Shown here in pieces: positions 1 through 64,000 of a stretch of DNA of 64,000 bases. How positions within the stretch are numbered: position 1 is the stretch's first letter; each line of letters begins with the position of its first letter. A program made the translations under genes and the position numbers. This stretch comes from Parcubacteria group bacterium Gr01-1014_3. GTDB taxonomy: Bacteria; Patescibacteriota; Minisyncoccia; UBA6257; WO2-44-18. The notes under the pieces are model-generated. The model made no database searches. It saw only the letters and a list, made by a program, of their open reading frames with translations, and had not been told where the DNA came from. The stretch covers positions 114,875 to 178,874 of the forward strand of contig VMGF01000001.1 of the NCBI GenBank assembly GCA_007376445.1, given 5' to 3'.

Positions 1-477
1 TTTAGTAATCGGCTGACCGACTAGAGCGCCTCGGCCAATTACGGCAACAACTTTATCACGCAGGATGTATTTGGCGGCGCGCAACACGGATTCAACCACT
101 CCCACCGGCAGCGGTAATACATGCGATTGCGCTGTCATAGCATCTATATCCTGAGCCGGATTAATAGCTGATAAAATCTTTGCAGAATTCAAGTTTTTCG
201 GCAGTGGCAACTGCACAATAATACCACCAATAGTCTTCTGGCCACCGATCTCCTTTATCGCCGTCATCAGATCATCTTCGGAAATCGATTCGGAAAATCT
301 ATAAAGAATGAATAAAATACCAAGCTCTTTCGCCATCTTTTCTTTTTGCTTTAAAAAACTTACCGATGCCAGGCTATCCCCCACAAAAACAGCCGCGATC
401 TTTTTTGATGGGTTAGGCAATGCTTTTAATTCTTCGGTTGTCTGTCTGGCAATTTCTTTGCCGTCGATGATTAACAT
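1..477 (-). CDS. folD: Bifunctional methylenetetrahydrofolate dehydrogenase/cyclohydrolase FolD, C-terminally truncated by window edge
   Basis: Reverse-strand translation from ATG at 477..475 gives MLIIDGKEIARQTTEELKAL...; the window-start end gives RDKVVAVIGRGALVGQPITK, matching the FolD VVVIGRSxIVGxP motif. The 308..607 plus-strand ORF in the track is antisense noise. Confidence 0.8.
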   Translation of the reverse strand, partial: MLIIDGKEIARQTTEELKALPNPSKKIAAVFVGDSLASVSFLKQKEKMAKELGILFILYRFSESISEDDLMTAIKEIGGQKTIGGIIVQLPLPKNLNSAKILSAINPAQDIDAMTAQSHVLPLPVGVVESVLRAAKYILRDKVVAVIGRGALVGQPITK

Positions 478-492
478 AGAATTGGAAATTGT

Positions 493-732
493 TTATCTTT
501 TTTTGCCATGTGACTCTATTGTTTTACTGATTGAAACGATGGAATTAAAATTATCTGGCGATAGATCTTCCATTTTCACCGGGATTTTCAGTTCACTTTC
601 AATATAGGCAATTAGTTTAATCATGGAAAAAGAGTCGAGCACTCCGGCCTCGATAAGATTTTCGGTCTCGCTCTCGATCTTCCGCTGAGTCTCTTTTTCG
701 AGATATTCTTTTATCTTATTTTTTATTTCCAT
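493..732 (-). CDS. Acyl/aminoacyl carrier protein (DltC/ACP-like, 79 aa)
   Basis: Small acidic protein with the GVLDSFSMIKLIAYIE motif, where DSF/DSL serine is the phosphopantetheine attachment site. It overlaps the 3' end of the adenylating enzyme gene by 17 nt, a dltA-dltC-like arrangement. Confidence 0.75.
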   Translation of the reverse strand: MEIKNKIKEYLEKETQRKIESETENLIEAGVLDSFSMIKLIAYIESELKIPVKMEDLSPDNFNSIVSISKTIESHGKKR

Positions 733-2260
733 AGTAAGCTCGCAACTGGTTTCGATCGACTTTGCCAGTACTTGTTTCTGGTAAATGCATCTCTACTATT
801 TCTTCTGGAATCATGTAGCGCGGCAATTTTTTCGCTAAATCTTCTTTTATCTGACTGGGCGAAGCTGATTCGTCAGTATCAGTAAAGGCGACTAACTTTT
901 TTCCACCGCTGTCGGGATCATCAATATCTACGACTGCAACCTTTTTCACATAAGGAAGCGCGTACATTGATGAATCGACATCGCCAAGCTCAATTCTATT
1001 CCCGTGAATTTTTACTTGATTATCTTTTCGGCCGATAAATTCATAATTTCCATCGTCCCTAAGCCGAACTAAGTCGCCGGTTTTATAAACTATGCCGGTC
1101 TTGCCCGGACGCGGATCGGAAATAAAGGAAGCCTGCGTCTTTTCTAAATTATTCCAATAACCCTTACCTACCCCCTTACCACCTACATATAACTCGTCAT
1201 CCACCGCAAAAATTTCCATGCCACCGGTTGCCTTGCCGATCGGCACAAGCTTTGTGAGGTCGGTCGGCACTGCCGGAATTCGGTAAAACGAACACTGAAC
1301 CGTCGTTTCCGTAGGACCATACATATTAATAAATTCTTTTTCCGGATAAGTTTTCATCCACTCCGCCAAAAATTTAGTCGGGAATCCTTCGCCGTTGAAA
1401 AAGATTTTTTTGACAGAAGGCATGATGCCTTTTTTTACTAGACCAGAATTCCATATATAAACCATTACTGATGGTACAGAATTCCAAATGGTTAATTCAT
1501 TTTCTTCAATAAACCTTATCAACTCGCCTGGAAAAAGCGATAAATTATCAGGGACCGGATACAAGGTGGCTCCGGACTTGAATGCGCAATACAAATCAAA
1601 TGTAGAGAGGTCGAAATTAAAAGGTGGGTGTTGGGACATTTTGTCTTCACTGGTAATACCGAATTCCTTCACCGCCCAATCAGTCGCATTAATTATATTA
1701 GCGTGAGAAATTTCAACTCCCTTGGGATCACCGGTAGATCCAGATGTATACATAATGTAGGCTGTGGCATCGCTTTTGTTTTTATATTCTAAGGACGCTT
1801 TAGATTCCAAGTCTATTTCCTGTCTATGCTCAAAATTCTTATTCATTTCAATAAAGTTGAAGTCCGAAAGAGGTTCATAAGTTATTAATGCCTTCGCTGA
1901 ATAATTCATACAAACCAATAATTTAACATTTGCATCCTTAAGAATTTTGGCTACTCGCTCGGCTGGCAATGAGTGATTTACGGGAACATAAATCGCATCG
2001 CATTTAAGAATAGCCAATATGGTAGCTATTGCATCGACAGACATTATCTTCATAAACATTAGGGCCACCCGATCATTCCTTTGAACACCCTTACTCTTTA
2101 AGTATCTTGCTATTTGATTGCTGTAGCCTTCTAAATCACTAAAAGTCCTGGATTTGTATTCAGGAATTCTGGATTTTTCTTCATGCCAAACATAGACCGC
2201 AGCTTTATCCGGGAATTTTGTAGCTGAATCAGTGAAATATTCTTGAATTAGTTTTGCCAT
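716..2260 (-). CDS. AMP-dependent adenylating enzyme (DltA-like carrier-protein ligase, 514 aa)
   Basis: Adenylation-domain core motifs YTSGSTGDPKGV and YKTGDLVRLRDDGNYEFIGRKDNQVKIHGNRIELGDV. Stand-alone A-domain immediately followed by a carrier protein. Confidence 0.85.
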   Translation of the reverse strand: MAKLIQEYFTDSATKFPDKAAVYVWHEEKSRIPEYKSRTFSDLEGYSNQIARYLKSKGVQRNDRVALMFMKIMSVDAIATILAILKCDAIYVPVNHSLPAERVAKILKDANVKLLVCMNYSAKALITYEPLSDFNFIEMNKNFEHRQEIDLESKASLEYKNKSDATAYIMYTSGSTGDPKGVEISHANIINATDWAVKEFGITSEDKMSQHPPFNFDLSTFDLYCAFKSGATLYPVPDNLSLFPGELIRFIEENELTIWNSVPSVMVYIWNSGLVKKGIMPSVKKIFFNGEGFPTKFLAEWMKTYPEKEFINMYGPTETTVQCSFYRIPAVPTDLTKLVPIGKATGGMEIFAVDDELYVGGKGVGKGYWNNLEKTQASFISDPRPGKTGIVYKTGDLVRLRDDGNYEFIGRKDNQVKIHGNRIELGDVDSSMYALPYVKKVAVVDIDDPDSGGKKLVAFTDTDESASPSQIKEDLAKKLPRYMIPEEIVEMHLPETSTGKVDRNQLRAYYGNKK

Positions 2261-2592
2261 AAGACTATCGCGGCGGCGTATTCACCGGAATGCGTTAAAG
2301 AAACCAGCGCTCGCCCTTTGACGCCCTTTATTCGTAATTCCGGTTTCCCGTCTTTACTATTAACAACTTCGATATTTTTTGCCTCATACACGCTTTTTCC
2401 TAAAGCTTTAACAGCCGCTTCCTTGGCGGCAAACCGCGCGGCAAAATGTTGATAAGGATTGCTTTTCGCTAAACAATATTTTATTTCTCTATCGGTAAAA
2501 ATTTTCTCATAAAAAGATACATTGCCTTGATAAGGCATTTTTCTAAATCTCCCAACTTCTTCAAGGTCTATGCCGATTTCTTGTTTTTTCAT
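2248..2592 (-). CDS. acpS: Holo-ACP synthase (4'-phosphopantetheinyl transferase, AcpS-type, 114 aa)
   Basis: GIDLEEVGRF...FAAKEAAVKALG...SLTHSGEYAAA is the AcpS family signature; size is typical. Confidence 0.85.
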   Translation of the reverse strand: MKKQEIGIDLEEVGRFRKMPYQGNVSFYEKIFTDREIKYCLAKSNPYQHFAARFAAKEAAVKALGKSVYEAKNIEVVNSKDGKPELRIKGVKGRALVSLTHSGEYAAAIVLWQN

Positions 2593-3617
2593 TAGTGAGG
2601 ATTTGGACGATCCTGGTCAGCGTCGGCTTTGGTAAAAAAACAATCCGCGAAATCCACGGGGAGATCGAATCCAATATTTACATATGGCTTCTTGCTGGAT
2701 ATAGGATTAAAGCAGATCGGAAATTTTTCAAAATCTGTGCCTGCATCTTGAAAAAATCCCGACGCTAGCAGGGTTTTCCGATATTGGTTTCCGGAAAAAA
2801 CAAAATCAGCCATATTGGCGCCAGCCGCGCTGGCGACTTCCAAAAACTTTTGCAGTATCGGCGCTTCCGCCTCCGGTTCAGATATCCAGTCGACAATACG
2901 CGCGATTTTAAAATTCTGATCCTCCTCAAAACGAAAAATTAAATATCCTTTTAAAACACCGTTTTGTTTAGCCGCGAGCACCGAATAGCGAAAGAATGGG
3001 TGGTTAAAAAATCGCCAGAGAAGGTACTCTTTCGTCCGTTCAACCGTGACAGGATATTGCGAACGGACTTTTTGCCAAAAATCAGCGAGTTCTGGAAAAA
3101 AACTGGCAACCGCTTCTACCTCCCAGCCAGCCGGCAGTTCGCTTTTTATGGCGGCCCGCTGAGAAATTTTATAATTAGCGAACAATGGATGCTTTTCATT
3201 TAAAATTGCCAAGTAGCGGTCCAGATTACCAACCGTTTTCCAATTTTTACGAAAACGGATAAATAGCCGGTGCCCGCTATCGGAATATCCGGAAACAACG
3301 GCTGGATCATCGGTACCAAGAACTTTTTCTCCTAAAGCTTTTCCCACCCCCGTTCCACGATATTCTTCCATCACAAACAGATTCATTATAAGACGGACCG
3401 GCTGCGTTTTGTCGTAAATTTTATAAGGCAAATCAAGACAGCCAAAATGTCCGACAATTTTATCGCCACTTCTAGCGATAAACAGAGACTGATTAAATTG
3501 CCAATCAAGATACGCCGGATCTGCCATGATATATTTCGGGCGCGCGATCTGACGGATATATTCCTGGAACGCCGGCAAATCAGATTTTGTGTATATGCTT
3601 ACTTTGATATTTTCCAT
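2592..3617 (-). CDS. Tandem-GNAT-fold acyl/aminoacyl transferase (FemABX/BtrH-like candidate, 341 aa)
   Basis: N-terminal half carries a GNAT acetyl-CoA-type motif (VMEEYRGTGVGKALGE); the C-terminal half looks like a second GNAT-like fold. Start codon overlaps the acpS stop. Confidence 0.5.
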   Translation of the reverse strand: MENIKVSIYTKSDLPAFQEYIRQIARPKYIMADPAYLDWQFNQSLFIARSGDKIVGHFGCLDLPYKIYDKTQPVRLIMNLFVMEEYRGTGVGKALGEKVLGTDDPAVVSGYSDSGHRLFIRFRKNWKTVGNLDRYLAILNEKHPLFANYKISQRAAIKSELPAGWEVEAVASFFPELADFWQKVRSQYPVTVERTKEYLLWRFFNHPFFRYSVLAAKQNGVLKGYLIFRFEEDQNFKIARIVDWISEPEAEAPILQKFLEVASAAGANMADFVFSGNQYRKTLLASGFFQDAGTDFEKFPICFNPISSKKPYVNIGFDLPVDFADCFFTKADADQDRPNPH

Positions 3618-3642
3618 TTATAGTGAGTTTATCGAACTATAA

Positions 3643-5001
3643 TTATATTTTTAGCATTGCCTGGACGATCCGTTCGCCTGAACGGCCATCTAATTTCCAG
3701 CATTGCTGATCAATTATTTTTTTACGAGCTTCTTGATCCAAGGTCGGATCAATCAAATAATTATTGATCCATTCAACTAATACTTCCGGACTTTTCACGA
3801 CCCGGATCGCGCCGGTCGAAAGTGCTTTCTGATAATGCGCCATGCCATAATAAGCGGTCGGCCGCTTGTAGGGGTCCGGTTCTTGTCCGATTTCAAATCC
3901 AATATTGATAATCGGTTTGTCGAAAACCGCGATATCCACCACCAAGCTGGTCGGATAAGCCACTAGCATCGAAGAATAGTGTAGGGTATCCAGAAGATGC
4001 TGAAGATCATCAGAGTTCATGTCCCAATCAACGCCGCGTTTTTTGGAAAACCTGACACCAGGAGTGTCATAAATCAGCCAGGGTCGTTTTTTTATTTCTG
4101 CCTCGTCAGCAAAATCATTAGGCTGAAATCTCATAAGAATCTGCAAATCTTTAGAAATCCGGCCCTGTTTTTGAAGATTCTGAAGTAAATCTACCATGTC
4201 CCAATCGGTGTTGCTATAAGTCTTGCCAAGTGGGGCGTAAAGGAGAATTTTTTTGCTCGGATCAACGCCTATACGTTTATAGAAAGTTTCTCTGAGGCCT
4301 GGTTTTTTAAAAACATATTGATCGTACTGAGGAATTCCTACGATGGTAATCCGCTCCTCCGGCATATCGGCATAATCCATCGCCTCTTTTTTTACAATCT
4401 CGTTATAAACCAAAAGCTGGTCCGGCAAAAGACGCACCATGCACCGGACGGTTAGCTTGTCCCAAGAATTTATAAAGCCGATGGTTTTGATTCCTCGCCG
4501 CCTCGCCTCTTGCAGCATCATAATTTCCAAATCATCGAAAAGATGCGCCGAAAAAACTAAGTCCGGTTTGTACTTTTCAAAGAATGGCGCGAAAGTATTG
4601 TCTTTAACCAAACGATAATCCAACCAGCGGCTGATCTGCCGAAAAGGCTTTACCGCGAAAATCCTATTAAAAGCGAAAGAGAATGGATAAAGAACTCTGC
4701 TCATCGGGTTCTTTTCGGTTCTCATTCGTCGCCGGAGATCCAGCGTAGCCGTGTTAATCAATTTAAATTTCAAAAAGGAAAAGATATTATTCCAAAAACT
4801 CGCTTTTGGCCGATCGATTACCTCATAAACTACCTGATTATTTTTAAACTCGCCGCCATAGTAATCAGCCCTTTCCTTGCTGCTGACAAAAAATACCAGC
4901 CGTAGATTCGGCTCTTTTATTAAATTTCTATAGACTTCGGTGCGCAGAATGTTTTTCGCCTCCACGCCCTGGAGAATAGTAATAAAAATGGTTTTTTGCA
5001 T
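3643..5001 (-). CDS. CDP-alcohol (CDP-glycerol/ribitol) glycerophosphotransferase family protein, TagB/TagF-like, paralog 1 (452 aa)
   Basis: C-terminal region IGFEIGQEPDPYKRPTAYYGMAH...CWKLDGRSGERIVQ resembles the TagB/TagF C-terminus (DG-S-ERV). Paralogous to 19098..20417 and 44157..45512. Confidence 0.6.
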   Translation of the reverse strand: MQKTIFITILQGVEAKNILRTEVYRNLIKEPNLRLVFFVSSKERADYYGGEFKNNQVVYEVIDRPKASFWNNIFSFLKFKLINTATLDLRRRMRTEKNPMSRVLYPFSFAFNRIFAVKPFRQISRWLDYRLVKDNTFAPFFEKYKPDLVFSAHLFDDLEIMMLQEARRRGIKTIGFINSWDKLTVRCMVRLLPDQLLVYNEIVKKEAMDYADMPEERITIVGIPQYDQYVFKKPGLRETFYKRIGVDPSKKILLYAPLGKTYSNTDWDMVDLLQNLQKQGRISKDLQILMRFQPNDFADEAEIKKRPWLIYDTPGVRFSKKRGVDWDMNSDDLQHLLDTLHYSSMLVAYPTSLVVDIAVFDKPIINIGFEIGQEPDPYKRPTAYYGMAHYQKALSTGAIRVVKSPEVLVEWINNYLIDPTLDQEARKKIIDQQCWKLDGRSGERIVQAMLKI

Positions 5002-5029
5002 CGATAAATATAACCAAAAAACCGGTCTT

Positions 5030-5758
5030 TTAGTTACCGGACTTTTTACGCTCTTGCGCCTTAGAATATCGCTCGTGAGTCCCGATATCGTGCACGTAAT
5101 CGTCTACTCCGGCCAGATATCCATAATATTTTTCACCCTTGGAAATAATATCCGGTAAAAGATCGTGGTCAATCGCGCAGACACCGCTATCCGGAATATA
5201 TTTCAATATTTTTTTATTAAATAAATAAATTCCTTCCATGCCAAAATAATCGGTTTTTGGCATTTCTTTGTGTGGTTTTCGATAGATAGCAGTAAAGCGC
5301 ATATCTTTATCTAAAACTGCCAAATCGGAATCGTGCGGGTGGTCGTTTTTAGCTATCACATGAACACCAATCGCCGGTTGTTTCTTTTCGTAATAAGCCC
5401 GCATGTCTGAATAATTAATTTCATTAAACACATCTCCATAAACCACAAAAAATGAATCCCTTAGATATTTTTCAAATTTCTTTAAACCACCGGCGGTGCC
5501 AAGCAATTCGGGTTCGTAGGAATAAGTGATTTTCACGCCGAATTTAGAACCATCGCCAAAATAATCTTTAATAACCTCCGGTAAATAATGAAGATTGATA
5601 TAAAAATCATTAACGCCGTGTTCTTTGAGGTGTTCGATCTGATGTAGCAAAAGCGGCTTCCCCTCGATGGGTACCATGACCTTTGGAACTTTGTCAGTTA
5701 TCGGTCTTAGCCTTGTACCTAAACCGGCGCACATAATGACTGCTTGGCTAGTACTCAT
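5030..5758 (-). CDS. Sugar-1-phosphate nucleotidyltransferase (HddC/ManC-like, 242 aa)
   Basis: AVIMCAGLGTRLRPITDKVPKVMVPIEGKPLLLHQIEHL is the NTP_transferase G-loop (GxGTRL). Sits next to the heptose-pathway genes. Confidence 0.8.
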   Translation of the reverse strand: MSTSQAVIMCAGLGTRLRPITDKVPKVMVPIEGKPLLLHQIEHLKEHGVNDFYINLHYLPEVIKDYFGDGSKFGVKITYSYEPELLGTAGGLKKFEKYLRDSFFVVYGDVFNEINYSDMRAYYEKKQPAIGVHVIAKNDHPHDSDLAVLDKDMRFTAIYRKPHKEMPKTDYFGMEGIYLFNKKILKYIPDSGVCAIDHDLLPDIISKGEKYYGYLAGVDDYVHDIGTHERYSKAQERKKSGN

Positions 5759-5770
5759 TGCTCATATTTT

Positions 5771-5802
5771 ACAATAAAAAAGCCCCGATTTCCATCGGGG
5801 CT
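5771..5802 (-). terminator. Rho-independent terminator after the transaldolase gene
   Basis: Perfect hairpin agccccgat-ttcc-atcggggct (5781..5802). On the minus strand it is followed by a T-run (plus-strand aaaaa at 5776..5780). Confidence 0.6.
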
Positions 5803-5804
5803 AA

Positions 5805-6488
5805 CTACTCTTTTAAAACTCCAGCGTCCTTTAGGAACTGCTTTTGCGTCTTCACGCTCATCTTGTTCATCAAAAGTTCCGGCAGAAACTTGGTCGGAAT
5901 TGTCACGATGTGGGCGCCAGCTTCGTAGGCCCTAAGTACATCATTCTTCTTTCGAATACTGCCAACGATGATCTCCGAAGGCAACCGATACTGATCGATC
6001 AACTCGCGAGTCTTTCGAATCTCGGCTGAACCATCCAGTCCGGTATCCATGATTCGCCGATACAGCAAGCTGACATACTTCGCTCCGGCCTTGGCCGCGG
6101 CGAAAGCCTGAAACCAGGTAATGCAAGCAGTGCAGTTGACCGCGATCTCCTGCTGAGCCAGCTCGCGAATCACGGCTAGGCGATCGGTGCCATCAGTTCC
6201 CAAGATCGGGATCTTAATCGTCGTACCCTCATAATCCAGCTCATTCACGAACGACTTCGCCTGCTTCAGCATTTCATCGGGTGAATCACTGAACACTTCC
6301 ACGCTCAAAGAAATCGGTATGGGAGTGTATTTGCGGATCAATTCAACGATCTGCTTCCAAGCCGTCATCGGCTCAGTAACGCCAGCATTCTTCAATATGG
6401 TCGGATTCGTGGTGATGCCGTCCAAGAGGCCGGTCTTCAGCCAGCGATCGATTTCTTTGAGATCGGCGGTATCTAGAAAGGGCTTCAT
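5805..6488 (-). CDS. Transaldolase / fructose-6-phosphate aldolase family (short Tal/FSA type)
   Basis: MKPFLDTADLKEIDRWLKTGLLDGITTNPTILK is the Tal/FSA N-terminus, and IKIP holds the Schiff-base lysine. Start moved to the internal ATG at 6488, which has a GGAGG Shine-Dalgarno 9 nt upstream and forms an ATGA overlap with the upstream gene's stop. The longer track ORF to 6566 is probably over-extended. Confidence 0.8.
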   Translation of the reverse strand: MKPFLDTADLKEIDRWLKTGLLDGITTNPTILKNAGVTEPMTAWKQIVELIRKYTPIPISLSVEVFSDSPDEMLKQAKSFVNELDYEGTTIKIPILGTDGTDRLAVIRELAQQEIAVNCTACITWFQAFAAAKAGAKYVSLLYRRIMDTGLDGSAEIRKTRELIDQYRLPSEIIVGSIRKKNDVLRAYEAGAHIVTIPTKFLPELLMNKMSVKTQKQFLKDAGVLKE

Positions 6489-7111
6489 TTCTTTTCCTCC
6501 TTTTGGGCGCTCTCCCACTTTCCTTCTTGCAAACGGAATCCGGGGTTGGAAACGATCAGGTGCCAAACGACCGCCTGAAAAGATTCGGCATGCGGCGTAA
6601 CCGTTTCGGGGTTAACAGTTGGAATCAAGACGCAGACATCCGCCACCTGTTTGGTATAACCTCCATCGCGACCCACAATACCGATGATGCGCGCGCCCAC
6701 CTGCTTGGCATACTTAAGAGCTTCCACGATATTCGCGCTGATATTCTTCTCCGCGTTACCACCACCCACCGAAAGAACCAGGATGAGATCTTTTTCGCTA
6801 AGCCAGCTCGTTTGTAGCCAGCGGACGAAAACAGAATTCCAGCCATCGTCATTGGTCCGGGCAGTAATCTCGGAAACATTGTCAGTCGGCGCGTAACTTT
6901 CCATACCGCCCAATTTTCGAAAATCATTGACCGCGTGGCTAGCGTTGCCGGCGCTACCACCAACTCCCAGAATGAACAATCGTCCCCTAGAAGTACGAAC
7001 ATCAATGAGGATTTCGATAGCTTTATGAATTGAATCCTTATCTAACTTTTCAATGATCAACTTGGCTTCTTCCAGATAGGAATCGATGTATTCTTTCGTG
7101 CCGTTGTTCAC
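6485..7111 (-). CDS. SIS-domain sugar phosphate isomerase (GmhA-like sedoheptulose-7-P isomerase, 208 aa)
   Basis: GVGGSAGNASHAVND and LSVGGGNAEKNISAN match the GmhA GNGGS.../STSGNS pattern. Placed next to the transaldolase (S7P source) and the HddA-like kinase. Confidence 0.7.
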   Translation of the reverse strand: MNNGTKEYIDSYLEEAKLIIEKLDKDSIHKAIEILIDVRTSRGRLFILGVGGSAGNASHAVNDFRKLGGMESYAPTDNVSEITARTNDDGWNSVFVRWLQTSWLSEKDLILVLSVGGGNAEKNISANIVEALKYAKQVGARIIGIVGRDGGYTKQVADVCVLIPTVNPETVTPHAESFQAVVWHLIVSNPGFRLQEGKWESAQKEEKK

Positions 7112-7148
7112 TTTTTCCTCCTGCTTCAGCCCTATCTGAATCCGGAAT

Positions 7149-7200
7149 CATCCTACAAAAAGGATGCTTATAATACAACACCCCGAATGTTCGGGGTGTT
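7149..7200 (-). terminator. Two adjacent hairpins in the intergenic region (candidate terminator after the SDR gene)
   Basis: catcct-acaaaa-aggatg (7149..7166) and aacaccccgaa-tg-ttcggggtgtt (7177..7200). The U-tract is weak on the minus strand and T-rich on the plus strand. Confidence 0.4.
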
Positions 7201-7216
7201 TCATGTTTATTTTTGT

Positions 7217-8080
7217 CTACTTTCTCCAGTTTTTACCTCTATCTTCCGGCTTAACTCGGCGTAGATTATAAATTTCAGAATTCGCGATCTCTTCCAGATG
7301 ATTCGGAAAATCCCGGTAGTTGTCCCAGACAGCGCTTAAATACTTACCGGTAATTCCAGAGGCTTCCGGAGAGGCCAGCCAGACAATCAATTCAGCCGCC
7401 TTGTCCGGAGACTGGCCACCGTCTTGGTTTTGCTTGACCGATCGCTCCCAAATTTCCTTGCCTACCTTATCCGGTCCAGCGGCTAAAAGATCATCAAGGA
7501 ACTTGGTGTTAACCGCGCCAGGCGCGATAGCGTTCACGAAAATATTGTATTCTTTCAGCTCAGCCGAAAGACTCTCAGTGAAACCAACCACCGCGCGTTT
7601 AGACGCGCTATAGGCGGTGAAGTTTGGTAACGCTCCATCGCCGCCGCCGGAAAAATTCACGATCCGGCCTCCACCACCCTTCTTCATAAATGGAATCGCC
7701 AGTTGACACATCGCGACCGTGCCCAGAAAGTTGATGGCAATCGTCTGCATCCATTTTTCAAAATCATTATCTTCCAATGGTCCAATCGGGCCATAAATGC
7801 CAGCCGCGTTCACCAGTACGTCGAAATGACCCTGCCAGGTAGTCTCGATAAAAGCGCGGATGGCTTTTATGTCTTTAGGATTTGAAACATCGCCATCATA
7901 AATAAAAACAGCGGAGCCAAGCTCAGTTTTGGCCTTCTTTAGTTCATCAAGAGTGCGTGAGATGAGAAGCACCCGGTCGCCATTTTTGACGAATGCTTCG
8001 GCAACCGCTCGGCCAATTCCGCGCGCGCCACCCGTAATTACGATATACCTTGGTGTCTCCATGTGATTGTTCCTTTCCAA
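7217..8080 (-). CDS. Short-chain dehydrogenase/reductase (SDR), 287 aa
   Basis: ITGGARGIGRAVAEAF Rossmann TGxxxGIG motif and YSASKRA catalytic YxxxK motif. Confidence 0.85.
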   Translation of the reverse strand: MERNNHMETPRYIVITGGARGIGRAVAEAFVKNGDRVLLISRTLDELKKAKTELGSAVFIYDGDVSNPKDIKAIRAFIETTWQGHFDVLVNAAGIYGPIGPLEDNDFEKWMQTIAINFLGTVAMCQLAIPFMKKGGGGRIVNFSGGGDGALPNFTAYSASKRAVVGFTESLSAELKEYNIFVNAIAPGAVNTKFLDDLLAAGPDKVGKEIWERSVKQNQDGGQSPDKAAELIVWLASPEASGITGKYLSAVWDNYRDFPNHLEEIANSEIYNLRRVKPEDRGKNWRK

Positions 8081-8093
8081 TGAGCCGCAAGTA

Positions 8094-9230
8094 TTATAAT
8101 ACGACTTTGGTTTTTTTCAATGCCGCCTGGCTTTTAGCCAAATATTCTTTCGCCTCCGGATACTGCTTAACCCATCCCACATACTGGTCAACATTATCCT
8201 TAAGCGTGTATTTCGGCTTCCACCCAAGCTTTTTGAGCTTAGAAATATCCATGATCTGATGACGCGGGGTGTTTAACCGGTAAGATCCTTTGATTTCGGG
8301 ATCGTATTTGGTTTTTGTGGCCTTCGCGACCAATTTAGCTAAATCCAAAACGGTGGTAATTTCTCCGCTTCCAATATTGAAAGCTTCGTAATTCGCCCGA
8401 GAATCTTCCAGTAATTTTAGGTGGGCGCTCGTGACGTCTTTAACGTTCACGAAATCGCGGATCTGATTACCGTCCTCATGCACGCTCAACGTCTGACCCG
8501 ATAAAGACTGGATCGAAAAGGCCCGCAAAGCTCCAGAATAAAAATTACGAAAAGATTGCCTAGGGCCATGAACAATCGAATAGCGCACGGCCACCGAAGG
8601 AATGCTGTAAATTTTTCCGAGAAGTAAGGCAGTCCGCTCGGCCGCCATCTTAGATACTCCGTAAGGAATTTGCGGGCGTAGCTCATCGCTTTCAAATTCC
8701 GGAACCGGCTCCATCGCCGATCCATCATGCGGGCACTTCATCTCCCACTCCCGCTTTTTGAGCTGGCCTTCCTCGCGCGGCGCCATGTAAATAATTCCAT
8801 GCTTTTTACACTTGTACTTCCCTTCTCCATAAACTGATTGCGAAGAAGTGACGATAATTTTTTTCACCGGCAATTTCTTGGACGTGATTATTTCATAAAG
8901 CATGGCAGTGCTGGCCGTATTGGTTAGGAAATAAGTGCTGAAATCCATATGGTAATCCATATGCGCCGCTAGGTGAAAAATATAGTCCGTGCCAGTCATC
9001 GCCTTTTCAAGATCGGCTCGATTACGCACATCACCCTTCATAAATTCAGCTTTTTGATTGAACCACTCCGGCAACTGGTTGTTGTGGGTCGGCGGAGCAA
9101 GATTATCTAGTACGCGGACACGATAGCCAGCCTCGAGCAGGCCATCGACAAGATGCGAGCCAATAAAACCGGCGCCACCGGTAACTAAAACTAATCCCTT
9201 ATCTTTTTTTGGTTTACTTGTTTTGGGCAT
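8094..9230 (-). CDS. NAD-dependent nucleotide-sugar epimerase/dehydratase (extended SDR) with a Cys-containing insertion, 378 aa
   Basis: VLVTGGAGFIGSHLVDGLL N-terminus and YGVSK catalytic motif. Carries an about 40-aa insert (KCKKHGIIYMAPREEGQLKKREWEMKCPHDGS). Confidence 0.8.
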   Translation of the reverse strand: MPKTSKPKKDKGLVLVTGGAGFIGSHLVDGLLEAGYRVRVLDNLAPPTHNNQLPEWFNQKAEFMKGDVRNRADLEKAMTGTDYIFHLAAHMDYHMDFSTYFLTNTASTAMLYEIITSKKLPVKKIIVTSSQSVYGEGKYKCKKHGIIYMAPREEGQLKKREWEMKCPHDGSAMEPVPEFESDELRPQIPYGVSKMAAERTALLLGKIYSIPSVAVRYSIVHGPRQSFRNFYSGALRAFSIQSLSGQTLSVHEDGNQIRDFVNVKDVTSAHLKLLEDSRANYEAFNIGSGEITTVLDLAKLVAKATKTKYDPEIKGSYRLNTPRHQIMDISKLKKLGWKPKYTLKDNVDQYVGWVKQYPEAKEYLAKSQAALKKTKVVL

Positions 9231-10233
9231 AGATTTTTTCGACTATCTTAAGCATTTCATAAGCATCCTTGCCGGAAACCGCCGGCTCACGATTTTCTTT
9301 GATGGCTGAAACGAATTCCGCGATCAATCTTTCTAAAGAAGTTTCTGATGTTTCCTTATCAAATACAACCACCTGCTCGGTCGGCGGGTTACGGAACTCC
9401 GGATCTCGCTTACCAATGATCAAACGCTCCGGACCAACATATCGATTGTCCAATCCTTCGATCGTAAGATAGCCGTCCGATCCCATGATCTCAAAAGAGT
9501 GCACCCATTTCCACTGTGTCCAGCTCACATGGATCGAAGCTACACGTCCATCTTGGGTTTTTAAAAGGGCGAAACCATTATCCTCCACTCCATTTTTCCA
9601 AAATAAAGTCGGTGTAAAACCAGTCACTTCCGGAAATTCTCCTAAGAATTGCCTGGATAGATCGATCATATGGCTTCCCTGATCCAGCAACTCGCCGCCA
9701 CCGCTCATTTCTTTATTGAATCTCCATTCGTTGGCATAGCCTGGGCGTCCACCAAAACCATATCTGGCGCGCACAAAAAGAATCTGCCCGATCTCGCCTT
9801 TGTCAACTAACTCTTTAGCCATTAAAAAAGCCGGATGATAACGATGATTGAATCCAATCATGTATTTCGCGCCAGTCTTCTCAGCCATCTTGATTGCCTG
9901 GGCAATCTCAACGCTACTAACACCTCCCGGCTTTTCGGAAAGAACATGCTTATTATTTTTCAAAGCCTCGATGGCAATTTCGGTTAAAAATTTATGCGGC
10001 GTAACAATAACTACCGCGTCCACATCCGCGCTCTTAACAACTTCACGCCAATCCAATTCGGCGCGACAGTCTTTTATCTCTTTGGCTAAGACTTCGGCTC
10101 TTGGCTTATCCTGATCGGAAATACAAACCAAAGAAACATTCGAAGAATGTTTAAGCGCGTGCGCCCATTTGGTGCCCATGCCACCGGCGCCAATTAGCGC
10201 GACCTTGATTGTGCCCGAATTGATCATTACCAC
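9214..10233 (-). CDS. Gfo/Idh/MocA family oxidoreductase, 339 aa
   Basis: KVALIGAGGMGTKWAHAL N-terminal Rossmann fold and the EKP motif (HVLSEKP). Confidence 0.85.
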   Translation of the reverse strand: MVMINSGTIKVALIGAGGMGTKWAHALKHSSNVSLVCISDQDKPRAEVLAKEIKDCRAELDWREVVKSADVDAVVIVTPHKFLTEIAIEALKNNKHVLSEKPGGVSSVEIAQAIKMAEKTGAKYMIGFNHRYHPAFLMAKELVDKGEIGQILFVRARYGFGGRPGYANEWRFNKEMSGGGELLDQGSHMIDLSRQFLGEFPEVTGFTPTLFWKNGVEDNGFALLKTQDGRVASIHVSWTQWKWVHSFEIMGSDGYLTIEGLDNRYVGPERLIIGKRDPEFRNPPTEQVVVFDKETSETSLERLIAEFVSAIKENREPAVSGKDAYEMLKIVEKIYAQNK

Positions 10234-10272
10234 GATACTATAACAGAAAAGTTAGTTTTTTCAATCTTACCG

Positions 10273-10341
10273 CCTCCCTTTTCGCTACACGCAAAAGGGA
10301 GGGGTGCTGCGCAAATAAAAAACCCCGAACATTGTTCGGGG
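10273..10341 (-). terminator. Rho-independent terminator (10323..10341 hairpin plus U-tract) and a second 10-bp-stem hairpin (10273..10302)
   Basis: ccccgaa-cattg-ttcgggg is followed on the minus strand by TTTTTTATTT. Upstream hairpin is cctccctttt-(10 nt loop)-aaaagggagg. Located 7 nt after the stop of the 10349..11278 gene. Confidence 0.6.
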
Positions 10342-10348
10342 GGGGTCT

Positions 10349-11278
10349 TTATATATTGTACTTCTTCTTCATTCTGGCGATGAATTCTTCCAGGGCATAT
10401 GGGCTTCCCTTAAATTTCAGTTCTGCCGCGGCCTTGGACATAAAGCCACACATCACATGCGGCTCCAAATAAGAAGCCTGGATTGATATTGTGGGTCCAC
10501 CAATCATCTCGGCAATTTCTGAAGTCGAATAATGCTTACCGGAGCTGATATTAAAAGCATCTCCAAGTAGTGGCGCCGCAATACGCATTGCTTGAAGATT
10601 CGCGACAACTACGTCGTCCACGCTAACAACCGATCGTTGCTGTTGGCCATCGCCAATGATAGTAAGTGGTTGGCTATGAATCCTGGCATACAAAAATCTT
10701 TCGACAACACCCGGGAAAGGAACCTTGCCGCTAACGGCCAACTCCGATCCAAAAACATTGTAATAGCGTAGCGAAACCGTATCCACTCCTTCATAGCTGG
10801 CAAATTGCCGACAAAGGACTTCACCAAAGTACTTGGTAGATCCATAGGCATTCATCGGTTTTGGCGAATCAGTCTCTGTCGCAATCGCCCTGTCGTTCTC
10901 TCCATACACTGACGCCGAAGCCGAATATACAACTCGCCCTACGCCATTCTTCTTAGCCGCCAGAAGTACGTTCATCGTACCCTTAACATTCACATCGATT
11001 GCCAAATCTGGGTTTTTAATGCAATCCGTAATCTTCGAATAAGCCGCGCAATGAAACACGCCATCAACTCCAGCGAAACAATCTTCTAACGCCTTTCTGT
11101 CACGAACGTCCGCGACCCAGAAATCAACGCGACTCTGATCGATCTTAGGCTCGTCAAGATAAGAACTGCGTGGATTTCCGACATAGCAAATCACCACCTC
11201 GTTATCCGGCTGCTCAAGAAGTTTTCTCACAATCGCGGAACCAATGAACCCAGCGCCGCCGGTGACCGCGTATCTCAT
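10349..11278 (-). CDS. NAD-dependent nucleotide-sugar epimerase/reductase (SDR family), 309 aa
   Basis: MRYAVTGGAGFIGSAIVRKLL N-terminus and YGSTK catalytic motif. Confidence 0.8.
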   Translation of the reverse strand: MRYAVTGGAGFIGSAIVRKLLEQPDNEVVICYVGNPRSSYLDEPKIDQSRVDFWVADVRDRKALEDCFAGVDGVFHCAAYSKITDCIKNPDLAIDVNVKGTMNVLLAAKKNGVGRVVYSASASVYGENDRAIATETDSPKPMNAYGSTKYFGEVLCRQFASYEGVDTVSLRYYNVFGSELAVSGKVPFPGVVERFLYARIHSQPLTIIGDGQQQRSVVSVDDVVVANLQAMRIAAPLLGDAFNISSGKHYSTSEIAEMIGGPTISIQASYLEPHVMCGFMSKAAAELKFKGSPYALEEFIARMKKKYNI

Positions 11279-11889
11279 CAGATGCCCTCCGAAATAAAGT
11301 TTGAGTAATAAGTACTGTCTTCGATCAACAGCGCGGCGAAGATGCCGGCCGCCGTTGCCAAATCCCGAATCGCTCCACTTCCAACCATTTGCAGAACCTC
11401 ATCTCGGGTACAAATCAAACACTCGACACCTTGAAGCTCATCTTGCTTGGCCTGATCGGTAAGCTGACAATCCAAAGCGACGTACAGTCGGCAAGGATTG
11501 TCGACTCGGTCAGAAAGCGGATAAAACTTATCGCCGATTTTCTTAATCGACAACGGAAGATAACCAACTTCTTCTTTCATTTCTCGAATGACCGAGAAGT
11601 ACCAGCCATCATCGCTAGGTTCGCGACTACCGGCCACGCCTTCGATCGTAACTCCCGCGACCGGCTTAAATTGCCTGGTCAAGATAAATCTTCCGTCCCG
11701 CAAACGAGGAATCACCATCACATACCCACCATTTTTTGCGGTAAGACGGAGAAAATTTTTCATCTCTTTGCCATTATCAAATTTCACGTCAACCAAATCT
11801 GCCGTCACCCACTTATCATCATGGATAACTTGCCGAACCGAAATCTCAGCGCTTTTGGCGATACCCAAGTATCCTCCTTTGGTTATCAA
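11278..11889 (-). CDS. NUDIX hydrolase, 203 aa
   Basis: Nudix box GVAGSREPSDDGWYFSVIREMKEEVGY (Gx5Ex7REUxEExGU). Confidence 0.75.
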   Translation of the reverse strand: MITKGGYLGIAKSAEISVRQVIHDDKWVTADLVDVKFDNGKEMKNFLRLTAKNGGYVMVIPRLRDGRFILTRQFKPVAGVTIEGVAGSREPSDDGWYFSVIREMKEEVGYLPLSIKKIGDKFYPLSDRVDNPCRLYVALDCQLTDQAKQDELQGVECLICTRDEVLQMVGSGAIRDLATAAGIFAALLIEDSTYYSNFISEGI

Positions 11890-11949
11890 GAAACCGCTAT
11901 TGTTATACCAGAAAAATGATTTTTTTTCAACTTTATAAAAAACCCGCCC

Positions 11950-13491
11950 TTAGGGGGCGGGGGTCGCGGGATTCGTAGAATCCCAACGATTTCCAATATT
12001 CTTCTTCAAGCGTTCAGCGACATAGGCCGGCGGGTTAACCGTTCGCCAGGCCCATTCACGGAGCTCAAGAACTCGCTCTGGTGAGATAACGGTATTTTTC
12101 AATACCGGCCGGTGCCAGTTCATCGTGTCCGGATCGAAATTCGGATCAAGATGACCTTTCTGAATCGCGTAATCGTACAGCTGACATCCCGGGAACGGAA
12201 TTGGAATAAAGAACGAACAGTACTTGGCGCCGGCATCCACCGCTCGCTTCGCGTACTCCACGCTCTTCATCAGTTCTTCCTCAGTCTCATCCGGAAATCC
12301 GATCATCATGTTCACGGGGCAAGTAATTCCAACCCGGGAAGCAATCCGAATCATCTCGATAATGTCCATTGTCGGAAGATGCAGTTTGCCGGTAGAGTAC
12401 TTATCCAGAATCCGCTGTGAGCCGGATTCAATCGGGAAAACAATCTGATCAAAACCGGCATCACACAAGAGACGAAGATAGTCCTCGTCGGTATCGAGTT
12501 TTCCGGTCAACTTATTGCGAACCAAGAAATGAACCAGATTCACGCCGTTCACGTCAGCGATGCGCAGCCCCGCGTTAAGAAGATAGGTGAAAATTTCTTT
12601 CACTCTCGCCTTCTTGGCAAGCAAGCTGTCGTCTTCAAAATAAATCTTTTGCACGCCGAGGCTCTTCAGGGTCTCGATCTCTTTGATCACCCTGGGCACC
12701 GACTTCACGCGCAAGTTGCCGATATCTTCCTTGAATTCACGCTCTTTCGAGATATGGCAGTAGGCGCACTTAAACGGGCAGCCACGCGAAGTCATAATCG
12801 GCGCGTACATCATCTTTTCTTCCAAGACCACATCGCCATGTGGTGAAAGGATCTTGGCGTACTTTTTCAGCGGCGACTTATGCCAAGCCGGAATCGGGAG
12901 TTCATCCAGATCCATGCTGGTATCGCCAGACTGGACGGGATTGCCCATCACTCGGCCGTTGTGCATAAACAAAGTCCCACTGACATCATCGATCGATTCG
13001 CCCTTTGCCCACTTCTCGATCAAGCGGACGATGATCTTTTCGCCTTCGGTCGTACAAATAACATCAACGAGCCCGTTGCTCAAAAATCGCTCGGGCATGT
13101 TGCGCGCGTTCACCCCGCCGCTGATGACCAGCATTTCGGGATTCACTTCCTTAGCGATCTTGGCGACCAGGAGCGCCATTCGCGTCTGGGGCGTAAAATT
13201 CGAGTGCACTCCGACGACATTGTAGCCACCCTTAGCGATCACCTCGCGAATCCGTTCGTCCGGCATACCGATGCGGATCAGTCCGTTCTGTTGCGGAATA
13301 CCTTTGTAAAAAGTGTCTTCGAGCGTGTCCTGATCAGTACCAACCGACGCATCCAGGATATCTGCTTCAATACCGGCTCGCTCTAACGCGGCGGCCAGAT
13401 ACAAAGGACCAAGCGATCCATCGGGACGAGCTGTCTCGGTCGGATTCAGCTGATTTGGCGGATAAATGAGCAGAACTTTCGGTGTTTTCAC
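11950..13491 (-). CDS. B12-binding (cobalamin-dependent) radical SAM enzyme, class B, 513 aa
   Basis: N-terminal B12-binding-like domain (VLLIYPP...GPLYLAAALERAGIEADILDA) followed by the radical SAM CxxxCxxC motif (TSRGCPFKCAYCH). Confidence 0.8.
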   Translation of the reverse strand: MKTPKVLLIYPPNQLNPTETARPDGSLGPLYLAAALERAGIEADILDASVGTDQDTLEDTFYKGIPQQNGLIRIGMPDERIREVIAKGGYNVVGVHSNFTPQTRMALLVAKIAKEVNPEMLVISGGVNARNMPERFLSNGLVDVICTTEGEKIIVRLIEKWAKGESIDDVSGTLFMHNGRVMGNPVQSGDTSMDLDELPIPAWHKSPLKKYAKILSPHGDVVLEEKMMYAPIMTSRGCPFKCAYCHISKEREFKEDIGNLRVKSVPRVIKEIETLKSLGVQKIYFEDDSLLAKKARVKEIFTYLLNAGLRIADVNGVNLVHFLVRNKLTGKLDTDEDYLRLLCDAGFDQIVFPIESGSQRILDKYSTGKLHLPTMDIIEMIRIASRVGITCPVNMMIGFPDETEEELMKSVEYAKRAVDAGAKYCSFFIPIPFPGCQLYDYAIQKGHLDPNFDPDTMNWHRPVLKNTVISPERVLELREWAWRTVNPPAYVAERLKKNIGNRWDSTNPATPAP

Positions 13492-13553
13492 TTGCTACCT
13501 CGTGTTTATTGTAAAAGAAACCACCAATACTATATAAAAAAAGACTGCTTATG

Positions 13554-14555
13554 TCAAAGCAGTCTTTGGAAGTCTGGTTCCGTGGCGACAGTTCCCTGAT
13601 AATCGATTTCGAGCGGAATTCTCGGCCAACCCCCCATCGCCATAGCCTCAGTGACATTCCGAATTGATTCATCATCAGGGCAATAGAAGAGGAAGTAACC
13701 ACCTCCACCGGCGCCGATATTCTTTCCGCCTAAAGCCCCGTTGGCCTTAGCGATTTCATACATCAGATCAAATTTTTCGTTCGAAATCTTATTGGACATC
13801 TGCTTCTTCAGTCGCCAGTGTTCGTCCATCAACTTTCCAAAGGCATCCATATCTCCAGCATTAAATGCCTGCAAGATTGCCCTGCCAATCTCCTTGGTCA
13901 TTTCTTTCAGATCGTAAGCCTTATTATTATCCTGATCGGCCAAAATTTTCTGGCTTGGACCTTCTCGCTTTTCACCGGTGAAGAAAAATAAGGTGTGCTT
14001 CAGAAATTTATTTACCGTGTTCTCTGAAAAGTTTGGCCTGGAAACATCAACCGTTCCGTCCTTCTTTATATAAAGAACTGTAAAGCCACCACTTGCCGCA
14101 AGATAAGGATCCTGCTTGCCATCATGCGCCCAGAGACCACCAAGCCGCTGAGTTATCTCAAACGCTTTCTCGGCCAGAAACGATGTATCCTTGCATTCAC
14201 CCTTAAGGGTGTAAAGGCCGTTTAACAATCCAACCGCGCAAGCTCCCGAAGAACCGAGACCGGTCCCAGCAGGAGAATCGGCGTTGAAAGTAACGCTGAT
14301 AGATTTATCGATACCCACAATCCTCAAAGCTTCACGACCAATATCGTGCTTCAGCTGATCAACCGAATCAACCAGTTCCTGAATACGATAATTAAACTGA
14401 ATCCGGCCATCCATGCGAAGCGGCTTGATCATGATGTGCATGTAGCACTTGATCGCCACGCCAAAAATGAATCCGCCGTACTTTTCGTAATAAGAAGGGA
14501 TGTCAGTCGAACCGCCGCCAAGTGAGATTCGGAACGGGGTCTGGGTAAGTATCAC
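13554..14555 (-). CDS. GHMP sugar kinase, D-glycero-D-manno-heptose-7-phosphate kinase (HddA)-like, 333 aa
   Basis: N-terminal TPFRISLGGGSTD motif and C-terminal GAGGGGYFLFYC glycine-rich motif, typical of the HddA/GHMP family. Confidence 0.75.
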   Translation of the reverse strand: MILTQTPFRISLGGGSTDIPSYYEKYGGFIFGVAIKCYMHIMIKPLRMDGRIQFNYRIQELVDSVDQLKHDIGREALRIVGIDKSISVTFNADSPAGTGLGSSGACAVGLLNGLYTLKGECKDTSFLAEKAFEITQRLGGLWAHDGKQDPYLAASGGFTVLYIKKDGTVDVSRPNFSENTVNKFLKHTLFFFTGEKREGPSQKILADQDNNKAYDLKEMTKEIGRAILQAFNAGDMDAFGKLMDEHWRLKKQMSNKISNEKFDLMYEIAKANGALGGKNIGAGGGGYFLFYCPDDESIRNVTEAMAMGGWPRIPLEIDYQGTVATEPDFQRLL

Positions 14556-14610
14556 CTTATCACCTCCTGGGGTTTTTATGTGTGAAAAAACTACCTAGAT
14601 AATAGATGAA

Positions 14611-15405
14611 TTATTTCTTTTTGGCAATCAAGTAAAAACCAGCAGTAATGGTCTCGGCGGACTGGTAATGAATAAAAAGATAATCTAATACTTTCAATGG
14701 CGATGTAAGAATTACCATACTGATCCACAAAAAATCTTTCATTGTTTTGTTATTGAATGAAAGGGCGAGCGCCACCCACTCCTGAAATACGGAGAGTAAG
14801 GCGCAGGTTGGCCCAACATCTGGTCCAATTTCCACCATTTCAAAATCTTTGAAAAGCGTCCGCAAACCATCCGCTGTCCAGCGATAATGGTCCTTTGGGG
14901 ATGGGTGATATGGAGTAATAAAGTTAGTGGTTAAGTATAAATACCCGCCGGGCTTTAAGGCTCGGTTAATTTCAGCGGCAACTTTTACTGGGTCGTGCAT
15001 GTGTTCTAATACCCACGAAAGCACAATGCCGTCAACCGAATTTTCGGCAAAAGGAAGGTCGTGCGCATCGGCCAAAATATCCACCATTGACCATGGATGA
15101 ATATCCACATTCACGATCTCCGGATGAATCCGCCGATTGCCGGAACCAATTTCCACCACCAGGCCATTCTTTGGGGTTAGAGAAAAGATGTGCTTGGGTT
15201 GCTTGCCCAGGAAGAGCGCTGGCGCGATGAAATAAAAAATAAAACTATAAAGCCAAGGAATCTTTTTTAGATTAGTTTTTAACTTATTAATAAAACCGGT
15301 ATGTAAATCGGAACGCATTGCTTCATACCCGGAATCGGGAATAAAAAGAGGCCTGCCATCAATATGACGAATGGGTTGTTTCTTAAATTTTACTCGATTA
15401 TCCAT
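14611..15405 (-). CDS. Class I SAM-dependent methyltransferase with C-terminal membrane helices, paralog A (264 aa)
   Basis: VVEIGSGNRR (motif I) ... LKPGGYLYLTT, plus a C-terminal hydrophobic tail. About 50% identical to 27972..28775. Confidence 0.75.
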   Translation of the reverse strand: MDNRVKFKKQPIRHIDGRPLFIPDSGYEAMRSDLHTGFINKLKTNLKKIPWLYSFIFYFIAPALFLGKQPKHIFSLTPKNGLVVEIGSGNRRIHPEIVNVDIHPWSMVDILADAHDLPFAENSVDGIVLSWVLEHMHDPVKVAAEINRALKPGGYLYLTTNFITPYHPSPKDHYRWTADGLRTLFKDFEMVEIGPDVGPTCALLSVFQEWVALALSFNNKTMKDFLWISMVILTSPLKVLDYLFIHYQSAETITAGFYLIAKKK

Positions 15406-15418
15406 AGCGGGTTATATT

Positions 15419-17266
15419 CTAATGCTTTATTTTATATATTTCTACCGCCTCGTTTCTGTATACTAATTCTAAGTTATTTTCCCGGTGTAGGTCTGCTCGG
15501 CCAAACTGACGCTCCCAGGGTCCATAAAAAGCGTAATCAGCCTCAATATTTTTCCAATCTAGCACAATTTTCTTATAACGGTCCATCAATTCTTTGATTT
15601 TCCATTCTGGCATACCCCGCTTACCGAGATTTTCCGGATCCACAAAAGAAAGTTGATAAAGATACAGCTTGGCGTCCACGATATTGCTCAGACCATATGT
15701 TGTCCCGCAGCTCTCGATGCATGTAATACCATGCCCGGACCTCAAGCGCTTCTCGATTATGCCGGAAGGAATCTTAAATAAAGCGTTCGCGGTAAGGAAT
15801 CTCTCTTCAATTTCATGATTCGATTCAACCGTTACGCCTCCCCATGGTAGAAATGGGCGACCAGCAGTGAAAGCCGCGGTGTAGATCGAGGTTAAAAGCG
15901 ATGGCGAAATAATCCTTGGTTCACCGGGAATATTATTTTCAATCCATTTCCAGGAAGTCAGAATCGATTCGGGAAGCATGTGTTCTTCAATGACCTTAGT
16001 AGAAGGATTGATAAATCTAGTAATGTTGTTTACTTTTTTGACGATTAAGCTGGCCATAAGAGCCATGAAGATCAAAAAGACTATTTTTGCCGGTTTTTGT
16101 CCTATGAATTCAATCCTTCTGATCCCTTCTCGTACAAGATGCATCAAAATTACAAAAAGTGGCGGATTAATTGCCCTCGGCCAATGGTCAGAGTGTGGCA
16201 CATAGCCAATCACTAGCTGGATATTCCAAATCACAAAGGCGGCCGCTAGGATGCTCCAGTATAAAACCGCCCAGTCTCGCTGCTTCAGTATTCGCCAAAA
16301 AACTATGAAAATTAACGCGGCAACCATGGCATACACAAGATAATGAGGCCAAACATTCCAGCGAAAAAATCTACCGAATTCAAGACCAAGCCGATTAATC
16401 AGGTCCTGGCCAGAAGCCAAATGAGAAACTCTAAAATAATTAATAAAGTATGGAATGCTCGTAAAAAGCATTGATCCTAATAACGCCGCATAACTCTTAA
16501 CGCGATTTTTATCACCATGAAAAAAGAAAAGAGTTGCCGTAAAACCAATGCCTAAAACTACCGCCCAAAAAACCCAGATATGGAAATAAGTGTAAAAAAG
16601 CAGTCCTGCGACAACGCCTGATACAATTCCCAATTTTAAACTTGGGCTTTTCCAAAACCAAAAAAATAAAGCAATTGCGGGTAAGTAAACTAGGTGAGTA
16701 AGTAATGGCTGATCGATTCGCGCGTAAAAAAGCAGAGATAAAGCGGTCTGAACTCCAGGATAAAAATTTTTTAATACAATATTGGCAAAATCGCCAAATC
16801 CAAAAAATGCTTCTGTCATTACTAACGACATTGGCGTTAAAATTCCGATCAGACCTAAGATGATGGCCCAGAAATTGTCTTTTTGAAAAATTATTCGCCC
16901 AATAGAGTAAAAAGCTAAAAAAAGAATGGCGGGCAGAAAAAAGCTGGCAAATAAATACGCCGTATTCACATCGCCCACTAGAGCGATAAAGATTCCTAAA
17001 ATAAGCGGAGGTAATGGCGGATAAATGTTCGGCAAAATGTGGCTAAAAAAAAGATCCCCAGGCGGAAAATGACCGTCGGCTACCTCACGAGCAAATTGGA
17101 TGTAAGCGTCTCCCCCGTCATGAAGATTGGTAAGTTGGGAGAGGATAAATGTCCGGCCACTGTTTTCTACCGCCCTTTTTATAAACAACTGGGGCGCGAC
17201 ATATAAAATACCGACAGCGATCGCGAGCAATCCTACGACGACAACCTGCCGATTAAACCGGCTCAT
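15419..17266 (-). CDS. GT-C fold polyprenyl-phosphate-sugar-dependent glycosyltransferase (ArnT/PMT-like), 615 aa polytopic membrane protein
   Basis: First extracytoplasmic loop carries DGGDAYIQFAREVADG, matching the GT-C/PMT DExxYxxxAREM motif. At least 12 predicted TM helices plus a C-terminal soluble domain. Start codon overlaps the stop of the GtrB-like GT2. Confidence 0.6.
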   Translation of the reverse strand: MSRFNRQVVVVGLLAIAVGILYVAPQLFIKRAVENSGRTFILSQLTNLHDGGDAYIQFAREVADGHFPPGDLFFSHILPNIYPPLPPLILGIFIALVGDVNTAYLFASFFLPAILFLAFYSIGRIIFQKDNFWAIILGLIGILTPMSLVMTEAFFGFGDFANIVLKNFYPGVQTALSLLFYARIDQPLLTHLVYLPAIALFFWFWKSPSLKLGIVSGVVAGLLFYTYFHIWVFWAVVLGIGFTATLFFFHGDKNRVKSYAALLGSMLFTSIPYFINYFRVSHLASGQDLINRLGLEFGRFFRWNVWPHYLVYAMVAALIFIVFWRILKQRDWAVLYWSILAAAFVIWNIQLVIGYVPHSDHWPRAINPPLFVILMHLVREGIRRIEFIGQKPAKIVFLIFMALMASLIVKKVNNITRFINPSTKVIEEHMLPESILTSWKWIENNIPGEPRIISPSLLTSIYTAAFTAGRPFLPWGGVTVESNHEIEERFLTANALFKIPSGIIEKRLRSGHGITCIESCGTTYGLSNIVDAKLYLYQLSFVDPENLGKRGMPEWKIKELMDRYKKIVLDWKNIEADYAFYGPWERQFGRADLHRENNLELVYRNEAVEIYKIKH

Positions 17267-18171
17267 CTCTCAATAATTTCTTTAATAAAATAAGGATGGG
17301 CTCGCTCTGTCTCAAAATAAATTCGCCACAGTAATTCAGCTAACAAGCCCAGCATGAACATTAAAAATCCGACAATGGCGAACATCGTGGCCATGATCGG
17401 AAGCGGGGGTTGTCCGAAGAAAACCGCCAAAACTACTGACCAAGCCGTGGCCACGCCGGCAATACCCCAGGCAAGCAAACCCAAAACGCTGAAAAATACC
17501 ATCGGGCGAGTATTCGGGTGTAAAAAGCGCACTACTAATAAATCGGCGATTGCCTTAACACCGGCCGTGAAATGATGCTTGGACATACCAGACTTTCGTT
17601 CATGATGAGTAACCTCGACTTCTGTTACCTTCGCGCCGCGAAAAAAAAGTGATACCGCTAAAAATACATGCTGGACTCCGAATAAATTCATTCCTTCTAA
17701 AAACTTACGCCGGTATGCTTTTAACGCGCAGGCATGGTCATGTAATGGCAATCCGCTGATTGTCCGAGTCAGCCAATTAGCCAACCGGGAATGGATTTTT
17801 CGGCCAAGACTGTCATGCCGATCCTTACGCCAACCGGACACCACGTCATAACCCTCTTTCATTTTCGCCAATAATTTTGGAATATCCCGAGGATCATTCT
17901 GCATATCTCCATCCATAATGACGACGATATCTCCTTTCGCGGCTTTGAGACCGGCGTCTAAGGCCAAGGTTTGACCGAAATTCTTCGGAAACACTATGAT
18001 CTTTATCGGGGACAAAGACTTTAAAATATCGAGCGTGCCGTCTTCAGATCCATTATCAACCACAATAATCTCGTATGGTTCGCCGATTTTATCTAAAGTC
18101 TCCTTATTCAAACGATGCAACTCTTTTACGTTGCCCGCCTCATTATATGTGGGAAAAACAACAGAAATCAT
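17263..18171 (-). CDS. GT2 polyprenol-phosphate glycosyltransferase (GtrB/ArnC/DPM1-like) with two C-terminal TM helices, 302 aa
   Basis: ISVVFPTYNEAGNV...IIVVDNGSEDGT...DGDMQNDP (DxD), and a C-terminal membrane-anchor pair. Confidence 0.85.
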   Translation of the reverse strand: MISVVFPTYNEAGNVKELHRLNKETLDKIGEPYEIIVVDNGSEDGTLDILKSLSPIKIIVFPKNFGQTLALDAGLKAAKGDIVVIMDGDMQNDPRDIPKLLAKMKEGYDVVSGWRKDRHDSLGRKIHSRLANWLTRTISGLPLHDHACALKAYRRKFLEGMNLFGVQHVFLAVSLFFRGAKVTEVEVTHHERKSGMSKHHFTAGVKAIADLLVVRFLHPNTRPMVFFSVLGLLAWGIAGVATAWSVVLAVFFGQPPLPIMATMFAIVGFLMFMLGLLAELLWRIYFETERAHPYFIKEIIER

Positions 18172-18174
18172 ACT

Positions 18175-19095
18175 TTAAAAGACTATATCAGCAGTATCGT
18201 ATCTTGGCAATAAAAAGTCATTATCAGAAGATAGTATGCTTCGCCTATCAATAGTCAGAGCGTATTTAAATCCTTCTGATGCTAATACCTCTAAAACGGC
18301 TGGGCCGTTGCGGCCATGCGGATAAGAAAAAATATCTTGCCGATTCCCTAAAAGATCGAACAAGATTTCCTTACTTAAACGAATATCCTTTTGCATGATG
18401 TCCTTGTTTCCAATGTCAAAAGCGGAATGATTGTGGGAATGGCTGCCAATTGTCATTCCGGCCTGATGCAATGATTTCACCTCTTGCTTACTCATGAATA
18501 ACCGCTGACTTATCTCCTTTTCGTTAAGACCGAAAATTTTAAATCCGTACCTTAAAAACTGTCCCTTGATGTCTTCCGGAAGCATGATCATTGTTTCTTT
18601 GAAATTCGCGATTGAAATAGTTTCGTGCAGTCGCCGCTCAGTCAGTCGGCGATCTTTTGGAATAATGTATTGCTTTTTCAAATCTGGATAAAAATTTTGC
18701 ATAAAATCGTGGAAAGTATCTATAATTTTTTCCGGCGACAATCTGGAAAGCAAAATGTGGACTTTATGGGCAGTTGGCAAATGCCCTTCGAACACGGAAG
18801 TGATCGGGAAAAACGTCGCGGTAGCGTTATATTTTTTCAAAATCGGAAAAGCGTTGATATATTGATCCTTAAGACCATCGTCAAAAGTAATGACGCAATA
18901 TTTACCACTCTTACCGTCGCGCGTAGCCTCGACTAGTTCTGAAACAGAAACAATCTTATAGTTTTCGCTCAAAAACTGGACCTGTTTTTCAAAATCTTTA
19001 ACCGAGCAAGGATAAATCCCCGAAAATTCCGGACTGGGATCTTCCACATAATGGTAATTAACGATTATATAATTGTCGCTTTTGGAATAAGCCAT
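18175..19095 (-). CDS. Polysaccharide deacetylase (CE4, NodB homology domain), 306 aa
   Basis: CVITFDDGLKDQ (TFDDG motif) and TIGSHSHNHSAFD histidine motif. Confidence 0.8.
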   Translation of the reverse strand: MAYSKSDNYIIVNYHYVEDPSPEFSGIYPCSVKDFEKQVQFLSENYKIVSVSELVEATRDGKSGKYCVITFDDGLKDQYINAFPILKKYNATATFFPITSVFEGHLPTAHKVHILLSRLSPEKIIDTFHDFMQNFYPDLKKQYIIPKDRRLTERRLHETISIANFKETMIMLPEDIKGQFLRYGFKIFGLNEKEISQRLFMSKQEVKSLHQAGMTIGSHSHNHSAFDIGNKDIMQKDIRLSKEILFDLLGNRQDIFSYPHGRNGPAVLEVLASEGFKYALTIDRRSILSSDNDFLLPRYDTADIVF

Positions 19096-19097
19096 TT

Positions 19098-20417
19098 TTA
19101 AGTAATTTTTTCTATGAGATCTACGTTGCGCCTGTAAGAAAGTCCGTCCCGAAAAACGAAAAATCGGTCGGCGACCCTCTGTCGATTTTCACTGTCTTTC
19201 ATCGGATTAGCCAAATACTCGTTAATACTACTTAGCATTTCTTCATCGTTTGGAACAAAGCGAATCGCCTTTTCTTTTATTAATGGATAATAGTAGGAAC
19301 TTTCATCAAAATAGTGCTTGTTCTGAAATAATAACGCTGGATCGATAAAATTTATAACCGGCTTGTCAAAAATAAAAGATTCTAAAGAAATAGTTGATTT
19401 GTGATTGATATTTATATCGGTATAAGCCAATGTGGCCTTTAAATTTACGAAAGCGTCTAACTTCTTTTTTGGCTCCGAAATACGCTCCACAAAAATATCT
19501 GGCTCACTCAAAAAAATCCGATACCATTCTGGCTCATCAAAAGGATGGGGGCGAACCAAAAAATTCACATAAGGAATCACGCCTGATTTTCGTAAATCTA
19601 AAATCTTTTTAAAAATCGTGGGCTGGTTCGGGGCGCGGCCGCCAGAGGCGAATAAGATCGTTTTATATTTCGGATTCAGGCCTTTAATGGATAAAAATTC
19701 ATCGCGGCTCGGGATTTGGCGAGAGACGTCAAAATATTGGTCGAACCGCATACTGCCGGTCACAAAAATCCGGTCCGGAGAAAAATGGTGGATTTTGATC
19801 GCCGCGTCCTTGAGCACCTGATTCCAAACAAAAAGGTAGTCCGGCTTACGTGATCGCACGCACTTAAAAGAAGTAAGGTTATCCCAGCTAATGTTAGTGG
19901 CCAGAGTGGGAATACCCATCTTTTTTCCATACAAAATCGCCTCGGCATCAAAGACTTGAACTCCCGGAGTAGCCGTCATAATTAAGGATGGCTGATATTT
20001 CTTGACGTATTCTTCCAGCAAAGAAGATCGCCTCATAAAAAAAAGTTCGAGCGCGGTAAAAAACCGGCTAGTCAAAAATGGCGCGAATGGCCAAGAAATA
20101 AGGCGCAGTAATCTCGCTCTTTTGTCATTCCGGAAAGCGGGACTGTCATAGTAAAACTGCAGGCTCGATACTTTATCAAACTCGTGCATGCAAACGGTGC
20201 GCAGATATTTAGTCACCGCAAAAAGCCTGGGGTTTTGAATTTTCCAAGGCACGCACTCCACGTTCAGGGCAGAAAGGATTTGCTTCGTATCAGAATCGAT
20301 CACATTGCTAAAAATAATCACGCGATATTTTTTGACCAGCTCTTTAATGTAGTTGGTTTTAAGAAGATCGGAGATAAAAAGAGAGTTTTTTAAAAAAAGG
20401 AACAGGGTTTTGTTCAT
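19098..20417 (-). CDS. TagB/TagF-like CDP-alcohol phosphotransferase, paralog 2 (439 aa)
   Basis: Collinear similarity to 3643..5001 and 44157..45512, for example KPVINFIDPALLFQNKHYFDESSYYY versus KPIINIGFEIGQEPDPYKRPTAYY. Confidence 0.55.
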   Translation of the reverse strand: MNKTLFLFLKNSLFISDLLKTNYIKELVKKYRVIIFSNVIDSDTKQILSALNVECVPWKIQNPRLFAVTKYLRTVCMHEFDKVSSLQFYYDSPAFRNDKRARLLRLISWPFAPFLTSRFFTALELFFMRRSSLLEEYVKKYQPSLIMTATPGVQVFDAEAILYGKKMGIPTLATNISWDNLTSFKCVRSRKPDYLFVWNQVLKDAAIKIHHFSPDRIFVTGSMRFDQYFDVSRQIPSRDEFLSIKGLNPKYKTILFASGGRAPNQPTIFKKILDLRKSGVIPYVNFLVRPHPFDEPEWYRIFLSEPDIFVERISEPKKKLDAFVNLKATLAYTDININHKSTISLESFIFDKPVINFIDPALLFQNKHYFDESSYYYPLIKEKAIRFVPNDEEMLSSINEYLANPMKDSENRQRVADRFFVFRDGLSYRRNVDLIEKIT

Positions 20418-20462
20418 TTATGAGTCTTGTAATTGTGCCACAAAAATGCTTAATTATCAATA

Positions 20463-21200
20463 ATGAATAAGCGGCAAATTAAGGTCCTCGGTGTAATCCC
20501 GGCCCGGGGAGGATCAAAGAGTATAACCCACAAGAACATAGTTTTGGTTGCGGGAAAGCCGCTGATTTATTACACCATCCGTGAAGCCAAAGAATCAAAA
20601 CTTTTAGATGCTGTTATTGTTTCAACCGATGATCCGAAGATCGCCGCCGTCGCCAAAAAATACGGCGCCGATGTCCCATTCCTTCGCCCGGAAAAAATTT
20701 CCGGCGATAAATCAAAAGATATTGAATTTATGCGTCATGCCTTAAGCTGGCTCAAGAAAAATCGCGGCTGGGAACCGGAAATTCTCGTCAACCTCCGGCC
20801 TACCTCGCCGCTGCGAACCGCGGAAGATATTGATAAAGTAATAGCGCTAGCAATTAAAGATAAATGCAGTATCGTCAAAACCGTTTCTCTTCCCTCTCCG
20901 CACAATCCTTTTAAAATGTGGCTTTTTGATGGAAATAAAACATCCATGCAGCCGATTCTGCCAACTAAATACTATAAAACTCTCGGCACGGATGTTCCGC
21001 GGCAAATTTTGCCGCTCGCGTATTGGCAAAACGGTTTAGTTGACGCTATCCGCGTTAAAAATATAAAAACCGGCAAAATTTTTGCCGGTCCTATCGGAGG
21101 TGTGATCACTGACTCCGAAAAATCAATTGACTTAGATGAACCAAAAGACATTAAAACCCTGGAGGAGTTTCTTACCAAGCAGTCCAACCTCCATCGATAA
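20463..21200 (+). CDS. CMP-nonulosonic acid synthetase (acylneuraminate cytidylyltransferase family), 245 aa
   Basis: VLGVIPARGGSKSITHKNI...VIVSTDDPKIAAVAKKYGADV...NLRPTSPLR match the NeuA/LegF/PseF family motifs. Confidence 0.85.
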   Translation: MNKRQIKVLGVIPARGGSKSITHKNIVLVAGKPLIYYTIREAKESKLLDAVIVSTDDPKIAAVAKKYGADVPFLRPEKISGDKSKDIEFMRHALSWLKKNRGWEPEILVNLRPTSPLRTAEDIDKVIALAIKDKCSIVKTVSLPSPHNPFKMWLFDGNKTSMQPILPTKYYKTLGTDVPRQILPLAYWQNGLVDAIRVKNIKTGKIFAGPIGGVITDSEKSIDLDEPKDIKTLEEFLTKQSNLHR

Positions 21201-21912
21201 CTAGAGTGGAGCCGGTCATATAACTCGAGGCATCTGAAGCCAAGAACAGCATGGCTCCGTTATACTCATCTGGTTCGGCCATTCGCCCGAGCATTGTCTT
21301 GGCGCTGTAATTTTTCACAAAACGCTTATCGTGGCCGCGGAACACTCCGCCAAGCACGATACAGTTCACTCGAACTCCATGCGGCCCAAGATATCCGGCC
21401 CAGCTTCTCGTAAAGTTTAGCAACGCGCCCTTGACCGTCGCGTAAGCGATGGACTTATGCATTCCCTTCTTGTAAATGCGATCATCGGGAGCATTCAGTC
21501 CATAGTGTGATCCAACATTAATTATCGATCCGCTTCTCTGCTTCATCATGAGCGGCGCCAAGGCCTGGGCGCAGACGAGCGCGCCGGTAAGTCCAACTTC
21601 GATCTCGGCTCTCCAGAGTGAAAGCGGGTACTTTTCGTATCGGGCAAACTGCTGAGATGCCGCCTTATCGTTCGGCGCCGGATTCATAGCCGCGTTGTTG
21701 ATGAGAATATCGACTCGGCCAAATTTCTCCATCAGCTTCCTGGTTGCCACCATAACCTTTGTTGGATTGGTAATATCGATCGAATCCTTCGAATCGCATT
21801 TGTCCCAGGAAACAACCCGGGCGCCGGCCTCCAAGAATGCGCGCGCATATTCCCTGCCTAAAAATCCATTACCGCCGGTAATTACCGCGACCTTGTCCTG
21901 CAGTGGTTTCAC
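21172..21912 (-). CDS. Short-chain dehydrogenase/reductase (SDR), 246 aa
   Basis: KVAVITGGNGFLGREYARAF and YATVKGA (YxxxK). Confidence 0.8.
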   Translation of the reverse strand: MKPLQDKVAVITGGNGFLGREYARAFLEAGARVVSWDKCDSKDSIDITNPTKVMVATRKLMEKFGRVDILINNAAMNPAPNDKAASQQFARYEKYPLSLWRAEIEVGLTGALVCAQALAPLMMKQRSGSIINVGSHYGLNAPDDRIYKKGMHKSIAYATVKGALLNFTRSWAGYLGPHGVRVNCIVLGGVFRGHDKRFVKNYSAKTMLGRMAEPDEYNGAMLFLASDASSYMTGSTLVIDGGWTAW

Positions 21913-22868
21913 GGAGTCTCCTTTCTGAGAATCTGGCCCAGAGCCTGAAGCGCGAGATCGTTAACGATGAGTCCCTGCTTCAAATCCACGGTAGGTTTCA
22001 GCCCGGACCGTATGCATTCAATGCAGTGCTTGATCTCGTCGAGATACATGGTATTTCTCTCAAAATCCGGCGGTAAATCACCGGCTTCGGTTTTATCGTC
22101 CCAGACGATGGAACCATGGGTTCCGACAATCTCTATCCTTCGACGCGTCGGTTTGAGATAACTCAATTCAATACTGCCAACGGCGCCGGAGGTAAACTCC
22201 AGCAAAATCTTGACCGTATCCTCCACGTCGATGTTCAAATCACCTAGCGTTCCACCAAGGCAGGCGATTTTTTTCACATCGCCCATTAGATAGTACGCCC
22301 AATCAATTGCATGGCTCTGGACAAGAATGACACCTCCGCCGAGATCTCGCCGGCAAGCATAGCTCGCGTGATAATCTTCCCACGGATGCCAATTGACAAC
22401 CTGGTCGGAAATTTCAGCGTGAAAAGAAACTACCTTCCCAATTTTCCCATCCCTAAGTTGCGCGTAGGCTCGCTGGATTAACGGATGAAAGCGAAAATGA
22501 TAACCAACCTGCGCTACAAGATTCTTTCCCTCGACCAGCCGCAACAGATCGTGCCGTTCAAAAATATTCGTATCGTGAACAACCGGTTTTTCGATAAATA
22601 GATTGCATCCCGCTCTGGCTGCCGCGAGCGCGGTTTCCATGTGCGCCGATGTCGGGTTCGCCACGATCACCAAGTCCGGACGCTGATTCAGCGCCTCCTG
22701 AAAATCGGTATAGGTAATCGGCTGGAATTCGTCCAAAAATTTCTGAACAAACCCGTCATTCGCTCCCTTGCCGGTTCGATAGACAATGATGTCATCATGC
22801 TTTAAGCTCTTGAGATTGCGATAATGCCTCTGTCCTATTGAGCCGAGTCCGCAGATCAAAAACTTCAT
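21909..22868 (-). CDS. Gfo/Idh/MocA family oxidoreductase, 319 aa
   Basis: MKFLICGLGSIGQRHYRNL Rossmann N-terminus and the EKP motif (IEKP). Confidence 0.8.
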   Translation of the reverse strand: MKFLICGLGSIGQRHYRNLKSLKHDDIIVYRTGKGANDGFVQKFLDEFQPITYTDFQEALNQRPDLVIVANPTSAHMETALAAARAGCNLFIEKPVVHDTNIFERHDLLRLVEGKNLVAQVGYHFRFHPLIQRAYAQLRDGKIGKVVSFHAEISDQVVNWHPWEDYHASYACRRDLGGGVILVQSHAIDWAYYLMGDVKKIACLGGTLGDLNIDVEDTVKILLEFTSGAVGSIELSYLKPTRRRIEIVGTHGSIVWDDKTEAGDLPPDFERNTMYLDEIKHCIECIRSGLKPTVDLKQGLIVNDLALQALGQILRKETP

Positions 22869-22883
22869 ACTGCCTCCTTATTT

Positions 22884-24860
22884 GTGTCTTTAGGTTTACA
22901 AAGAGCACTCATATTGTGCATAATCTTGATGATGAAGTCAACCATACAAAAAATTCAGAATGAGCTTTATTACAGCCTAAATCGTTATCTTGGCTCTAAA
23001 CAAAACGGTCCGGAAGATGAAGCCATTAAAATAACTAATGGTTATAAAAAACTTCCAGGACTGGCGAAAAATACTCCAACCGCGCCGCAAACTTTAGAGG
23101 TGCCAGAATTAAGGCTGTCGGACTATAAAAAAACGCCTTATTTTAATACCCTAACCAACCTCGCCAAGACAGTTCAGGCTGAATTAAAACCCTTTATAAA
23201 AGCCTTTGTTGTCCATGGAAGCTTAGCCACAATGGACTTTATCCCCGACTTCAGCGACCTGGATACGTTTGTGGTCGTAAAGAAAGAAGTTTGCGCGAAC
23301 ACCAAGCTACTAAGCCAACTCAGAGATAAAGTCGTTCAAGCTCAGAAACTACTTTCCGAAATAGATTCGCTCGCCCATCATGGTTTTATTTTTTGCGCTG
23401 AACAAAATCTCTCCTATTACCCCCAGCACTATCTTCCCGTAACGGTATTCCGGTACGCGAAAAGTTTGGACGGACCGGCAAAGATCCAATTTAATATCCG
23501 GGATTCAGCGGAAGAAGCAAAAGAAAATTTCTATCACTACTACGATGTCTTCCAAAAAATCGCTAAAACCGGAAAGATGGAAAATAAACCGGGCAGCAAA
23601 CTTTACCAATTAAAATGGTTTGTGAGCATGCTCCTTTTAATGCCGAGCCTTTATCTTCAAGCCAAGGGAATTTATCTCTACAAGAAATTTTCTTTTGATT
23701 TTGTTCGGCATCCATTTCTGGAAAAGCTTAGCTTGGTCAGAAAAAACTTTAACAAGACGGCAGAAATTTTAGGTGAAGGTTATTTGAAAGAAGCGGCAAA
23801 AATGCTGAACGAATGGGCATCTGGCCTGGAACAATTTGAAAAAGATCGGAAAATTATAAACCACCCGAGAAAAATTCCGTTGTCGGTTTACGGAAAAGCC
23901 CGGCGGGAATTAGTTAGTCACTTCCGGAAAAATTCGGATGTCTTGGCGTTTTATGAATATGGCACGGTCAAAGCCCCGGGCATCAGCGACCTAGACCTTA
24001 TTTTGGTCCTAAAAGAAAAACTCAAAAATCCCTTCCGATATCCGACAGGACCAAATATAGACAAAGTTGCCAAGGGAGGACTGATCATAATGACCAAGTC
24101 AGTCTTCGAAAATGTCCAAATTTTTGACCAAACAAATTTAAAAAAGCTTTTCGGCCAAGATATCAAAGTAAAACAATTAAGCAAAAAGGAATTGGAATTG
24201 CGATCTATCGTTAGTGTCGCTGACTGGTTGCCGGAACGCATACTCCGACTGATCGGCATGCTTCGCGCCAATCCCCTCGATGTTCAGCATGCCCTTCGGT
24301 ATACACGCTCCTTCGCTTATTCATTAGAAAACGCGGCGCGCCTGACCGGCCTGAAAGATTACGATAAGTTTCTATGGGAACTACAAGAACTGCGGAGCCA
24401 ATGGAAACCGTTGAAAATAGAGCAGCTGCGGAGCTTAATTAAAAGAGGTGTTTATTGGGGCTATGAAGCCCTTAGCCGTTTTACTGAAAAATATTTCTCC
24501 GACCCTCAGCCTGCTTCCGGAGAACTTGAGTTATTCAAAAATCAAAAAATCGTTTTTGCCGATCAGCCGAGCAAGGTTGATGCCGATTGGGCCATCAGCG
24601 CTTCTCAGCAAAGATCATCCGACATCGTAGTCGTCGACCCACGGCTCGCATCGCAATTCTTTACTTACAGCCGACAGCCGGGAATTTTAGCTAAGCAAAT
24701 GCGCCGGCAACTTAATCTCAAGAACGGCCAGCTTATAAAAAATAAAAACCACCGACAATTCCTCGTTGATAAGATAAGGCTAGCTAACCACTGCGCCGAA
24801 TTTCTTAAAAGAGAAGGCTTTAAATCCGGCCTCTATCGTTTCGGATTTTATCTTAAGTAA
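22884..24860 (+). CDS. Large protein with two nucleotidyltransferase-fold (LicD-like DxD) motifs; candidate CDP-alcohol phosphotransferase, 658 aa
   Basis: HGSLATMDFIPDFSDLDTFVVV and YGTVKAPGISDLDLILVL both fit G[ST]-x(8-11)-D-x-D (NTase fold; LicD-like GxxxxxxxFIPxDxDID). Confidence 0.5.
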   Translation: MSLGLQRALILCIILMMKSTIQKIQNELYYSLNRYLGSKQNGPEDEAIKITNGYKKLPGLAKNTPTAPQTLEVPELRLSDYKKTPYFNTLTNLAKTVQAELKPFIKAFVVHGSLATMDFIPDFSDLDTFVVVKKEVCANTKLLSQLRDKVVQAQKLLSEIDSLAHHGFIFCAEQNLSYYPQHYLPVTVFRYAKSLDGPAKIQFNIRDSAEEAKENFYHYYDVFQKIAKTGKMENKPGSKLYQLKWFVSMLLLMPSLYLQAKGIYLYKKFSFDFVRHPFLEKLSLVRKNFNKTAEILGEGYLKEAAKMLNEWASGLEQFEKDRKIINHPRKIPLSVYGKARRELVSHFRKNSDVLAFYEYGTVKAPGISDLDLILVLKEKLKNPFRYPTGPNIDKVAKGGLIIMTKSVFENVQIFDQTNLKKLFGQDIKVKQLSKKELELRSIVSVADWLPERILRLIGMLRANPLDVQHALRYTRSFAYSLENAARLTGLKDYDKFLWELQELRSQWKPLKIEQLRSLIKRGVYWGYEALSRFTEKYFSDPQPASGELELFKNQKIVFADQPSKVDADWAISASQQRSSDIVVVDPRLASQFFTYSRQPGILAKQMRRQLNLKNGQLIKNKNHRQFLVDKIRLANHCAEFLKREGFKSGLYRFGFYLK

Positions 24861-25730
24861 CTACTTGCGGCGCAACTTTTTCATGATCGGCTCCTCGGAT
24901 GGAAGGATGCGCTTAACGCCATCGCCCCTGGACTTCTCGTAGTTACGAATTTCTTTAACAAGCATCTGCAGTCCTTTCTTTTCCAGGCTAGCCGCCTGAT
25001 CAGTACCCCACATTGAGCGATCAAGCGTGATGTGCCTTTCCACCATGCAAGCTCCCAGCGCGACTGCCGTTACCGATGACACCACTCCTTTTTCGTGGCC
25101 ACTATAACCGATTGGAATTCCGTAGCGTTGCTGAAAAGCCGGGATAACATGCAAATTAAGTTCGTGTAGCTCCGCCGGGTAAGTGGAGACCGCGTGTAAA
25201 ACCACTAAGTTTTCTTTACCCAAAATTGAAACGGCATGATCTACCTGCTCTTGATTGCTCATGCCAGTAGAAAGAATTATGGGCTTGTTCTTGCTCTTAA
25301 TGTGAAGCAACAATGCGTCGTCGGTCAAAGAAGCGGAAGCTATTTTATAAAAAGGCGGGTTAAATTTATCCAAAAAGTCCACGCTATCTTCGTCCCAAGG
25401 AGAAGCTGACCAAAGGATTCCCTTTTGTTTGCAGTAATCAGCGATGACCCCGTAGCTTAGGTCATCAAATTCCATTTTGTGGCGATAATCAATATAGCTG
25501 ATATAACCCCACGGAGTTTCCCGCATTTTTTCCCATTGATCACGAGGCACGCACTTTTCCGGAGTTCGTTTTTGGAACTTCACCGCGTCGCAACCGGCAT
25601 CTTTAGCCATATCGATCAGTTTTTTAGCAACCGCCAAATCACCGTTGTGGTTAATGCCGATTTCGGCAATTACGAACACGGGTTGTCCTGTTCCAACTAA
25701 GCGATCTCCTATTTTTACTGGTTTACTCAT
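24861..25730 (-). CDS. Nonulosonic acid (N-acetylneuraminate/pseudaminate/legionaminate) synthase, NeuB family, lacking a C-terminal SAF domain, 289 aa
   Basis: VFVIAEIGINHNGDLAVAKKLIDMAKDAGCDAVKFQ and IGYSGHE fit the NeuB/SpsE family. Confidence 0.85.
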   Translation of the reverse strand: MSKPVKIGDRLVGTGQPVFVIAEIGINHNGDLAVAKKLIDMAKDAGCDAVKFQKRTPEKCVPRDQWEKMRETPWGYISYIDYRHKMEFDDLSYGVIADYCKQKGILWSASPWDEDSVDFLDKFNPPFYKIASASLTDDALLLHIKSKNKPIILSTGMSNQEQVDHAVSILGKENLVVLHAVSTYPAELHELNLHVIPAFQQRYGIPIGYSGHEKGVVSSVTAVALGACMVERHITLDRSMWGTDQAASLEKKGLQMLVKEIRNYEKSRGDGVKRILPSEEPIMKKLRRK

Positions 25731-25765
25731 AGTTTTTATAACTTATTTATAACTTAAAAAAAATC

Positions 25766-27969
25766 TCAAATGTTTCTGGAATTGAAAATCCACTTTGGAT
25801 TAAACAAACTCCAATAATCATATTTAAAAACTACACTATGAAGGCCGGCGGGAACAAAAATTCCCGGAAAGACAGTGTTAACTTTATACATTGGCACTTC
25901 TTGGTCGTCAAGGAAGGCTCTCCAGCCGGGAAGATAATTCTGGGTGAAACCGAACATTCTACTATGATGTCCCTGAAACCACTCGCCTTGAAAGATCGGT
26001 ATATTTCCGATGGATCAGATTTAAAGTCGGTAATATTGGCGAAATAGACCAACGGCTTGGCAGTCGGATTATTATAGATGGCTATCGGAATATGGGCAAT
26101 ATCATCATCGCCAACCCTCAGATTAAGAGACCACTCTCCGATGCGCGGCAAATCTATTTTCGGGGCAAAGTCGTTATGATCAAAGGGAAGAAAGGTCATG
26201 AAATAACGTATTCCCAAAAAATCCGCCAATGGGAGCCGGCTTGCCAATAAGCGATATTTCTCTATTATCGAAAAATCTCGATTATCTTTAATAATGTATG
26301 TCTTATCGAGTTTTTTTTCACCTCCAGTCGTAACTAATTGGCGAGTACCAACTAATGCCATTAATCGACCCATTTCGACATTAAGCAAGGGCTCATTGGC
26401 TTCTAAATTCTCCACGCCATAGAGTAGCTGGAAGTTGGGACGGTAAGTCGGCAAATTAAATGAGGAATTATAAAGAAAATCATCTTTGGGCGGAGTATAT
26501 CCCGGATGAAAGATAGAAAAAAATAAATCGTCCCAGTCATCCGTAAAAAGAGGCAAGACCCTCTCTCTGGTCTCCCTCAGAAAGGCGGCGGTCGGCGGAT
26601 CTTTCTCATAAAAAGAACGGGATACAATAGTAGATATATTAAAGCGGTAAAAAATAACTATAAATTCTAAAAATGCCAAAATGCAAAGCGCTAAGACTTT
26701 GTGGCTGCGAAAAGAGAATGGATAATCTAAGGCTATAGCCAAAGCAATCGCAAGAATAATTGCGGAAATCATTACCGAAAATAAAGTATCCTGATTCTTA
26801 AAAACACCAAGGGCTAAAAGCAAAAAGATGCTTATCCCGACGCCGATTAGACACAGAAGCCCCGTTGCTTTCTTTTTGTTTTGTTCAAAAAACGACATGA
26901 AGTAACTACTCCCATATCCAACAAGAACGGCCGCGGCAAAAGTTCCTATCAACATAAACCGGGCGGCGCCCTGGAAAAGATTAAAAATCGGCAGGTGACT
27001 CAATAATTGAAAAAGAGGTGAGCCGTGAATTGATAAAACAACGGCAATTAAAAATACGCCTCGAAAAAAACCAATCATTTCTCTTTTAACCCAGAATGAA
27101 AGAATTAAAAATATTAGCGGAACCATCCCGGGATACAAATACGCGTCAAGGCCTCGACTGGAAGTCAGATGGAAAAAATTCAGCAATTGTTCCGGCAAAA
27201 TCGCGTACCCTTCATGGGCAAATCCGCCACTTCGTTGTGAAAATTGAGTCATAACATAAGTTGGCACCAACTGAAGCAACCCAATGCCCGTTCCGATCAG
27301 AAAAATGAGGAAAAATGCCGAAAGGATTCGAGGAAAAATCTTTTTGTATCTATCCCTCCAACCCAAGAACAGAACGAAGCTAAAAGCGGCTGACGCGATA
27401 TACAAAATGGGAAAATAAGAAGACATTAGCCAGCCGTACCCGATCAAAAGTCCTCCTAAAAAAATGAGGAGCGCCCGCTTCTTTGTAGAATCGCTCTTAT
27501 ATATCTTAATTAAAATCAAAAAAAGTGCCGGCTGGATAAAAAGCGCGGTTCCTAATACTAAATCTCTCGCAAAGTGAATGTTGCCGGCAAAATAAGCGAA
27601 GGCGCCGATAAAAGACGGCCAAATACCTATATCGAGTTCTCGCATAAATAAAATAAAGAAGAGGCATGCCAATGACAGCGTAAGCCACAGTCCCCAATAA
27701 TGGACAGTTGCTGCCGGGAGAATATACAAAAAAAGATAAATTGGCGCGAACGGGAAACCGCCTATGGAAATAAAGTTAGGAAATCCCGTGGCTATATAAG
27801 GATTCCAAAATGGGCTTTCGCTTTTTGTAATGGCATTCTTATAAAATGTCATCTGGGGGATATTTAATTCAACGGAATCGGTCCCCATCACATAGGCGCC
27901 AATTAAAACCGGAATAGAAACCACCCCGATTATGAAAAAGGAAATTAAAAGAATTTTAGTTGTGTTCAT
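25766..27969 (-). CDS. YfhO-like polytopic membrane protein (GT-C-like candidate), paralog 1, with a reading-frame discontinuity near 25950
   Basis: Main frame runs 25831..27969 (track ORF trimmed to MNTTKIL..., which abuts the stop of the upstream MT). A conserved C-terminal beta-domain (FTQNYLPGWRAFLDDQEVPMYKVNTVFPGIFVPAGLHSVVFKYDYWSLFNPKWIF) is encoded in a different frame at 25766..25957. Confidence 0.5.
25851..25949. repeat. 99-bp segment 100% identical to 29612..29710 (copy 1)
   Basis: Direct reading: ggaacaaaaattcccggaaagacagtgttaactttatacattggcacttcttggtcgtcaaggaaggctctccagccgggaagataattctgggtgaaa appears in both YfhO-like paralogs, although their flanks are diverged. Confidence 0.9.
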
Positions 27970-27971
27970 TT

Positions 27972-28775
27972 CTACTTCTTTCTGGCAATTACATAAAAAC
28001 CGCAAGAAATATATTCAGCGCCGCGATAGCGAATCAAGATCAAATCTAAAAGCTTGATGGGAAAAGTAACTATTACTAAAAACATCCAAATAATATCTTT
28101 TAAAATACGGACATTAAAAGACAACAATAAGGATAACCATTCCTGGGCAATGAATAAAAAGGCGGATGTCGGTCCAATAATTGGCTTAACTTCTACTATC
28201 TCCATATCCGAAAATAAAAAACGGAGTCCCTCCGCCGTCCAACGAGAATAATCATGCGGCGAAGGATGAAATGGCATTAAAAAATTAGTGGCCAGATAAA
28301 GGTAGCCGCCGCTTTTTAAAACCCGCTTCATCTCTCTAATTCCTTGAAGTGGGTTTTCCAAATGCTCTAAGACCCAGGCAGAGACAATGCCATCCAACGA
28401 TTCATCATTAAAGGGCAGGTCCTGGGCATCCGCCAGCACATCTACCTCATTCCACGGATGAATGTCCACGTTGATGATTTCCGGATGCAAACGACGGCTT
28501 CCGGAACCGATTTCCGCGACTAAACCACTAGACGAAACATATTTGAAGATGGACCTTGGCGGCTTCCCCAAGAAAAGCGCCGGCGCAAGAACGTAGAAAA
28601 TGAAAGAATAAAGCCTAGGGAATCGACGGAAAAAAGTCTTCAATCGCACGATAAACCCTGTATGCAGATCCCGCTCCGTCTGCGCATATATATCGTCTTT
28701 GATAAAAAGCGGCCTTCCCTCAATAAATCTCCTAGGTGGTATTTTAAATTTTAAACGCTCCAGCTTCGATTTCAT
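27972..28775 (-). CDS. Class I SAM-dependent methyltransferase with C-terminal membrane helices, paralog B (267 aa)
   Basis: VAEIGSGSRR ... LKSGGYLYLATNF; about 50% identical to 14611..15405. Confidence 0.75.
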   Translation of the reverse strand: MKSKLERLKFKIPPRRFIEGRPLFIKDDIYAQTERDLHTGFIVRLKTFFRRFPRLYSFIFYVLAPALFLGKPPRSIFKYVSSSGLVAEIGSGSRRLHPEIINVDIHPWNEVDVLADAQDLPFNDESLDGIVSAWVLEHLENPLQGIREMKRVLKSGGYLYLATNFLMPFHPSPHDYSRWTAEGLRFLFSDMEIVEVKPIIGPTSAFLFIAQEWLSLLLSFNVRILKDIIWMFLVIVTFPIKLLDLILIRYRGAEYISCGFYVIARKK

Positions 28776-28827
28776 AAATTATACTATACTACACATCGTC
28801 ATATTTATGATAGAATAGTTTTGTTAA

Positions 28828-29562
28828 ATGAATAAAGGCTACGTAGAAAGGTTTGCCTGCGCGGTCCGTAATTGGCGAGCGCGCCAGCTTTTTAAAGCTC
28901 TGCGAATTTACTGTCGTGGCGCGATATTAGACGTCGGTGGATGGGATTTTTATTTGAAAGTCCGTAATGATCCGAAAATTAAATTTGAAACTTGGACTAA
29001 TTTGGAATCAACCGAAAATCAATTGGCGAAAATCGAAAATGATCCTCGTTATAAAACCATACTCGGCGATGGCTGCAAAATGGCCTTGCGGGATAGTAGT
29101 TTCGATACGGTCATAAATATACAGGTGCTAGAGCATGTCTTCGAACCCATACAAATGGTTAAAGAAATCGGAAGGGTGCTTAGACCAAATGGGTATGCGA
29201 TTTTCCTAATTCCAGGCACTAGTGTTCTCCATATGGCTCCGGAACATTATTATAATTTTACTCGTTTTTGGATCAAGCAAGCAGTTAAAAAAGCCAATCT
29301 TTCTATCGTTGAATTTAAGCCTATCGGTGGCCTCTGGAACACGACCGCTACCCATCTTTTCAGATTTTTCTTCCAAAGCCTGCGCCTTGAAGGATATTCA
29401 ACTCCAGACGTAAAGCGAAATTTGTTTTTTTACCTATTCTATCCATTGATGGTAATCTATGCCATCGTGAACATTCCGATAAACCTATTTCTAGGCTGGG
29501 GGGATCTCACCGAAGACGCCAATAATTTTTTGGTGGTGGCTAAAAAATCCACCTTGGATTAA
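28828..29562 (+). CDS. Class I SAM-dependent methyltransferase (type 11-like), 244 aa
   Basis: ILDVGGWDF (motif I variant) ... VINIQVLEHVFEPIQMVKEIGRVLRPNGYAIF (post-I/II/III motifs). Confidence 0.7.
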   Translation: MNKGYVERFACAVRNWRARQLFKALRIYCRGAILDVGGWDFYLKVRNDPKIKFETWTNLESTENQLAKIENDPRYKTILGDGCKMALRDSSFDTVINIQVLEHVFEPIQMVKEIGRVLRPNGYAIFLIPGTSVLHMAPEHYYNFTRFWIKQAVKKANLSIVEFKPIGGLWNTTATHLFRFFFQSLRLEGYSTPDVKRNLFFYLFYPLMVIYAIVNIPINLFLGWGDLTEDANNFLVVAKKSTLD

Positions 29563-31706
29563 ACAAGCTCCAGTAATCATATTCAAATTGCACGGTATGG
29601 ATGCCGGCAGGAACAAAAATTCCCGGAAAGACAGTGTTAACTTTATACATTGGCACTTCTTGGTCGTCAAGGAAGGCTCTCCAGCCGGGAAGATAATTCT
29701 GGGTGAAATTCGTATATTTCCATCGGATCTGATTTGAAAGCGGTAACATCGGCGAAATAGGCCAGTGGTCTGGCGTTCGGATTTAAATAAGTTGATATCG
29801 GAAGACTGGCGGCTTCTTCGTTGCCAATGGCTAGATCAAGAAACCACCTTCCAACTAACGGCAGGGTTATCTTCGGATCAAGCTGGTCAAAAGCGAAGGG
29901 GCTCATAAAATAACGTATTCCCAAAAAATCCGCCAATGGGAGCCGGCTGGCCAGTAAGCGATGTTTCTCTATGACCGAAATATCTCGACCATCTTTAACC
30001 ACGTATGTCTTGTCCAGCTTTTTTTCACCACCGTCTGTAACCAGTTGCCGGGTACCTAAAAAAGCCAGCAGTCTTCCCATCTCCACATTAAGAAGAGGAT
30101 CATTGATTTCCAGGGTCTCTATTCCATAAAGCAACGAGTAATTGGGGCGGTAAGTCGGTAAATCAAGTGAAAGGTTATAAAGAAGATCTTCCTTGGGTGG
30201 TGTATCCCCAGGACGAAATTGATAAAAAAATGTATCGTCCCAGTCATCCACGAAAAGCGGCAAGACTCGGCCAGGCTGTCCCTTAAAAAAATCTAAAGTT
30301 GCTGGCTTCATTTCATAAAGACGCCTATCGATCACAAACGACTTATTGAATGAATAAAAGAACATGGCCATGTCTAAAACCGTAAGAATTGTTAGTAACG
30401 GTAAAAGCAGTAGTAGTTTTTTAACAGACAGCTTAAAAATTAAATAAACCAGGGTTAAAAAAACAGCGGAAATAAGCACCGAATAAAAAACGGTCTGGGT
30501 TCGAAAAACAAGAATGGTCAGGATCATTAAAGAGGCCATTCCAATTGTAATTGCCGTTAATCTTTTTTTAATTATCGCGCCGCCTAAAACATATTCACAC
30601 CCGAAACCCACTAAAACCGATCCGGCAAATGCGCCGACAAACATAAACCTCGCCGATCCCTGGAAATAGCTGAACAGGGGTAATTTAATAATCAACCAAA
30701 ACAATGGAGATCCTTTAATGGAGATTGCTAGAGCAATCAAAAAAAACCATCGGAAAAATTTTGCAATGGGATTTTTACTGAAAAAAGAGAAAATAAGCAG
30801 CATTAGTGGCGCGATGCCTAAATACAAATAAGCTTCGAGACCTCGCTGCGGCGTAAGGTGCACAAAGTTCAACAGTTCCTTAAAACCAATCGCATATCCT
30901 TGGGCAACCTGATAGGCCAGCCCGGCGCTTCGTCCCGAAAACTGGGCCATGATATATACGGGAACCAACTGCAACGCGCCAATTAAACTGCCGATTAAAA
31001 ATGATGCAGCCAGCGCCGCGATTAATCTATAAAAAACTATTTTGCCATGTTTTATACCAAGAAAAACTACGAACGCGAGGAGAGTGGTAAAAATATAGAG
31101 GTTTCCAAAATACACCACAGTTGTCAGCCATCCCCAGGCCACCGCGAGTGAGCCAATCCCCGCGTATAAAACAAATTTTTGCCAACCAGAACTTTTCAAA
31201 ATCATCATAATAACCAAAAAAAGAACTGCCTGAACCAAGAGGATATTTATTACGGTGGCATTTTGTGACCAATAGAAATCTCCGATGATATAGCTTAGGC
31301 CGCCAATCAACGAACCCCAAGTTCCGATACCTAGTTCGCGTAGAAAACGAACAGAGAAAAAAAGTGTTAGCGACAGCGCAAACCACAAATACCAATAATG
31401 GGCCGCTATAGGAGATAAAAAGCGCGCCAATTGAACCACTGGCGCGAACGGACTGCTTAAATTGCTGATAAAATTCGGAAATCCAACGGCTATATACGGG
31501 TTCCAAAACGGGCTTTCGCCTTTCGCGAACGCGTCTTTAAAAAAAGTGAGCTGAGGAATCATCAACTCTGAGGCATCGGCTGAAAGCACTTTGCTGCCGC
31601 TAAGCATCGGAAACAGGAGAATGAAAAATAAAACAAAGCAAACTATCAAAAGACCCCACCAGGTGCTGACAAGATTCCGAACACGCTCTAAAATAGAAGG
31701 TCGCAT
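29540..31706 (-). CDS. YfhO-like polytopic membrane protein, paralog 2, with a reading-frame discontinuity near 29710
   Basis: Main frame 29667..31706 (679 aa). Conserved C-terminal domain (FTQNYLPGWRAFLDDQEVPMYKVNTVFPGIFVPAGIHTVQFEYDYWSLFNPRWIF) lies in another frame at 29540..29749. Homologous along its length with 25831..27969. Confidence 0.5.
29612..29710. repeat. 99-bp segment 100% identical to 25851..25949 (copy 2)
   Basis: See copy 1. Confidence 0.9.
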
Positions 31707-31709
31707 ATT

Positions 31710-32453
31710 TTATCCGCGATCTTTCCTAGCGATACAGAGCAGCGATGCTCCAAATGGGAAGCTTACCCAGCGCAATAATTTTCCTTCAAGGCCAAATAAC
31801 CAACCCATCACGCTATTCAGGATCTTTGGCATGGCAAAAACATCCGATCCGCTCGTACGAATTCCAAATAAATTTTTTATAAGGCGAAAAAGAGCAATGG
31901 GTGGAAAAAAGAAAGTATTGAAATAGGTCATCTTTACTATAGTTAATCCAGTAGCCTCGCTGATCGCGGCACGCATTTGTTTTTTAGTATATCGCCTCTG
32001 GTGATGCGAGATAGTATCATGTTCGCTCCACAAGAACTTGTAGGCGGGAACCGTCACCATCATTACTCCCCCGGGCTCCAGGACAGATTCAATTTTCTTC
32101 AATGCCGTTCGATCATCCCTAATGTGCTCCAGAGAATCAAATAGGGTAACAAACTGGAAGGTTTGATTGACCTCAACGTCCGGCCACTCACCTTTTATAA
32201 TGTTCAGATTTTTATCCTTTTTCTTAAGCATTCCGATCATTTCATCCGCCATTTCCACGCACCATACCGAATCGGCTATCTTGGACACTAACGCTGTGCA
32301 AAATCCGGTCCCACAGCCAACATCAAGCGCGCGCTCAACGTGACGTGGTATTACTTTATGATTAAGCATATTAGAAATAACCTTTTGTCGGCCGGTAAAC
32401 CACCAGTGCGTTTCTTCTAAACGCTCATAATCTGCATAAAGACTTTTTTCCAT
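31710..32453 (-). CDS. Class I SAM-dependent methyltransferase, 247 aa
   Basis: ALDVGCGTGFCTALV (motif I) ... LEPGGVMMVTVP. Confidence 0.75.
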   Translation of the reverse strand: MEKSLYADYERLEETHWWFTGRQKVISNMLNHKVIPRHVERALDVGCGTGFCTALVSKIADSVWCVEMADEMIGMLKKKDKNLNIIKGEWPDVEVNQTFQFVTLFDSLEHIRDDRTALKKIESVLEPGGVMMVTVPAYKFLWSEHDTISHHQRRYTKKQMRAAISEATGLTIVKMTYFNTFFFPPIALFRLIKNLFGIRTSGSDVFAMPKILNSVMGWLFGLEGKLLRWVSFPFGASLLCIARKDRG

Positions 32454-32534
32454 AGGATTCTATATATTATGTGGTCATCTGACCGACACATCAAGAGCCG
32501 GTAGATTGTGAAAGCAGATATATTATTGTAATCT

Positions 32535-33173
32535 TTGAGCATGAAAAGCCTTCTTGAGAACGCGTTGATAAAAAAAATCGCGAATATTCCAGTGGTCTGG
32601 AATGCCGCTCAAAGTCTTATCGGGGCAAATCAGTGGAAAGCTCGGTTGTACCCATCTGTTTTCAAGCAAAAAGGCGGAACGCTCCTTGATTTTGGGTGTT
32701 CAGGCGGAAACGTGACCGCCCTATTCCTCGACTTTGACTATTTTGGCGTGGACGTTGATCGGCAGGCGATCCAGGCCGCGCGCAACAAGTTTAAGCAGTA
32801 CCCCAACGTAAAATTCTTTGATCTCGACATTATTAAAAGCGGTTTCAAGAAAAACTTTTTTGATCACATACTCTTCGCGGGGACGGCGCACCACGTCACT
32901 AATGACGAATTAAGAAAAATAATTGAGATTCTCATGGAGAATCTCAGGGTAGGTGGCCAGCTTCATTTTTTTGACCCTGTTCACCAGCCGAAAGACAACT
33001 GGATGACCAGATTTATTATCCGTTCTGACCAGGGGAAAAATGTCCGTACCGAGGAATCTTACAGGGGCTTCTTTTCACCCGACAAATATAAAATAAACGA
33101 ATGGAGAGTTTGCCCCAGCCCAGATCGATTCATCAAGTTTCCGGATTTTTTATATATCAATATTACTAAATAG
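32535..33173 (+). CDS. Class I SAM-dependent methyltransferase-like protein, 212 aa
   Basis: LLDFGCSGGNVTALF (motif I-like) ... LRVGGQLHFFDP. Confidence 0.6.
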   Translation: MSMKSLLENALIKKIANIPVVWNAAQSLIGANQWKARLYPSVFKQKGGTLLDFGCSGGNVTALFLDFDYFGVDVDRQAIQAARNKFKQYPNVKFFDLDIIKSGFKKNFFDHILFAGTAHHVTNDELRKIIEILMENLRVGGQLHFFDPVHQPKDNWMTRFIIRSDQGKNVRTEESYRGFFSPDKYKINEWRVCPSPDRFIKFPDFLYINITK

Positions 33174-34182
33174 TCTGAGAATACCGCTTGTACCAACTAA
33201 TCGTCTCCTTTAGTCCATCTTCGATTCCATATTGGGGTTTCCACCCCAGCACGCGATTTGATTTAGACGAATCAAGGTATTGATTAAGAATTTCGTTTTT
33301 AGCGTTATTCAAGATGATTGGTTTCAGGTCCTGTTTATCCATGAGTTTGGAAATGGCATTCACGACCTCGAGTACCCGTAAAGGATTATTATTTCCAAAA
33401 TTAAACGCTTCTCCTGTAATTTTTCCATTCGTTAAATTTTCCGCGAGACACAGGTAAGCCGACACCGCGTCCTGCACATAAATATAATCGCGCAGATATG
33501 AACCATCACTTCTAAGTTCGATGGGTTTCCCCTGAAGCATAGTTTGAATTGTTCCGGGGATGAGCCGTGAGAAATGAAGGTCGCCTCCCCCATAGATATT
33601 CCCGCATCGCGCTAGCGTGGTAGAAAGTTTGTAAACCTGCGCGTACATGCGGGTGATCTGGTCGGCGCAGCTTTTTGAACAATCATATGGATGATACTCA
33701 CCATTAAGTGAAAAATCTTCGGTGTATGGAAGCGTTTTCTGGGGTCCATAGGCTTTATCGGAAGAAGCCACGATCACATGAACACCATGATGTTTTCGAG
33801 CTTCTTCGAGTACCCGCACCGTTCCCATGATATTGGTATCAAGCGCCTCGGCGGGATCGGCTAAAACCTCCCCGACAAGAGCGGAGGCCGCCAAATGAAA
33901 AACTGTGTCAATTTTATGAGTCGTAAAAAGAGTTTGTAGTAGCTTGGTGTCGCGCACATCTCCTTGTACATACAAAACCTTTTTAAGTAAGTTGTCGTAC
34001 GGCTCTCCTAGAAAACGTTTCGGTTTTAGATCAAGAGACACCACGCCGGCGCCCTGAACCGCCAATTCATAATTCAACCATGAACCCACAAAACCGGCTC
34101 CGCCGGTCACTAATACCTGCTTATTTTTCCAGAATTTATTGGTCGTGGCATTCATTCGTGTACCTATCGCCAATTTTTCCAA
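33166..34182 (-). CDS. rfbG: CDP-glucose 4,6-dehydratase, 338 aa
   Basis: FWKNKQVLVTGGAGFVGSWL N-terminus (characteristic FWxGKxVxVTG-TGFKGSWL), YDCSK catalytic motif, and collinear similarity to Salmonella RfbG. Confidence 0.85.
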   Translation of the reverse strand: MEKLAIGTRMNATTNKFWKNKQVLVTGGAGFVGSWLNYELAVQGAGVVSLDLKPKRFLGEPYDNLLKKVLYVQGDVRDTKLLQTLFTTHKIDTVFHLAASALVGEVLADPAEALDTNIMGTVRVLEEARKHHGVHVIVASSDKAYGPQKTLPYTEDFSLNGEYHPYDCSKSCADQITRMYAQVYKLSTTLARCGNIYGGGDLHFSRLIPGTIQTMLQGKPIELRSDGSYLRDYIYVQDAVSAYLCLAENLTNGKITGEAFNFGNNNPLRVLEVVNAISKLMDKQDLKPIILNNAKNEILNQYLDSSKSNRVLGWKPQYGIEDGLKETISWYKRYSQTI

Positions 34183-34979
34183 ACAGCGGTGCCATTATTC
34201 CACTCTTTGTTTAAAAGCTCCATATCACGAACGGTGTCCATGCACTGCCAGTATCCATTGTGACAATAAACCGCGAGCTGGGACTCCGCCGCCAACTTTG
34301 GCAACACATCACGCTCAAAATTAAGCCCCTCTCCGTCAGTCAGGCGATCCAGCACGGCCCGATTGCACACAAAAAATCCGCCATTGATATAGTTGTCCTG
34401 TAGTTGCGGCTTCTCCGTAAATTGCACGTCGGAATCATGGATATTGATCTGGCCGAACCTGGCCGGAGGGCGAACACCGGTAATGGTTACCATCTTGCCC
34501 TGGGCGCGGTGAAAGGCGACCAGATCATCAATATTCACATCAGCCACGCCGTCGCCATATGTAAGTAAAAACACATCATTGGTTATATATGAAGCGATAC
34601 GCTTGAGGCGCGCTCCCGTTTCAGAATCTAGGCCGGTTCCGGCGATCGTCACGCGCCATTTTTCTTCGGCGGGGACATGCATCGTCACATTCCGATTCTC
34701 TTTGGTAAAGTCGACGGTAAAATCACCCTGATACATAGGGTAATTGAAAAAATAATCTTTGATTTTTTCTCCTTTATAGCCGGTCGGAAGGATAAAGTTC
34801 GAAAAACCAAAAGAATTATAAATCTTCATGATGTGCCAGAGGATCGGGCGCTCTCCGATCCGCACCAATGGCTTCGGGATGGTTTCGGTCTCTTCCCTCA
34901 GACGAGTACCTTTCCCCCCGCACAAGATCACTACGGGAATTTTGGACTTATCGATTCCTTTTTGAGATGGAGTATCCAT
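34164..34979 (-). CDS. rfbF: Glucose-1-phosphate cytidylyltransferase, 271 aa
   Basis: VVILCGGKGTRLREETETIPKPLVRIGERPILWHIMKIYNSFGF...YGDGVAD...INGGFFV...GYWQCMDTVRD, matching RfbF along its whole length. Confidence 0.9.
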   Translation of the reverse strand: MDTPSQKGIDKSKIPVVILCGGKGTRLREETETIPKPLVRIGERPILWHIMKIYNSFGFSNFILPTGYKGEKIKDYFFNYPMYQGDFTVDFTKENRNVTMHVPAEEKWRVTIAGTGLDSETGARLKRIASYITNDVFLLTYGDGVADVNIDDLVAFHRAQGKMVTITGVRPPARFGQINIHDSDVQFTEKPQLQDNYINGGFFVCNRAVLDRLTDGEGLNFERDVLPKLAAESQLAVYCHNGYWQCMDTVRDMELLNKEWNNGTAVWKNWR

Positions 34980-35030
34980 TGCTATGACCTATAGAAAATA
35001 GCACGCAATAAGCTTACTGTAAACGCAAGC

Positions 35031-35945
35031 TTATGGCCTCAGGTACACGGCGATGATCTTGTCCTGCAACGCCATATTTTCGATTATTTCTTTTTTACTG
35101 ATCAAGGGAGAAATCTTACCCTCAATCGCGTCTACAAATTTTTCAATTGATACTTTGAGCGGATCTTTAATATCGAATTCAGCTTTGTCTGTCACTAGCC
35201 TCTGCTGATAGTTTTCTCCGATTTCTCGTCGGAATTCTAGTCCGTCAAAAGTAAAATTCACCTTTCTGGGCCGGTCTACCTTGTGGGTGAACTTGTAGTG
35301 TATGTCGCATTCGGACTTCTTATTAATATATTTAAAGTAAACATCGATGTCCTCCGGAGAATGCTTCGAAAACTTTATTTCCTCCGCGTGCCCATCCGGA
35401 ATTAATTTCACCACCATGCTGTTAGTGTGCGCTAACTGCTCGGCCAGCATGTCCACACCAAAAACGCTAGGCTGCATCTCCATAGAAAAAGTTTTGAGCC
35501 TAGAGAGGTCAACTTTATCTTTTATATAATCGATAACCGCCGGCCACTGCGTATTTACGGCAAGAACCTTGCCTTGTTTTTCTGAAAACTCCACCAGTTC
35601 CTTGGCCGCCCCATAGTTGTCCGCGTGAGAATTCAGGACCAGCGGCTTCTCGCATAAAACATGCAGCCCCGCTTCCAGGCATTTTTTTATCTGGGCATAA
35701 TGCAAACGTGAAGGGGTACAGATACTCACGGCATCAAGCTTCTCGTTTTCGACAAGGCTCGCCAAGTCGAAATAACCCCTTGGGCGAATGCCGTATTCGG
35801 CGTGAAGATCTTCGGCGGTTTTCAAGGCTGTCTCCTGACTACTCCCAAGAATCGCGACCACATCAGCTCCGGCGCTTAAAAATTCCCGAACATGGAACTT
35901 CCCGATCGAGCCCGCCCCCAGAACCGCTATTTTCAACTTCGCCAT
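35031..35945 (-). CDS. Gfo/Idh/MocA family oxidoreductase, 304 aa
   Basis: KIAVLGAGSIGKFHVREF Rossmann fold and the EKP motif (CEKP). Confidence 0.75.
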   Translation of the reverse strand: MAKLKIAVLGAGSIGKFHVREFLSAGADVVAILGSSQETALKTAEDLHAEYGIRPRGYFDLASLVENEKLDAVSICTPSRLHYAQIKKCLEAGLHVLCEKPLVLNSHADNYGAAKELVEFSEKQGKVLAVNTQWPAVIDYIKDKVDLSRLKTFSMEMQPSVFGVDMLAEQLAHTNSMVVKLIPDGHAEEIKFSKHSPEDIDVYFKYINKKSECDIHYKFTHKVDRPRKVNFTFDGLEFRREIGENYQQRLVTDKAEFDIKDPLKVSIEKFVDAIEGKISPLISKKEIIENMALQDKIIAVYLRP

Positions 35946-35946
35946 C

Positions 35947-37227
35947 TTAAACTTCCGAATTTTTCACTATTTTAAAATCAGGCAATGGCACAATGAAATT
36001 TGATTTAAGCCCCCTGGCTTTTAACTGCTCCATAATTGGTTTGGCATAATGCCACGCTAATAAAACTACGAAGTCTGGCTGTTCATCGATCAATCTTTGA
36101 TTGTTCACGACCGGAATATGCTTGCCGGGGAGATACATACCCAACTTTAAAGATGCCGGCTGCTCGGCCAAATATGGCAAAAGTTCAGAGTCTACTCCGT
36201 AGTAGTTAAGCAGAGTGGAAGACCGGCCGGGGCAAGAGTTACCCACGATCCTTTTGCCGGATTTTTTTGTGGAAATTAAAAAGTCCATAAAATTTACTCG
36301 GGCGTCCCTAACTCTTTGAGCAAATTTTTTATATGTCTCAATCTTGCCCAGCCCGGATTCCTCTTCCAGTTTCAAAAGCTTTCCAACTTCGGCAGAAACT
36401 GGCCTGTCTTTGCCCTTGGTGACGTGTACCCGAATATTACCTCCATACCTATCACCTCTTTCTACGTCGGTAACGGTAAAGTCGTACTGATCAAAAAGGG
36501 CTACAAGGGATTTCAGCGAATAGGTTCTTAAATGCTCGTGATAAACCGTGTCGAACTGTCCGCCCCGAATTACATCTAAAAGATAGTGCGTTTCCGAAAT
36601 AAATACCCCGCCATCTTTTAATAAATTGTAAGCTCCCATAATCACCTCACCCAAAGTTTGCATGTGCGCGAAGGTGTTGGTTGTCACCATTAACGACGCC
36701 TGACCATGTTTTTGCTTGATCGCCTCAGAGGTTTTAATATCAAAAAATGACTGGATCGTTTCAATACCGCTAGCGTTGGCGAGCTTGGCGATATTTGTAG
36801 GCTCTACCCCAACAGTTTTGATGCCCGTGCCCTTGAAGCCGCTTAATAATGTGCCGTCATTAGAGCCTACGTCAACAACTAAGTCGTTGGGGTTTAAATT
36901 ATATTTCTTAATCAAAGACTCCGCTATCTTTACCTGATATTCCACCAATTCTTTGGTAACTCCGCTCTTGTAAGGATAATTTGGATGATACACTTCGCTG
37001 CCATCCACGCAGTAATCTATCTGAACACCAGTGCAATTTTCACACCAAATCATACGAAGCGGGTAGCTTTTTTCCGGTTCGTTCAACATAGCTTTGGTCA
37101 ATAAGGTGTCGCACAACGGCTGATGACCCAAATCTAAAATAGTGTGCAGCTTATCTGAATTACAAACCTGGCAAGCGCTGATATGTCCGGTCTTTACAAG
37201 GTGGTGTTTGGGGTAGCTAAGGTTCAT
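35947..37227 (-). CDS. NDP-hexose C-methyltransferase (TylC3-like: Zn-ribbon Methyltransf_13, class I MT and C-methyltransferase C-terminal domain), 426 aa
   Basis: N-terminal CQVCNSDKLHTILDLGHQPLCD ... CENC zinc-binding motifs, then VVDVGSNDGTLL (motif I). Sits beside rfbF/rfbG. Confidence 0.7.
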   Translation of the reverse strand: MNLSYPKHHLVKTGHISACQVCNSDKLHTILDLGHQPLCDTLLTKAMLNEPEKSYPLRMIWCENCTGVQIDYCVDGSEVYHPNYPYKSGVTKELVEYQVKIAESLIKKYNLNPNDLVVDVGSNDGTLLSGFKGTGIKTVGVEPTNIAKLANASGIETIQSFFDIKTSEAIKQKHGQASLMVTTNTFAHMQTLGEVIMGAYNLLKDGGVFISETHYLLDVIRGGQFDTVYHEHLRTYSLKSLVALFDQYDFTVTDVERGDRYGGNIRVHVTKGKDRPVSAEVGKLLKLEEESGLGKIETYKKFAQRVRDARVNFMDFLISTKKSGKRIVGNSCPGRSSTLLNYYGVDSELLPYLAEQPASLKLGMYLPGKHIPVVNNQRLIDEQPDFVVLLAWHYAKPIMEQLKARGLKSNFIVPLPDFKIVKNSEV

Positions 37228-37229
37228 AA

Positions 37230-37925
37230 TTATCGTTTAATAAACCTATAATAGAGTAAGTTTTTTAGAAATTCAAGGCTTGCCCCTATGCCTATTTTGG
37301 ACTTTCCCTCCTTTCTTGATTGGAAGACTACCGGATATTCTTTTATCGGGATTCCGCCACGCAAAGCCTTGATAACTACTTCGGCATCAATAAAAAGATC
37401 GGTAGATGCCAGTCCGGTTTTTTCATAAAACGATCTTTGGAAAAGTTTTGGCTTGGCATTCACGTCATGTACTGAAGTGGAAAACAACGCGTGGAAGATA
37501 AGATTATAGATTCTGCTCTGGATCGCGCGGAATACCCCGTCAGGACGCGTCATTCTCCTGGCCTTAAAAAATGCGAAGTTCTCTTGCCGCATTTTTTTAT
37601 ACATTGCGCTTAGATCTTCGGCGCGCACTTGGCCATCACCGTCGGTCCATCCGACAATTTCTCCGCGCGCCACGGAAAGACCCTCTAAAATCCCGCCACC
37701 ATACCCGCGATTAGGGAAGACGCGGCGCGCGCGTACTCGCGGCATTTCTTTGCTCAGCATTTCTAGAACGCCTTGGGTATTATCCAGCGAACCATTATCG
37801 ACAACGACGATCTCAAAGTCTGATTCAACTTTTTGTAGTTCCTTATGAATATCCCGAATGATCCGCTCAATATGGACGCCTTCGTTGTATGCGGGAATTA
37901 CGATCGAGAGTCTCATAAACAGCAT
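37230..37925 (-). CDS. GT2 glycosyltransferase (DPM1-like polyprenol-phosphate sugar synthase, soluble type), 231 aa
   Basis: LSIVIPAYNEGVHI...EIVVVDNGSLDNT...TDGDGQ (DxD). Confidence 0.8.
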   Translation of the reverse strand: MLFMRLSIVIPAYNEGVHIERIIRDIHKELQKVESDFEIVVVDNGSLDNTQGVLEMLSKEMPRVRARRVFPNRGYGGGILEGLSVARGEIVGWTDGDGQVRAEDLSAMYKKMRQENFAFFKARRMTRPDGVFRAIQSRIYNLIFHALFSTSVHDVNAKPKLFQRSFYEKTGLASTDLFIDAEVVIKALRGGIPIKEYPVVFQSRKEGKSKIGIGASLEFLKNLLYYRFIKR

Positions 37926-38003
37926 ATTATAACAAATAGAATACCTTGGAAAGATTATTTTTCAGATTAAAAAAGCCTATCCGAGTCAACGGATAGGCGG
38001 TAG

Positions 38004-38786
38004 TTATATGGATTTTCCGATCTTGATATTTTCAACCCGGATGTAGCCGGATTGAACAAGTTTTTTTTCCAAAACCGGGTTATGACGAAGATCTTCGACC
38101 TCTTGATAAAAACTCCACGAAAGAAGCCCAGCCTGACCGGAATGGATAACGCCGTTCCAGATGTTTTGTTGTACCTCATCGCGGGTGAGCGCAAAAACAT
38201 TCAGGCCGCCATCGGTTCTGACGTACTTTTCATAAGAAAGTCCCGAGAGAAATACCACATTCATAAAGCTCTGAAGGGCAAGTTCCGAACCCAGGGCGTA
38301 GAGTGGATGAAGTTGGCTATAGTAAAGAACTGTTTGTTCCTGCACCCCAGTTTCTTCAATAAGTTCGCGCAGGAATCCGGCTCTCAAGCCTTCGCCCGGC
38401 TCAACGGCTCCGCCAGGAAATTCCAAAGAACTATAAGGCCCGAATACGCGAAGATCAACGCGCTTCCCTTGGATTTCCGCGATCAGCGGACGATCCGGGT
38501 AGCGTCCCTGCGCCGGTCTCTGCTCAACGATCATGAGTAGTCGACCATCAGGCAAAACCGGCACCACGCTCGCGCATTTCTCAATCCATTGCCCGTTTTC
38601 CGAAACGGTCTCGATGTAGCAAAAGTAGGGATGTTCGCCATTCGCAAATTCAGCCTTTTGCCTTCCATCACTGGAACAATGCGCGACAACGCGATAGCGA
38701 TAAGGCGCTTCTAAGATTGGTTCAATCGCGCCTTCTACCCAGGTAATTTTCCGAAGAGCTGTCTTTGTCGCTTCTTTGCTATGCAC
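38004..38786 (-). CDS. NUDIX hydrolase with N-terminal extension, 260 aa
   Basis: Nudix box GGAVEPGEGLRAGFLRELIEETGV. Confidence 0.75.
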   Translation of the reverse strand: MHSKEATKTALRKITWVEGAIEPILEAPYRYRVVAHCSSDGRQKAEFANGEHPYFCYIETVSENGQWIEKCASVVPVLPDGRLLMIVEQRPAQGRYPDRPLIAEIQGKRVDLRVFGPYSSLEFPGGAVEPGEGLRAGFLRELIEETGVQEQTVLYYSQLHPLYALGSELALQSFMNVVFLSGLSYEKYVRTDGGLNVFALTRDEVQQNIWNGVIHSGQAGLLSWSFYQEVEDLRHNPVLEKKLVQSGYIRVENIKIGKSI

Positions 38787-38875
38787 AAGATACCTCCGAT
38801 ATTCGTAAGAACCGCTTCATTTATATCATAAAATCCAAAATAAGCAAAGCTAGACCAATCATAAGTTTTTTGATT

Positions 38876-40781
38876 ATAATGAAGCTTGTGAAATTCAATA
38901 TCTTCTTAGTGGCCTCGGCAATACTCGTTGGGCTACTTTATATCGCCCCGCCGTTAATTGTGAAATATCACCTTCAGAAAGATGGACGGGTTTTCGCGTT
39001 AAATTATGAAGTTTATAGAGACGAACTTTTTTATCTTTCCCGCGCGCGGGAAATTTATGACGGGCATTTTCCTCCCAGCGATCTCCACTTTGACGAACAG
39101 CGCCCCACCGTGCAGAATCCCATCCCCTCGCTAATCCTCGCGGGGATGATTGCTCTTACTGGTGGCAATATTCACACCAGCTACCTCATCGCCCAATTTG
39201 TATTCACGCCAATAATCTTTCTGCTGTTTTATTGGTTAGGAACATTACTTTTCAAGGAATCTCACTGGGCAATTCTTTTTGCTTTCGTTGGCGTACTCAC
39301 GCCAATAGCAATGAGGATTTTAAACTTTAATGGCGCCTAATCTCTATCAAATATTTACCGATTTTAACTCGGACGGCCCGGCCGAATCTTTCCGGGAAGT
39401 TTTGGGTTATTTCGTTAAACAGTTCTGGCCGCTGGTAAACACCCAGATCGAAAAACTTTACTTCGCCAGACTCGATTATCCCCTGATCGTTTTCCCTTTT
39501 TACCTACTCGCTATCTTAGGTTTTTGGCTGTTTTGGCAAAAACCTGGAGTCAAAACCGCGGTCTTAGCCGCCATTCCAGCCGGCGCGCTATTTTATATTT
39601 ATTTTCATTTCTGGGTTTATTGGATCGCGGTACTCGGCATTTTATTCATTTATTCTCTGGTGAATTACAAAAAAAATCCCATTCTGGGTAAGAATTTCCT
39701 GATTCTGGTTAGCATAATCACGCTTATCGCCATACCCTATTTTATCAACTATTTTCAATTTCTCGGGCAAATGGAAGTTCAGGATTTCATTTACCGCCTC
39801 GGTATTGCCGAAGGACGAGTAGTCGGATTAGCTACGATGGGATTTGCCTATCTCTTTTATATAATCGTTGGTATCGCGGTTTACTTTACTTACTTCAAGA
39901 ATGATCGGCGGCGCGCCATTTTATTCTGGGGTATGTTAGCCGCCATGTTCGTAGTCTGGAATATTCAACTAATAGTTGGCTATGCGCCCTCGCCAAACAA
40001 TTGGCGGCGAACCATCAGTCCAATTTTATTTATCATCATCTTCAATCTAATTTATGATTGGTCGCAAATAACCATTAAAAAATGGCCCCGGATAAACTTT
40101 AAGAAATACATCCTTATTGGCGTAATGATTTTGTCGGTCTTGGTAGTCACCAAAAAAATAGTCAATGTTTATGTGATCTATCAAAATCCGGAACCAAGAA
40201 TACTCAATGGCCAAACCCTTGATCAAGATTTTATGGATTCTTTCGCCTGGATCAATGTCAATTTACCGCCGGAATCAAAAATCGCCAGTAATTCTTATAT
40301 GACTTCGTCTTATCTTAGCCTCTACACATCAGCGAGGCCGTTTCTTCCACTCGGGCTATTTTCGCCAAGATCTACTAATGAATTAGAAAACCGCTTTTTA
40401 ATTGCTCATCGACTATTCGGAACTTCGCCGGAAATACTCGCCAAGGTGCTTGATTCCAGCCTTCCAATAAAATGCGATCAAGGCTGCCCGTCAAATACCG
40501 AAGACAATCTTCGCAAAAATACCTGGCTTCTTTATGGCCACTTTTTCCGCGATTCCGATTTCAATGAATTTATGATTTCTCCAAAATCGATCACCAAAGA
40601 ATATATTGGTTCGCTTATATCGCGTTACCAAAAAATTAATCTCGATTGGAAAGTTATTGATGCCGAGTACGTCTACGTCGGGCCTTGGGAGCGCCAGCTT
40701 GGATTGCCTAATTTCCAATACAATAAAAATTTACAGATCATATATGAGAATAAATCTGTAAAAATTTATAAAAAACAATAA
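38876..40781 (+). pseudogene. ArnT/PMT-like GT-C glycosyltransferase paralog, disrupted by a 1-nt frameshift near 39330..39340 (or sequencing error)
   Basis: Two track ORFs (38765..39340 and 39330..40781) are together collinear with the 15419..17266 protein: DELFYLSRAREIYDGHFPPSDL versus DAYIQFAREVADGHFPPGDL, WNIQLIVGYAPSPNNWRRTISP versus WNIQLVIGYVPHSDHWPRAINP, and C-terminal VGPWERQLG versus YGPWERQFG. The frames switch at aatggcgcctaa. Confidence 0.6.
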
Positions 40782-41629
40782 TGAACTGCCCTGTTTGCGC
40801 CTCTTCTAAAACATCCGAATGGAAAAAGGATGGGCCATATAATTTCTTGAGGTGCGATAACTGCGGGTTGATTTTTATTTCAAAAATCGGCTACCCGGAA
40901 AATCCGGAAGAACAATATAAATCAGACGCGACTTCATTTAGCGAATATCATCTTATCACCGCGCCGAATGATAGAAAAAATTTTATAAAAACTTTAAAGG
41001 AATTAGAAAGGTATCAAAAACCAAAAACTATACTGGACGTTGGAGCCAATGTTGGAACATTTCTACTAGCCGCCAAAGAGCGCGGCTGGCGGGGCATTGG
41101 AATAGAACCAACTCCCAAGGCAGTATCAATTGCTCGTAAAGATGGCGGGGAGATCATTGAGGGATTCTTTGATGAAAATTTTCCTGAAAAATTGTCTAAG
41201 GCGTATCCTGGTATAGAGATTGACGCGGTACATATGGGCGATGTTATTGAACACTTATTTGATCCTTTGGTTTTACTAAGAACAGCGAAACGGGTCCTTT
41301 CTAAAAATGGTTATCTTGTGATAGTAACTCCTGATATTGACAGTTTTTTGGCCAGGAAGTATCAGATCAAACCAAAGGAGCATCTCGTTTATTTCAATAA
41401 AAAATCTCTCCGGCTAGCGCTTGAAAGATCTGGCTTTGAAGTTCTTTCCATTCATGGACAAGCTAGAATCCGCGATATTGGAAATGCCGCAAAAGGAACC
41501 GTTAAGCTTTCAACTACGGAACTTGTGATTGCCTCCATCGCGAGACTTCCTCTAATTGGAAAGATTCTTAACAACAGCCTGCGGCTTTTCAAAGATGAGC
41601 TATTTGTATTGGCTAGGGTAAAAAACTAA
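40781..41629 (+). CDS. Class I SAM-dependent methyltransferase with N-terminal zinc ribbon, 282 aa
   Basis: CPVCASS...CDNCGLIF (CxxC...CxxC) then ILDVGANVGTFL (motif I) ... LSKNGYLVIVTP. Confidence 0.75.
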   Translation: MNCPVCASSKTSEWKKDGPYNFLRCDNCGLIFISKIGYPENPEEQYKSDATSFSEYHLITAPNDRKNFIKTLKELERYQKPKTILDVGANVGTFLLAAKERGWRGIGIEPTPKAVSIARKDGGEIIEGFFDENFPEKLSKAYPGIEIDAVHMGDVIEHLFDPLVLLRTAKRVLSKNGYLVIVTPDIDSFLARKYQIKPKEHLVYFNKKSLRLALERSGFEVLSIHGQARIRDIGNAAKGTVKLSTTELVIASIARLPLIGKILNNSLRLFKDELFVLARVKN

Positions 41630-42739
41630 CTAGTACAACTTTAGATATTGTTGAACTTTGTTTTTCCAATCCATTGATCTCGCGAACTCAATGGATTTTT
41701 TTTGGAATCTTAACTTAGTTTCCGGAAAATTAAGAATTTTACTTATCGCCTCAGCGACGACTTTCGGATTCCCGCCATCAACTAAAAAACCGTTCTGATT
41801 ATCTAAAATCGCATCTTCAGCGCTGGTTCCACTCGCGCCTATCACTGGTAATCCGGCGGCGGCGGCCTCTAAAAAAACCAAGCCGAAACCTTCAATATCT
41901 TTTTTAAAATCTTGGGGCAATAAAATAAACAACTCGGCATTTTTATATAAATCTACCAACTCTTCGTCTGATATGTGCCGATTTAGGGCATATGATAAAA
42001 ATTCTACTCGATTAGAAACTCCTAAGCTTTCGGAAAGGCTGCGCAAATTTTTATATTCGTCTCCTTTGCCGAATATTAAGTAACGTAAACTGGGGAAATT
42101 TTTACTAATCTCCGCGAAAGCCCGGATTGAATATTCTAAACCCTTTCTTTTCTTAAGAGCGCCAACGCTTAGAATATATGGTTTTAATTTTTGAAATTCT
42201 GAATTTGTTTGTGCTTTGAAATTTGAAATTTGAAATTTATCGTTATCTACTCCGTGATTAATAACCTCTATCTTTAGATCCGGGAAAATCTTTAAAATTT
42301 CCCGCTTGGTGTTATTGCTAATGGCGGTTAACTGATCAGCTCGCCGATAAGCCCAGCCGAGCAAGGCCCTCTTAATTGGGCTATATAATGGCTTTACGGC
42401 GCCTGTGCCGATGGCCGTGATAATAAGCCGTTTTTTAAGGCCAAATGAAGCTAATGCCGCTATAAAGCCATACGGCCATCCATCTAGGGCATGTATTAAG
42501 TCGCCATTCTTAATGATCGCTCTGATTTTAGAAAAAGTAAGCAACAATCTAAATCGGTTGGAGGGCAATAATGATCGGGATGGAAACTGACTATCCGGAT
42601 CAGCTTCCGAACTAAGAAGCTGCAGATCCAGATCCGGACAAGCCAACTTAATACCGCTGATCAGCGCTCGGCCGAAACGACCAGCGCCGGTGTTGGGATG
42701 AAAGTCATGGTTTAGGTAAACAATTTTCATGGGGTTCAT
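41630..42739 (-). CDS. GT4 glycosyltransferase (GT-B fold), 369 aa
   Basis: C-terminal EGFGLVFLEAAAAGLPVIGASGT (EX7E-type GT4 motif). Confidence 0.8.
   Translation of the reverse strand: MNPMKIVYLNHDFHPNTGAGRFGRALISGIKLACPDLDLQLLSSEADPDSQFPSRSLLPSNRFRLLLTFSKIRAIIKNGDLIHALDGWPYGFIAALASFGLKKRLIITAIGTGAVKPLYSPIKRALLGWAYRRADQLTAISNNTKREILKIFPDLKIEVINHGVDNDKFQISNFKAQTNSEFQKLKPYILSVGALKKRKGLEYSIRAFAEISKNFPSLRYLIFGKGDEYKNLRSLSESLGVSNRVEFLSYALNRHISDEELVDLYKNAELFILLPQDFKKDIEGFGLVFLEAAAAGLPVIGASGTSAEDAILDNQNGFLVDGGNPKVVAEAISKILNFPETKLRFQKKSIEFARSMDWKNKVQQYLKLY
42215..42238. repeat. Heptanucleotide tandem repeat (TTTGAAA)x3 plus TTT inside the GT4 interdomain linker
   Basis: Direct reading: tttgaaatttgaaatttgaaattt. 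On the coding strand it encodes KFQISNF within KFQISNFKAQTNSEF. Confidence 0.7.
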
Positions 42740-42769
42740 ATTTAAATGTTTAAAAATTTAAATATTTTT

Positions 42770-43498
42770 CTATTTCTTTTTTAGAATGTAAATTATCTTT
42801 GGGCCCCAGCGATTTTCAAGGGCGCGCTTCCAAGACGGCCTTAGAGATGCAAGCCCGGAGATTAATTTACGGATCAATCCCCTAAAACCATTAAAAATTC
42901 TTGGGGTGGTGAAATACTCGATTCCAATCCTATCGAAGTACTTTAACGCGGTCTTACTAAAAACCGCCTCCGTGAAAAAAGTGATGTGATTATTCCGTTC
43001 ATGAAACCCAGGAAATTCACCGTGTTTAAAAAAATATTTACGATTTGGCGGTGAGGCAATATTAATCAAAGAAATGATCAGCAAACCGCCCGGTTTCAAA
43101 GTTCTGGCGGCTTCCCGGAAAAAATTATGTGGATTCTCTAGGTGCGGCACCACGCACCAAGCGGTAATCGCGTCAAAGAAATTATCGGACCAAGGAATTT
43201 TATCGAAGCTCAAATCAGCAAGCTTAAATTCCTTTAGCAGTGGTCGTTTTTCGGCTGGAAGATAGTCTCCAATGTCCAGTCCGTAAAGATCCTCAAATCC
43301 AGCCATCCTAAGATCTTCAGCAAAACCACCAGAGGCTACGCCGCAGTCCAAAACTTTCGGCCCATTATTAATCGAAACATATTTTTTAAAAACCCCAATG
43401 GCGTATTTATGACGCACCGCGGGACCAACGAACTTTCCAAGCCGATCCCGTACTTCTTCGTTGTTTTCTTGAATTTCTTTTTTAGACATATATCTCAT
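42770..43498 (-). CDS. Class I SAM-dependent methyltransferase, tandem paralog 2
   Basis: VLDCGVASGGFAEDL (motif I) ... LKPGGLLIISL ... NHITFF. Start placed at MRYMSKK (43498), which forms an ATGA overlap with the upstream paralog's stop; the track ORF extends to 43579. Confidence 0.7.
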   Translation of the reverse strand: MRYMSKKEIQENNEEVRDRLGKFVGPAVRHKYAIGVFKKYVSINNGPKVLDCGVASGGFAEDLRMAGFEDLYGLDIGDYLPAEKRPLLKEFKLADLSFDKIPWSDNFFDAITAWCVVPHLENPHNFFREAARTLKPGGLLIISLINIASPPNRKYFFKHGEFPGFHERNNHITFFTEAVFSKTALKYFDRIGIEYFTTPRIFNGFRGLIRKLISGLASLRPSWKRALENRWGPKIIYILKKK

Positions 43499-44184
43499 TG
43501 GGGTTTTTGTAAAACATAATAAATATACCGGCCAAACCACTGATTGGATGGCAGGATGTGTTTCAGGGGCTGAAGCCAATTGAACAGCCAGTGCTTGAGC
43601 TCGGATTTGCCATAACGGACTGCCAAGAGGCGGAAATATTTTAAGAAAGTCTTTTTAAAAATTGACCGGGTGAAAAATGTGATGTGATTATCTCCCTCTA
43701 AAAAATGATAAATATCGCCGTGGCGTAAAAAAAGTAGCCGATTCAGGATATGAAATGGATTTGGAGTAGAGATAATGAAAATTCCTCCAGGCTTCAGAAT
43801 CCTTGAAGCCTCCCGCCCGAAATGAAACGGATTCTCCAGGTGCTCGATAGTTTGCGAAGAGATTACGGCGTCCACGGAGTTATCGGCCCACGGAAACTTG
43901 TCGAAGCAGAAGTCTATTTTTTTAAACGGGAACTTTTGAGCCGCTTCATGCCGATAATCATCTATATCCGCTCCGGTTAGATTTTTGTACCCAGCTTCCG
44001 ATAATTGCGCCAAAAGTGATCCGTCGGCCGAAGCCGCGTCCACTATCACGCTACTTTTATTCGAAATGAATTCTTTAGTTAAATTCAAAATCCGCCCGCT
44101 TCGGATATCCCAGCTAGCGCGTTGCTGTAATTCAAAAAGCCGGTTTTTATTATTTTTTATTTCGTCGGGGTTAAGATATTCCAT
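43495..44184 (-). CDS. Class I SAM-dependent methyltransferase, tandem paralog 1 (229 aa)
   Basis: VIVDAASADGSLLAQL ... LKPGGIFIIST ... NHITFF; about 40% identical to 42770..43498. Confidence 0.7.
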   Translation of the reverse strand: MEYLNPDEIKNNKNRLFELQQRASWDIRSGRILNLTKEFISNKSSVIVDAASADGSLLAQLSEAGYKNLTGADIDDYRHEAAQKFPFKKIDFCFDKFPWADNSVDAVISSQTIEHLENPFHFGREASRILKPGGIFIISTPNPFHILNRLLFLRHGDIYHFLEGDNHITFFTRSIFKKTFLKYFRLLAVRYGKSELKHWLFNWLQPLKHILPSNQWFGRYIYYVLQKPQ

Positions 44185-45512
44185 AATAAATTACTTAGTC
44201 GTTCGCCTGATTTGCCGTCTAACTTGAAACAGGCGCCCTCAGCAACCCGTTTCCTGTATTCCCCGTCTTGCTCGGGGCGCTCTAAATAGGATTTTAACAA
44301 ATCCCGCATTTCTTCGGGGCTTTTGGCGATTGATAACTTGCCATTTTTAATCACTTCCCGCTGATGTTCATATTCGTAATATCGTACAAGGCTATCCCAA
44401 AACGGCTTTGCCTTCTCGCCGTCAAAGCCAATTAATACAGTTGGTTTGTCGAAGATCATCGAATCTAAAATAATACTCGAGGGGCTCGTCAAAACTACAG
44501 CGCTGTGATAAATCAGATTCGCTAAATGCTGGTCGTCACTCCTTCTCAGCATGGACTCTTCCAGCTTGACTACGTTTTGCGGGACATCAAAAACCATTCC
44601 CGCCGGCGGCTTAAACCCGCCGGTCTCAAGAACGCCAAAAAGCGGAAGACGAATTACGGTCTGCTCCTCTAGCTTGGCTAGCTCGTTAAACAAAAATTTA
44701 TTGAAAGATTTGTCACCAGTCCAGATATCGCTTGGCGGAGTAACAAAAATATATCTGCGGGCCGGATCAAGCCCAAGCCGAGTCATAAATTCCTTTCTAT
44801 CGCTACGCTGACCAACAAGATAATCATCGTAATGAGGAATTCCAACAACCCGCAATCTGTTCTTCGGAACGCCGTGATAATTAATGACCCAGGATTCGAT
44901 ATTGGTATTTTGAACTACCACGATATTCGGCAGGGTTCGCAATAGGCCTTTTGTCGTCATGCTGTCCCAAGAACGCCCCATACCAGCTGAATAAATCCCT
45001 CGTCGTCTTGCTTCTCGGACTAGATAAGAATCGCTAAATTCTTGCGCTCGTAAATCCTGTAAGTCCGTCGCGAAAATCAAATCCGGTCTATATTTTTCAA
45101 ACAAAGCATCAAATCCACCGCCCGGCGTAAAGCGGTAGTCTAAGAAGCGGACCGAATTTCTAACAAAGCCAAAACTGCCAGTCCAGGCGATTAATGAATT
45201 AAATATATATCGTAAATAATTATGATCTTTCCCTCGCTGGACTAATTTATGTATTTTTTTGCTGTATGTGCTTAACAAATTCCAAAACAATACGTGAAAC
45301 AGCAGATTAATTTTGGATAATGGACGAAACGGGATCGCTTCTATGATGATATTTGGCGCGCCGAATTCGCGCTGATAAAAATCCTTGTTTTTTTCTGGGA
45401 CTAATAAAATAATTCTAATACCTTCCTGCTGTTTCAAGAGATTAAAAAAGTTCGTCTCAAGCAAATTTCTAACCACTAGATTAAAAAAACAGGTTATAAA
45501 TATGGTTTTCAT
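44157..45512 (-). CDS. TagB/TagF-like CDP-alcohol phosphotransferase, paralog 3 (451 aa)
   Basis: N-terminus MKTIFITCFFNLVVRNLLETNFFNLLK parallels MQKTIFITILQGVEAKNILRTEVYRNLIK of paralog 1. C-terminus ACFKLDGKSGERLSN. Confidence 0.6.
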   Translation of the reverse strand: MKTIFITCFFNLVVRNLLETNFFNLLKQQEGIRIILLVPEKNKDFYQREFGAPNIIIEAIPFRPLSKINLLFHVLFWNLLSTYSKKIHKLVQRGKDHNYLRYIFNSLIAWTGSFGFVRNSVRFLDYRFTPGGGFDALFEKYRPDLIFATDLQDLRAQEFSDSYLVREARRRGIYSAGMGRSWDSMTTKGLLRTLPNIVVVQNTNIESWVINYHGVPKNRLRVVGIPHYDDYLVGQRSDRKEFMTRLGLDPARRYIFVTPPSDIWTGDKSFNKFLFNELAKLEEQTVIRLPLFGVLETGGFKPPAGMVFDVPQNVVKLEESMLRRSDDQHLANLIYHSAVVLTSPSSIILDSMIFDKPTVLIGFDGEKAKPFWDSLVRYYEYEHQREVIKNGKLSIAKSPEEMRDLLKSYLERPEQDGEYRKRVAEGACFKLDGKSGERLSNLLWNILTPTK

Positions 45513-46891
45513 TATGGTTTAGCGGGTACTTTACGCTTGAGTAAATCTTTCAAGCTGATCCAAAGCCGGACAAACAGATCTCTGTCATGTCGATCAAACC
45601 TAAACATCTGCCCAGTGCTAATCTTAAATTCTGGATGCAGCTTGCGCAATCGGCTATAGAAAAATATTGTTCGTTCAAGATAAATTGCCATATACACGCC
45701 GCCAGATCCTAAAATGCCGAATAACGGCAAAAAAATCGCGGAAGTGATCGGTATGACCAAGGCCTCATTCACCAGCCGCATTGTTAATACCCTATACTCA
45801 CGCAACATAGATAAAATAACTTTCAGAACCTTATAGAACGAATAAATCGGCAAACTAAGCATCAACAGTACAAAAAGCGTGACTGAGGAAGTATATTGCG
45901 GGAATAGCCAGGGAATGACAAAGGGCACAGTTACAAAACTGGCCGCCATTAATCCGAAGCTTAGCCAGGCCGTATACTTAACGCTCCGGTTAAAAATGTA
46001 AGCCATTTGATCCTTTAGTCCGATCTTGCTGAATAAAGAAATAGTGATGCCATTCATCGGAATTACGCTCTGAACAAATGCGGCTAGATTATTAGCGACG
46101 CTATAAAAAGCTACCGCCTCGGTATTGATGAAAAACTTAATGAACCAGGGCATCAGATTCTTGGTAACTCGCGAGATCGCATATCGAAAGAAGATAAGAC
46201 TGCCATGTTTTTTCAAAAAAGCCGGCAACATCATCTCTGTGCCAGCCGTAATTCCGGCAAAGGTTTTCTTATATTGTTTCATGAATATAAAAACGCCAAC
46301 CACCATCACCGCCCCCGCTTCCCCAGCAACGTGAGATATCAACACCGTAGTGATGTTAAAGTCGTTCATTAAAAAGAAAGAGGTTAAAAAAACCGCCTTG
46401 GTTAATTCTCGCCAAAGCGGAAATGACCAATGCGCGAAAGAGACTATAGATTTTAAGAAAACGCTCAATGACGATTCGACGGCATTTAGCAAAAGCAATC
46501 CACTGACTATTTTTATCAAATTGCCGACATCCTGACCGTAATAACCGGCTATTAAAGACGATCCTAGAAACACCCCAATCGCCAAAACCGACATGATGGC
46601 CGCCCGGCTAAAAGTTGATTCCCAGAACAAACGCTTTGCTTTTTGCGGCATCTTCTGAGCAAACCAATAACGCATTTCTACGGCTATTGGACCATCCATA
46701 TTTTTCCAATCGAAACCATCTAGTAAGTTCAAAAATGCCAGGATCAGCTGAAATACGCCGAAATTAAAAACACTTAAATACCGAATGGTGAAAAATGAAT
46801 TTACCAAACCTATAAGATTAGCGGAGTAATCAAAAACCCGCTTCGCCGATTCACCTTTGATAAAAATGTGGGAAAGTTTTGATTGTTCCAT
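45512..46891 (-). CDS. Polysaccharide/oligosaccharide flippase-like polytopic membrane protein (Wzx/MOP-type candidate), 459 aa
   Basis: About 12 predicted TM segments. N-terminus VFDYSANLIGLVNSFFTIRYLSVFNFGVFQLILAFLNLL resembles the Wzx N-terminus. Located inside the glycan locus. Confidence 0.5.
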   Translation of the reverse strand: MEQSKLSHIFIKGESAKRVFDYSANLIGLVNSFFTIRYLSVFNFGVFQLILAFLNLLDGFDWKNMDGPIAVEMRYWFAQKMPQKAKRLFWESTFSRAAIMSVLAIGVFLGSSLIAGYYGQDVGNLIKIVSGLLLLNAVESSLSVFLKSIVSFAHWSFPLWRELTKAVFLTSFFLMNDFNITTVLISHVAGEAGAVMVVGVFIFMKQYKKTFAGITAGTEMMLPAFLKKHGSLIFFRYAISRVTKNLMPWFIKFFINTEAVAFYSVANNLAAFVQSVIPMNGITISLFSKIGLKDQMAYIFNRSVKYTAWLSFGLMAASFVTVPFVIPWLFPQYTSSVTLFVLLMLSLPIYSFYKVLKVILSMLREYRVLTMRLVNEALVIPITSAIFLPLFGILGSGGVYMAIYLERTIFFYSRLRKLHPEFKISTGQMFRFDRHDRDLFVRLWISLKDLLKRKVPAKP

Positions 46892-46892
46892 A

Positions 46893-47981
46893 TTAAAGCA
46901 GCGTCACAATTCTTTCGACAAGCCGATTCAAGCTATGTTTTTCTTTAATAATATCGCGAAGCTTCATGCCGATTCTTCGTTTTTCCTCCGTTGGTAAAGC
47001 CACAAAGCCGTTTATTTTTTTCTGAAGATCTTCGGCCGCGCCCTCCTTAAACATTAGGAGGTTCTTAAGCTCCTGGTCAAAATATTCCTCAAAAGCCGGA
47101 TTGCTTACGAATACCGGCACACCACAGGACATTGATTCTAATGTGCTTTTATCAAAACTTCCGGCGACCGTAAGATTAACAAAAAAATCGTGATTCTGAT
47201 AAATCGAAACAGTTCTATTGTTAGCGACCCGGCCAACAAAGGTTACTCGTCCTCCAAGATCAAGTTCACGCGCCATTCTCTTTATATTTTCATAATACGC
47301 TCCCTCGATCGGCTTGCCGATCGTGGGTTCTCCGACAATAGTTAAGGTTGTATCAGGAATATTTTGAACGACGCTTTTTACGGCCAGCAATAAAGTTTCG
47401 ATATTCTTGACCGGGGTAATTCTACCTAAAAATAACACTTTATGGCCTGGAGTTTTAGGTAGTACCAGCGGAATGAAGTGGTCCGTATCAATTCCCTGCT
47501 GGAGAACGCGCAATTTCTTGCTGATCAGCGGATAGGCCAGCCGGGTTGAGGTCACGATAATGTTCGCAAAAAACGCGGCCAGGCGTAATTTAAGATTGGC
47601 CAAATAATGCGCGTACCATAGAATTATTTTCTTTCCTGTTAATCGCCACCACCACCCGGCCAAAATCACGTATTCGGGATTCATGTGGACAAATACTGTG
47701 TCGTAATCTTTTCTTAACAGCCAAATATATTTATAAAATCGCCAGGCATAAATAATTTTCAAAAACCACTTCCTAATTCCTAATTCTTGATTCTTAATTC
47801 TTAATGTCTCTTTGCCAAGCGAATAAACCCGTACATTGGCCGGCAATTCGGTGCGGCCTTGATATAAACAAATAGCATTCAGGATCTCGACCTTCTTGGC
47901 CAATTCTTCGATCCAGCGGTGATAGGCGCCAAGCGCATCGTCGTTCAAATCTACCTTTTGAGTAATAAAAAGAATTCTCAT
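46893..47981 (-). CDS. GT4 glycosyltransferase
   Basis: TLESMSCGVPVFVSNPAFEEYF C-terminal GT4 motif. Start trimmed to the ATG at 47981 (MRILFITQK), which avoids overlapping the epimerase gene. Confidence 0.75.
   Translation of the reverse strand: MRILFITQKVDLNDDALGAYHRWIEELAKKVEILNAICLYQGRTELPANVRVYSLGKETLRIKNQELGIRKWFLKIIYAWRFYKYIWLLRKDYDTVFVHMNPEYVILAGWWWRLTGKKIILWYAHYLANLKLRLAAFFANIIVTSTRLAYPLISKKLRVLQQGIDTDHFIPLVLPKTPGHKVLFLGRITPVKNIETLLLAVKSVVQNIPDTTLTIVGEPTIGKPIEGAYYENIKRMARELDLGGRVTFVGRVANNRTVSIYQNHDFFVNLTVAGSFDKSTLESMSCGVPVFVSNPAFEEYFDQELKNLLMFKEGAAEDLQKKINGFVALPTEEKRRIGMKLRDIIKEKHSLNRLVERIVTLL
47770..47804. repeat. Degenerate heptanucleotide tandem repeat (TTCYTRA)x5 inside the GT4 N-domain
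   Basis: Direct reading: ttcctaa ttcctaa ttcttga ttcttaa ttcttaa. It encodes RIKNQELGIRK on the coding strand. Confidence 0.6.
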
Positions 47982-48048
47982 GTGTCTATTGATTATAAAA
48001 CACGAAAAACCCTTAAAAAGATACGGGTTCTGGAAATAAAAAAGGAGC

Positions 48049-48933
48049 TTATAATAGCTCCTGGTAATGCTCCTTATACCACTCAATTGTCTTAGTCATA
48101 CCGTCTTCGAGAGAAGTGAACTTACATTCTTCGCCGAAGAATCTCTTCTGAGTCTCCACGTTTGCCTGGATAATCGCCTTATTGGTCTCGCCAGCGCGCA
48201 TTGGCTGGAAGTCAATCTTAGCATCCAGCATCTTAGCAAACAGATTGGCAACTTCGATTACCGGCACTCCCTGACCCGGCGCCGCGTCGATCACTTCGTC
48301 CGAATTCATCATCGTCTTGTCGCTTTCCAGCGCGCGAATGAGAATTTCGGCAGTATCACCGACGTACACGAGGTCCATCAACTGCGAACCGTCGCCGTAC
48401 ACCTTGAGGGGCTTGCCCTGAATGGCTCCGATAATCCAGTTCGGCGCGAATTTCTGAACCGGCTTATACTTCTGCCCTTCACCGTAGACGTTGAATCCAC
48501 GCACCACGTTTATTTTTGTGCCGAACGCGTTGTTGTAAACGAAAGCAAAATCCTTTGCCGTCCGCTTCGTAATCGCGTAAGGATTCATCCAAACATCCGG
48601 AAGCGTGATGTAAACACAGCGCTTCTGATACTTCCGAATCGCTTCAAAAACATTGATCGTTCCGCAAATATTCGCCTTCACCGTTTCCGAAATATGCTGA
48701 AGCGTTTCGGCTGTTCCAAGGATGCCGGCAAGATGAATCACACCGTCAACCGCGAACACCGCCTGATCAACTGCTTCCGCGTCGCAAATATCATTCGCGC
48801 GATATTCCACGCCAACGAATGGCTTGGAAAAATGCCTGTCAAGGCTGATAACTTGATAGCCGCGCTCAATCAACTTCCGAATTACATGGCCTCCGATGAA
48901 GCCCTGTCCGCCAGTTACGAGAACCTTACTCAT
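48049..48933 (-). CDS. NAD-dependent nucleotide-sugar epimerase/dehydratase (SDR), 294 aa
   Basis: MSKVLVTGGQGFIGGHVIRKLIERGYQV and YAITK (YxxxK). Confidence 0.8.
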   Translation of the reverse strand: MSKVLVTGGQGFIGGHVIRKLIERGYQVISLDRHFSKPFVGVEYRANDICDAEAVDQAVFAVDGVIHLAGILGTAETLQHISETVKANICGTINVFEAIRKYQKRCVYITLPDVWMNPYAITKRTAKDFAFVYNNAFGTKINVVRGFNVYGEGQKYKPVQKFAPNWIIGAIQGKPLKVYGDGSQLMDLVYVGDTAEILIRALESDKTMMNSDEVIDAAPGQGVPVIEVANLFAKMLDAKIDFQPMRAGETNKAIIQANVETQKRFFGEECKFTSLEDGMTKTIEWYKEHYQELL

Positions 48934-48994
48934 TCGTTTTCCTCCAAGAAAGCTTGCAACGTTCTGCGTACCATTTTACAGTTAAAATTACCCT

Positions 48995-49519
48995 ATGTCA
49001 ATTCAGCTAATCCCTCGCGATCCGCTTGAAAAGTCCGATGTTCTTGTTGTGCTGACCGGCAACGGCTTTGAACGTACCGATCATGCGGTTAAGCTCTTTA
49101 AGGCTGGCTGGGCGCCATTATTGCTGATGGTCGGTTCAACTGGTAGTCGCCCCCCAAAAGAAATGGCTGCCTACGCGGTTCAAAACGGCGTTCCGGAAAA
49201 TTGCATCCGGTTTGAAAGCCAATCTTCCAACACCCGTCAGAATGCCGACAATGTCCTGAAAATAGCCACCGACAACTCCTGGATGAGAATTATTTTAATA
49301 ACTTCACCCCATCATCAACTGCGCGCCCACTTATCTTTCCGGATGGCCAACCAAAAACTTGGAGGCCGGATTAAAATCATAAACCACCCGCCTGCTGAAT
49401 ATAGTTGGTTTGATCTCGTGGAAAGTTCCCGTGGAAAGGACAAAAAAGTTCTAAGATTTTTCTATATTTTTAGCGAACTATTTAGAATTCTTAAATATAG
49501 AATCAAGGGTGACCTCTAA
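48995..49519 (+). CDS. DUF218 (YdcF/SanA/ElyC-like) domain protein, 174 aa
   Basis: VLVVLTGNGFERTDHAVKLFKAGWAPLLLMVGSTG...ESQSSNTRQNA matches the DUF218 core. Confidence 0.55.
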   Translation: MSIQLIPRDPLEKSDVLVVLTGNGFERTDHAVKLFKAGWAPLLLMVGSTGSRPPKEMAAYAVQNGVPENCIRFESQSSNTRQNADNVLKIATDNSWMRIILITSPHHQLRAHLSFRMANQKLGGRIKIINHPPAEYSWFDLVESSRGKDKKVLRFFYIFSELFRILKYRIKGDL

Positions 49520-50641
49520 CGAAGCCTGGTAGTCCCGCAAATACTCCGCTTTGGTGCGGAAATGATCGGCGGTCGTGATTCCTTGGCTGCTGAATGCGTT
49601 ATGCTCTGTCGGATTCATGCCGATGAACTGATTTATCCTATCCGCCAAAGCCTTCCAATCTCCAACTGGCACCACGAACCCATTTTGGCCATTTATCACG
49701 AATTCATTAGCCGGCGCTACGTCAGTCATGATTACCGGTAAGCCATTTGCCATTGCCTCAATAGGAGATCTTGCGCCGCCTTCATAATTAGAAGTTAATA
49801 CGAACAAGTCAGCCGTTTTGTAATAAGAAATAATATCATTGGTCCAGGGCTCAAATATGACATTGTCGGCTAATCGATTTTTTTCAATAAGAGCTTTGAG
49901 TTTTTTTTCTTCCGGTCCGCCGCCAACAATTAATAACAAAGACCCGGGGTTTCTTTTCATGACTTCGGCCATCGCGCGTATTGCTAAGCCAATATTCTTC
50001 TCGGTGCTTAACCGAGAAGCTGCCAAAATAATAAAATCGTGATTGGAATATTTTTTGCGCAGATTAGTTTTAATAGGATAATGCTTGACCGAATCAAGAT
50101 CAAAGATAATTGGCAAAACAACAATCTTAGCGGCGGGAACATCTAAAATGTTTACCAATGAGCGCTTAACTCTTTCGCTAACAACGCGAATCCCGTCCGC
50201 TTTTTTGATAAGCCATTTTCCCAACAAAACTCTAGCTTTATTTTTAAATGACTCCTTCCAAAAATAGGGGCTGAGAAAATCGCTGTGACTCTGAATTTGG
50301 AAGGACAATCGAAATTTTATTTTTAAAAAATAACTCACCAGGGCAGTTTCAAACGGATCCTGAGAGCTTATGACCGCATTATCAACTAGAAACTGAGAGT
50401 TACGGATGATTTTCTTGCCAATCAAATAAGCGTCAATAAAATATAATGGTTTGAATTGAGTGTTGGTCGGATGCGCAAAAACATTTTTACTCAGCTCTTG
50501 ATCATGCATTCCCAATTTCTTATGGGTGTAAACGATTATATGTAGTTCATTAAACAATTTTCCATATTCAATCATCCTCTCCCATGTTGGAGAATTTTTT
50601 ATGAAGACATTCTGATCCGTTGAGAGCATTAAAATTTTCAT
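49478..50641 (-). CDS. GT4 glycosyltransferase, 387 aa
   Basis: EGGARSPIEAMANGLPVIMTDVAPANEFV GT4 motif. Confidence 0.8.
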   Translation of the reverse strand: MKILMLSTDQNVFIKNSPTWERMIEYGKLFNELHIIVYTHKKLGMHDQELSKNVFAHPTNTQFKPLYFIDAYLIGKKIIRNSQFLVDNAVISSQDPFETALVSYFLKIKFRLSFQIQSHSDFLSPYFWKESFKNKARVLLGKWLIKKADGIRVVSERVKRSLVNILDVPAAKIVVLPIIFDLDSVKHYPIKTNLRKKYSNHDFIILAASRLSTEKNIGLAIRAMAEVMKRNPGSLLLIVGGGPEEKKLKALIEKNRLADNVIFEPWTNDIISYYKTADLFVLTSNYEGGARSPIEAMANGLPVIMTDVAPANEFVINGQNGFVVPVGDWKALADRINQFIGMNPTEHNAFSSQGITTADHFRTKAEYLRDYQASLEVTLDSIFKNSK

Positions 50642-52863
50642 AGCGTTGATAGAAGTTGAGCTACTTGATTGATCGTATTTTCGATTGAGAATTGTTTAAC
50701 TTTTTCCTTGGCGTTTTTCGTAATCATCCCGCGAAATTCCGGATCACTATCAATCTTATGAATTGCCGCCAGAATCTCTTGTTTGTTATTCGGCTCAACC
50801 AAAATACCCTCTTTATTATTCTCCACGATTTCTGATAAATTGCCGATATTCGTGGTAATAACCGGCGCGCCAACATGCATCGCCTCAACTAACTGGAATG
50901 AGAAGCTTTCGAATGAAGTATTCAAAATAAAAATACCGGACTGCGCCAGTCGCCTTAACAACTCTTCCCTGGGAATCTGACCACTCAACAAAACCCTGCC
51001 TTGTAACTTTAAACTTTCAACTTTTAACTTAAGGGTTTCACTCTCGGGGCCATCGCCAATAATCTCAAGGCGCCAATCTGGTAATTCTTTCATGATTTCA
51101 ATTAGCACATCAAATCCTTTCCATGGCACCAGGCGACCGGCCGAGATAATAATCTTAGAGCGCTTAGCGCTTAGCGTGTTAGGATATAGGGGCTTTAAAT
51201 CAATTCCGTTATAAATTGCCCGGACTTTTTCCGGATGTTTGATCCAACCGCCAACCAGTTTCTGAAAATACTTGCTGGGTGTAATAACCGCATCGGCATT
51301 TCTTACGACAAACTTTTGAATCGCTCGCATCAATTCGACTCGCCAGCCATGTTTTTTGCTTTGAAATTCATCAATGCCGTCTTTTACGCCAAAACGCTGA
51401 ACGGACTGCTCCCAGACATAGTCACCCGGCACCCGAAGGACAAAGGGACGACCGAGAAGCTTCGCCGCTAAAAGCGCCGGCAGGCCAACGCTAATCGTAT
51501 CTTGGGCGAAAACAATATCCGCCTTCCTTGCCCTGCGAAGCGCCTTAAAAAAATACAACAAGTGCCTAACTCCCGGCGGCCAGCCACGCACGAGGCGGAA
51601 CGGTAAAACCGCTACCCCAAATCCTCGTTTCGGTAATTCTCGCTCCAGCAAAACGGCATAGGTGGCCGGCCCGCCGATTTCCGGCGGATAAATACCGGTA
51701 GCCAGAAGGACACGAATCATGAATCTAGAATCGTGAATCATGGAACGAAAAATTTTGTCCATCTTCTGAGAAATTAAATCCCATGAATAGTTGGCCAAAA
51801 TCAACTTTCGCCCATTTTCCGCAAGCCGCTCGCGGAGCTTCTGGTCATTTATCAGCTCGCTGATTTTTTTAGCCAGATCTTCCGAATCTTCTGAATTACA
51901 GATCAAGCCGGTTTCATTATGTTTCAAAAAATCTACGATACCCCCGACCGGTGTTCCAATAACCGGCAAGCCAGCCGCCATGGCTTCCAAGAAGGAGTTG
52001 CCCAATCCTTCCGAGCGTGATGCCCTGACAAAAATCTCCGCGAATCCTAAATATTGAGGAATCTTATCCGCAGAAACTTGCCCTAAGAAGCTCACTCGTG
52101 AGTTAACCCCCATATCATGGGCTAACTTTTCCAACGATGCTCGATCTGGTCCATCGCCTAAAATTTGTAAAGAATAATCTTGATTCTTCAGCCTTGCGAA
52201 TGCGCTAATTAAAATATCGACTCCATTCTTATGGACTAACCGTGAAGTAGTTATTATTATTTTATCGTTATTCTTGATTCTTGATTCTTGATTCTTGATT
52301 CTTGCCAGGTCGACTCCATTCGGCACTACCTCGATCGGGCAGATCGCCCCATGGCGGCGCGCGAAGTCGGCCAAATATCCGCTAATAGCTTGAATATAGT
52401 CCGCTTTTTTAAAGATCAATCTCCAGAGCGGATAAAATAAACCGACGCGGGATAGAATATGCCTCTCGCTATCACCCTCCTGAAGAGTAAGTAACATCGG
52501 TATTGATGGATGACGCAGTTTAAAGAAAAGAGCGGCCAACCCGCCATAAGATGCCATCATTGCCCAAATAGCCTCAAATTTATTCTTCTGATGTTCGCGC
52601 TCAGCCGCCCGCCAAGCGCGAAAAATGTAGGTCAGCTTTTCCCAAAAACGTCCATAGTAATCGGCCGTAGTTTTTGCCGAATTGCCGGTTCCTAGTCGAA
52701 CAACTTTAGTATTTTTTGTTTCGGAGGTAGCTGGCCAGGAATCGTCGAACTTGTGGGTAAAGATCGTAAAGTGATCGTTAGATTGGCTAACAATCTCCTT
52801 AAGCGCTATTTCGGCTCCTCCTGAAAATGGATCATAGGCCAGGCTAAAGACGGCAAGTTTCAT
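50638..52863 (-). CDS. Tandem GT4-GT4 fusion glycosyltransferase, 741 aa
   Basis: Two GT-B units. The first begins MKLAVFSLAYDPFSGGAEIAL and ends EGLGNSFLEAMAAGLPVIGTPVGG. The second begins IRVLLATGIYPPEIGGPATY and ends ESFSFQLVEAMHVGAPVITTNIGN. Confidence 0.8.
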   Translation of the reverse strand: MKLAVFSLAYDPFSGGAEIALKEIVSQSNDHFTIFTHKFDDSWPATSETKNTKVVRLGTGNSAKTTADYYGRFWEKLTYIFRAWRAAEREHQKNKFEAIWAMMASYGGLAALFFKLRHPSIPMLLTLQEGDSERHILSRVGLFYPLWRLIFKKADYIQAISGYLADFARRHGAICPIEVVPNGVDLARIKNQESRIKNNDKIIITTSRLVHKNGVDILISAFARLKNQDYSLQILGDGPDRASLEKLAHDMGVNSRVSFLGQVSADKIPQYLGFAEIFVRASRSEGLGNSFLEAMAAGLPVIGTPVGGIVDFLKHNETGLICNSEDSEDLAKKISELINDQKLRERLAENGRKLILANYSWDLISQKMDKIFRSMIHDSRFMIRVLLATGIYPPEIGGPATYAVLLERELPKRGFGVAVLPFRLVRGWPPGVRHLLYFFKALRRARKADIVFAQDTISVGLPALLAAKLLGRPFVLRVPGDYVWEQSVQRFGVKDGIDEFQSKKHGWRVELMRAIQKFVVRNADAVITPSKYFQKLVGGWIKHPEKVRAIYNGIDLKPLYPNTLSAKRSKIIISAGRLVPWKGFDVLIEIMKELPDWRLEIIGDGPESETLKLKVESLKLQGRVLLSGQIPREELLRRLAQSGIFILNTSFESFSFQLVEAMHVGAPVITTNIGNLSEIVENNKEGILVEPNNKQEILAAIHKIDSDPEFRGMITKNAKEKVKQFSIENTINQVAQLLSTL
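52280..52314. repeat. Perfect heptanucleotide tandem repeat (ATTCTTG)x5 inside the tandem GT4 gene
   Basis: Direct reading: attcttg x5 (35 nt), preceded by (TTA)x3. On the coding strand it encodes ARIKNQESRIKNN, in the interdomain linker just before the C-terminal Rossmann domain (IITTSRL). Confidence 0.85.
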
Positions 52864-52910
52864 ATGTTATAAAACCAGCATAACAAATCTATGGTTACAT
52901 TATTATACAA

Positions 52911-54068
52911 ATGAAGATCCTGTATCTGGTTACCAAAGACGACGTGGGTGGCGCTCAAAAGTATGTTTCCGATCTCGCTGATTATATGGCTAAGGCCGGC
53001 CATGAAGTTTCAATCATAGCCGGTGGCAAAGGTGGAGTCAGGTTTCTTTCTAATAGGTTAATGCCCTATATCTTGTTCGTTAATGATTGGCTAGCCATAG
53101 CCGAAATCGCTCTGTTATTTCTTAAGAAAAAGCCGGATGTAATCCATTTAAATAGCTCGAAGACCGGAATCGTTGGAACGTTCGGGGCTCTCCTTTATAA
53201 TTGTCTTAGAAAATTGACCGGGCAAAGCACTGCTAAAGTTATCTTCACGGCGCATGGCTGGGTCTTCAATCCAAGTAATCATCTTGGAACGTTGCGAAGG
53301 AAAATATATGTGCTTATTCACCGCCTGACTTCGCCGTTTCAAAATATGATAATCAGCGTGTCCGAATTTGATCGAGCCCTAGCAATAGAAAATAAAATCG
53401 CTCAAGAAAATAAGCTGGTAACCATTCATAACGGCCTAGACTATAATAAACTAACCTTTCTCGACCGGTCGGGGGCAAGAAAGACGCTGGTACGCCTGGC
53501 ATCTTTACCACAGGAAATTTTACAGAATAACGACACCTGGGTCGGTTCTATTGGCCGGTTGGTTCTAGAAAAAAACTATCTGGACTTCGTCGAAGCCGCG
53601 GCCTTAGTGAAAAACTCCCAGGTCCGTTATTTCATAATCGGAAGCGGCGAGGATTTTAATAAATTAACGAACCGCATCATTAAACTTGGGTTGCAAAATA
53701 AGTTTTTTCTAATTCCCCAGCTCTCGCCTGCCGCCAACTTCTTGAAGGCTTTCGATATTTTTTTGCTGTCCTCGATCAAGGAAGGATTTCCATATAGCCT
53801 CCTCGAAGCAATGAGCGCCGAACTGCCGGTAATTGCCACACGAGTAGGCGGCATACCTGAAATGCTGGCTACAAACAATAAAGAAACCTGCGGCCTGGTA
53901 ATGCCGCCCAAGGAGCCGGCCGAATTAGCTAGAGCTATAAGCTATCTTATAGACAATAAAGAGATTGCAGTCGACATGGGTAAAAAAGCCGCTCTCAAAG
54001 CAAGGGGTGAGCTAAATATAGCCCAAATGGGGTCTAAAACACTTCGGGTTTATTCAGAAAGTCGTTGA
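52911..54068 (+). CDS. GT4 glycosyltransferase, 385 aa
   Basis: EGFPYSLLEAMSAELPVIATRVGGIPEML GT4 motif. Confidence 0.8.
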   Translation: MKILYLVTKDDVGGAQKYVSDLADYMAKAGHEVSIIAGGKGGVRFLSNRLMPYILFVNDWLAIAEIALLFLKKKPDVIHLNSSKTGIVGTFGALLYNCLRKLTGQSTAKVIFTAHGWVFNPSNHLGTLRRKIYVLIHRLTSPFQNMIISVSEFDRALAIENKIAQENKLVTIHNGLDYNKLTFLDRSGARKTLVRLASLPQEILQNNDTWVGSIGRLVLEKNYLDFVEAAALVKNSQVRYFIIGSGEDFNKLTNRIIKLGLQNKFFLIPQLSPAANFLKAFDIFLLSSIKEGFPYSLLEAMSAELPVIATRVGGIPEMLATNNKETCGLVMPPKEPAELARAISYLIDNKEIAVDMGKKAALKARGELNIAQMGSKTLRVYSESR

Positions 54069-54754
54069 ATCTCTACCATCAAGGACGAATCGTTGGGATT
54101 TAATTCCAAGGCCTTTTTATAAAACTCTATCGCCTTATCCTTGAAACCGAAATCTTTGTAATAATTCGCAATCGAATTTAGACCACCATAGGCATTCTGG
54201 CTGTCTATACTGATGGCCGTAAGAAAATTCGATTCGGCTTTCTGTGGTTCCTTCAAATAATACCCATAAAGGTTGGCCAGGTTTAAGTAGGTCAATGGCT
54301 GATTCGGGGCCACTATTTTTGCGTATTCCCAGGCATCGCGAGCGCCAATAAAATTATTAAAAAACTTTTTAAAATTACCCAGCGCCATCCAGCTATTAAA
54401 ATCATTTGAATCCTCAGATAGGGATGCGGACAAATGGGTCAACTGCACTCTTTTGATCGCAATCGCGCTAGCTGGCAACTGTGAAATCATCGGATCATCG
54501 CCAATCATGTTAATAATCTGGCCAGTATACTTTGGTAATTTAACTATCGGCTTGTCCTGAGCTTGTCGAACGGGATGTTCGCTGTTAGTTGTTATTTTTG
54601 GGTTACCAGTAGTCGAAGCAGTGACGGCCACCTCTGAAGCTTTCTCCTTCTCGGCCGCCAACTCTATCTTATGGCCAGAAAACCAAAAATAAAAGCCTGA
54701 TATGCCGACAAGGGCCACCCATATTAAAAATCCTATTCCCAGTACTTTTTTCAT
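54050..54754 (-). CDS. Membrane-anchored TPR-repeat protein, 234 aa
   Basis: N-terminal TM helix (VLGIGFLIWVALVGISGFYFWF). C-terminal TPR-like repeats (AISIDSQNAYGGLNSIANYYKDFGFKDKAIEFYKKALELNPND). Confidence 0.6.
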   Translation of the reverse strand: MKKVLGIGFLIWVALVGISGFYFWFSGHKIELAAEKEKASEVAVTASTTGNPKITTNSEHPVRQAQDKPIVKLPKYTGQIINMIGDDPMISQLPASAIAIKRVQLTHLSASLSEDSNDFNSWMALGNFKKFFNNFIGARDAWEYAKIVAPNQPLTYLNLANLYGYYLKEPQKAESNFLTAISIDSQNAYGGLNSIANYYKDFGFKDKAIEFYKKALELNPNDSSLMVEIQRLSE

Positions 54755-54777
54755 ATGCCCATTCTATCAAATTTTGC

Positions 54778-54813
54778 TTTAAAAACAATACACCCCGCTT
54801 GCGCGGGGTGTAT
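54778..54813 (-). terminator. Rho-independent terminator after the giant surface protein gene
   Basis: atacaccccgc-ttgc-gcggggtgtat hairpin followed on the minus strand by TGTTTTT. Confidence 0.65.
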
Positions 54814-54846
54814 TGCCTCTATACTAACAGGTCTCTCAAGAACCTA

Positions 54847-57800
54847 TTAGAAAGTGAGAACTTCAGCTGAGGTCGAAACGGACGGAACGCCAGGCAGTAA
54901 GAATCCAGTGAACCAGTCATCGGATGCAATACCTTGCGTGGAGTTTGTCGCGTTGTCGGACCAGATAAAGTTGTCGTCATCACCCGCTACGATGGTAGCT
55001 TCAGTGGTAGCCGTGAAGGTACCAGCTGACACCGCGTCAATTAAGGCAGCGGTAGCAGTGAACCGACCAGCTTGAGCCTGACCAACGTTAGGTGATGGAG
55101 AGTAGTCGCAAGCGGAAACAACGTTTTCGCTCGCAGCCACGTCGCAATGAACCGCGTTCCAGCCCGCATCACCAAGAATCTTGGTCGAGATGTTTGGGGT
55201 GCTAGAAGCGCCGGTTACATCAGCTTTCAATTCAAACCAGCGAGTTTCGCCAGCTGAAATACGGATGGCCTCAGCAGTCGCGCCGCTAGAAGCGGTCGGA
55301 TTGAAGAGAACCGCAACATCAACATCTGGATCGGCGTTGGAAACGACGTCCTCGAAATCAACGTTGGTACCATCGGCAATTGCCAAACCGAATTGGTTCA
55401 ACAAACCGCTGGAATTACCGCAAGAACCTTGGCTGAATCCAGCATCGGAGTAGCAGTAGAGCCTCAAGTTCGTAACTCGGAACACACCGGCGTCCTCAGT
55501 TTCGTAATTGGTGACAGCGGTGGTCGAGGTAGAAACATTGAAGGTCATCTTATACAGGCTTACACCATTGGTACCGGCCGGAGCGTCTATCTTAAAGCGA
55601 TAGAGAGTCTGGTCAGAGGTATTGGTGAACTTGCCGGAAGTCGCGAGCTTGGAAAGGGTCGGCATCGCCTTGACGATCCTAGCGCCGTTGGAAGCCGTAT
55701 CGACTCCAGCAGTGTAGACAGTCGTACCGGACGAAATACCAATCGCTTTACCACCCTGCGCGCCCTCATTCGCGTCATCGTCTGGAGCATCACCCCAAGC
55801 GGCGTTGTAGTCAACATTGATTAAGTGACCAGGAACGGCCTGAGACAAAGTCGTATTCATCGGAGAAATATCGGCCTTGATGGTCAATAACTTCTGGCCA
55901 TCCTTCGGAATAACGAAGTTAGACAAAGTGGCAGTCGCGTAATCACCGGTAAAGGTTACTTCACCGACTTTCGTCGCGCCATCCCACAGAGTGACTTTCG
56001 TCAAATCAGACGGAGAGTTGGAAGCATTGGCCTGATCATTAGCGGCAGACGTAGTAGCTAACTGAAGACCCAACAGATCAAGGCGAACATCTTCATAAGA
56101 AGCGTTGAACCTCAATACAGACAAGGTCTGATCAGTCGCGCCAGCCTGAATCAACTTCAATGACGGACTCGAAGAATCAAGAGCAAGGGTCAGAGTACCA
56201 CCGGTCTGGGCAACGATCGTGCGGCCGAGGTCAGTGGTAACAGTCTCTGCAACTGAAGTACCGGAGGTAACACCGGTTACAACAGCTTGGTTAGCCGCGG
56301 TCGTAAGACCACCAGCTCCCCAACCTACATACTCTACGGTTCCACCAGCAGTCAGGTTACAAACCAAGGCCAACGTCTTAGCGGTCCCTTTAGGAACTAC
56401 CAAGCTGGTGTCGAAGGTGAAGGTTTTATCCACACCCGCGGCATCATCGTTAGACGGATTGACGATGTTCGTACCAGTATTCAAGGCAGTAGCGCCATCT
56501 TTCAGCTGACAGTTGGTTAACTCATCAGCAGTGTTCGCTGGGTATGAAGTGGTCAGATCAAGCTGCATCGAAGTGATGCGGAGATCTTCGCCAGACTCGC
56601 TGGCATCCAAAATATACTTGGCAAACTGATAAGCACCAGTACCCTTTACAACGTTCTGGTTCGGACTGGAAGAAGCGGTGTCGGTTGAAATAGTTAACAC
56701 CAACGCTCCAGTCTTAATGGTCATTGTGCTCAACGTAACCGTACCGCCAGAAGGAGTAATGGTCTGAGAAGAATTAGTTCCCTTGACCGTAGTCCAATCG
56801 GAAGACGGAGTCGTAGAAGCGGCAAACTGGTCATTCTGGGCAAAATCAGTGCCAATCTTACCTTTTAAGGTGTAAGTGTGGCGACCAACTTTAAAGGTAA
56901 CGGTATCGGAGAAGCGGAAGGCATTATTGCCACCAACTTGACCATCAACCGGACCAGCTACAACCTTACCATTTTCATCAACCAACGTTACGTTGGTCAA
57001 ATCATTGGAATCGATCGTACCACCAGTACCAGCAGCTTCAATCGTAGACGCGTCGAAGTTCATAGCGGCAACCGTCACGTCTTCACCCTTTACATCGGCA
57101 ACGAAACCACCGAGTACCTGGTCAGCCAAGTTCTCCGCGATATTCTGAGAGCCGACGGAAGTGGCTTTCTCAACGGACAAGCTACCTGCGCCAATTGTTA
57201 CTTCATAAGCATCATAGTTCGGCTGGGTGTTTTGCAACGTACCATCATCATCCGTGGATGAATCCGCAGAATCAGTGGCAGTCGGCAAGACATCATAACC
57301 ATAGGTCATACCAGTCGCCTTAATATCGGCATAGCGATACAAGTCGAAGTCAACGCCACGGTTAGAACCGCTTAATACATCGCCTTTGATGTAAACCTCC
57401 TTATTAAGACCCTTGGCAATAGTAATACCAGTGCCAAAGATAGCGGTGTAATACTTACCATCCGTACTAACGGTGGTGTCATACATAACGCCATCCAAAT
57501 AAGTCTTAAGGTTACCCAAATCAGAAGCAGCCGCGGAACCACCTTGATTCCAACGAATGGATTTAACCAAGATGTCTTCGTTAGCGCCAGCGGTAAGCTT
57601 CAAGCCAGCAAAGATGTAGCCAGCGGTGCCAATTTCCTTAGTTGCAGCGGTACCTGGATCCAAAGCACCACGCTCCAAGGTCATGCTACCAATGGTAAGC
57701 GTGCTGTTTACGGTCATATAGTTACCGACTAACGGGAAACCAGCGTTAACATTCGCTGAACCTGCATCGACGCCAACCAAGCTTAAGCTGACTAACTGAC

Positions 57801-58611
57801 CATTGTAATCATTCTGATCAGCATCGGAATCACCGGATAAGGTGATCGTCCTGGACTGACCGGCTTTAACTACGAATTTGTCGGTTAATTTCAACTTGTG
57901 GTCGGAACCGAAAGTCTTAGTATCACCCATTCGGATACCGTTTTCATCCAAGCCAACAACACCGCTGAAAGCGGCGTCATTACCTTGGCCAGTCCTCTCA
58001 ACGGACAACGAGGCTACGGTGATATCACCATCGGAAGACGCCGTTAACACCAACTTGGTGAATGGGCGGCTAGCGAAGGATTCGCCAAAAAGACCCGAAG
58101 CGGGTTGATCAGATGCTAAGGAAACGGACAAGCCTGAGCCACCTACTACTGGGCCAGGAGCCGGGGATGGGGTCGGTGATGGGGCTGCTCCAACAGAAGC
58201 AACCTTAGCACGCGTTATTGGACCAAAATAACCAACGGCCGGAGAGATGCCCACAGAAGCCTGATAGGCAGCCAACGCGGCTTTAGTTAATGATCCAAAG
58301 TATTCTGTAGCAGACGCGATCTTCAAATGACCCTTGCTGATCAAGAAGTTCTGCAAAGCCGTTACGTCAGCACCCCTGCTACCCACAGTGAGGTTGCGAG
58401 TATAGTTGTATGACGGAGCGGAAGAAGAACTGCCAGACGCAAGTTGCGCTTGAAGAGCAGCAATCTGAGCTAACAGAGCATTAATCTGAGCCTGTAAATC
58501 GGTCGATTGCGCAAAGGCAACCGGAGCCAATAACGAGGACCCAGTAAGCCACACAACAGTGGTTGCGGAAAGCAATACTGAAGTGAGTTTCTTTGTTATT
58601 GAATTACTCAT
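54847..58611 (-). CDS. Giant secreted/surface protein (1254 aa): signal peptide, Ala/Gln coiled segment, putative peptidoglycan-binding domain, then Thr/Ser/Gly-rich tandem beta-sandwich-like modules
   Basis: N-terminus MSNSITKKLTSVLLSATTVVWLTGSSLLAPVAFAQ (signal peptide); LQAQINALLAQIAALQAQL; GSRGADVTALQNFLISKGHL...YFGSLTKAALAAYQ (PG_binding_1-like). Then about 1000 aa of T/S/G/A/V/D/N-rich sequence with recurring roughly 100-aa modules such as ...VTLVDENGKVVAGPV...FKVGRHTYTLKGKI.... Confidence 0.7.
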   Translation of the reverse strand: MSNSITKKLTSVLLSATTVVWLTGSSLLAPVAFAQSTDLQAQINALLAQIAALQAQLASGSSSSAPSYNYTRNLTVGSRGADVTALQNFLISKGHLKIASATEYFGSLTKAALAAYQASVGISPAVGYFGPITRAKVASVGAAPSPTPSPAPGPVVGGSGLSVSLASDQPASGLFGESFASRPFTKLVLTASSDGDITVASLSVERTGQGNDAAFSGVVGLDENGIRMGDTKTFGSDHKLKLTDKFVVKAGQSRTITLSGDSDADQNDYNGQLVSLSLVGVDAGSANVNAGFPLVGNYMTVNSTLTIGSMTLERGALDPGTAATKEIGTAGYIFAGLKLTAGANEDILVKSIRWNQGGSAAASDLGNLKTYLDGVMYDTTVSTDGKYYTAIFGTGITIAKGLNKEVYIKGDVLSGSNRGVDFDLYRYADIKATGMTYGYDVLPTATDSADSSTDDDGTLQNTQPNYDAYEVTIGAGSLSVEKATSVGSQNIAENLADQVLGGFVADVKGEDVTVAAMNFDASTIEAAGTGGTIDSNDLTNVTLVDENGKVVAGPVDGQVGGNNAFRFSDTVTFKVGRHTYTLKGKIGTDFAQNDQFAASTTPSSDWTTVKGTNSSQTITPSGGTVTLSTMTIKTGALVLTISTDTASSSPNQNVVKGTGAYQFAKYILDASESGEDLRITSMQLDLTTSYPANTADELTNCQLKDGATALNTGTNIVNPSNDDAAGVDKTFTFDTSLVVPKGTAKTLALVCNLTAGGTVEYVGWGAGGLTTAANQAVVTGVTSGTSVAETVTTDLGRTIVAQTGGTLTLALDSSSPSLKLIQAGATDQTLSVLRFNASYEDVRLDLLGLQLATTSAANDQANASNSPSDLTKVTLWDGATKVGEVTFTGDYATATLSNFVIPKDGQKLLTIKADISPMNTTLSQAVPGHLINVDYNAAWGDAPDDDANEGAQGGKAIGISSGTTVYTAGVDTASNGARIVKAMPTLSKLATSGKFTNTSDQTLYRFKIDAPAGTNGVSLYKMTFNVSTSTTAVTNYETEDAGVFRVTNLRLYCYSDAGFSQGSCGNSSGLLNQFGLAIADGTNVDFEDVVSNADPDVDVAVLFNPTASSGATAEAIRISAGETRWFELKADVTGASSTPNISTKILGDAGWNAVHCDVAASENVVSACDYSPSPNVGQAQAGRFTATAALIDAVSAGTFTATTEATIVAGDDDNFIWSDNATNSTQGIASDDWFTGFLLPGVPSVSTSAEVLTF

Positions 58612-58746
58612 AATTGTTACTTTTTATTTACTTATTTACGTTAATTTATAATTTGCTTTTTTTCACAAAAATTGTCTCCCATCATTCCCAACCGCTCATG
58701 CGATAGAGACTCGACCACGATAGAAAACCATTCCTGGTATCGTATG

Positions 58747-58775
58747 AAGATAGTGTCTAATACCGAAAATGTCAA
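58747..58775 (-). promoter_or_regulatory. Candidate sigma70-type promoter for the giant surface protein gene (-35 TTGACA, 17-nt spacer, -10 TATCTT), implying a leader of about 130 nt
   Basis: Minus strand reads TTGACAttttcggtattagacacTATCTT. The 328-bp intergenic region has no ORF and no obvious Shine-Dalgarno before the ATG at 58611. Confidence 0.3.
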
Positions 58776-58939
58776 CGAGGAACAAAAAAGGCCTTTTGTG
58801 GAGGCCGGTAAACAAACAGATCGTTTTTAAAGCTTAATCCCCTCGTGAGGAGGGGGAAGTCGCTTAAAACGAAGATCCAGCCTCACACTGAACCTTTAGT
58901 ATTCAATTTTTGGTATCAGATAGGATAACGAGGCAGAGG

Positions 58940-59599
58940 TTATTTTATTACATAATAGCTTGCCGGCCCTCCATTCCCTACCCTCTCAATTAAGCCCTGG
59001 GCGCACAGTTTTTGGAGATCATATCGCATAGTCCTTTCGCTGACTTCCGGGAATGCGGCAATGATATCCTTAAGCGGCAAATTGCCGGCTTGCCCGCCTC
59101 TGGCGTTGGATTGCCGGATTTTGTCCAAAATTGCCGATTGCCGGATTGTTGCCGTAATACCGTTACCGTTTGCCTGGTTCATTGCCGAATCCTGCATTAT
59201 ACCTGGCAATGGTCTTGCCGAACCCTCATTAACAATTGCCGCATTAGTGGTTGGAAGGGTAATTGGCTGTTTGGAAAACATAGATTCCAATACCGGTACA
59301 CCTGTATTTGCCGAATCTAATTCGGCAATTTGCCGGATTGCCGCATTCAAGGCGCCGAACTCCCGCAAAAGCACCAATGCATTATTTTTCTCTATCTCAT
59401 AGACCTGCTTACCAAGTTCCACGAGGACCGAAAGAGAAGTCAGGGTCCTGATCCCCGCTTTAAGGTCTTCCGTAGCTACCTGTTCGGCTAGCTGAAAGGC
59501 TAACTGCTCGATGCGCTCTTTAAGGTAGGTCCGGCGGATGTATACGGCAACCCGAAACAGGGCATAAGAAATTTCTTTGGCTTTTTGATCAATAGACAT
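58940..59599 (-). CDS. Transcriptional regulator with C-terminal DeoR-type HTH domain, 219 aa
   Basis: SAILDKIRQSN...LPLKDIIAAFPEVSERTMRYDLQKLCAQGLIERVGNGGPASYYV fits the DeoR HTH pattern. Helical N-terminal domain of unknown family. Confidence 0.55.
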   Translation of the reverse strand: MSIDQKAKEISYALFRVAVYIRRTYLKERIEQLAFQLAEQVATEDLKAGIRTLTSLSVLVELGKQVYEIEKNNALVLLREFGALNAAIRQIAELDSANTGVPVLESMFSKQPITLPTTNAAIVNEGSARPLPGIMQDSAMNQANGNGITATIRQSAILDKIRQSNARGGQAGNLPLKDIIAAFPEVSERTMRYDLQKLCAQGLIERVGNGGPASYYVIK

Positions 59600-59715
59600 T
59601 AGATATCAGTATAATTACAATAAGTTAAAAGTCCATCAGGTCTATAAAGTCCATAAAGCTTTAAAGACTTTAAGAACTTTCGACTTTAGACTATCCTATG
59701 CTCCAATTTATACTT

Positions 59716-60465
59716 CTATGCAATTAGTGACCACTCGGTACTGGCAAAAATAAGTAGCGACAAGACAATAAAAATTGTAAGGTCGGTTAAAATCATCTTT
59801 CGATTTAGCGTTTTATTAATATACCCATCAGTTAAATCGGTTAGCGCGAAATAACCTAACAAAACCAGACTTGCCGCGTTCAGCGAGGTAAGAGGCAACA
59901 ACCTGGCAACGAGTGAGAGCTCTAGTAAAATCAGCGCGGCCGAAAGCGTAAGAGTTCGATTTTTTCCGCCTGAGGCGGATCCTCCTTCGGAGGAAAATAC
60001 TCCATGGAAAACCAAGCAATATCCAATAAATAACACGACTGTTTTTAAAACTAAGCCAGAAAAAGCTGCGGAGTTAAAGAACAAAAACGCCATGGCGAGA
60101 ACCAGAGCCAGGGCAATAAACCTGGACCAAGCTTCGCGTCTAATCAAAACCAGGTCTTTCACCCCCAAGATCAAGTAGAAAATTACCGAGGCAAATACCG
60201 CCGAGCCAAGAAAATAATCAAAATTATTCAGCAGATTCGCGAAAATTATCGAGACCACCAGAAGCAAAGTTAAATTGTTAAGTTGGCTAGTGGGATTAAA
60301 GATCGGCTTGAAATACAAAAAAGACGCCACGAATATGAAAAATAGAACCGGAAATAATCCTAAATTACCGATCTTGGCCAGCACCAAAAACCCGCCGAAA
60401 ATAAGCGCCTTAACGGCTAACCGTAATTGCTGACTGTGAAAAACTGATTTTAACTTTGTCACCAT
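59716..60465 (-). CDS. Hypothetical polytopic membrane protein (about 250 aa, roughly 7 TM)
   Basis: Highly hydrophobic throughout; no recognisable motif. Start is uncertain and overlaps the clpB 3' end. Confidence 0.4.
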   Translation of the reverse strand: MVTKLKSVFHSQQLRLAVKALIFGGFLVLAKIGNLGLFPVLFFIFVASFLYFKPIFNPTSQLNNLTLLLVVSIIFANLLNNFDYFLGSAVFASVIFYLILGVKDLVLIRREAWSRFIALALVLAMAFLFFNSAAFSGLVLKTVVLFIGYCLVFHGVFSSEGGSASGGKNRTLTLSAALILLELSLVARLLPLTSLNAASLVLLGYFALTDLTDGYINKTLNRKMILTDLTIFIVLSLLIFASTEWSLIA

Positions 60466-63019
60466 CTTTAATTTCTCCACCGATAATCTTATCGGCCAAT
60501 TTATCTAGTATAGCTTTTTGGATCATTCGCTTGATCGGACGGGCTCCATAATCAGGATCAAAACCATTTTCCACGATATACTTCTTAGCCGACTGGTCAA
60601 TGTTAATAACAATGTCCCGATCCTTTAGACGATTTTTAACAAGACCGATCTGAATATCCACGATCTTCTCGATATCCGCCTTCTTTAAGGCGTTGAAGAC
60701 TACCACCTCATCAATGCGGTTCAAGAACTCCGGCCGGAAAGTATTTCTTAGTGATTCCCGGACTTTTTCCTTAAAATCAGCTTCTTTAGCCGAAGCGTCA
60801 TTGCTATTTCCTGATGCAAAACCGATATTAGACATTGCTTTAAAGTAATGACTGCCCACGTTCGATGTCATGATGATGATCGTGTTCTTGAAGTTAACCA
60901 CCTTGCCCTTGCTGTCGGTTAACCGGCCATTATCCAGGATCTGAAGTAGTATATTGAAAACCTCTGGATGGGCTTTCTCGATCTCATCAAACAAGATCAG
61001 GCTATATGGGCGATGTCGGACAATCTCAGTCAGCTGACCGCCGTCTTCATGACCCACATATCCCGGCGGCGAACCGATTAAGCGGGCTACGGAGTGCTTT
61101 TCCATATATTCGGACATATCAATACGCACCAATGCCTTATCATCGTTAAACATAAACTCTGCCAAAGCCTTGGCGAGTTCAGTTTTACCTACACCAGTCG
61201 GACCAAGAAACATAAATGAGCCCAATGGCCGATTGTCATCGGACAAACCGGCTCTGGCGCGGCGCAAAGCGCTGGCGGCGGCCTTAATGCCTTCTTCCTG
61301 GCCGACCACCCGTTCCGTCAACACTTCTTCTAACCTCATAAGCTTCTTGCTCTCAGACTCCAGCATCCGATGAACCGGAATTCCGGTCCAGCGCGCGACC
61401 ACCGCGGCAATATCTTCCTCTCCAATCGCCTCTTTAATAGAGGAAAACAGCTTCTTTTTCTCAAAGTTTTTATAGTCTTTTTCCGCCTGCGGCAATTCCC
61501 CATAAATGATCTGCGCCACACGCTCTAAGCTGCCCTCGCGTTCAGCCAATTCGGACTCTCTACGGAGATCGTCTATTTTCTTCCGAAGAATGTTCATCTT
61601 CTCAAAAGCGGCCTTCTCGGCATTCCAATCAGAAGAAAGATCATCGCTTTTGTCTTTAAGCTTGGAAATCTTGACATCCAGCGCCTTTAAGCGGACTTTA
61701 TTTTTAGACGGACTTTCTTTGGCAATCGCGGAACGCTCGATCTCAAATCGAGTAACTTCGCGGCGCGCCTTATCCACATCCACTGGAACCGTCTCGGTTT
61801 CCAAGCGCTGGGCGGCGGAGGCTTCGTCAATCAAATCAATCGCCTTGTCCGGCAAGAAACGGTCGGTAATATACCGAGCGGAAAGATTAACTGCCGCCAC
61901 GATAGCCTCATCGCTGATCCTCAGCCCGTGATGGGATTCATATTTTTCCTTCAAACCGCGCAAAATCGAGATCGCGTCCTCGGTGCTCGGTTCCTCAACC
62001 ATGACCGGCTGAAAACGGCGCTCTAAGGCCGGGTCTTTTTCGATATGCCGTTGATACTCTTTAATAGTAGTCGCGCCAATAGCGTGAAGTTCGCCTCGGG
62101 CAAGCGGCGGCTTTAATAAATTGGAGGCGTCTATCGCTCCTTCGGCGGCTCCTGCGCCGACAATCATATGAATCTCGTCTATAAATAGGATCAGGCGTCC
62201 GGCCGAATTCTGGATTTCCTTCACAAAAGCCTTCAGGCGATCCTCGAACTCACCTCGGAATTTGGTCCCGGCGATCAAAGAACCAAGATCCAACATAATG
62301 ATCTCCTTGTCTTTGAGGGTTTCCGGTACATCCCCGGAGACTATTCTCTGAGCCAAACCTTCGACTATCGCTGTCTTACCCACACCCGACTCGCCGATCA
62401 AAACCGGATTATTCTTAGTTCGGCGGGAAAGAACCTGAATTAAGCGGCGAAGCTCCTCATCCCGGCCGATAACCGGATCTAACTTTCCAGCCCGGGCTTT
62501 ATCGGTCAGATTAATAGCGTATTTCTCCAAAACCTGGAACTTGCTCTCCGGAGTCTCATCGGTAACCCGGGTGGAACCACGGAGTTGAGCTAAAGCCCGG
62601 AAAGCAGCATCGCGACGCACGCCCACCTTCTCCATGATCTTCTGAGCGGCGGAAGGGGTCTCGATAATGCTTAAAAGTAAGTGCTCGCAGGAGATATATT
62701 CGTCTTTTTGGGAAACGGCTATTTTACCGGCGCGGTCTAACACCGCCATCAGTTCTGGCGACAAATAGAGCTGACCGGTGCTAGACGCGGCAAAGATCTT
62801 CGGAGTCTTCTTGAGCTCATCCTCTAATTCCTTAAAAAGCTGATCTAAATTGATACCGGCCTTAACCAGCATCGGGCGAACCAAGGTCTGCTCGTCGTTT
62901 AAAAGCGTGTATAAAAGGTGAGGAACTTTAAACTCACCGTGATTTTTCTGACTCGCCAACTCCTGGGCGGCCTGCAGGGCCTCTTGGGCACGAATCGTAA
63001 AACGATTAAATGATGCCAT
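60410..63019 (-). CDS. clpB: ATP-dependent chaperone/disaggregase ClpB, 869 aa
   Basis: N-domain [22 protein letters not shown]; two AAA+ modules ([15 protein letters not shown] Walker A and [17 protein letters not shown] Walker A2); coiled-coil middle domain. Confidence 0.95.
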
Positions 63020-63138
63020 GTTGATTATGTATAAATTTTCGAGTCTGCAGACAAAGAAAATTTATCTACAGAATCGACACCCCGCCAACGGCGTGGGTCT
63101 TCCTTATTATTATTGTAGCAAATTTTAACACTCCTCCC

Positions 63139-64000
63139 CTATTTTGACAATATTGCCGTAACTAAAATTTTCGCTGCGCGGTCAATCTCCGCCTGAGTAG
63201 TCTGTCTACCAAAAGAAAATCGCAGACTTTGCGAGGCACGGTCTTCTGAAAATCCCATCGCTTCCAACACAAACGAGGCCTTAGAGGTCCGCGTAGAGCA
63301 GGCCGCGCCTGGAGACACGGAAGCTCCCGCCAGATCCAATTTGATCAATAATTCCTGAGCCGATTTTCCTGGGAAATAAATATTTAAATTATTCGGCAAG
63401 CGGTATTTCATAGAACCATTCAATTGCATTGAAGCCCCTCGACTTCGCTCGGGGACTAATATTTTCCGAGCCTGTCGAGGAACTACTTTTATTTTTTGGA
63501 GTTCTTTCCAAAAATAATCACGCAACTCGCCAACCCGTTTTGATTCCCGATTTTGCATGGCCATGCTCAACTCTACCGCCTTCGCGAAACCAACGATATA
63601 AGGGACATTATCCGTCCCGGATCGTAAGCCAAACTCCTGGCCAGAACCAGTAATGATAGGGTGTAGCCAATAGCCAATAGGGGCTAGCGAGCCCTTCGGC
63701 TGTTCGCCACTAAACCCTAAACCCTTTGCCCTATGCCCTCGTACATACAACGCCCCAATCCCCTTCGGTCCATAAATTTTGTGCGCGGAAAGAGTCATGA
63801 GATCTACTCCCAGCTCATTTACGTTGCAATCCAAATACTGAAAGGCTTGTACGGCGTCGGTGTGGAAAAGAGGATAGGCAGAATTTTTAATTTTCAATTT
63901 CCAATTTTTAATTATGGAAGAAATTTCAGAGATGGGCTGTATCGTGCCGACCTCATTATTCGCCATCATCACCGAAACTAAAACCGTCCGGTCATTAAGA
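63139..64000 (-). CDS. Cysteine desulfurase (NifS/IscS, class V aminotransferase), N-terminus beyond the window edge
   Basis: MTLSAHKIYGPKGIGALYVRG contains the PLP-lysine motif SAHKxxGPKG. Only the C-terminal 277 aa are shown. Confidence 0.8.
   Translation of the reverse strand, partial: LNDRTVLVSVMMANNEVGTIQPISEISSIIKNWKLKIKNSAYPLFHTDAVQAFQYLDCNVNELGVDLMTLSAHKIYGPKGIGALYVRGHRAKGLGFSGEQPKGSLAPIGYWLHPIITGSGQEFGLRSGTDNVPYIVGFAKAVELSMAMQNRESKRVGELRDYFWKELQKIKVVPRQARKILVPERSRGASMQLNGSMKYRLPNNLNIYFPGKSAQELLIKLDLAGASVSPGAACSTRTSKASFVLEAMGFSEDRASQSLRFSFGRQTTQAEIDRAAKILVTAILSK

What the first reader, a model, noticed from the sequence alone, without database searches (positions are those of the whole stretch)
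493..3617. Carrier-protein-dependent acyl/aminoacyl transfer cassette (adenylating enzyme, ACP, AcpS, tandem GNAT) attached to the glycan locus
Four co-directional, overlapping genes encode a stand-alone adenylation enzyme (YTSGSTGDPKGV), a 79-aa carrier protein (LDSFSM), a dedicated holo-ACP synthase and a 341-aa tandem-GNAT transferase. They sit immediately downstream of a TagF-like gene. The architecture is that of Dlt-type D-alanylation or BtrI/BtrJ/BtrH-type aminoacyl transfer, but it lacks DltB/DltD. The inference is that a carrier-protein-tethered amino acid or hydroxy-acid is transferred by the GNAT protein onto an amino sugar or alditol-phosphate polymer. A private AcpS in a small genome is itself unusual.
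Basis: inference. Interest (0 to 1): 0.65.

Follow-up and report, generated by a model that had tools for sequence, protein, structure and literature searches.

The report
Carrier-protein sugar-acylation cassette in a CPR bacterium
Four overlapping genes in a glycan locus of a tiny uncultured Parcubacteria bacterium most likely load an amino acid onto a small carrier protein and let an unannotated two-domain acyltransferase attach it to a surface sugar, which points to a widespread, unstudied way of decorating bacterial sugars.

Summary
On the minus strand, just downstream of a TagF-like gene, lie a 341-aa tandem GNAT (3617..2592), AcpS (2592..2248), an NRPS-type amino-acid adenylation enzyme (2260..716) and a 79-aa carrier protein (732..493).

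- The 341-aa protein belongs to a large unannotated family: 4394 clusters at 50% identity, with a near-C-terminal DQDRP motif.
- 72 of 90 members have a carrier protein or carrier loader (FkbH or AMP-binding enzyme) within 8 kb.
- Natural fusions exist to PP-binding, AMP-binding and FkbH domains.
- 63 of 90 have a CE4 deacetylase within 10 kb (28 adjacent). 46 of 90 have NeuB or a CMP-sugar synthetase within 10 kb.
- AcpS is part of the cassette in 15 of 22 CPR/DPANN loci but in 2 of 68 others. The "private" AcpS is therefore a normal cassette component there.

- The fold is NMT/Eis-like, not Fem-like, and BtrH is papain-like.
- This is not a Dlt system. Scores fall below the DltA/DltC cutoffs, the specificity code DLFNFNMVQK matches DltA at 4 of 10 positions, and no DltB or DltD is in the window.
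- The window's cassette is a chimera. AcpS, adenylation enzyme and carrier are of the "amino-acid" type, while the GNAT belongs to the clade that otherwise partners FkbH.

The acceptor sugar and the amino acid remain inferred.

The parts
2592..3617 (-). 341-aa tandem GNAT acyltransferase ('GNAT2'). The N-terminal GNAT domain carries the R-G-T-G-V-G pantetheine-phosphate loop. The C-terminal GNAT-like domain holds most invariant residues and the near-C-terminal ADQDRPNPH motif. Proposed carrier-protein:sugar N-acyltransferase.
2248..2592 (-). 114-aa AcpS-type 4'-phosphopantetheinyl transferase, dedicated to the cassette's carrier protein.
   Evidence: ACPS, 69.8 bits. (TIGR00556, 77 bits against cutoff 45; TIGR00516 acpS, 58.9 against 59.8). 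(53-55% identical to the AcpS of the A-type cassettes L085-L087). (AcpS in 15 of 22 CPR/DPANN cassettes against 2 of 68 others).
716..2260 (-). 514-aa stand-alone NRPS-type amino-acid adenylation enzyme. Specificity code DLFNFNMVQK. Loads the carrier protein.
   Evidence: TIGR01733, 345 bits against cutoff 317; DltA models below cutoff. (best solved relatives are NRPS A domains). (code extracted; EntF control recovered DVWHFSLVDK; code identical in 42 and N278D in 16 orthologues). (B. cereus DltA pocket DLMTLCTVAK, 4 of 10 identical). (more than 80 CPR orthologue clusters at 50% identity or above).
493..732 (-). 79-aa aminoacyl carrier protein with phosphopantetheine site Ser34 in GVLDSFSM.
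   Evidence: PP-binding, 30.1 bits. (best NCBIfam DltC, 37.7 bits, below cutoff 68). (55-61% identical to the carriers that follow the A domain in L085-L087).
3643..5001 (-). 452-aa TagF/TagB-family GT-B transferase. It is the conserved upstream neighbour of the cassette and may install the modified sugar or an alditol phosphate. Function not resolved.
   Evidence: PF04464, 39.2 bits. (weak partial hit to the BFO_1060 family, 47 bits against cutoff 200). (orthologues at 47-56% identity lie immediately or closely upstream of AcpS in L006, L085, L087, L088 and L089; in L090 the TagF orthologue lies just downstream of GNAT2; the L086 neighbour is 41% identical). PMC5420450: TagB-like proteins Tanf_01245 and TFUB4_00887 are required for adding the nonulosonic-acid residue in T. 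forsythia; BFO_1060 is their homologue in strain 92A2.
18175..19095 (-). 306-aa CE4 polysaccharide deacetylase. Candidate partner that would free the acceptor amine. It lies far from the cassette in this window.
   Evidence: Polysacc_deac_1, 76 bits. (in the syntenic L006 a 313-aa orthologue lies about 4 kb upstream of AcpS, and PDA-like fragments lie directly upstream of TagF1). (a CE4 homologue within 10 kb of GNAT2 in 63 of 90 loci, adjacent in 28).
20463..21200 (+). CMP-sugar (nonulosonic-acid/Kdo-type) cytidylyltransferase. Context for the proposed acceptor pathway.
   Evidence: CTP_transf_3, 74 bits. (natural CTP_transf_3 + A-domain fusions P0128 and P0140)..
24861..25730 (-). NeuB-family nonulosonic acid synthase. 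Context for the proposed acceptor pathway.
   Evidence: NeuB, 271.7 bits. (NeuB or CMP-synthetase within 10 kb of GNAT2 in 46 of 90 loci).

Best explanation
The cassette is a self-contained, carrier-protein-dependent sugar-acylation module.
1. AcpS converts the 79-aa apo-carrier to its holo form at Ser34.
2. The stand-alone NRPS-type adenylation enzyme activates an alpha-amino acid and thioesterifies it to the carrier. The pocket code is DLFNFNMVQK. The substrate is unknown but probably small and polar, and it is not the DltA pocket.
3. The 341-aa NMT/Eis-like tandem GNAT binds the aminoacyl-phosphopantetheine arm in its N-terminal GNAT domain. It transfers the aminoacyl group to a free amine on a sugar held by the conserved C-terminal domain (DQDRP motif).
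4. The acceptor amine is most likely made by a CE4 de-N-acetylase acting on an N-acetylated sugar of the locus, probably a nonulosonic-acid-type sugar or its hexosamine precursor. This is a 'deacetylate, then re-acylate' logic, as in NodB/NodA-NodF or LpxC/LpxD.
5. The neighbouring TagF-like transferase then builds the decorated unit into the surface glycan.

Shown here: gene presence, family assignments, fold, conserved pocket code, and genomic co-occurrence and fusions. Inferred: every catalytic step, the identity of the amino acid, the acceptor, and N- versus O-acylation.
For: Anatomy and families.

Fold: tandem GNAT of the Eis/NMT type, enzymes that N-acylate amines.

Carrier dependence of the GNAT2 family:
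- Carrier ORFs lie within the flanks of 49 of 84 loci.
- 72 of 90 full-length members have a carrier, FkbH or AMP-binding gene within 8 kb.
- Carrier density is 0.80 per 10 kb within 3 kb of GNAT2, against 0.11 per 10 kb farther away in the same loci.
- Natural fusions: PP-binding+GNAT2 (P0197, P0215), AMP-binding+GNAT2 (P0253), FkbH+GNAT2 (P0220).

Module recurrence: TagF-AcpS-A-ACP-GNAT2' in L085-L087. Locus L006 is syntenic with the window but holds AcpS-FkbH-ACP-MaoC-SDR-GNAT2 in the same slot, so the loader is exchangeable around a constant transferase.

Amino-acid substrate: TIGR01733 above cutoff, Asp235 and Lys517 present, and the code conserved in 58 orthologues.

Acceptor context: CE4 deacetylase within 10 kb in 63 of 90 loci and adjacent in 28. 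NeuB or CMP-synthetase within 10 kb in 46 of 90. Cytidylyltransferase-A-domain fusions. NeuC-like and CMP-synthetase genes directly follow GNAT2 in L001, L086 and L087, and follow it farther downstream in L090.

AcpS pattern: 15 of 22 CPR/DPANN loci against 2 of 68 others.
Against: - No biochemical data exist for any member of this GNAT family.
- The window's cassette is atypical. Its GNAT2 is 48-50% identical to FkbH-associated members but only 28-30% identical to the GNAT2' that normally follows the A-ACP pair. Its AcpS, adenylation enzyme and carrier are of the A-type. Whether this GNAT accepts an aminoacyl rather than a hydroxyacyl carrier is therefore untested. Its N-terminal domain shows no extra divergence that would suggest adaptation.
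- The window has no NeuC-like gene and no sugar aminotransferase. The CE4 deacetylase lies 14.5 kb away. The acceptor is therefore weakly constrained here.
- The R/Q-x-x-G-x-G/A loop also fits plain acyl-CoA use.
- The specificity code matches no code I can recall with confidence.
Confidence: 0.6

Rival explanations
1. A Dlt-like system. The enzyme activates D-alanine (or another amino acid), and the carrier-bound residue is esterified to hydroxyls of a teichoic-acid-like alditol-phosphate polymer made by the TagF-like enzymes. The soluble tandem GNAT replaces DltB and DltD and acts in the cytoplasm on the lipid-linked polymer.
For: DltA and DltC are the best-scoring named NCBIfam equivalogs for the ligase and carrier. 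DltA structures are among the solved relatives. Three TagF-family genes lie in the window, one directly upstream.
Against: Scores are far below the equivalog cutoffs (294 against 560; 37.7 against 68). The pocket matches B. cereus DltA at only 4 of 10 positions, and the D-Ala-selecting Cys is Asn here. No MBOAT or DltD is present in the window. The GNAT's structural relatives are N-acyltransferases. Family-wide partners are CE4 deacetylases and nonulosonic-acid genes. TagB-like proteins can be nonulosonic-acid transferases (PMC5420450).
Confidence: 0.12
2. The tandem GNAT is an ordinary acyl-CoA-dependent N-acetyltransferase. It either acetylates a sugar or tailors the carrier-bound amino acid (for example N-acetylation). 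The aminoacyl group is transferred by some other enzyme, or not to a sugar at all.
For: Pfam sees only generic GNAT families. The CoA-type R-x-x-G-x-G loop is present. The nearest solved structures all use acyl-CoA.
Against: It does not explain the direct PP-binding+GNAT2, AMP-binding+GNAT2 and FkbH+GNAT2 fusions. It does not explain the 7.6-fold local enrichment of carrier genes. In the window no other candidate transferase lies between the TagF-like gene and FolD.
Confidence: 0.15
3. The window's cassette is a recombination relic. An FkbH-type GNAT2 lost its loader, and an A-type AcpS-A-ACP set lost its own GNAT2'. The parts do not work together.
For: The parts have mixed ancestry. The gene order GNAT2-AcpS-A-ACP differs from both common orders, and no other locus examined shows this combination.
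Against: All four ORFs are intact with core motifs preserved. They overlap by 1, 13 and 17 nt, as in a translationally coupled operon. GNAT2 shows normal conservation in both domains. In other phyla GNAT2 members sit directly beside NRPS-type A domains (L056, L053), so the family as a whole is compatible with amino-acid loaders.
Confidence: 0.1

Closest known systems
Dlt D-alanylation pathway (DltA, DltC, DltB, DltD, with AcpS priming DltC)
   Same: A stand-alone adenylation enzyme loads an amino acid on a small dedicated carrier protein to decorate a cell-envelope polymer. The ligase and carrier are in the same superfamilies.
   Different: Scores are below the DltA and DltC equivalog cutoffs. 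The pocket code is DLFNFNMVQK against DLMTLCTVAK. There is no MBOAT or DltD in the window. The transferase is a soluble tandem GNAT, and the likely product is an amide on a sugar amine made in the cytoplasm.
NodB / NodF-NodE / NodA in Nod-factor synthesis, and LpxC / LpxD in lipid A (established knowledge, recalled from memory)
   Same: The same 'remove the N-acetyl group, then N-acylate the freed sugar amine from a carrier-protein thioester' logic, as suggested by the CE4-deacetylase + carrier + GNAT2 gene sets.
   Different: The donor here is an amino acid (or, in relatives, a glycerate-derived hydroxy-acid), not a fatty acid. The transferase fold is NMT/Eis-like tandem GNAT, not NodA or a left-handed beta-helix. 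The analogy was not tested experimentally here.
Butirosin BtrI/BtrJ/BtrH side-chain transfer
   Same: A carrier-protein-tethered amino-acyl group is transferred to an amine of an amino sugar.
   Different: BtrH has a papain-like fold (BtrH_N, PF14399; PMC10318531), not a GNAT fold. From memory, the Btr loader is an ATP-grasp ligase rather than an adenylation domain.
N-myristoyltransferase and Eis-type tandem GNATs
   Different: Sequence identity is 10-15%. Those enzymes use acyl-CoA. GNAT2 has its own near-C-terminal D-x-D-R-P motif (376 of 382 members) and a carrier-protein genomic signature.
Uncharacterised carrier-protein genes in nonulosonic-acid glycosylation loci. Examples: C. jejuni cj1299-cj1308 with FkbH-domain cj1302 (PMC7099621; other gene names from memory), Aeromonas flagellin glycosylation island group II (PMC7874193), and V. 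cholerae O1 rfbKLMNO tetronate genes (from memory).
   Same: Carrier protein plus AMP-dependent ligase or FkbH genes embedded among pseudaminic or legionaminic acid genes. Unusual N-acyl groups (glyceroyl, di-O-methylglyceroyl) are known on these sugars, and their enzymology is described as unknown (PMC5378307).
   Different: No homology between those loci's transferases and GNAT2 could be tested here. A search seeded with a Bacteroidota GNAT2 found no named or Tannerella homologue in the top 120 hits.

Membership tests
NRPS-type amino-acid adenylation domain (TIGR01733) | Score above the curated cutoff; core motifs A3-A10 | tested here: met
   345.1 bits against cutoff 317.4. YTSGSTGDPKGV, FDLS, NMYGPTE, YKTGDL and GKVDR are present.
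NRPS-type amino-acid adenylation domain (TIGR01733) | Asp235 (binds the alpha-amino group) and Lys517 in the specificity code | tested here: met
   Code DLFNFNMVQK. The positions were validated by recovering DVWHFSLVDK from E. coli EntF.
DltA (D-alanine--D-alanyl carrier protein ligase) | Equivalog score (TIGR01734 / NF003417) | tested here: not met
   294.3 bits against cutoff 559.85, and 295.4 against 476.
DltA (D-alanine--D-alanyl carrier protein ligase) | D-Ala pocket, including the Cys at code position 301 | tested here: not met
   The B. cereus DltA pocket read from the PDB alignment is DLMTLCTVAK. The window has Asn at position 301, and 4 of 10 positions are identical.
Dlt system | DltC equivalog carrier | tested here: not met
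   NF003464 scores 37.7 bits against cutoff 68. TIGR01688 scores 22.9 against 52.35.
Dlt system | DltB (MBOAT) and DltD encoded with DltA and DltC | tested here: not met
   No such Pfam family in any window ORF of at least 150 aa. The rest of the genome was not available.
Carrier protein (PP-binding, PF00550) | Pfam score above cutoff and a D-S phosphopantetheine site | tested here: met
   30.1 bits against cutoff 20.8, with LDS at Ser34.
AcpS-type phosphopantetheinyl transferase | ACPS domain (PF01648 / TIGR00556) above cutoff; about 115-aa single-domain size | tested here: met
   69.8 bits against cutoff 25, and 77.1 against 45.35. 114 aa. The acpS equivalog-domain model TIGR00516 scores 58.9 against 59.8, just below cutoff.
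Tandem GNAT of NMT/Eis type | Two GNAT-fold domains in one chain, superposing on NMT/Eis-like structures | tested here: met
Fem / FemX aminoacyl-transferases | Fem-type fold or FemAB Pfam/NCBIfam hit; aminoacyl-tRNA donor | tested here: not met
BtrH-type ACP:aminoglycoside acyltransferase | Papain-like BtrH_N domain (PF14399) | tested here: not met
   The protein is a GNAT. BtrH_N is classed with papain-like peptidases (PMC10318531).
TagF/TagB CDP-glycerol glycerophosphotransferase family (neighbour gene) | PF04464 above cutoff | tested here: met
   39.2 bits against cutoff 22.1 on residues 196-450.
TagF/TagB CDP-glycerol glycerophosphotransferase family (neighbour gene) | Uses a CDP-alditol donor to make a polyol-phosphate polymer | not testable with these tools
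   TarL equivalog scores 16.6 bits against cutoff 1000. There is a weak partial hit to the BFO_1060 family, whose members are needed for nonulosonic-acid addition in T. forsythia.
'GNAT2' family as delimited here (unannotated) | About 330-380 aa tandem GNAT ending in D-x-D-R-P/A within 25 residues of the C-terminus | tested here: met
   The window protein ends ...TKADADQDRPNPH. The motif is in 376 of 382 members. There are 4394 clusters at E <= 1e-10.
'GNAT2' family as delimited here (unannotated) | Carrier protein and/or carrier loader encoded nearby or fused | tested here: met
   In the window the carrier lies 1.9 kb downstream in the same operon-like block. Family-wide, 72 of 90 members meet this, and fusions exist.

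The most novel reading that the evidence does not exclude
GNAT2 would be the missing enzyme family that installs non-acetyl N-acyl groups (glyceroyl, lactyl or methylglyceroyl, aminoacyl) on nonulosonic acids and related amino sugars across bacteria and DPANN archaea. It would work as a plug-and-play system. A CE4 enzyme removes the N-acetyl group. A dedicated carrier protein is loaded either by FkbH (glycerate-derived acids) or by an NRPS-type A domain (amino acids). One conserved tandem GNAT transfers whatever the carrier presents. The window would then be a natural loader swap: an amino-acid loader paired with a transferase from the hydroxy-acid clade. In CPR organisms this glycan decoration would be the main or only client of 4'-phosphopantetheine chemistry, which would explain why the cassette carries its own AcpS.
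Probability: 0.35. Interest if true: 0.75.

Novelty: new variant of a known kind. Interest (0 to 1): 0.6.

Why it matters
Carrier-protein-dependent decoration of envelope polymers is known from Dlt, Nod factors and lipid A. The transferase here belongs to a large family that databases label only 'hypothetical' and that Pfam sees only as a generic GNAT or not at all.

Its gene neighbourhood gives a concrete, testable candidate for an open question. The enzymology of unusual N-acyl groups on pseudaminic and legionaminic-type sugars is described as unknown (PMC5378307).

It also gives one of the few mechanistic handles on how ultra-small CPR bacteria diversify their surface glycans. Exchangeable loader modules (FkbH or A domain) around a constant transferase would be a simple route to surface variation.

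Finally, it explains why organisms that lack fatty-acid synthesis keep an AcpS.

Tried and rejected
- BtrH-like GNAT: rejected, because BtrH is papain-like.
- DltA identity: rejected on equivalog scores and pocket code.
- My first motif-anchored reading of code position 278 (Ser) was wrong. Aligning with E. coli EntF as a control corrected it to Asn.
- A single-sequence phmmer search with the window's carrier found carriers in only 6 loci. An iterated HMM was needed and found 49.
- Second GNAT2, FkbH, MaoC or NeuC-like genes in the window: none by tblastn.
- Extra divergence of the window GNAT2's donor-binding domain, as a sign of adaptation to an aminoacyl donor: none. N-domain identity is 42.7% against 45.0% among relatives, and C-domain 50.3% against 49.0%.
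- The idea that the terminal carboxylate acts as catalytic base, as in NMT/Eis, is weakened. The tail after the DQDR motif varies from 1 to 17 residues.
- Link to an organism with a solved glycan (Tannerella, Campylobacter): the last homologue search, seeded with a Prevotellaceae member, returned only unnamed or hypothetical proteins. Literature searches found no paper describing this transferase family.
- The AFDB Foldseek library was unavailable.
- Promoter and terminator scans gave counts no higher than shuffles.

Full report
**1. What is there**

The window comes from Parcubacteria group bacterium Gr01-1014_3. The 341-aa protein and the ligase are 100% identical to its records.

On the minus strand, one search lists the following ORFs.
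- A 452-aa ORF at 5001..3643.
- A 341-aa ORF at 3617..2592.
- A 114-aa ORF at 2592..2248.
- A 514-aa ORF at 2260..716.
- A 79-aa ORF at 732..493.

The last four overlap by 1, 13 and 17 nt. A FolD-like gene starts 16 nt after the carrier gene, so the cassette ends there.

Family assignments:
- 79-aa protein: PP-binding, with the LDS site at Ser34.
- 514-aa protein: AMP-binding, and above the curated cutoff of TIGR01733, the amino-acid adenylation domain (345 bits against 317).
- 114-aa protein: ACPS.
- 341-aa protein: a generic GNAT hit on residues 29-99 only.
- Upstream protein: the TagF/TagB family PF04464.

**2. The 341-aa protein**

No Fem or FemX structure appears among the best matches. 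"Tandem GNAT" is therefore right, but "Fem/BtrH-like" is not.

The N-terminal domain keeps the R-G-T-G-V-G loop typical of pantetheine-phosphate binding. Most invariant residues lie in the C-terminal domain, including D334, D336 and R337 in the terminal motif DQDRP.

No NCBIfam model hits the protein. Relatives are named "hypothetical" in the databases.

**3. The family and its company**

A pattern search on the C-terminal motif found 397 relatives in reference genomes of many phyla. A profile search found 4394 clusters at 50% identity with E <= 1e-10. The D-x-D-R motif lies within the last 25 residues in 376 of 382 members.

In 90 loci I called ORFs and labelled them with profiles built from the window and from relatives. 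Counts are over 90 full-length members.
- 72 have a carrier protein, an FkbH-like loader or an AMP-binding enzyme within 8 kb, almost always on the same strand.
- Carrier genes occur at 0.80 per 10 kb within 3 kb of the GNAT gene, against 0.11 per 10 kb farther away in the same loci.
- 63 have a CE4 polysaccharide deacetylase within 10 kb, and 28 have one directly adjacent.
- 46 have NeuB or a CMP-sugar synthetase within 10 kb.

Natural fusions exist:
- PP-binding + GNAT2 (P0197, P0215).
- AMP-binding + GNAT2 (P0253).
- FkbH + GNAT2 (P0220).
- Cytidylyltransferase + A domain (P0128, P0140).

These fusions and neighbourhoods are the main evidence that the family takes its acyl group from a carrier protein. 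They are also the main evidence that it acts in amino-sugar or nonulosonic-acid pathways.

**4. The module in CPR and DPANN**

Two cassette types recur downstream of an orthologous TagF-like gene.
- FkbH type: AcpS-FkbH-ACP-(MaoC dehydratase-SDR or a methyltransferase)-GNAT2. Found in L001-L007, L010, L011 and L088-L090.
- A type: AcpS-A domain-ACP-GNAT2', followed by NeuC-like and CMP-synthetase genes. Found in L086 and L087; in L085 a 623-aa protein of unknown function follows GNAT2' instead. The 346-361-aa "no Pfam" proteins of L085-L087 are GNAT2 homologues.

Locus L006 is syntenic with the window on both sides but carries the FkbH type in the same slot.

The window is a hybrid.
- Its AcpS (53-55% identity), A domain (59-68%) and carrier (55-61%) are closest to the A type.
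- Its GNAT2 is 48-50% identical to FkbH-type members and only 28-30% identical to GNAT2'.
- Its GNAT2 sits upstream of AcpS rather than after the carrier.
- There is no second GNAT2 and no FkbH in the window.
- Both domains of the window's GNAT2 are as conserved as in its relatives.

AcpS is present in 15 of 22 CPR/DPANN cassettes and in 2 of 68 cassettes from other phyla. It is established knowledge that most CPR bacteria lack fatty-acid synthesis. Together, these points explain the "private" AcpS: the cassette must bring its own phosphopantetheinyl transferase.

**5. The amino acid**

I aligned 117 orthologues with the E. coli EntF A domain as a control. The control returned the known serine code DVWHFSLVDK, which I recalled from memory.

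The window's code is DLFNFNMVQK. It is identical in 42 orthologues and has N278D in 16 more. Asp235 and Lys517 indicate an alpha-amino acid.

The B. cereus DltA pocket, read from the PDB alignment, is DLMTLCTVAK. It is identical at 4 of 10 positions, and the cysteine known to select D-Ala is Asn here. The DltA and DltC equivalog models score far below their cutoffs.

From memory, the nearest textbook code is threonine (DFWNIGMVHK, 5 of 10 identical). The polar pocket residues N/D278, N301 and Q331, with bulky F239, F299 and M322, suggest a small polar substrate. This is only a lead.

**6. The acceptor**

The window holds the following genes:
- NeuB (24861-25730) and a CMP-sugar synthetase (20463-21200).
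- A CE4 deacetylase (18175-19095).
- Three TagF-like genes.
- A GDP-heptose-like gene set.

It holds no NeuC-like gene and no sugar aminotransferase.

TagB-like proteins are needed for adding pseudaminic and legionaminic acid derivatives in Tannerella forsythia (PMC5420450). The neighbour protein has a weak partial hit to that family's NCBIfam model. The authors of the companion paper state that the enzymes making the N-glyceroyl group of Pse5Am7Gra are unknown (PMC5378307). The C. jejuni flagellin glycosylation locus has an FkbH-domain gene (PMC7099621). Aeromonas islands carry ACP and AMP-dependent synthetase genes among pse genes (PMC7874193).

The best-supported reading is N-acylation of a sugar amine freed by the CE4 enzyme, probably on a nonulosonic-acid-type sugar or its precursor. 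For this particular window that step is inference.

**7. Verdict**

The finding is real, and its central inference holds. It is not a Dlt system, and the transferase is neither Fem-like nor BtrH-like.

The kind of system is already known: carrier-protein-fed decoration of an envelope glycan. The transferase family and its exchangeable loader modules appear undescribed in the literature I could search. I rate it a new variant of a known kind, with interest 0.6. No step has experimental support.

Noticed in passing
window 38765-39340 (+) and 39330-40781 (+): The two adjacent ORFs (191 and 483 aa, no Pfam hit) together align to one 623-aa protein of L085 (10816-12687). They look like a split or frameshifted gene. 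An intact paralogue lies at 15419-17266 (-).
   Followed up: partly
window 3643-5001, 19098-20417, 44157-45512 (all -): Three TagF/TagB-family (PF04464) paralogues lie in one glycan locus. The second sits next to the CE4 deacetylase and the CMP-sugar synthetase.
   Followed up: partly
window 5030-7111 and 11950-14555 (-): A GDP-heptose-like gene set is interleaved with a B12-binding radical SAM enzyme, a NUDIX protein and several epimerases or reductases. The set comprises TAL/FSA, a SIS isomerase, a GHMP kinase and an NTP transferase. The same set is syntenic in L006 and L087.
   Followed up: no
window 5781-5802 (-): A strong terminator-like hairpin (9 pairs, 6 G-C, T-run) lies between the TAL/FSA gene and the NTP-transferase gene. 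It may mark the start of the transcription unit that contains the cassette. Genome-wide, such sites were no more frequent than in shuffles.
   Followed up: no
window 14611-15405, 27972-28775, 28828-29562, 31710-32453, 32535-33173, 35947-37227, 40781-41629, 42770-43579, 43495-44184: At least nine SAM-dependent methyltransferase genes lie in the 64-kb glycan region, including a C-methyltransferase with a zinc-binding domain.
   Followed up: no
L001 2075-3474: A bAvd gene and a reverse transcriptase (RVT_1), the hallmarks of a diversity-generating retroelement, lie just upstream of the deacetylase-AcpS-FkbH-ACP cassette in a related Patescibacteria contig.
   Followed up: no
L090 185-7128: Two carrier/GNAT2 cassettes lie in tandem: AcpS-FkbH-ACP-GNAT2, then TagF-ACP-MaoC-SDR-GNAT2 (327 aa). 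NeuC-like and CMP-synthetase genes follow.
   Followed up: partly
P0128 (767 aa), P0140 (810 aa): Homologues of the window's adenylation enzyme (37-39% identical) are fused to an N-terminal CMP-sugar cytidylyltransferase domain (CTP_transf_3).
   Followed up: partly
window 22884-24860 (+): A 658-aa protein whose only hit is a short nucleotidyltransferase (NTP_transf_2 / Pol-beta-like) domain sits on the opposite strand between the GFO/SDR/CMP-synthetase genes and NeuB.
   Followed up: no

Follow-up and report, generated by a model that had tools for sequence, protein, structure and literature searches.

We identified a super-locus for envelope glycans in a Parcubacteria (CPR) bacterium; it spans at least 65 kb, most of which is inside the window (the whole stretch of DNA analysed, 64,000 nucleotides), and the best explanation is probably that it directs glycan assembly on polyprenol, with transfer outside the membrane to an acceptor of the envelope. 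The coding density is 96.8%. The source is a Parcubacteria MAG, in agreement with the small and streamlined genome supposed in the initial annotation; the host of the island is a groundwater bacterium with a tiny genome.

Extent of the island and its activated-sugar modules

About 47 back-to-back ORFs were found at 3643-54068, nearly all carrying Pfam families related to sugars or glycans, as expected for the composite glycan island that had been proposed, and the Pfam and NCBIfam scans of each ORF indicated that the described gene content is real. The proposed start at 3643 turned out to be wrong, because the genes at 716-3617 and at least 9 kb to the left of the window also belong to the island. 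The genes at 716-3617 (hereafter + and - stand for the strand) encode an AMP-binding (adenylating) enzyme of 514 aa (716..2260, -; Pfam AMP-binding, E 8e-70), a 4'-phosphopantetheinyl transferase (2248..2592, -; Pfam ACPS, E 2.5e-19) and a GNAT-domain protein of 341 aa (2592..3617, -; Pfam Acetyltransf_1, E 1.6e-9). An acyl/peptidyl carrier protein (ACP) of 79 aa (493..732, -; Pfam PP-binding, 30.1 bits), whose gene call comes from the ENA version of the contig (L004 11529-11768), belongs to this left-hand acylation module. Besides the ACP, the left flank outside the window carries FolD, a formyltransferase, two further TagF-like genes, a methyltransferase, a UDP-GlcNAc 2-epimerase and a second CMP-transferase.

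As judged from family and fold assignment, the cytoplasmic modules are predicted to make unusual activated sugars through a sedoheptulose-derived heptose-like branch, a CDP-hexose branch with C-methylation, and a nonulosonate-type branch with NeuB and a CMP-transferase. Most of these sugar-pathway assignments score below the NCBIfam equivalog cut-offs, RfbF being above. The genes claimed for the heptose-like route were all detected by Pfam, that is, a transaldolase/FSA family protein (5805..6566, -; TAL_FSA, E 1.3e-35; the start is likely at 6488, giving 227 aa as in the ENA gene call), a GmhA-like SIS-domain isomerase (6485..7111, -; SIS_2; TIGR00441 gmhA 61 bits, below the cut-off of 209), an HddA-like GHMP sugar kinase (13554..14555, -; GHMP_kinases_N/C; NCBIfam HddA 117 bits, below 600) and a ManC/HddC-like sugar-1-phosphate nucleotidyltransferase (5030..5758, -; NTP_transferase, E 1.8e-33), whose NCBIfam matches (Man1P-GTase, HddC) all score below cut-off. 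The CDP-hexose route was detected too, with glucose-1-phosphate cytidylyltransferase RfbF (34164..34979, -; TIGR02623 312.5 bits, above the equivalog cut-off of 300.25), an RfbG-like enzyme resembling CDP-glucose 4,6-dehydratase (33166..34182, -; GDP_Man_Dehyd; TIGR02622 213.7 bits, below 278) and a TylC3-type NDP-hexose C-methyltransferase (35947..37227, -; Methyltransf_14, Methyltransf_13 and Methyltransf_23). For the nonulosonate route, Pfam identified a NeuB-family PEP-condensing synthase of 289 aa without SAF domain (24861..25730, -; 271.7 bits), which stays below both the NeuB and the PseI equivalog cut-offs of NCBIfam, a CMP-sugar cytidylyltransferase of nonulosonate/Kdo type (20463..21200, +; CTP_transf_3; NCBIfam PseF 124 bits, below 206), an SDR oxidoreductase (21172..21912, -; adh_short_C2) and a Gfo/Idh/MocA oxidoreductase (21909..22868, -).

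Other proteins assigned by Pfam are a short-chain dehydrogenase with generic NCBIfam matches only (7217..8080, -; adh_short, E 7.7e-51), NDP-sugar epimerases/dehydratases of 378 aa (8094..9230, -; Epimerase and GDP_Man_Dehyd) and 309 aa (10349..11278, -; Epimerase, E 4e-47) and another at 48049..48933 (-; Epimerase, E 4.6e-40), a Gfo/Idh/MocA sugar oxidoreductase (9214..10233, -) and a Gfo/Idh/MocA-like protein with the N-terminal domain only (35031..35945, -), both matching GFO_IDH_MocA, two NUDIX hydrolases (11278..11889, -; 38004..38786, -) and a DUF218 protein (48995..49519, +) that is kept in the same block in a related locus (L047).

The gene at 22929..24860 (+) had been described as a double LicD-like alditol-phosphate transferase. 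No LicD match was found in Pfam, and the 643-aa product, with NTP_transf_2 as its only family, a helical domain in each half and a conserved GS...DxD motif, appears from its AF2 model (pLDDT 91.5; top structural matches ANT(3'')(9), AadA and ANT(4')) to be a tandem Pol-beta-type protein resembling aminoglycoside nucleotidyltransferases rather than LicD. Its NeuB and CMP-transferase neighbours are kept in two related loci (L006, L007).

The count of more than nine methyltransferases agrees with the nine class-I SAM methyltransferases and one B12-binding radical-SAM enzyme detected. The latter, a putative C- or P-methyltransferase (11950..13491, -; Pfam B12-binding and Radical_SAM), gave as top NCBIfam match the Sden_1168 P-methyltransferase at 159 bits against a cut-off of 575. 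Every GT-C gene of the island is abutted or overlapped by a methyltransferase gene: those at 14611..15405 (-; Methyltransf_11), directly downstream of a family-A GT-C gene (see below), and 27972..28775 (-; Methyltransf_11), directly upstream of YfhO copy 1, share 59% identity, while that at 31710..32453 (-; Methyltransf_23/11) lies directly upstream of YfhO copy 2 and that at 40781..41629 (+; Methyltransf_23, E 1e-23) overlaps the split GT-C gene at its end (ATGA). Further SAM methyltransferases are at 28828..29562 (+; Methyltransf_11), 32535..33173 (+; Methyltransf_25), 42770..43579 (-) and 43495..44184 (-), the last two assigned by Pfam.

Transferases of the membrane and the cytoplasm

Four GT-C-type transferases had been predicted and four were indeed found, but they form two pairs of paralogues and one of the genes is split into two ORFs. 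The pair called ArnT/PMT-like deserves this name at the level of fold only, without any PMT or PMT_2 match in the window, and represents a new GT-C-fold family with two members herein (family A). The first member is a membrane glycosyltransferase of 615 aa (15419..17266, -) that matched no Pfam or NCBIfam family. The second consists of an N-terminal fragment with TM1 and the first loop (38765..39340, +; 42% identity with the 615-aa paralogue over its residues 15-148) and a C-terminal part of 483 aa (39330..40781, +; 36% identity over residues 165-612 of that paralogue); the split is also present in the ENA gene calls, and homologues of about 484 aa of the C-terminal part exist elsewhere (P0055-57). 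The other pair are distant relatives of YfhO, as claimed, with Pfam YfhO matches above the gathering score on the intact copies, both being broken at the C terminus in this assembly. Copy 1 (25766..28005, -; intact form 769 aa, deduced from a tblastn frame change and comparison with the ENA assembly) lacks 103 bp near 25948, and its intact form matches Pfam YfhO at 45.1 bits, above the gathering score, in the C-terminal segment only. Copy 2 (29540..31706, -; intact form 772 aa, P0003, YfhO 37 bits) lacks 151 bp at 29708. A 165-nt repeat of 92% identity, common to the two copies, adjoins both broken junctions.

An ArnC/GtrB/PgfS-like GT2 with a C-terminal TM hairpin, as had been proposed, is encoded at 17263..18171 (-), overlapping the family-A gene by 4 bp, and its PDB matches include ArnC over the full length (E 3e-46), GtrB (7e-24) and DPMS (5e-20), together with NCBIfam matches to ArnC (174 bits), PgfS (129) and AglJ (85), all below cut-off. 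Since this full-length similarity extends to ArnC, GtrB, PgfS and AglJ, we assign it as a polyprenyl-phosphate sugar synthase. A second GT2 (37230..37925, -; Pfam Glycos_transf_2) is short and soluble, with a DPM1/ArnC-like catalytic domain only and no TM segment (PDB ArnC E 6e-12, DPMS 2.6e-8). The predicted CE4 polysaccharide deacetylase was detected at 18175..19095 (-; Polysacc_deac_1, E 3e-21), and neither signal peptide nor TM segment was found in it. This conserved trio of GT2, cytoplasmic CE4 and GT-C resembles ArnC/ArnD/ArnT.

The three transferases called TagF-like are indeed TagB/F-superfamily GT-B proteins with Pfam Glyphos_transf matches, but an alditol-phosphate activity is unproven. 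Copy 1 (3643..5001, -; 39.2 bits, GA 22.1) is a candidate CMP-nonulosonate or polyol-phosphate transferase, with NCBIfam BFO_1060 at 47 bits, below cut-off; copy 2 (19098..20417, -; 42.8 bits) matches BFO_1060 at 77 bits and TIGR04396 at 50 bits, both below cut-off; and copy 3 (44157..45512, -; 31 bits) matches BFO_1060 at 39 bits. The Tannerella TagB-like protein BFO_1060/Tanf_01245 moves Pse or Leg onto the S-layer O-glycan (PMC5420450), and the proteins described here may likewise be nonulosonate transferases.

The six GT4 genes claimed are five, one of them double, giving six GT4 modules: 41630..42739 (-) and 46893..48086 (-), both with Glycos_transf_1, 49478..50641 (-), the 741-aa double GT4 (50638..52863, -; Glycos_transf_1 in two stretches, 286.8 bits), and 52911..54068 (+), the third and fifth being assigned by Pfam and synteny. 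The Wzx-like flippase is a borderline candidate, a polytopic MOP/Wzx-like protein with about 10 TM segments (45512..46891, -; Polysacc_synt E 3.7e-6, 27.0 bits against GA 28.2) and no PDB or NCBIfam match. This candidate and the many GT4 genes would fit a locus for classical O-antigen/LPS or for a Wzy-dependent capsule. Against this, the scans of the window and its 10-kb flanks revealed no Wzy, Wzz or ABC exporter, in accord with the initial annotation, nor any WaaL (Wzy_C) or Wza/Wzc, and lipid A biosynthesis genes are reported to be absent from Parcubacteria (PMC5220378); the classical O-antigen is therefore unlikely, and the whole reading, capsule included, is highly improbable.

A serious rival, though on balance rather unlikely, is a teichoic-acid-like secondary cell-wall glycopolymer, anchored to PG or lipid, which the GT2 and the YfhO-like and family-A GT-C proteins would decorate as in Firmicutes. 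It is favoured by the Glyphos_transf (TagB/F) genes, of which the entire island has five, by the streptococcal polysaccharide deacetylase that is the nearest solved relative of the CE4 protein, and by the role of the YfhO family in glycosylation of LTA and WTA (PMC5836110, PMC8035078). On the other hand, neither TagD and TarI/J (CDP-glycerol/CDP-ribitol synthase) nor TagO/WecA, a TagGH ABC exporter or an LCP ligase was found by the scans of the window and 10-kb flanks, and the TagB/F-like proteins, which score on the Tannerella nonulosonate-transferase model, adjoin CMP-sugar genes.

The giant envelope protein and its gene neighbourhood

The 1254-aa protein encoded at 54847..58611 (-) is a candidate S-layer-like glycoprotein. 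As described, it carries a signal peptide and, by Pfam, a PG-binding domain; from the N terminus, the signal peptide and a coiled coil are followed by PG_binding_1 (residues 79-135), then by a linker of Pro/Ser/Thr (141-154) and an acidic stretch of about 1100 aa in which T, A, G and S are abundant. The claim of about 1 kb of T/S-rich modules was overstated: Ser plus Thr amount to about 22% overall, with one 50-aa stretch at 48% and three short S/T/P runs, and neither internal repeats nor enrichment of N-X-S/T or D-S/T-X motifs was found, so that the protein is not mucin-like. Its family comprises 2229 cluster representatives, 494 of them at E<1e-30. The 328-bp region upstream of the gene carries a promoter-like site, and the conserved upstream neighbour is an HTH_DeoR-like gene (58940..59599, -) found in the same position in L035, L038, L040 and others; on the downstream side is a membrane-anchored TPR protein with an N-terminal TM segment (54050..54754, -; Pfam TPR), whose gene follows the giant homologue in 55 of 58 loci.

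The comparison of related genomes supported the giant protein as O-glycosylation target in part. Of 43 giant-gene loci whose downstream flank is at least 5 kb long, 15 repeat the order HTH, giant, TPR, GT4, double-GT4, GT4, and the GT4, double-GT4, GT4 block follows the giant gene in all 8 loci of at least 49% identity; in contrast, 28 of the 43 have no glycosyltransferase nearby, and in 27 genome loci with family-A GT-C genes, the 10 kb around these genes contained no giant homologue. The family-A core conserved in 29 Patescibacteria loci consists of TagB/F-like genes (20-23 loci), GT2 (19), CMP-transferase (16), methyltransferase (14) and CE4 (11; at least 40% identity). The many Patescibacteria loci with a NulO, TagF and GT-C core and no giant homologue within 10 kb agree with a wall polymer, for which the giant protein would be a mere neighbour or would bind the polymer as S-layer proteins bind SCWP. 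S-layer genes beside anchor-polymer genes are a known arrangement, an example being the sap/eag and csaB region of B. anthracis, and this also speaks for the polymer; against it, the giant protein is equipped with a PG_binding_1 anchor of its own, and bona fide PMT/PMT_2 genes, of the protein O-glycosylating GT-C family, lie directly beside giant homologues in 8 related loci, which also favours the giant protein as acceptor.

A precedent for such an acceptor is given by streptococcal GtrB and the YfhO-family PgtC2, which, like the Pgf system, O-glycosylate Ser/Thr-rich regions of envelope proteins (PMC12041528). These systems and that of Bacteroidota are general (PMC12041528, PMC8550257), and in relatives a small PG-binding paralogue is located between two PMT genes adjoining the giant gene. 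General O-glycosylation of a wide range of envelope proteins (type IV pilins, lipoproteins, PG-binding proteins), and not of the giant protein in particular, is nevertheless improbable, the window carrying no pilin genes and the conserved synteny being specific to the giant and TPR pair.

From the gene neighbourhoods, we tentatively propose the adjacent giant protein as the acceptor, at the very least for the GT4/Wzx part on the right-hand side of the island, a possibility that falls somewhat short of probable; the ligase, Wzy, Wzz and ABC exporter missing from the window and its flanks bear out the earlier view that such a target is more likely than a classical O-antigen. Further observations weigh against this acceptor: the window lacks a PMT-family gene and a PglL/WsaB-type (Wzy_C) O-oligosaccharyltransferase, relatives of YfhO and TagB/F classically act on teichoic acids, and no priming phosphoglycosyltransferase was found by Pfam scans of the window or 10-kb flanks.

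In the polyprenol-based assembly that we favour, an oligosaccharide would be built on polyprenol as its carrier and then flipped through the membrane. Alongside this, the GT2 would load single sugars, probably methylated and/or de-N-acylated, onto polyprenyl phosphate, and after flipping, the GT-C enzymes would transfer them outside the membrane to the Ser/Thr/Pro linkers and surface of the giant protein, possibly aided by the invariant TPR partner. The product of the island would be rare, heavily methylated sugars attached outside the cell, most plausibly to the giant protein, whose gene is kept next to the double GT4 in related loci.

Extent and gene content of the locus

The source MAG, named Parcubacteria group bacterium Gr01-1014_3 at NCBI (locus tags G01um10143_1xx), carries the locus on a 400-kb contig, and the same sequence was found in the independent ENA assembly ERZ27284378 (contig k139_87659, 264 kb). 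The expectation of a small, streamlined genome was borne out, the source being a CPR/Patescibacteria bacterium and the coding density of the window being 96.8%; tRNA and Rfam scans of the window gave no match. After every one of the 56 translated window ORFs was scanned against Pfam, and the key ORFs also against NCBIfam, almost all genes at 3643-54068 turned out to be related to sugars or glycans by Pfam. The initial annotation had set the left limit of the island at 3643, where no boundary was found: positions 493-3617 encode an ACP and a GNAT protein, as well as an adenylating enzyme and a phosphopantetheinyl transferase. In the ENA copy (L004) the island runs at least 9 kb to the left of window position 1, and the whole locus therefore extends over at least 65 kb. 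This left flank carries two TagB/F-like genes, a methyltransferase, a UDP-GlcNAc 2-epimerase and a second CMP-transferase, together with FolD, GNAT, a formyltransferase, a 2-hydroxyacid dehydrogenase, a cupin and an EamA-like membrane protein. The right end is formed by the TPR gene (54050-54754, minus strand) and the gene for the giant protein (54847-58611, minus strand), beyond which housekeeping genes follow (HTH, ClpB, NifS-like, FtsK and RecA).

The GC content of the island is patchy, 0.39-0.50 in 2-kb windows (0.46-0.50 at 6-14 kb and 0.41 at 0-6 kb), consistent with a mosaic of modules of different origins. An antisense ORF of 320 aa (48067-49029, plus strand) is probably not a gene and was taken as spurious, because it has no family match and overlaps the epimerase gene at 48049-48933. 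A module with a carrier protein, adenylating enzyme, phosphopantetheinyl transferase and formyltransferase, plus FolD and two GNAT-like proteins, occupies 493-3617 and, to the left of the window, positions 11529-14536 of L004. Among solved structures, its formyltransferase is closest to the formylation domain of linear gramicidin synthase, and the module looks like machinery for putting a (formyl-)aminoacyl or acyl group on an amino sugar.

The GT-B transferases in the window are three Glyphos_transf (TagB/F-superfamily) genes and five GT4 genes, one being a double GT4; two GT2 genes are also present. Three sugar branches were recognised: heptose-like (NTP-transferase, transaldolase, SIS/GmhA-like isomerase and GHMP/HddA-like kinase), CDP-hexose (RfbF, RfbG-like dehydratase and TylC3-type C-methyltransferase) and nonulosonate-type (a 289-aa NeuB-family synthase without SAF domain, a CMP-transferase, and GFO and SDR oxidoreductases). 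Modification is represented by three more epimerase/dehydratases, two NUDIX proteins, a CE4 deacetylase, nine class-I SAM methyltransferases and one B12-radical-SAM enzyme, leaving a DUF218 protein and a borderline Wzx. For the B12-radical-SAM enzyme (11950-13491, minus strand) the best NCBIfam model is the P-methyltransferase Sden_1168 (PhpK-like), far below its cut-off, and a C-methyltransferase acting on sugar is more likely, because PEP mutase is absent.

RfbF (TIGR02623) is the sole pathway enzyme above the NCBIfam equivalog threshold (312.5 bits against a cut-off of 300.25), the RfbG-like protein reaching 213.7 bits, below its cut-off of 278. At the equivalog level the GDP-D-glycero-D-manno-heptose pathway fails (GmhA 61 bits against 209, HddA 117 against 600, HddC 98 against 300) and a GmhB-type phosphatase was not found; the heptose-like route is plausible but unproven. 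The NeuB-like protein matches Pfam NeuB at 271.7 bits and stays below the NCBIfam cut-offs of both NeuB and PseI, and the PseF-like CMP-transferase scores 124 bits against a cut-off of 206. An aminotransferase for the upstream nonulosonate steps is absent from the window; the UDP-GlcNAc 2-epimerase gene sits in the left flank. In the related locus L006, a 173-aa HAD protein (2523-3044; Hydrolase_3, KdsC/KDN-9-P phosphatase-like) with no counterpart in the window is encoded directly 5' of NeuB, which hints that the nonulosonate branch may begin with a phosphorylated sugar, in the manner of the Kdn and Neu5Ac-9-P routes.

The 643-aa protein encoded at 22929-24860 (plus strand) had been described as double LicD-like. 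This assignment was dropped: LicD (PF04991) was not matched, Pfam giving only NTP_transf_2 and Polbeta, and the GS...DxD nucleotidyltransferase motif is conserved. The best structural neighbours of its confident AF2 model (pLDDT 91.5) are the aminoglycoside nucleotidyltransferases ANT(3'')(9), AadA and ANT(4'), plus MNT/HEPN proteins, and its profile found nothing significant among PDB sequences. In related Parcubacterial loci this tandem Pol-beta nucleotidyltransferase (about 640 aa, with helical domains) always stands between NeuB and the CMP-transferase, as exemplified by L006 (4089-6023) and L007 (551-2467). We know of no role described for such a protein in nonulosonate pathways.

With respect to polymer assembly and export, no ABC transporter, Wzz or Wzy_C ligase/polymerase, and no priming phosphoglycosyltransferase, LCP ligase, TagD or TarI/J, was found in the window or its 10-kb flanks, nor was an S-layer/PglL-type Wzy_C O-oligosaccharyltransferase detected there by PF04932. 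The Wzx-like protein, with about 10 TM segments, falls just below the gathering score of PF01943 (27.0 bits against 28.2; E 3.7e-6), has no NCBIfam match and gave only noise in the PDB search. On the gene content of the window and its flanks, a classical O-antigen is effectively excluded.

All three TagB/F-superfamily proteins pass Pfam Glyphos_transf (PF04464) by a modest margin (39.2, 42.8 and 31.0 bits against a gathering score of 22.1). Their best NCBIfam match is the BFO_1060 model (NF046086), at 47, 77 and 39 bits, all below the cut-off of 200; BFO_1060 is the Tannerella TagB-like enzyme needed to add pseudaminic or legionaminic acid to the S-layer O-glycan (PMC5420450). The sialyltransferase motifs HP and D/E-D/E-G are not evident in the TagF-like alignment, and the profile search against PDB gave a weak C-terminal TarL match alone (E 0.003). 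Because there is no CDP-alditol pathway and the TagB/F-like genes cluster with CMP-sugar genes, a role as nonulosonate transferases appears at least as likely as alditol-phosphate transfer.

Membrane transferases and their partner genes

None of the four polytopic proteins in the window gave a Pfam or NCBIfam match even at E<=1, and all-versus-all BLAST resolved them into two paralogue pairs. Family A consists of a 615-aa protein (15419-17266) and a second copy encoded by two ORFs (38765-39340 and 39330-40781, plus strand). Hydropathy scanning detected many hydrophobic segments, and the AlphaFold model from 31 homologues is confident (pLDDT 91.9, pTM 0.91), the closest structural neighbour being AftA and not PMT. 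D50 belongs to a DGGD motif of the loop that follows TM1 and is nearly invariant across the 31 homologues. On the basis of the GT-C-like model and this motif, we consider family A to be a GT-C-fold enzyme of an undescribed family. Among 5.8 billion proteins only 49 relatives were detectable, and none of them carries a Pfam domain; among GTDB species-representative genomes the family occurs at 27 loci, all in Patescibacteria MAGs. Its profile found nothing significant among PDB sequences and is unrelated to family B in profile-profile comparison (probability 1.6%). No window protein matched Pfam PMT (PF02366) or PMT_2 (PF13231) at E<=1, and an HMM built from nine PMT-family neighbours of giant-protein homologues found no match in the window. 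Of the earlier label "ArnT/PMT-like", then, the likeness holds at the level of the fold only.

In the second family-A copy the N-terminal ORF supplies TM1 and the putative catalytic loop, and the overlapping ORF supplies the remaining 483 aa. Both assemblies show the split, and other metagenomes contain homologues of about 484 aa (P0055-57); these sequences suggest a natural two-piece variant rather than a pseudogene.

Family B (25766-28005 and 29540-31706; 50% identical to each other) has homologues of about 775-790 aa that carry YfhO (PF09586), whereas both window genes are disrupted C-terminally and the truncated copies give no Pfam match. Compared with two independent ENA assemblies in which the genes are intact, sequence is missing from the window at two points, 151 bp at 29708 and 103 bp at about 25948, and each of these gaps falls exactly at the edge of a 165-nt, 92%-identical repeat common to both paralogues (25785-25949 and 29544-29708). 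The breaks are most likely an assembly artefact. The C-terminal 64 or so residues are about 80% identical between the paralogues, against about 50% overall, which gene conversion could also explain. At 772 and 769 aa, the intact proteins reach 37 and 45 bits, the YfhO gathering score being 28.5, and they are regarded as distant YfhO relatives because the match is confined to the last 60 or so residues.

The GT2 gene at 17263-18171 shares an overlap of 4 bp with the family-A gene. Against PDB its product aligns over the full length, including the TM hairpin (TM segments at residues 224-277), with ArnC (E 3e-46, residues 2-300), GtrB (7e-24) and DPMS (5e-20), and its top NCBIfam models, ArnC, PgfS and AglJ, are all polyprenyl-phosphate sugar synthases; by these matches it is a synthase of the ArnC/GtrB type. 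Given the overlap and the co-conservation of the two genes in 19 of 29 loci, family A is a putative user of a polyprenyl-phosphate-linked sugar. Directly after the GT2 gene follow the cytoplasmic CE4 deacetylase (18175-19095), in which no similarity specific to ArnD was seen, and a TagB/F-like gene. The second GT2 (37230-37925) has the catalytic domain alone.

Each of the GT-C genes touches or overlaps one for a SAM methyltransferase: 14611-15405 is paired with the family-A gene at 15419-17266, 27972-28775 with YfhO copy 1, 31710-32453 with YfhO copy 2, and 40781-41629 with the split family-A gene. Methylation must come before flipping, because SAM is cytoplasmic. The GT4 and TagB-like enzymes would build oligosaccharides on a polyprenol carrier, to be flipped by the Wzx-like protein, and single modified sugars on polyprenyl phosphate would be moved outside by the GT-C enzymes.

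The giant protein and its genomic neighbourhood

The giant protein (1254 aa) is composed of a signal peptide, a short coiled coil, PG_binding_1 (residues 79-135), a GAAPSPTPSPAPGP linker and then about 1100 acidic residues, a stretch rich in T, A, G and S. Its NCBI product name, "SpoIID/LytB protein", appears unfounded, because neither SpoIID nor a related domain was found by Pfam or NCBIfam. The protein is not mucin-like, as Ser+Thr averages about 22% (48% in one 50-residue stretch), internal repeats are absent at BLAST E<=10, and neither N-X-S/T (15 observed against 14.1 expected) nor D-S/T-X (5 against 9.0) is enriched. Exhaustive HMMER search yielded 2229 cluster representatives, 494 at E<1e-30, most members being 1150-1250 aa long and aligning end to end; by sequence, this is a widespread family of predicted Parcubacterial envelope proteins. 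A promoter-like site lies in the 328-bp upstream region that the gene has to itself.

We fetched 84 loci with giant-protein homologues and mapped the window proteins onto them; two of the retrievals gave contigs too short to inform. The TPR gene was found 3' of the giant gene in 55 of the 58 loci with at least 1.5 kb downstream. A block of GT4 (minus strand), double GT4 and GT4 follows the giant gene in 15 of the 43 loci with at least 5 kb downstream, among them every one of the 8 with 49% identity or more, plus 7 more distant ones, and an epimerase, DUF218, Wzx and a TagB/F-like gene often go with it; at 28 of the 43 loci no glycosyltransferase was found near the giant gene. In one locus (L118) a family-A-like GT-C and a methyltransferase follow the GT4 block.

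In four distant relatives (L062, 13784-18068; L068, 13712-19119; L089, 4208-8999; L104, 4418-8659), two genes for polytopic proteins of 540-616 aa lie between the giant and TPR genes and flank a small PG-binding paralogue. By Pfam these are bona fide PMT/PMT_2 enzymes, one of which is also present in L038, and with the PMT-based HMM, PMT genes close to the giant gene were detected at 8 distinct loci. The gene order in the distant relatives is giant, PMT GT-C, small PG-binding paralogue of the giant N-terminus (300-350 aa), PMT GT-C, TPR and four GT4. Such an array is a candidate for a compact protein O-glycosylation cassette.

These recurrent neighbourhoods argue that, in some of the clade at least, members of the giant family may be glycoproteins, and the giant protein is the best-supported candidate for the acceptor in this locus, a reading we hold as a real possibility that falls a little short of probable. 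Against it count the 28 of 43 loci without a nearby glycosyltransferase, and also the core of family-A, nonulosonate and YfhO genes, which is found in 29 loci without a giant homologue within 10 kb. The island therefore looks composite, its right part being syntenic with the giant gene and its left and middle part recurring independently. General protein glycosylation, in which the enzymes would serve many proteins, ranks third among the readings and is improbable.

Relation to known systems and significance

The closest parallels are offered by five systems. The three-component system of Firmicutes (CsbB/GtrB GT2, GtcA flippase and YfhO/GtlB GT-C, including streptococcal GtrB/PgtC2 and Pgf) shares with the island a GtrB/ArnC/PgfS-like GT2 with TM hairpin, putative YfhO-family GT-C genes, a monoderm-type envelope and a possible Ser/Thr-linker acceptor. 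It differs in that the YfhO match of the island is restricted to the last 60 or so residues, a second, unclassified GT-C family is present, the GT-C genes are each coupled to a methyltransferase and the setting is CPR; no GtrA/GtcA flippase was found, the flank offering just an EamA-like gene. Both main readings have precedents: YfhO with CsbB acts on teichoic acids (PMC5836110), and the targets of the YfhO-family PgtC2 with GtrB, and of Pgf, are Ser/Thr-rich envelope proteins (PMC12041528). As the acceptor, a wall or lipid-anchored polymer ranks second and is rather unlikely. Like the TagB/TagF glycerophosphotransferases of wall teichoic acid synthesis, the three TagB/F-superfamily proteins exceed the Glyphos_transf gathering score; the island differs in that CMP-sugar genes adjoin theirs and that CDP-alditol synthesis genes, TagO, TagGH and LCP ligase were not found in the window or its 10-kb flanks.

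The PMT/Ppm1 O-mannosylation of Actinobacteria and eukaryotes (GT39) likewise combines a polyprenyl-phosphate sugar synthase with a GT-C-fold enzyme, and relatives of the island have true PMT/PMT_2 beside the giant gene; the window proteins lack PMT/PMT_2 matches and MIR domains, AftA being the closest structure. In the Arn pathway (ArnA formyltransferase, ArnC, ArnD, ArnE/F and ArnT), ArnC is what the GT2 matches best both among solved structures and in NCBIfam, the cytoplasmic CE4 and GT-C of the island are adjacent and co-conserved, and formyltransferase, FolD and EamA-like genes lie in the flank. By analogy, the conserved GT2/CE4/GT-C set and these flank genes would parallel the ArnC/ArnD/ArnT/ArnA/ArnE/F logic, but a lipid A acceptor is absent, the CE4 shows no particular likeness to ArnD, the formyltransferase is generic and the window has no ArnB-type aminotransferase. 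The slg clusters of Geobacillus and Paenibacillus and the Tannerella O-glycosylation locus with its nonulosonate cap resemble the island in that a glycan cluster adjoins a large surface-protein gene, and in the methyltransferases and the nonulosonate pathway with TagB-like (BFO_1060-type) transferases; in contrast, the island has GT-C enzymes in place of a Wzy_C-type O-oligosaccharyltransferase and ABC exporter, and the giant protein is a candidate S-layer former.

In this study we established the gene families, the family-A GT-C fold as modelled, the ArnC/GtrB nature of the GT2 as judged from its matches, and the conserved neighbourhoods. This glycan locus of a CPR genome is real and of unusual size; it varies on surface-glycosylation systems already known and does not amount to a system of a new kind. 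Many glycosyltransferases of Parcubacteria had been noted before, and a glycosylated S-layer had been speculated (PMC5220378). Four points are newly established: a GT-C family not described before, recognised from its model; the tandem nucleotidyltransferase that is conserved within the NeuB module; the coupling of GT-C genes to methyltransferase genes; and the way in which glycosyltransferase and PMT genes recur in linkage with the giant/TPR pair.

The CPR/Patescibacteria envelope, the interface for attachment of episymbionts to their hosts, is essentially uncharacterised. The locus provides testable candidates, including a widespread PG-anchored giant protein with its TPR partner, the adjoining recurrent glycosyltransferase block and PMT-type genes, a Patescibacteria-restricted new GT-C family and a conserved NeuB/nucleotidyltransferase/CMP-transferase module. 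Should these enzymes glycosylate the giant protein, this would show how an organism unable to synthesise its own lipids or nucleotides nonetheless spends several percent of its genome on a bespoke sugar coat.

Follow-up and report, generated by a model that had tools for sequence, protein, structure and literature searches.

A B12-domain radical SAM protein family conserved in heptose-type sugar cassettes of Patescibacteria, with a possible role in tailoring surface sugars

Background

Characterised class B radical SAM enzymes are mostly C-methyltransferases, several with carbohydrate substrates, and GenK, GenD1 and MoeK5 are listed as Csp3 methyltransferases (PMC12931638). According to the same 2026 review, non-methylating members are not distinguishable from methylases by structure, and AprD4 of apramycin biosynthesis, which binds no cobalamin, and ArsL illustrate that a Rossmann-like domain is no guarantee of cobalamin binding (PMC12931638). 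Here we analyse a 64,000-nucleotide stretch of the metagenome-assembled genome of the CPR organism Parcubacteria group bacterium Gr01-1014_3 (hereafter the window), in which one open reading frame encodes a B12-domain radical SAM protein of an uncharacterised subfamily (hereafter the rSAM; Table 1). To our knowledge, class B radical SAM enzymes have so far been linked to sugar modification only in actinomycete antibiotic pathways (GenK, GenD1, MoeK5). The chemistry that we propose for the rSAM, methylation of an unactivated hydroxyl-bearing sugar carbon, would be the same as that of GenK and GenD1 (gentamicin) and MoeK5 (moenomycin), yet these enzymes belong to actinomycete secondary metabolism, whereas the rSAM would serve a cell-surface heptose pathway of CPR and DPANN organisms.

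Other described systems resemble this locus in part. In fosfomycin biosynthesis, the substrate of Fom3 carries a nucleotide handle, which a nucleotidyltransferase encoded nearby attaches and a hydrolase subsequently cleaves off. Fom3 shares the radical C-methylation scheme proposed here, and its handle logic is paralleled by the order nucleotidyltransferase, rSAM, Nudix, but its substrate is a phosphonate and not a sugar. The SD_1168/Sden_1168 family has the same two-domain architecture as the rSAM, but the context of the rSAM is one of sugar-nucleotide genes rather than phosphonate or phosphinate genes, and no PEP mutase was seen there. The substrate of HpnJ is a sugar and that of OxsB a nucleotide, and the contexts of HpnJ, BchE and OxsB (hopanoid, bacteriochlorophyll and oxetanocin) differ from that of the rSAM.

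The enzyme families around the rSAM are those of the GDP-D-glycero-alpha-D-manno-heptose pathway (GmhA/HddA/GmhB/HddC) and of the GDP-octose pathway of lincomycin biosynthesis (LmbR/N/P/K/O). In the latter, LmbR builds octulose-8-P and the same enzyme set makes GDP-octose, a logic that the dedicated transaldolase of the cassette described below fits. Neither the GDP-heptose nor the GDP-octose pathway is known to contain a radical SAM enzyme, whereas the rSAM cassette does; the GmhB-like phosphatase of the GDP-heptose pathway, by contrast, is missing within 10 kb in the clade to which the window belongs.

Table 1 Features of the window discussed in this study (counts refer to rSAM orthologue loci; well-flanked loci are defined in the text)
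Feature	Position	Strand	Remarks
Sugar-1-phosphate nucleotidyltransferase, like HddC / mannose-1-P guanylyltransferase	5030..5677	-	25/32 well-flanked loci
TalC/FSA-type transaldolase (TAL), cassette-dedicated	5805..6488	-	28/32 well-flanked loci
SIS_2 / GmhA-like sugar-phosphate isomerase	6485..7111	-	26/32 well-flanked loci
Four NAD(P) oxidoreductases between SIS and Nudix genes	7217..11278	-	SDR 7217-8080; extended SDR 8094-9230; GFO/IDH/MocA 9214-10233; epimerase-type SDR 10349-11278
Nudix hydrolase, like NudF/ADP-ribose pyrophosphatase (NDP-sugar hydrolase type)	11278..11889	-	accessory partner; only 8-10 rSAM loci
GC-rich hairpin and T-run at 3' end of rSAM ORF, terminator-like	11943..11961	-	
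Class B (B12-binding domain) radical SAM enzyme (rSAM), uncharacterised subfamily	11950..13491	-	513 aa, GTG start
Radical SAM core, residues 234-413	12253..12792	-	Pfam PF04055, 4.5e-19
CPFKCAYC, CxxxCxxC [4Fe-4S]/SAM motif	12757..12780	-	C238-x3-C242-x2-C245
B12-binding Rossmann domain, N-terminal, residues 27-156	13024..13413	-	Pfam PF02310, 2.9e-12
Terminator-like hairpin (13567-13540) just upstream of rSAM start, consensus match only	within 13529..13567	-	
Promoter-like site TTGACA-17-TATAGT, overlapping the hairpin upstream of rSAM	13557-13529	-	consensus match only
GHMP anomeric sugar kinase, HddA-like	13554..14555	-	conserved rSAM partner; 26/32 well-flanked loci
Class-I SAM methyltransferase with hydrophobic segment	14611..15405	-	conserved cassette member; 28/32 well-flanked loci
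615-aa membrane protein, at least 9 TM helices, GT-C-like topology	15419..17266	-	no Pfam match
GT2, ArnC/PgfS/AglJ type (polyprenyl-phosphate glycosyltransferase)	17263..18171	-	C-terminal TM helices
RfbG-like CDP-glucose 4,6-dehydratase	33166..34182	-	213.7 bits, below cut-off 278
RfbF, glucose-1-P cytidylyltransferase	34164..34979	-	TIGR02623, 312.5 bits, above cut-off 300.25
NDP-hexose 3-C-methyltransferase, like TylC3, MtmC, TcaB9	35947..37227	-	

The radical SAM protein and its family

An earlier note on this DNA, made from the sequence alone, had described a class B radical SAM enzyme lying between Nudix and HddA-like genes. Both statements are borne out: the protein combines a B12-binding and a Radical_SAM domain, each Pfam match exceeding its gathering score, with a CxxxCxxC motif, and its gene is flanked by the Nudix gene downstream and the GHMP kinase gene upstream. 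A deposited protein from the same organism ('Parcubacteria group bacterium Gr01-1014_3') is 100% identical to it and at least 1266 homologues are found at E<=1e-10, so that we regard it as a real conserved gene. The three motif cysteines are invariant across 28 homologues (alignment A1), and inspection of the sequence revealed no second Cys cluster. The N-terminal domain is conserved to the same degree as the core, with 29 of the 97 invariant positions in the 28-homologue alignment falling in this domain, over 30% of the length of the protein. In the translation, this domain lacks the DxHxxG histidine, and the canonical SxL and GG positions are occupied by the conserved residues S97-N98-F99-T100 and G125-G126. 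The AF2 model of the protein has a pLDDT of 88.9.

The family is large and uncharacterised; most members come from Patescibacteria, with others in DPANN archaea and in SAR11-like Alphaproteobacteria. None of the curated families claims the rSAM, with every HMM score far under its cut-off. The highest-scoring model is that of the SD_1168/Sden_1168 P-methyltransferase (NF038361; 159.5 bits over residues 2-449, cut-off 575), which is also the top curated family in 90 of 90 relatives tested, followed by the non-methylating HpnJ (TIGR03471; 105 bits, cut-off 577.6) and BchE (TIGR02026; 96.8 bits, cut-off 481), which again rank second and third for all relatives tested. None of the libraries searched yielded a match under the name GenK or GenD1, and the related KedN5 and TsrM models reach only 48 bits. 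Grouping with methylating or non-methylating clades, named beforehand as a check on the proposed methylation, is consequently mixed, and we rejected the curated HMMs as a means of calling the chemistry, since a ranking that lies wholly below the cut-offs contains both a methylase (SD_1168) and non-methylases (HpnJ, BchE).

Structural comparison gives a similar picture. The top fold matches are all B12-domain radical SAM enzymes, among which AprD4 (a cobalamin-independent diol dehydratase), MgmA, CysS, TsrM, TokK and OxsB are nearly tied, and the overall fold is common to the solved class B members. In the family profile, the N-terminal domain aligns to the cobalamin-binding OxsB, TokK, CysS and TsrM, but not to AprD4, and the best PDB sequence match is OxsB (3.5e-11). 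Neither sequence nor fold allows methylases to be told apart from dehydratases or rearranging enzymes in this case. A full-text literature search returned no report on this family, or on B12 radical SAM enzymes in heptose pathways.

A conserved heptose-type cassette

We define the heptose-associated rSAM family as orthologues with at least 50% identity that adjoin a TAL, a SIS and an anomeric kinase gene, and the window, where all three are found, belongs to it. Among the 32 orthologue loci for which 7 kb or more of flanking sequence is available on each side (the well-flanked set), kinase, SIS and TAL occur together in 25; individual frequencies are given in Table 1, to which a GmhB-like HAD, present in 23 of the 32, can be added. 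Neither TAL nor SIS was found at any of 23 paralogue loci. Overall, the rSAM is embedded in such cassettes in dozens of ultra-small bacteria and archaea. The usual gene order is nucleotidyltransferase, rSAM, glycosyltransferase, and an orthologue of the GT2 is found at 24 of the 49 rSAM loci, 11 times as the immediate neighbour, and at no control locus. The 615-aa membrane protein family is found at 19-22 rSAM loci versus 0 of 30 control loci, and a DAO-type FAD oxidoreductase at 24 of about 60 versus 0 of 30. For this oxidoreductase no informative solved relative was found, and its absence from the window led us to reject it as an obligate partner. The Nudix hydrolase was similarly rejected, both as an obligate partner and as a substitute for GmhB, since most of the few loci that possess it have the HAD as well. 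A specific tie between the dedicated TAL and the rSAM was also rejected, as many cassettes possess a TAL but no rSAM (23 of 30 control loci).

The rSAM is absent from all 30 control loci of related TAL-containing cassettes. Because related sugar cassettes commonly lack it, the rSAM would carry out an optional tailoring reaction and not belong to the core of the pathway, although this add-on status partly reflects phylogeny, as the control loci stem from other taxa. The block of four oxidoreductases is specific to the clade of the window (L001-L003), and these enzymes probably tailor the sugar further.

The best solved relatives of the GHMP kinase are heptose kinases. 'Heptose' is nevertheless a family-level designation here, because the kinase, isomerase and nucleotidyltransferase all fall far short of the equivalog cut-offs for HddA (NF049969; 116.6 versus 600), GmhA (TIGR00441; 61 versus 209) and HddC (NF049965; 98 versus 300). 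In a nested subclade (L008, L020, L026 and L030), the rSAM adjoins a GT9 heptosyltransferase, a PfkB kinase, a CTP_transf_like nucleotidyltransferase, a HAD, TAL and SIS, which constitute an ADP-heptose route assembled from non-homologous enzymes. On a putative viral contig, a relative of the rSAM lies 2 kb from an HldE-like gene. The placement of the enzyme inside a sugar-nucleotide pathway by the earlier note thus agrees with the positions of its orthologues, in heptose-type cassettes or beside ADP-heptose enzymes and GT9. We considered whether occurrence in both GDP- and ADP-type cassettes points to action before nucleotide activation, but this argument is weakened by the ADP-type loci forming one nested subclade that could have adapted.

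Proposed pathway and alternative explanations

We put the probability at roughly 0.5 that the rSAM is a class B enzyme that tailors a heptose-type nucleotide sugar, most likely by radical C-methylation. What the data show directly is the domain architecture, family membership at the level of the superfamily and the recurrent genomic link with heptose cassettes; substrate, timing, cobalamin use and methyl transfer are inferred. In the proposed pathway, the transaldolase would yield a ketose phosphate, either sedoheptulose-7-P or perhaps a homologue with a longer chain, which the GmhA-like isomerase would convert to an aldose-7-phosphate; the HddA-like kinase would then phosphorylate C1, a phosphatase would take off the distal phosphate, and the HddC-like enzyme would form the NDP-sugar. 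This NDP-sugar would be the form modified by the rSAM, although an earlier intermediate or the lipid-linked sugar may be the substrate instead. The ArnC-like GT2 would pass the modified sugar to polyprenyl phosphate, and the GT-C-like membrane protein, presumed to be an extracytoplasmic transferase, would transfer it to a surface polymer on the external side of the membrane. As to the reaction itself, a 5'-deoxyadenosyl radical would take a hydrogen atom from an unactivated hydroxyl-bearing sugar carbon, e.g. C6 or C7, and methylcobalamin would give the methyl group, with two SAM consumed per turnover. Methylation is favoured because the nearest curated family is a P-methyltransferase (SD_1168) and most characterised class B enzymes are C-methyltransferases.

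A cobalamin-dependent radical enzyme that acts on the heptose without methylating it, by ring contraction or carbocycle formation (HpnJ, OxsB), oxidation or cyclisation (BchE) or epimerisation, appears to us unlikely. The consistent second and third ranks of HpnJ and BchE (105 and 97 bits), the OxsB match of the family profile and the FAD oxidoreductase of many rSAM loci speak for such an enzyme, as does the review's statement that it could not be told from a methylase (PMC12931638), but the curated-family scores are all far under their cut-offs, the best of them belongs to a methyltransferase, the FAD enzyme is absent from the window, and methylation is by far the commonest activity of the class (PMC12931638). 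Less likely still is a cobalamin-independent, AprD4-like radical SAM 1,2-diol dehydratase, which would remove water from a diol of the heptose, either the exocyclic 6,7-diol or one in the ring, and leave a neighbouring SDR or GFO reductase to complete a deoxy-heptose. AprD4 is among the nearly tied fold matches; its sequence alignment to the rSAM is limited to the radical SAM half, and the AprD4 model (NF033070) covers no more than residues 230-453 and yields 41.8 bits, where 500 bits and a full-length alignment would be required.

The choice of substrate bears on a further alternative, in which co-location with heptose genes is incidental and the rSAM acts on the CDP-6-deoxyhexose of RfbF/RfbG, on a different sugar from this locus, or else on the polyprenyl carrier, a protein or a polyol-phosphate polymer. 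The glycan super-cluster, of more than 75 kb, does hold many pathways (TagF-like, NeuB/PseF-like and RfbF/G, with more than 10 glycosyltransferases), sister clades at 40% and 30% identity occur in glycan loci without heptose genes, and the rSAM gene has promoter-like and terminator-like signals of its own. However, the link to heptose genes is confined to the orthologue group, outlasts the exchange of kinase and nucleotidyltransferase for non-homologous enzymes, and spans phyla and a GC range of 22-63%, and we consider an incidental association very improbable. Between the two substrates suggested earlier, heptose is clearly favoured, with 25-28 of the 32 well-flanked loci in heptose-type cassettes, and CDP-6-deoxyhexose is rejected, as only 3 of 71 loci have an RfbF orthologue; judged from these gene neighbourhoods, the rSAM most likely tailors a heptose-type sugar.

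Cobalamin supply and implications

No cobalamin uptake or salvage genes were detected in the window and its 10-kb flanks, and no uptake genes in three related loci, nor was a cobalamin riboswitch found in the same regions. A full-text literature search returned no report on CPR and cobalamin. As far as we know, CPR, DPANN and SAR11-like hosts are not expected to make cobalamin. This, like the lack of uptake and salvage genes around the rSAM, counts against the favoured explanation. If the rSAM is active, its presence implies an unexpected need for scavenged cobalamin in minimal genomes.

It is possible, though we advance this tentatively, that these proteins form a family of cobalamin-dependent radical SAM enzymes that has gone unrecognised and is horizontally mobile, and for which carbon editing of heptoses or octoses is a standard part of cell-surface glycan synthesis, in genome-reduced symbionts and oligotrophs (CPR, DPANN, SAR11-like) and some putative viruses. 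Such editing could be C-methylation, giving a branched or chain-extended sugar (e.g. an 8-deoxy-octose), or a radical rearrangement. Were this so, organisms unable to make B12 would scavenge it for the modification of surface sugars, and the glycans of these hosts would contain a sugar not yet described. The subfamily is distinct and very widespread, and tied to primary cell-envelope sugar synthesis in poorly understood, cell-attaching microbes; the conserved cassette points to a specific candidate substrate for an orphan family of radical SAM enzymes. An active rSAM would predict a new modified surface heptose, a possible marker or interaction determinant.

Other methyltransferases in the window

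The heavy methyl-transfer load attributed to the locus by the earlier note is real, but its count needs correction: in place of nine conventional methyltransferases plus a TylC3-like enzyme, we counted eight class-I methyltransferases (starts 14611, 27972, 28828, 31710, 32535, 40781, 42770 and 43495), and thus nine SAM methyltransferases with the TylC3-like one. The features ascribed to individual members were recovered, with hydrophobic segments in 14611, 27972 and 28828, a Zn-ribbon in 40781 (CPVC...CDNC) and a tandem pair at 42770/43495.

The TylC3-like C-methyltransferase does sit beside rfbF/rfbG, of which RfbF passes its family cut-off and the RfbG-like protein falls below; the RfbF/RfbG-like genes are a separate CDP-hexose module. 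The enzyme has the complete TylC3-type domain set, a Zn-binding Methyltransf_13 domain (Pfam, 1.1e-19), a class-I methyltransferase domain and the C-terminal Methyltransf_14 C-methyltransferase domain (3.3e-42), and matches the mycarose 3-C-methyltransferase 4rv9 over its full length (2e-72), with further matches to KijD1 and TcaB9. One more methyltransferase lies just beyond the left end of the window.

The radical SAM gene and its family

We find that the reading frame regarded in the earlier note as a class B radical SAM (rSAM) enzyme is real, its B12-binding and radical SAM domains both exceeding the Pfam gathering scores, and that it does lie between Nudix and HddA-like kinase genes, here a NudF-like hydrolase and a GHMP kinase. 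The protein contains no second cysteine cluster, and so is not a SPASM/twitch enzyme. Conservation of its N-terminal domain, which holds 29 of the 97 invariant positions, equals that of the catalytic core, and in profile alignments this domain matches those of the cobalamin-binding enzymes OxsB, TokK, CysS and TsrM, whereas the AprD4 alignment is confined to the radical SAM half. The bracketing hairpins, the preceding promoter-like site and a GAGG placed 6 nt ahead of the GTG start (all consensus matches only) point to possible independent expression of the gene inside an otherwise co-directional cluster. Terminator-like hairpins are about twice as numerous in window 4500-21500 as in shuffled sequence (34 vs 18.2 +/- 4.6), and several separate co-directional genes.

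Features of the window discussed in the text
Feature	Position	Strand	Remarks
Nudix hydrolase	11278-11889	-	downstream of rSAM; resembles NudF/ADP-ribose pyrophosphatase
rSAM reading frame	11950-13491	-	513 aa, GTG start
B12-binding domain	residues 27-156		N-terminal; Pfam 2.9e-12
Radical SAM core	residues 234-413		Pfam 4.5e-19
Cluster motif CPFKCAYC	12757-12780	-
Terminator-like hairpin	13567-13540		one side of rSAM gene
Terminator-like hairpin	11961-11943		other side of rSAM gene
Promoter-like site	13557-13529		TTGACA-17-TATAGT, near-consensus
GHMP kinase	13554-14555	-	upstream of rSAM; best solved relatives are heptose kinases 3k85, 4n3o, 4usk
RfbG-like	33166-34182	-
RfbF	34164-34979	-	passes RfbF equivalog
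NDP-hexose 3-C-methyltransferase (TylC3-like)	35947-37227	-	full-length; Methyltransf_13 and Methyltransf_14; 2e-72 to 4rv9

Homologues number at least 1266 at E<=1e-10, the best 120 of which all share 55-76% identity with the window's protein. Searched exhaustively, the 50%-identity representatives yielded 438 proteins at E<=1e-30: the orthologue group collapses to one representative, behind which come about 20 clusters at 36-49% identity and then many paralogues near 30%. No curated family claims the protein: the best NCBIfam model, the SD_1168 P-methyltransferase family, reaches 159.5 bits where its cut-off is 575, followed by HpnJ (105), BchE (97), an uncharacterised methanogen family (86), RiPP C-methyltransferases (80) and PhpK (77 bits), and 90 representative relatives give the same order of models with none reaching a cut-off. 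The enzyme represents an orphan subfamily of class B radical SAM proteins for which the substrate hypothesis is clear and testable, and whose hosts form a biologically interesting set. Scanning one genome per species yielded 71 loci, the majority from Patescibacteria, with others in Pacearchaeota and Woesearchaeota (DPANN), in a Pelagibacteraceae MAG and two similar low-GC alphaproteobacterial MAGs, and in single bins labelled Nitrospirae, Dehalococcoidales and Elusimicrobiota. The GC content of these loci ranges from 22% to 63%, indicating transfer of the family between lineages.

Relatives at 38-47% identity also occur on seven viral-classified contigs (L153-L159); one of these (L153, IMG/VR UViG_3300020171_002227, 4135-9485, putatively viral, GC 31%) bears HNH/homing-endonuclease-like reading frames and, 2 kb upstream of the relative, a gene for an HldE-like bifunctional heptose kinase/adenylyltransferase. 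Among the distant relatives (P0158, P0161, P0165, P0216, P0261; locus L069) are giant proteins, 1000-2300 aa in length, that contain between two and four B12-radical-SAM repeats; a Bacteroidetes locus has six B12-rSAM matches inside 18 kb.

Association with heptose-type cassettes

Reading frames were called in all loci and labelled by the window's proteins, the remainder being clustered and frequent clusters annotated with Pfam. In the orthologue group, whose rSAMs score 500 bits or more, the typical order is NTP-transferase (25/32), rSAM, ArnC-like GT2 (GT2 in 28/32), a GFO/IDH/MocA and/or FAD oxidoreductase, GHMP kinase (26/32), GmhA-like SIS isomerase (26/32), a HAD phosphatase of about 190 aa, transaldolase (28/32) and methyltransferase (28/32), the counts being for the 32 loci flanked by at least 7 kb on either side. 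Frequent neighbours are a GtrA-like protein and a roughly 600-aa membrane protein. Kinase, isomerase and transaldolase occur together in 25 of the 32. A HAD phosphatase is present in 23 of these well-flanked loci, but no GmhB-like one lies within 10 kb in the window's own clade (L001-L003; window 5030-14555), where a Nudix gene adjoins rSAM instead. Neither transaldolase nor isomerase was found in any of 23 loci holding only paralogues (25-42% identity), which are other glycan loci with GT4, GT2, YdjC, SDRs, carbamoyltransferase and an ABC exporter.

In four loci (L008, L020, L026, L030), rSAM is followed by a GT9 heptosyltransferase, HAD (Hydrolase_3), PfkB kinase, transaldolase, CTP_transf_like nucleotidyltransferase and SIS isomerase, a predicted ADP-heptose route (HldA/HldC/GmhB/GmhA logic). 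Their kinase and nucleotidyltransferase are unrelated to the GHMP/NTP_transferase pair, and their rSAMs form one subclade nested within the rest; the association consequently follows the sugar, and not a particular activating enzyme. Even the relative on the putatively viral contig L153, with its HldE-like neighbour, fits this pattern.

For comparison, a profile built from the GHMP kinase of the cassette was used to collect 80 control loci from metagenomes (L073-L152; 34-46% identity), across which the cassette of transaldolase, isomerase, kinase, HAD and NTP-transferase is widespread. The 30 loci of at least 10 kb contain transaldolase in 23, isomerase in 24, HAD in 23 and NTP-transferase in 27, and no orthologous rSAM, only three distant paralogues (about 150 bits), so that rSAM appears to be an added tailoring step. 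Also absent from controls, which come from unknown and probably different phyla so that the contrast may be partly phylogenetic, are the ArnC-like GT2 (24/49 rSAM loci, in 11 directly adjacent to rSAM), the membrane protein family of about 600 aa (22 rSAM loci), the Nudix protein (10) and a DAO-type FAD oxidoreductase (in 24 of some 60 rSAM loci vs 0/30). The last is absent from the window, is often fused to a GFO/IDH/MocA domain (e.g. L025 8853-9962, L043 12528-14510), and yielded no informative solved relative.

Sugar identity and proposed chemistry

Two substrates had been proposed, a heptose and a CDP-6-deoxyhexose. The co-occurrence of kinase, isomerase and transaldolase, together with the ADP-heptose-type loci, strongly supports a link to a heptose-type sugar, at the level of enzyme families; the CDP-6-deoxyhexose is disfavoured, given an RfbF orthologue in only 3 of 71 loci. 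The GmhA-, HddA- and HddC-like proteins fall far below their respective equivalog cut-offs, and the lincomycin GDP-octose pathway draws on the same five families of enzymes, a committed transaldolase among them. To our knowledge, canonical heptose clusters lack a dedicated transaldolase, so the control cassettes may make either a heptose or a longer sugar.

The cassette would supply an NDP-activated higher-carbon aldose. Since the rSAM gene usually lies between nucleotidyltransferase and glycosyltransferase, the NDP-sugar is the most economical substrate; Fom3 and OxsB are class B enzymes with nucleotide-tagged substrates. The window's GT2 is of ArnC/PgfS/AglJ type with C-terminal TM helices, and its membrane protein of 615 aa combines at least 9 TM helices with a soluble C-terminal portion; with the GtrA of other loci, these point to a scheme in which a polyprenyl-phosphate sugar would be made, flipped and transferred by an extracytoplasmic GT-C enzyme. 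C-methylation is the commonest class B activity, and known substrates include carbohydrates (PMC12931638). Given this, and the conserved N-terminal domain, which aligns with cobalamin-binding enzymes but not with AprD4, we favour a cobalamin-dependent C-methyltransferase, methylation being plausible but unproven; by analogy with GenK and Fom3, it would act at a carbon that bears a hydroxyl group, for instance C6 or C7. No particular kinship to GenK or GenD1 emerged from the comparisons with curated families. Searches of the window and of 10 kb on either side of it turned up neither cobalamin-relevant Pfam families nor a cobalamin riboswitch.

Other methyltransferases and the wider glycan locus

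The TylC3-like C-methyltransferase beside rfbF/rfbG was correctly recognised in the earlier note, which also counted nine conventional methyltransferases; we find eight class-I enzymes in the window besides the TylC3-like one, and a further methyltransferase just beyond its left edge. TylC3-like orthologues (at least 289 bits) occur within 10 kb of rSAM in seven loci (L060, L013, L009, L010, L027, L014, L022), following an extended SDR and an epimerase in L010, L013 and L027, and in such genomes the heptose may also be C-methylated by this conventional route.

The glycan locus exceeds 75 kb (window 716-5001, 19098-25730, 44157-45512, and 10 kb to the left, L160). It includes TagF-like glycerophosphotransferases (three in the window, two beyond), a NeuB-like synthase without its C-terminal domain, a PseF-like cytidylyltransferase, and a set of AMP-ligase, ACP, phosphopantetheinyl transferase and GNAT, with FolD and a formyltransferase just outside the window. 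Two adjacent, overlapping reading frames (38765-39340 and 39330-40781, +) jointly cover the full-length GT-C-like membrane family of 15419-17266, and may represent a paralogue that has been split or frameshifted, or else a gene truly made of two pieces. Adjoining the glycosyltransferase block, a 1254-aa protein (54847-58611, -), whose only recognisable domain is peptidoglycan-binding, is possibly a surface protein serving as glycosylation target.
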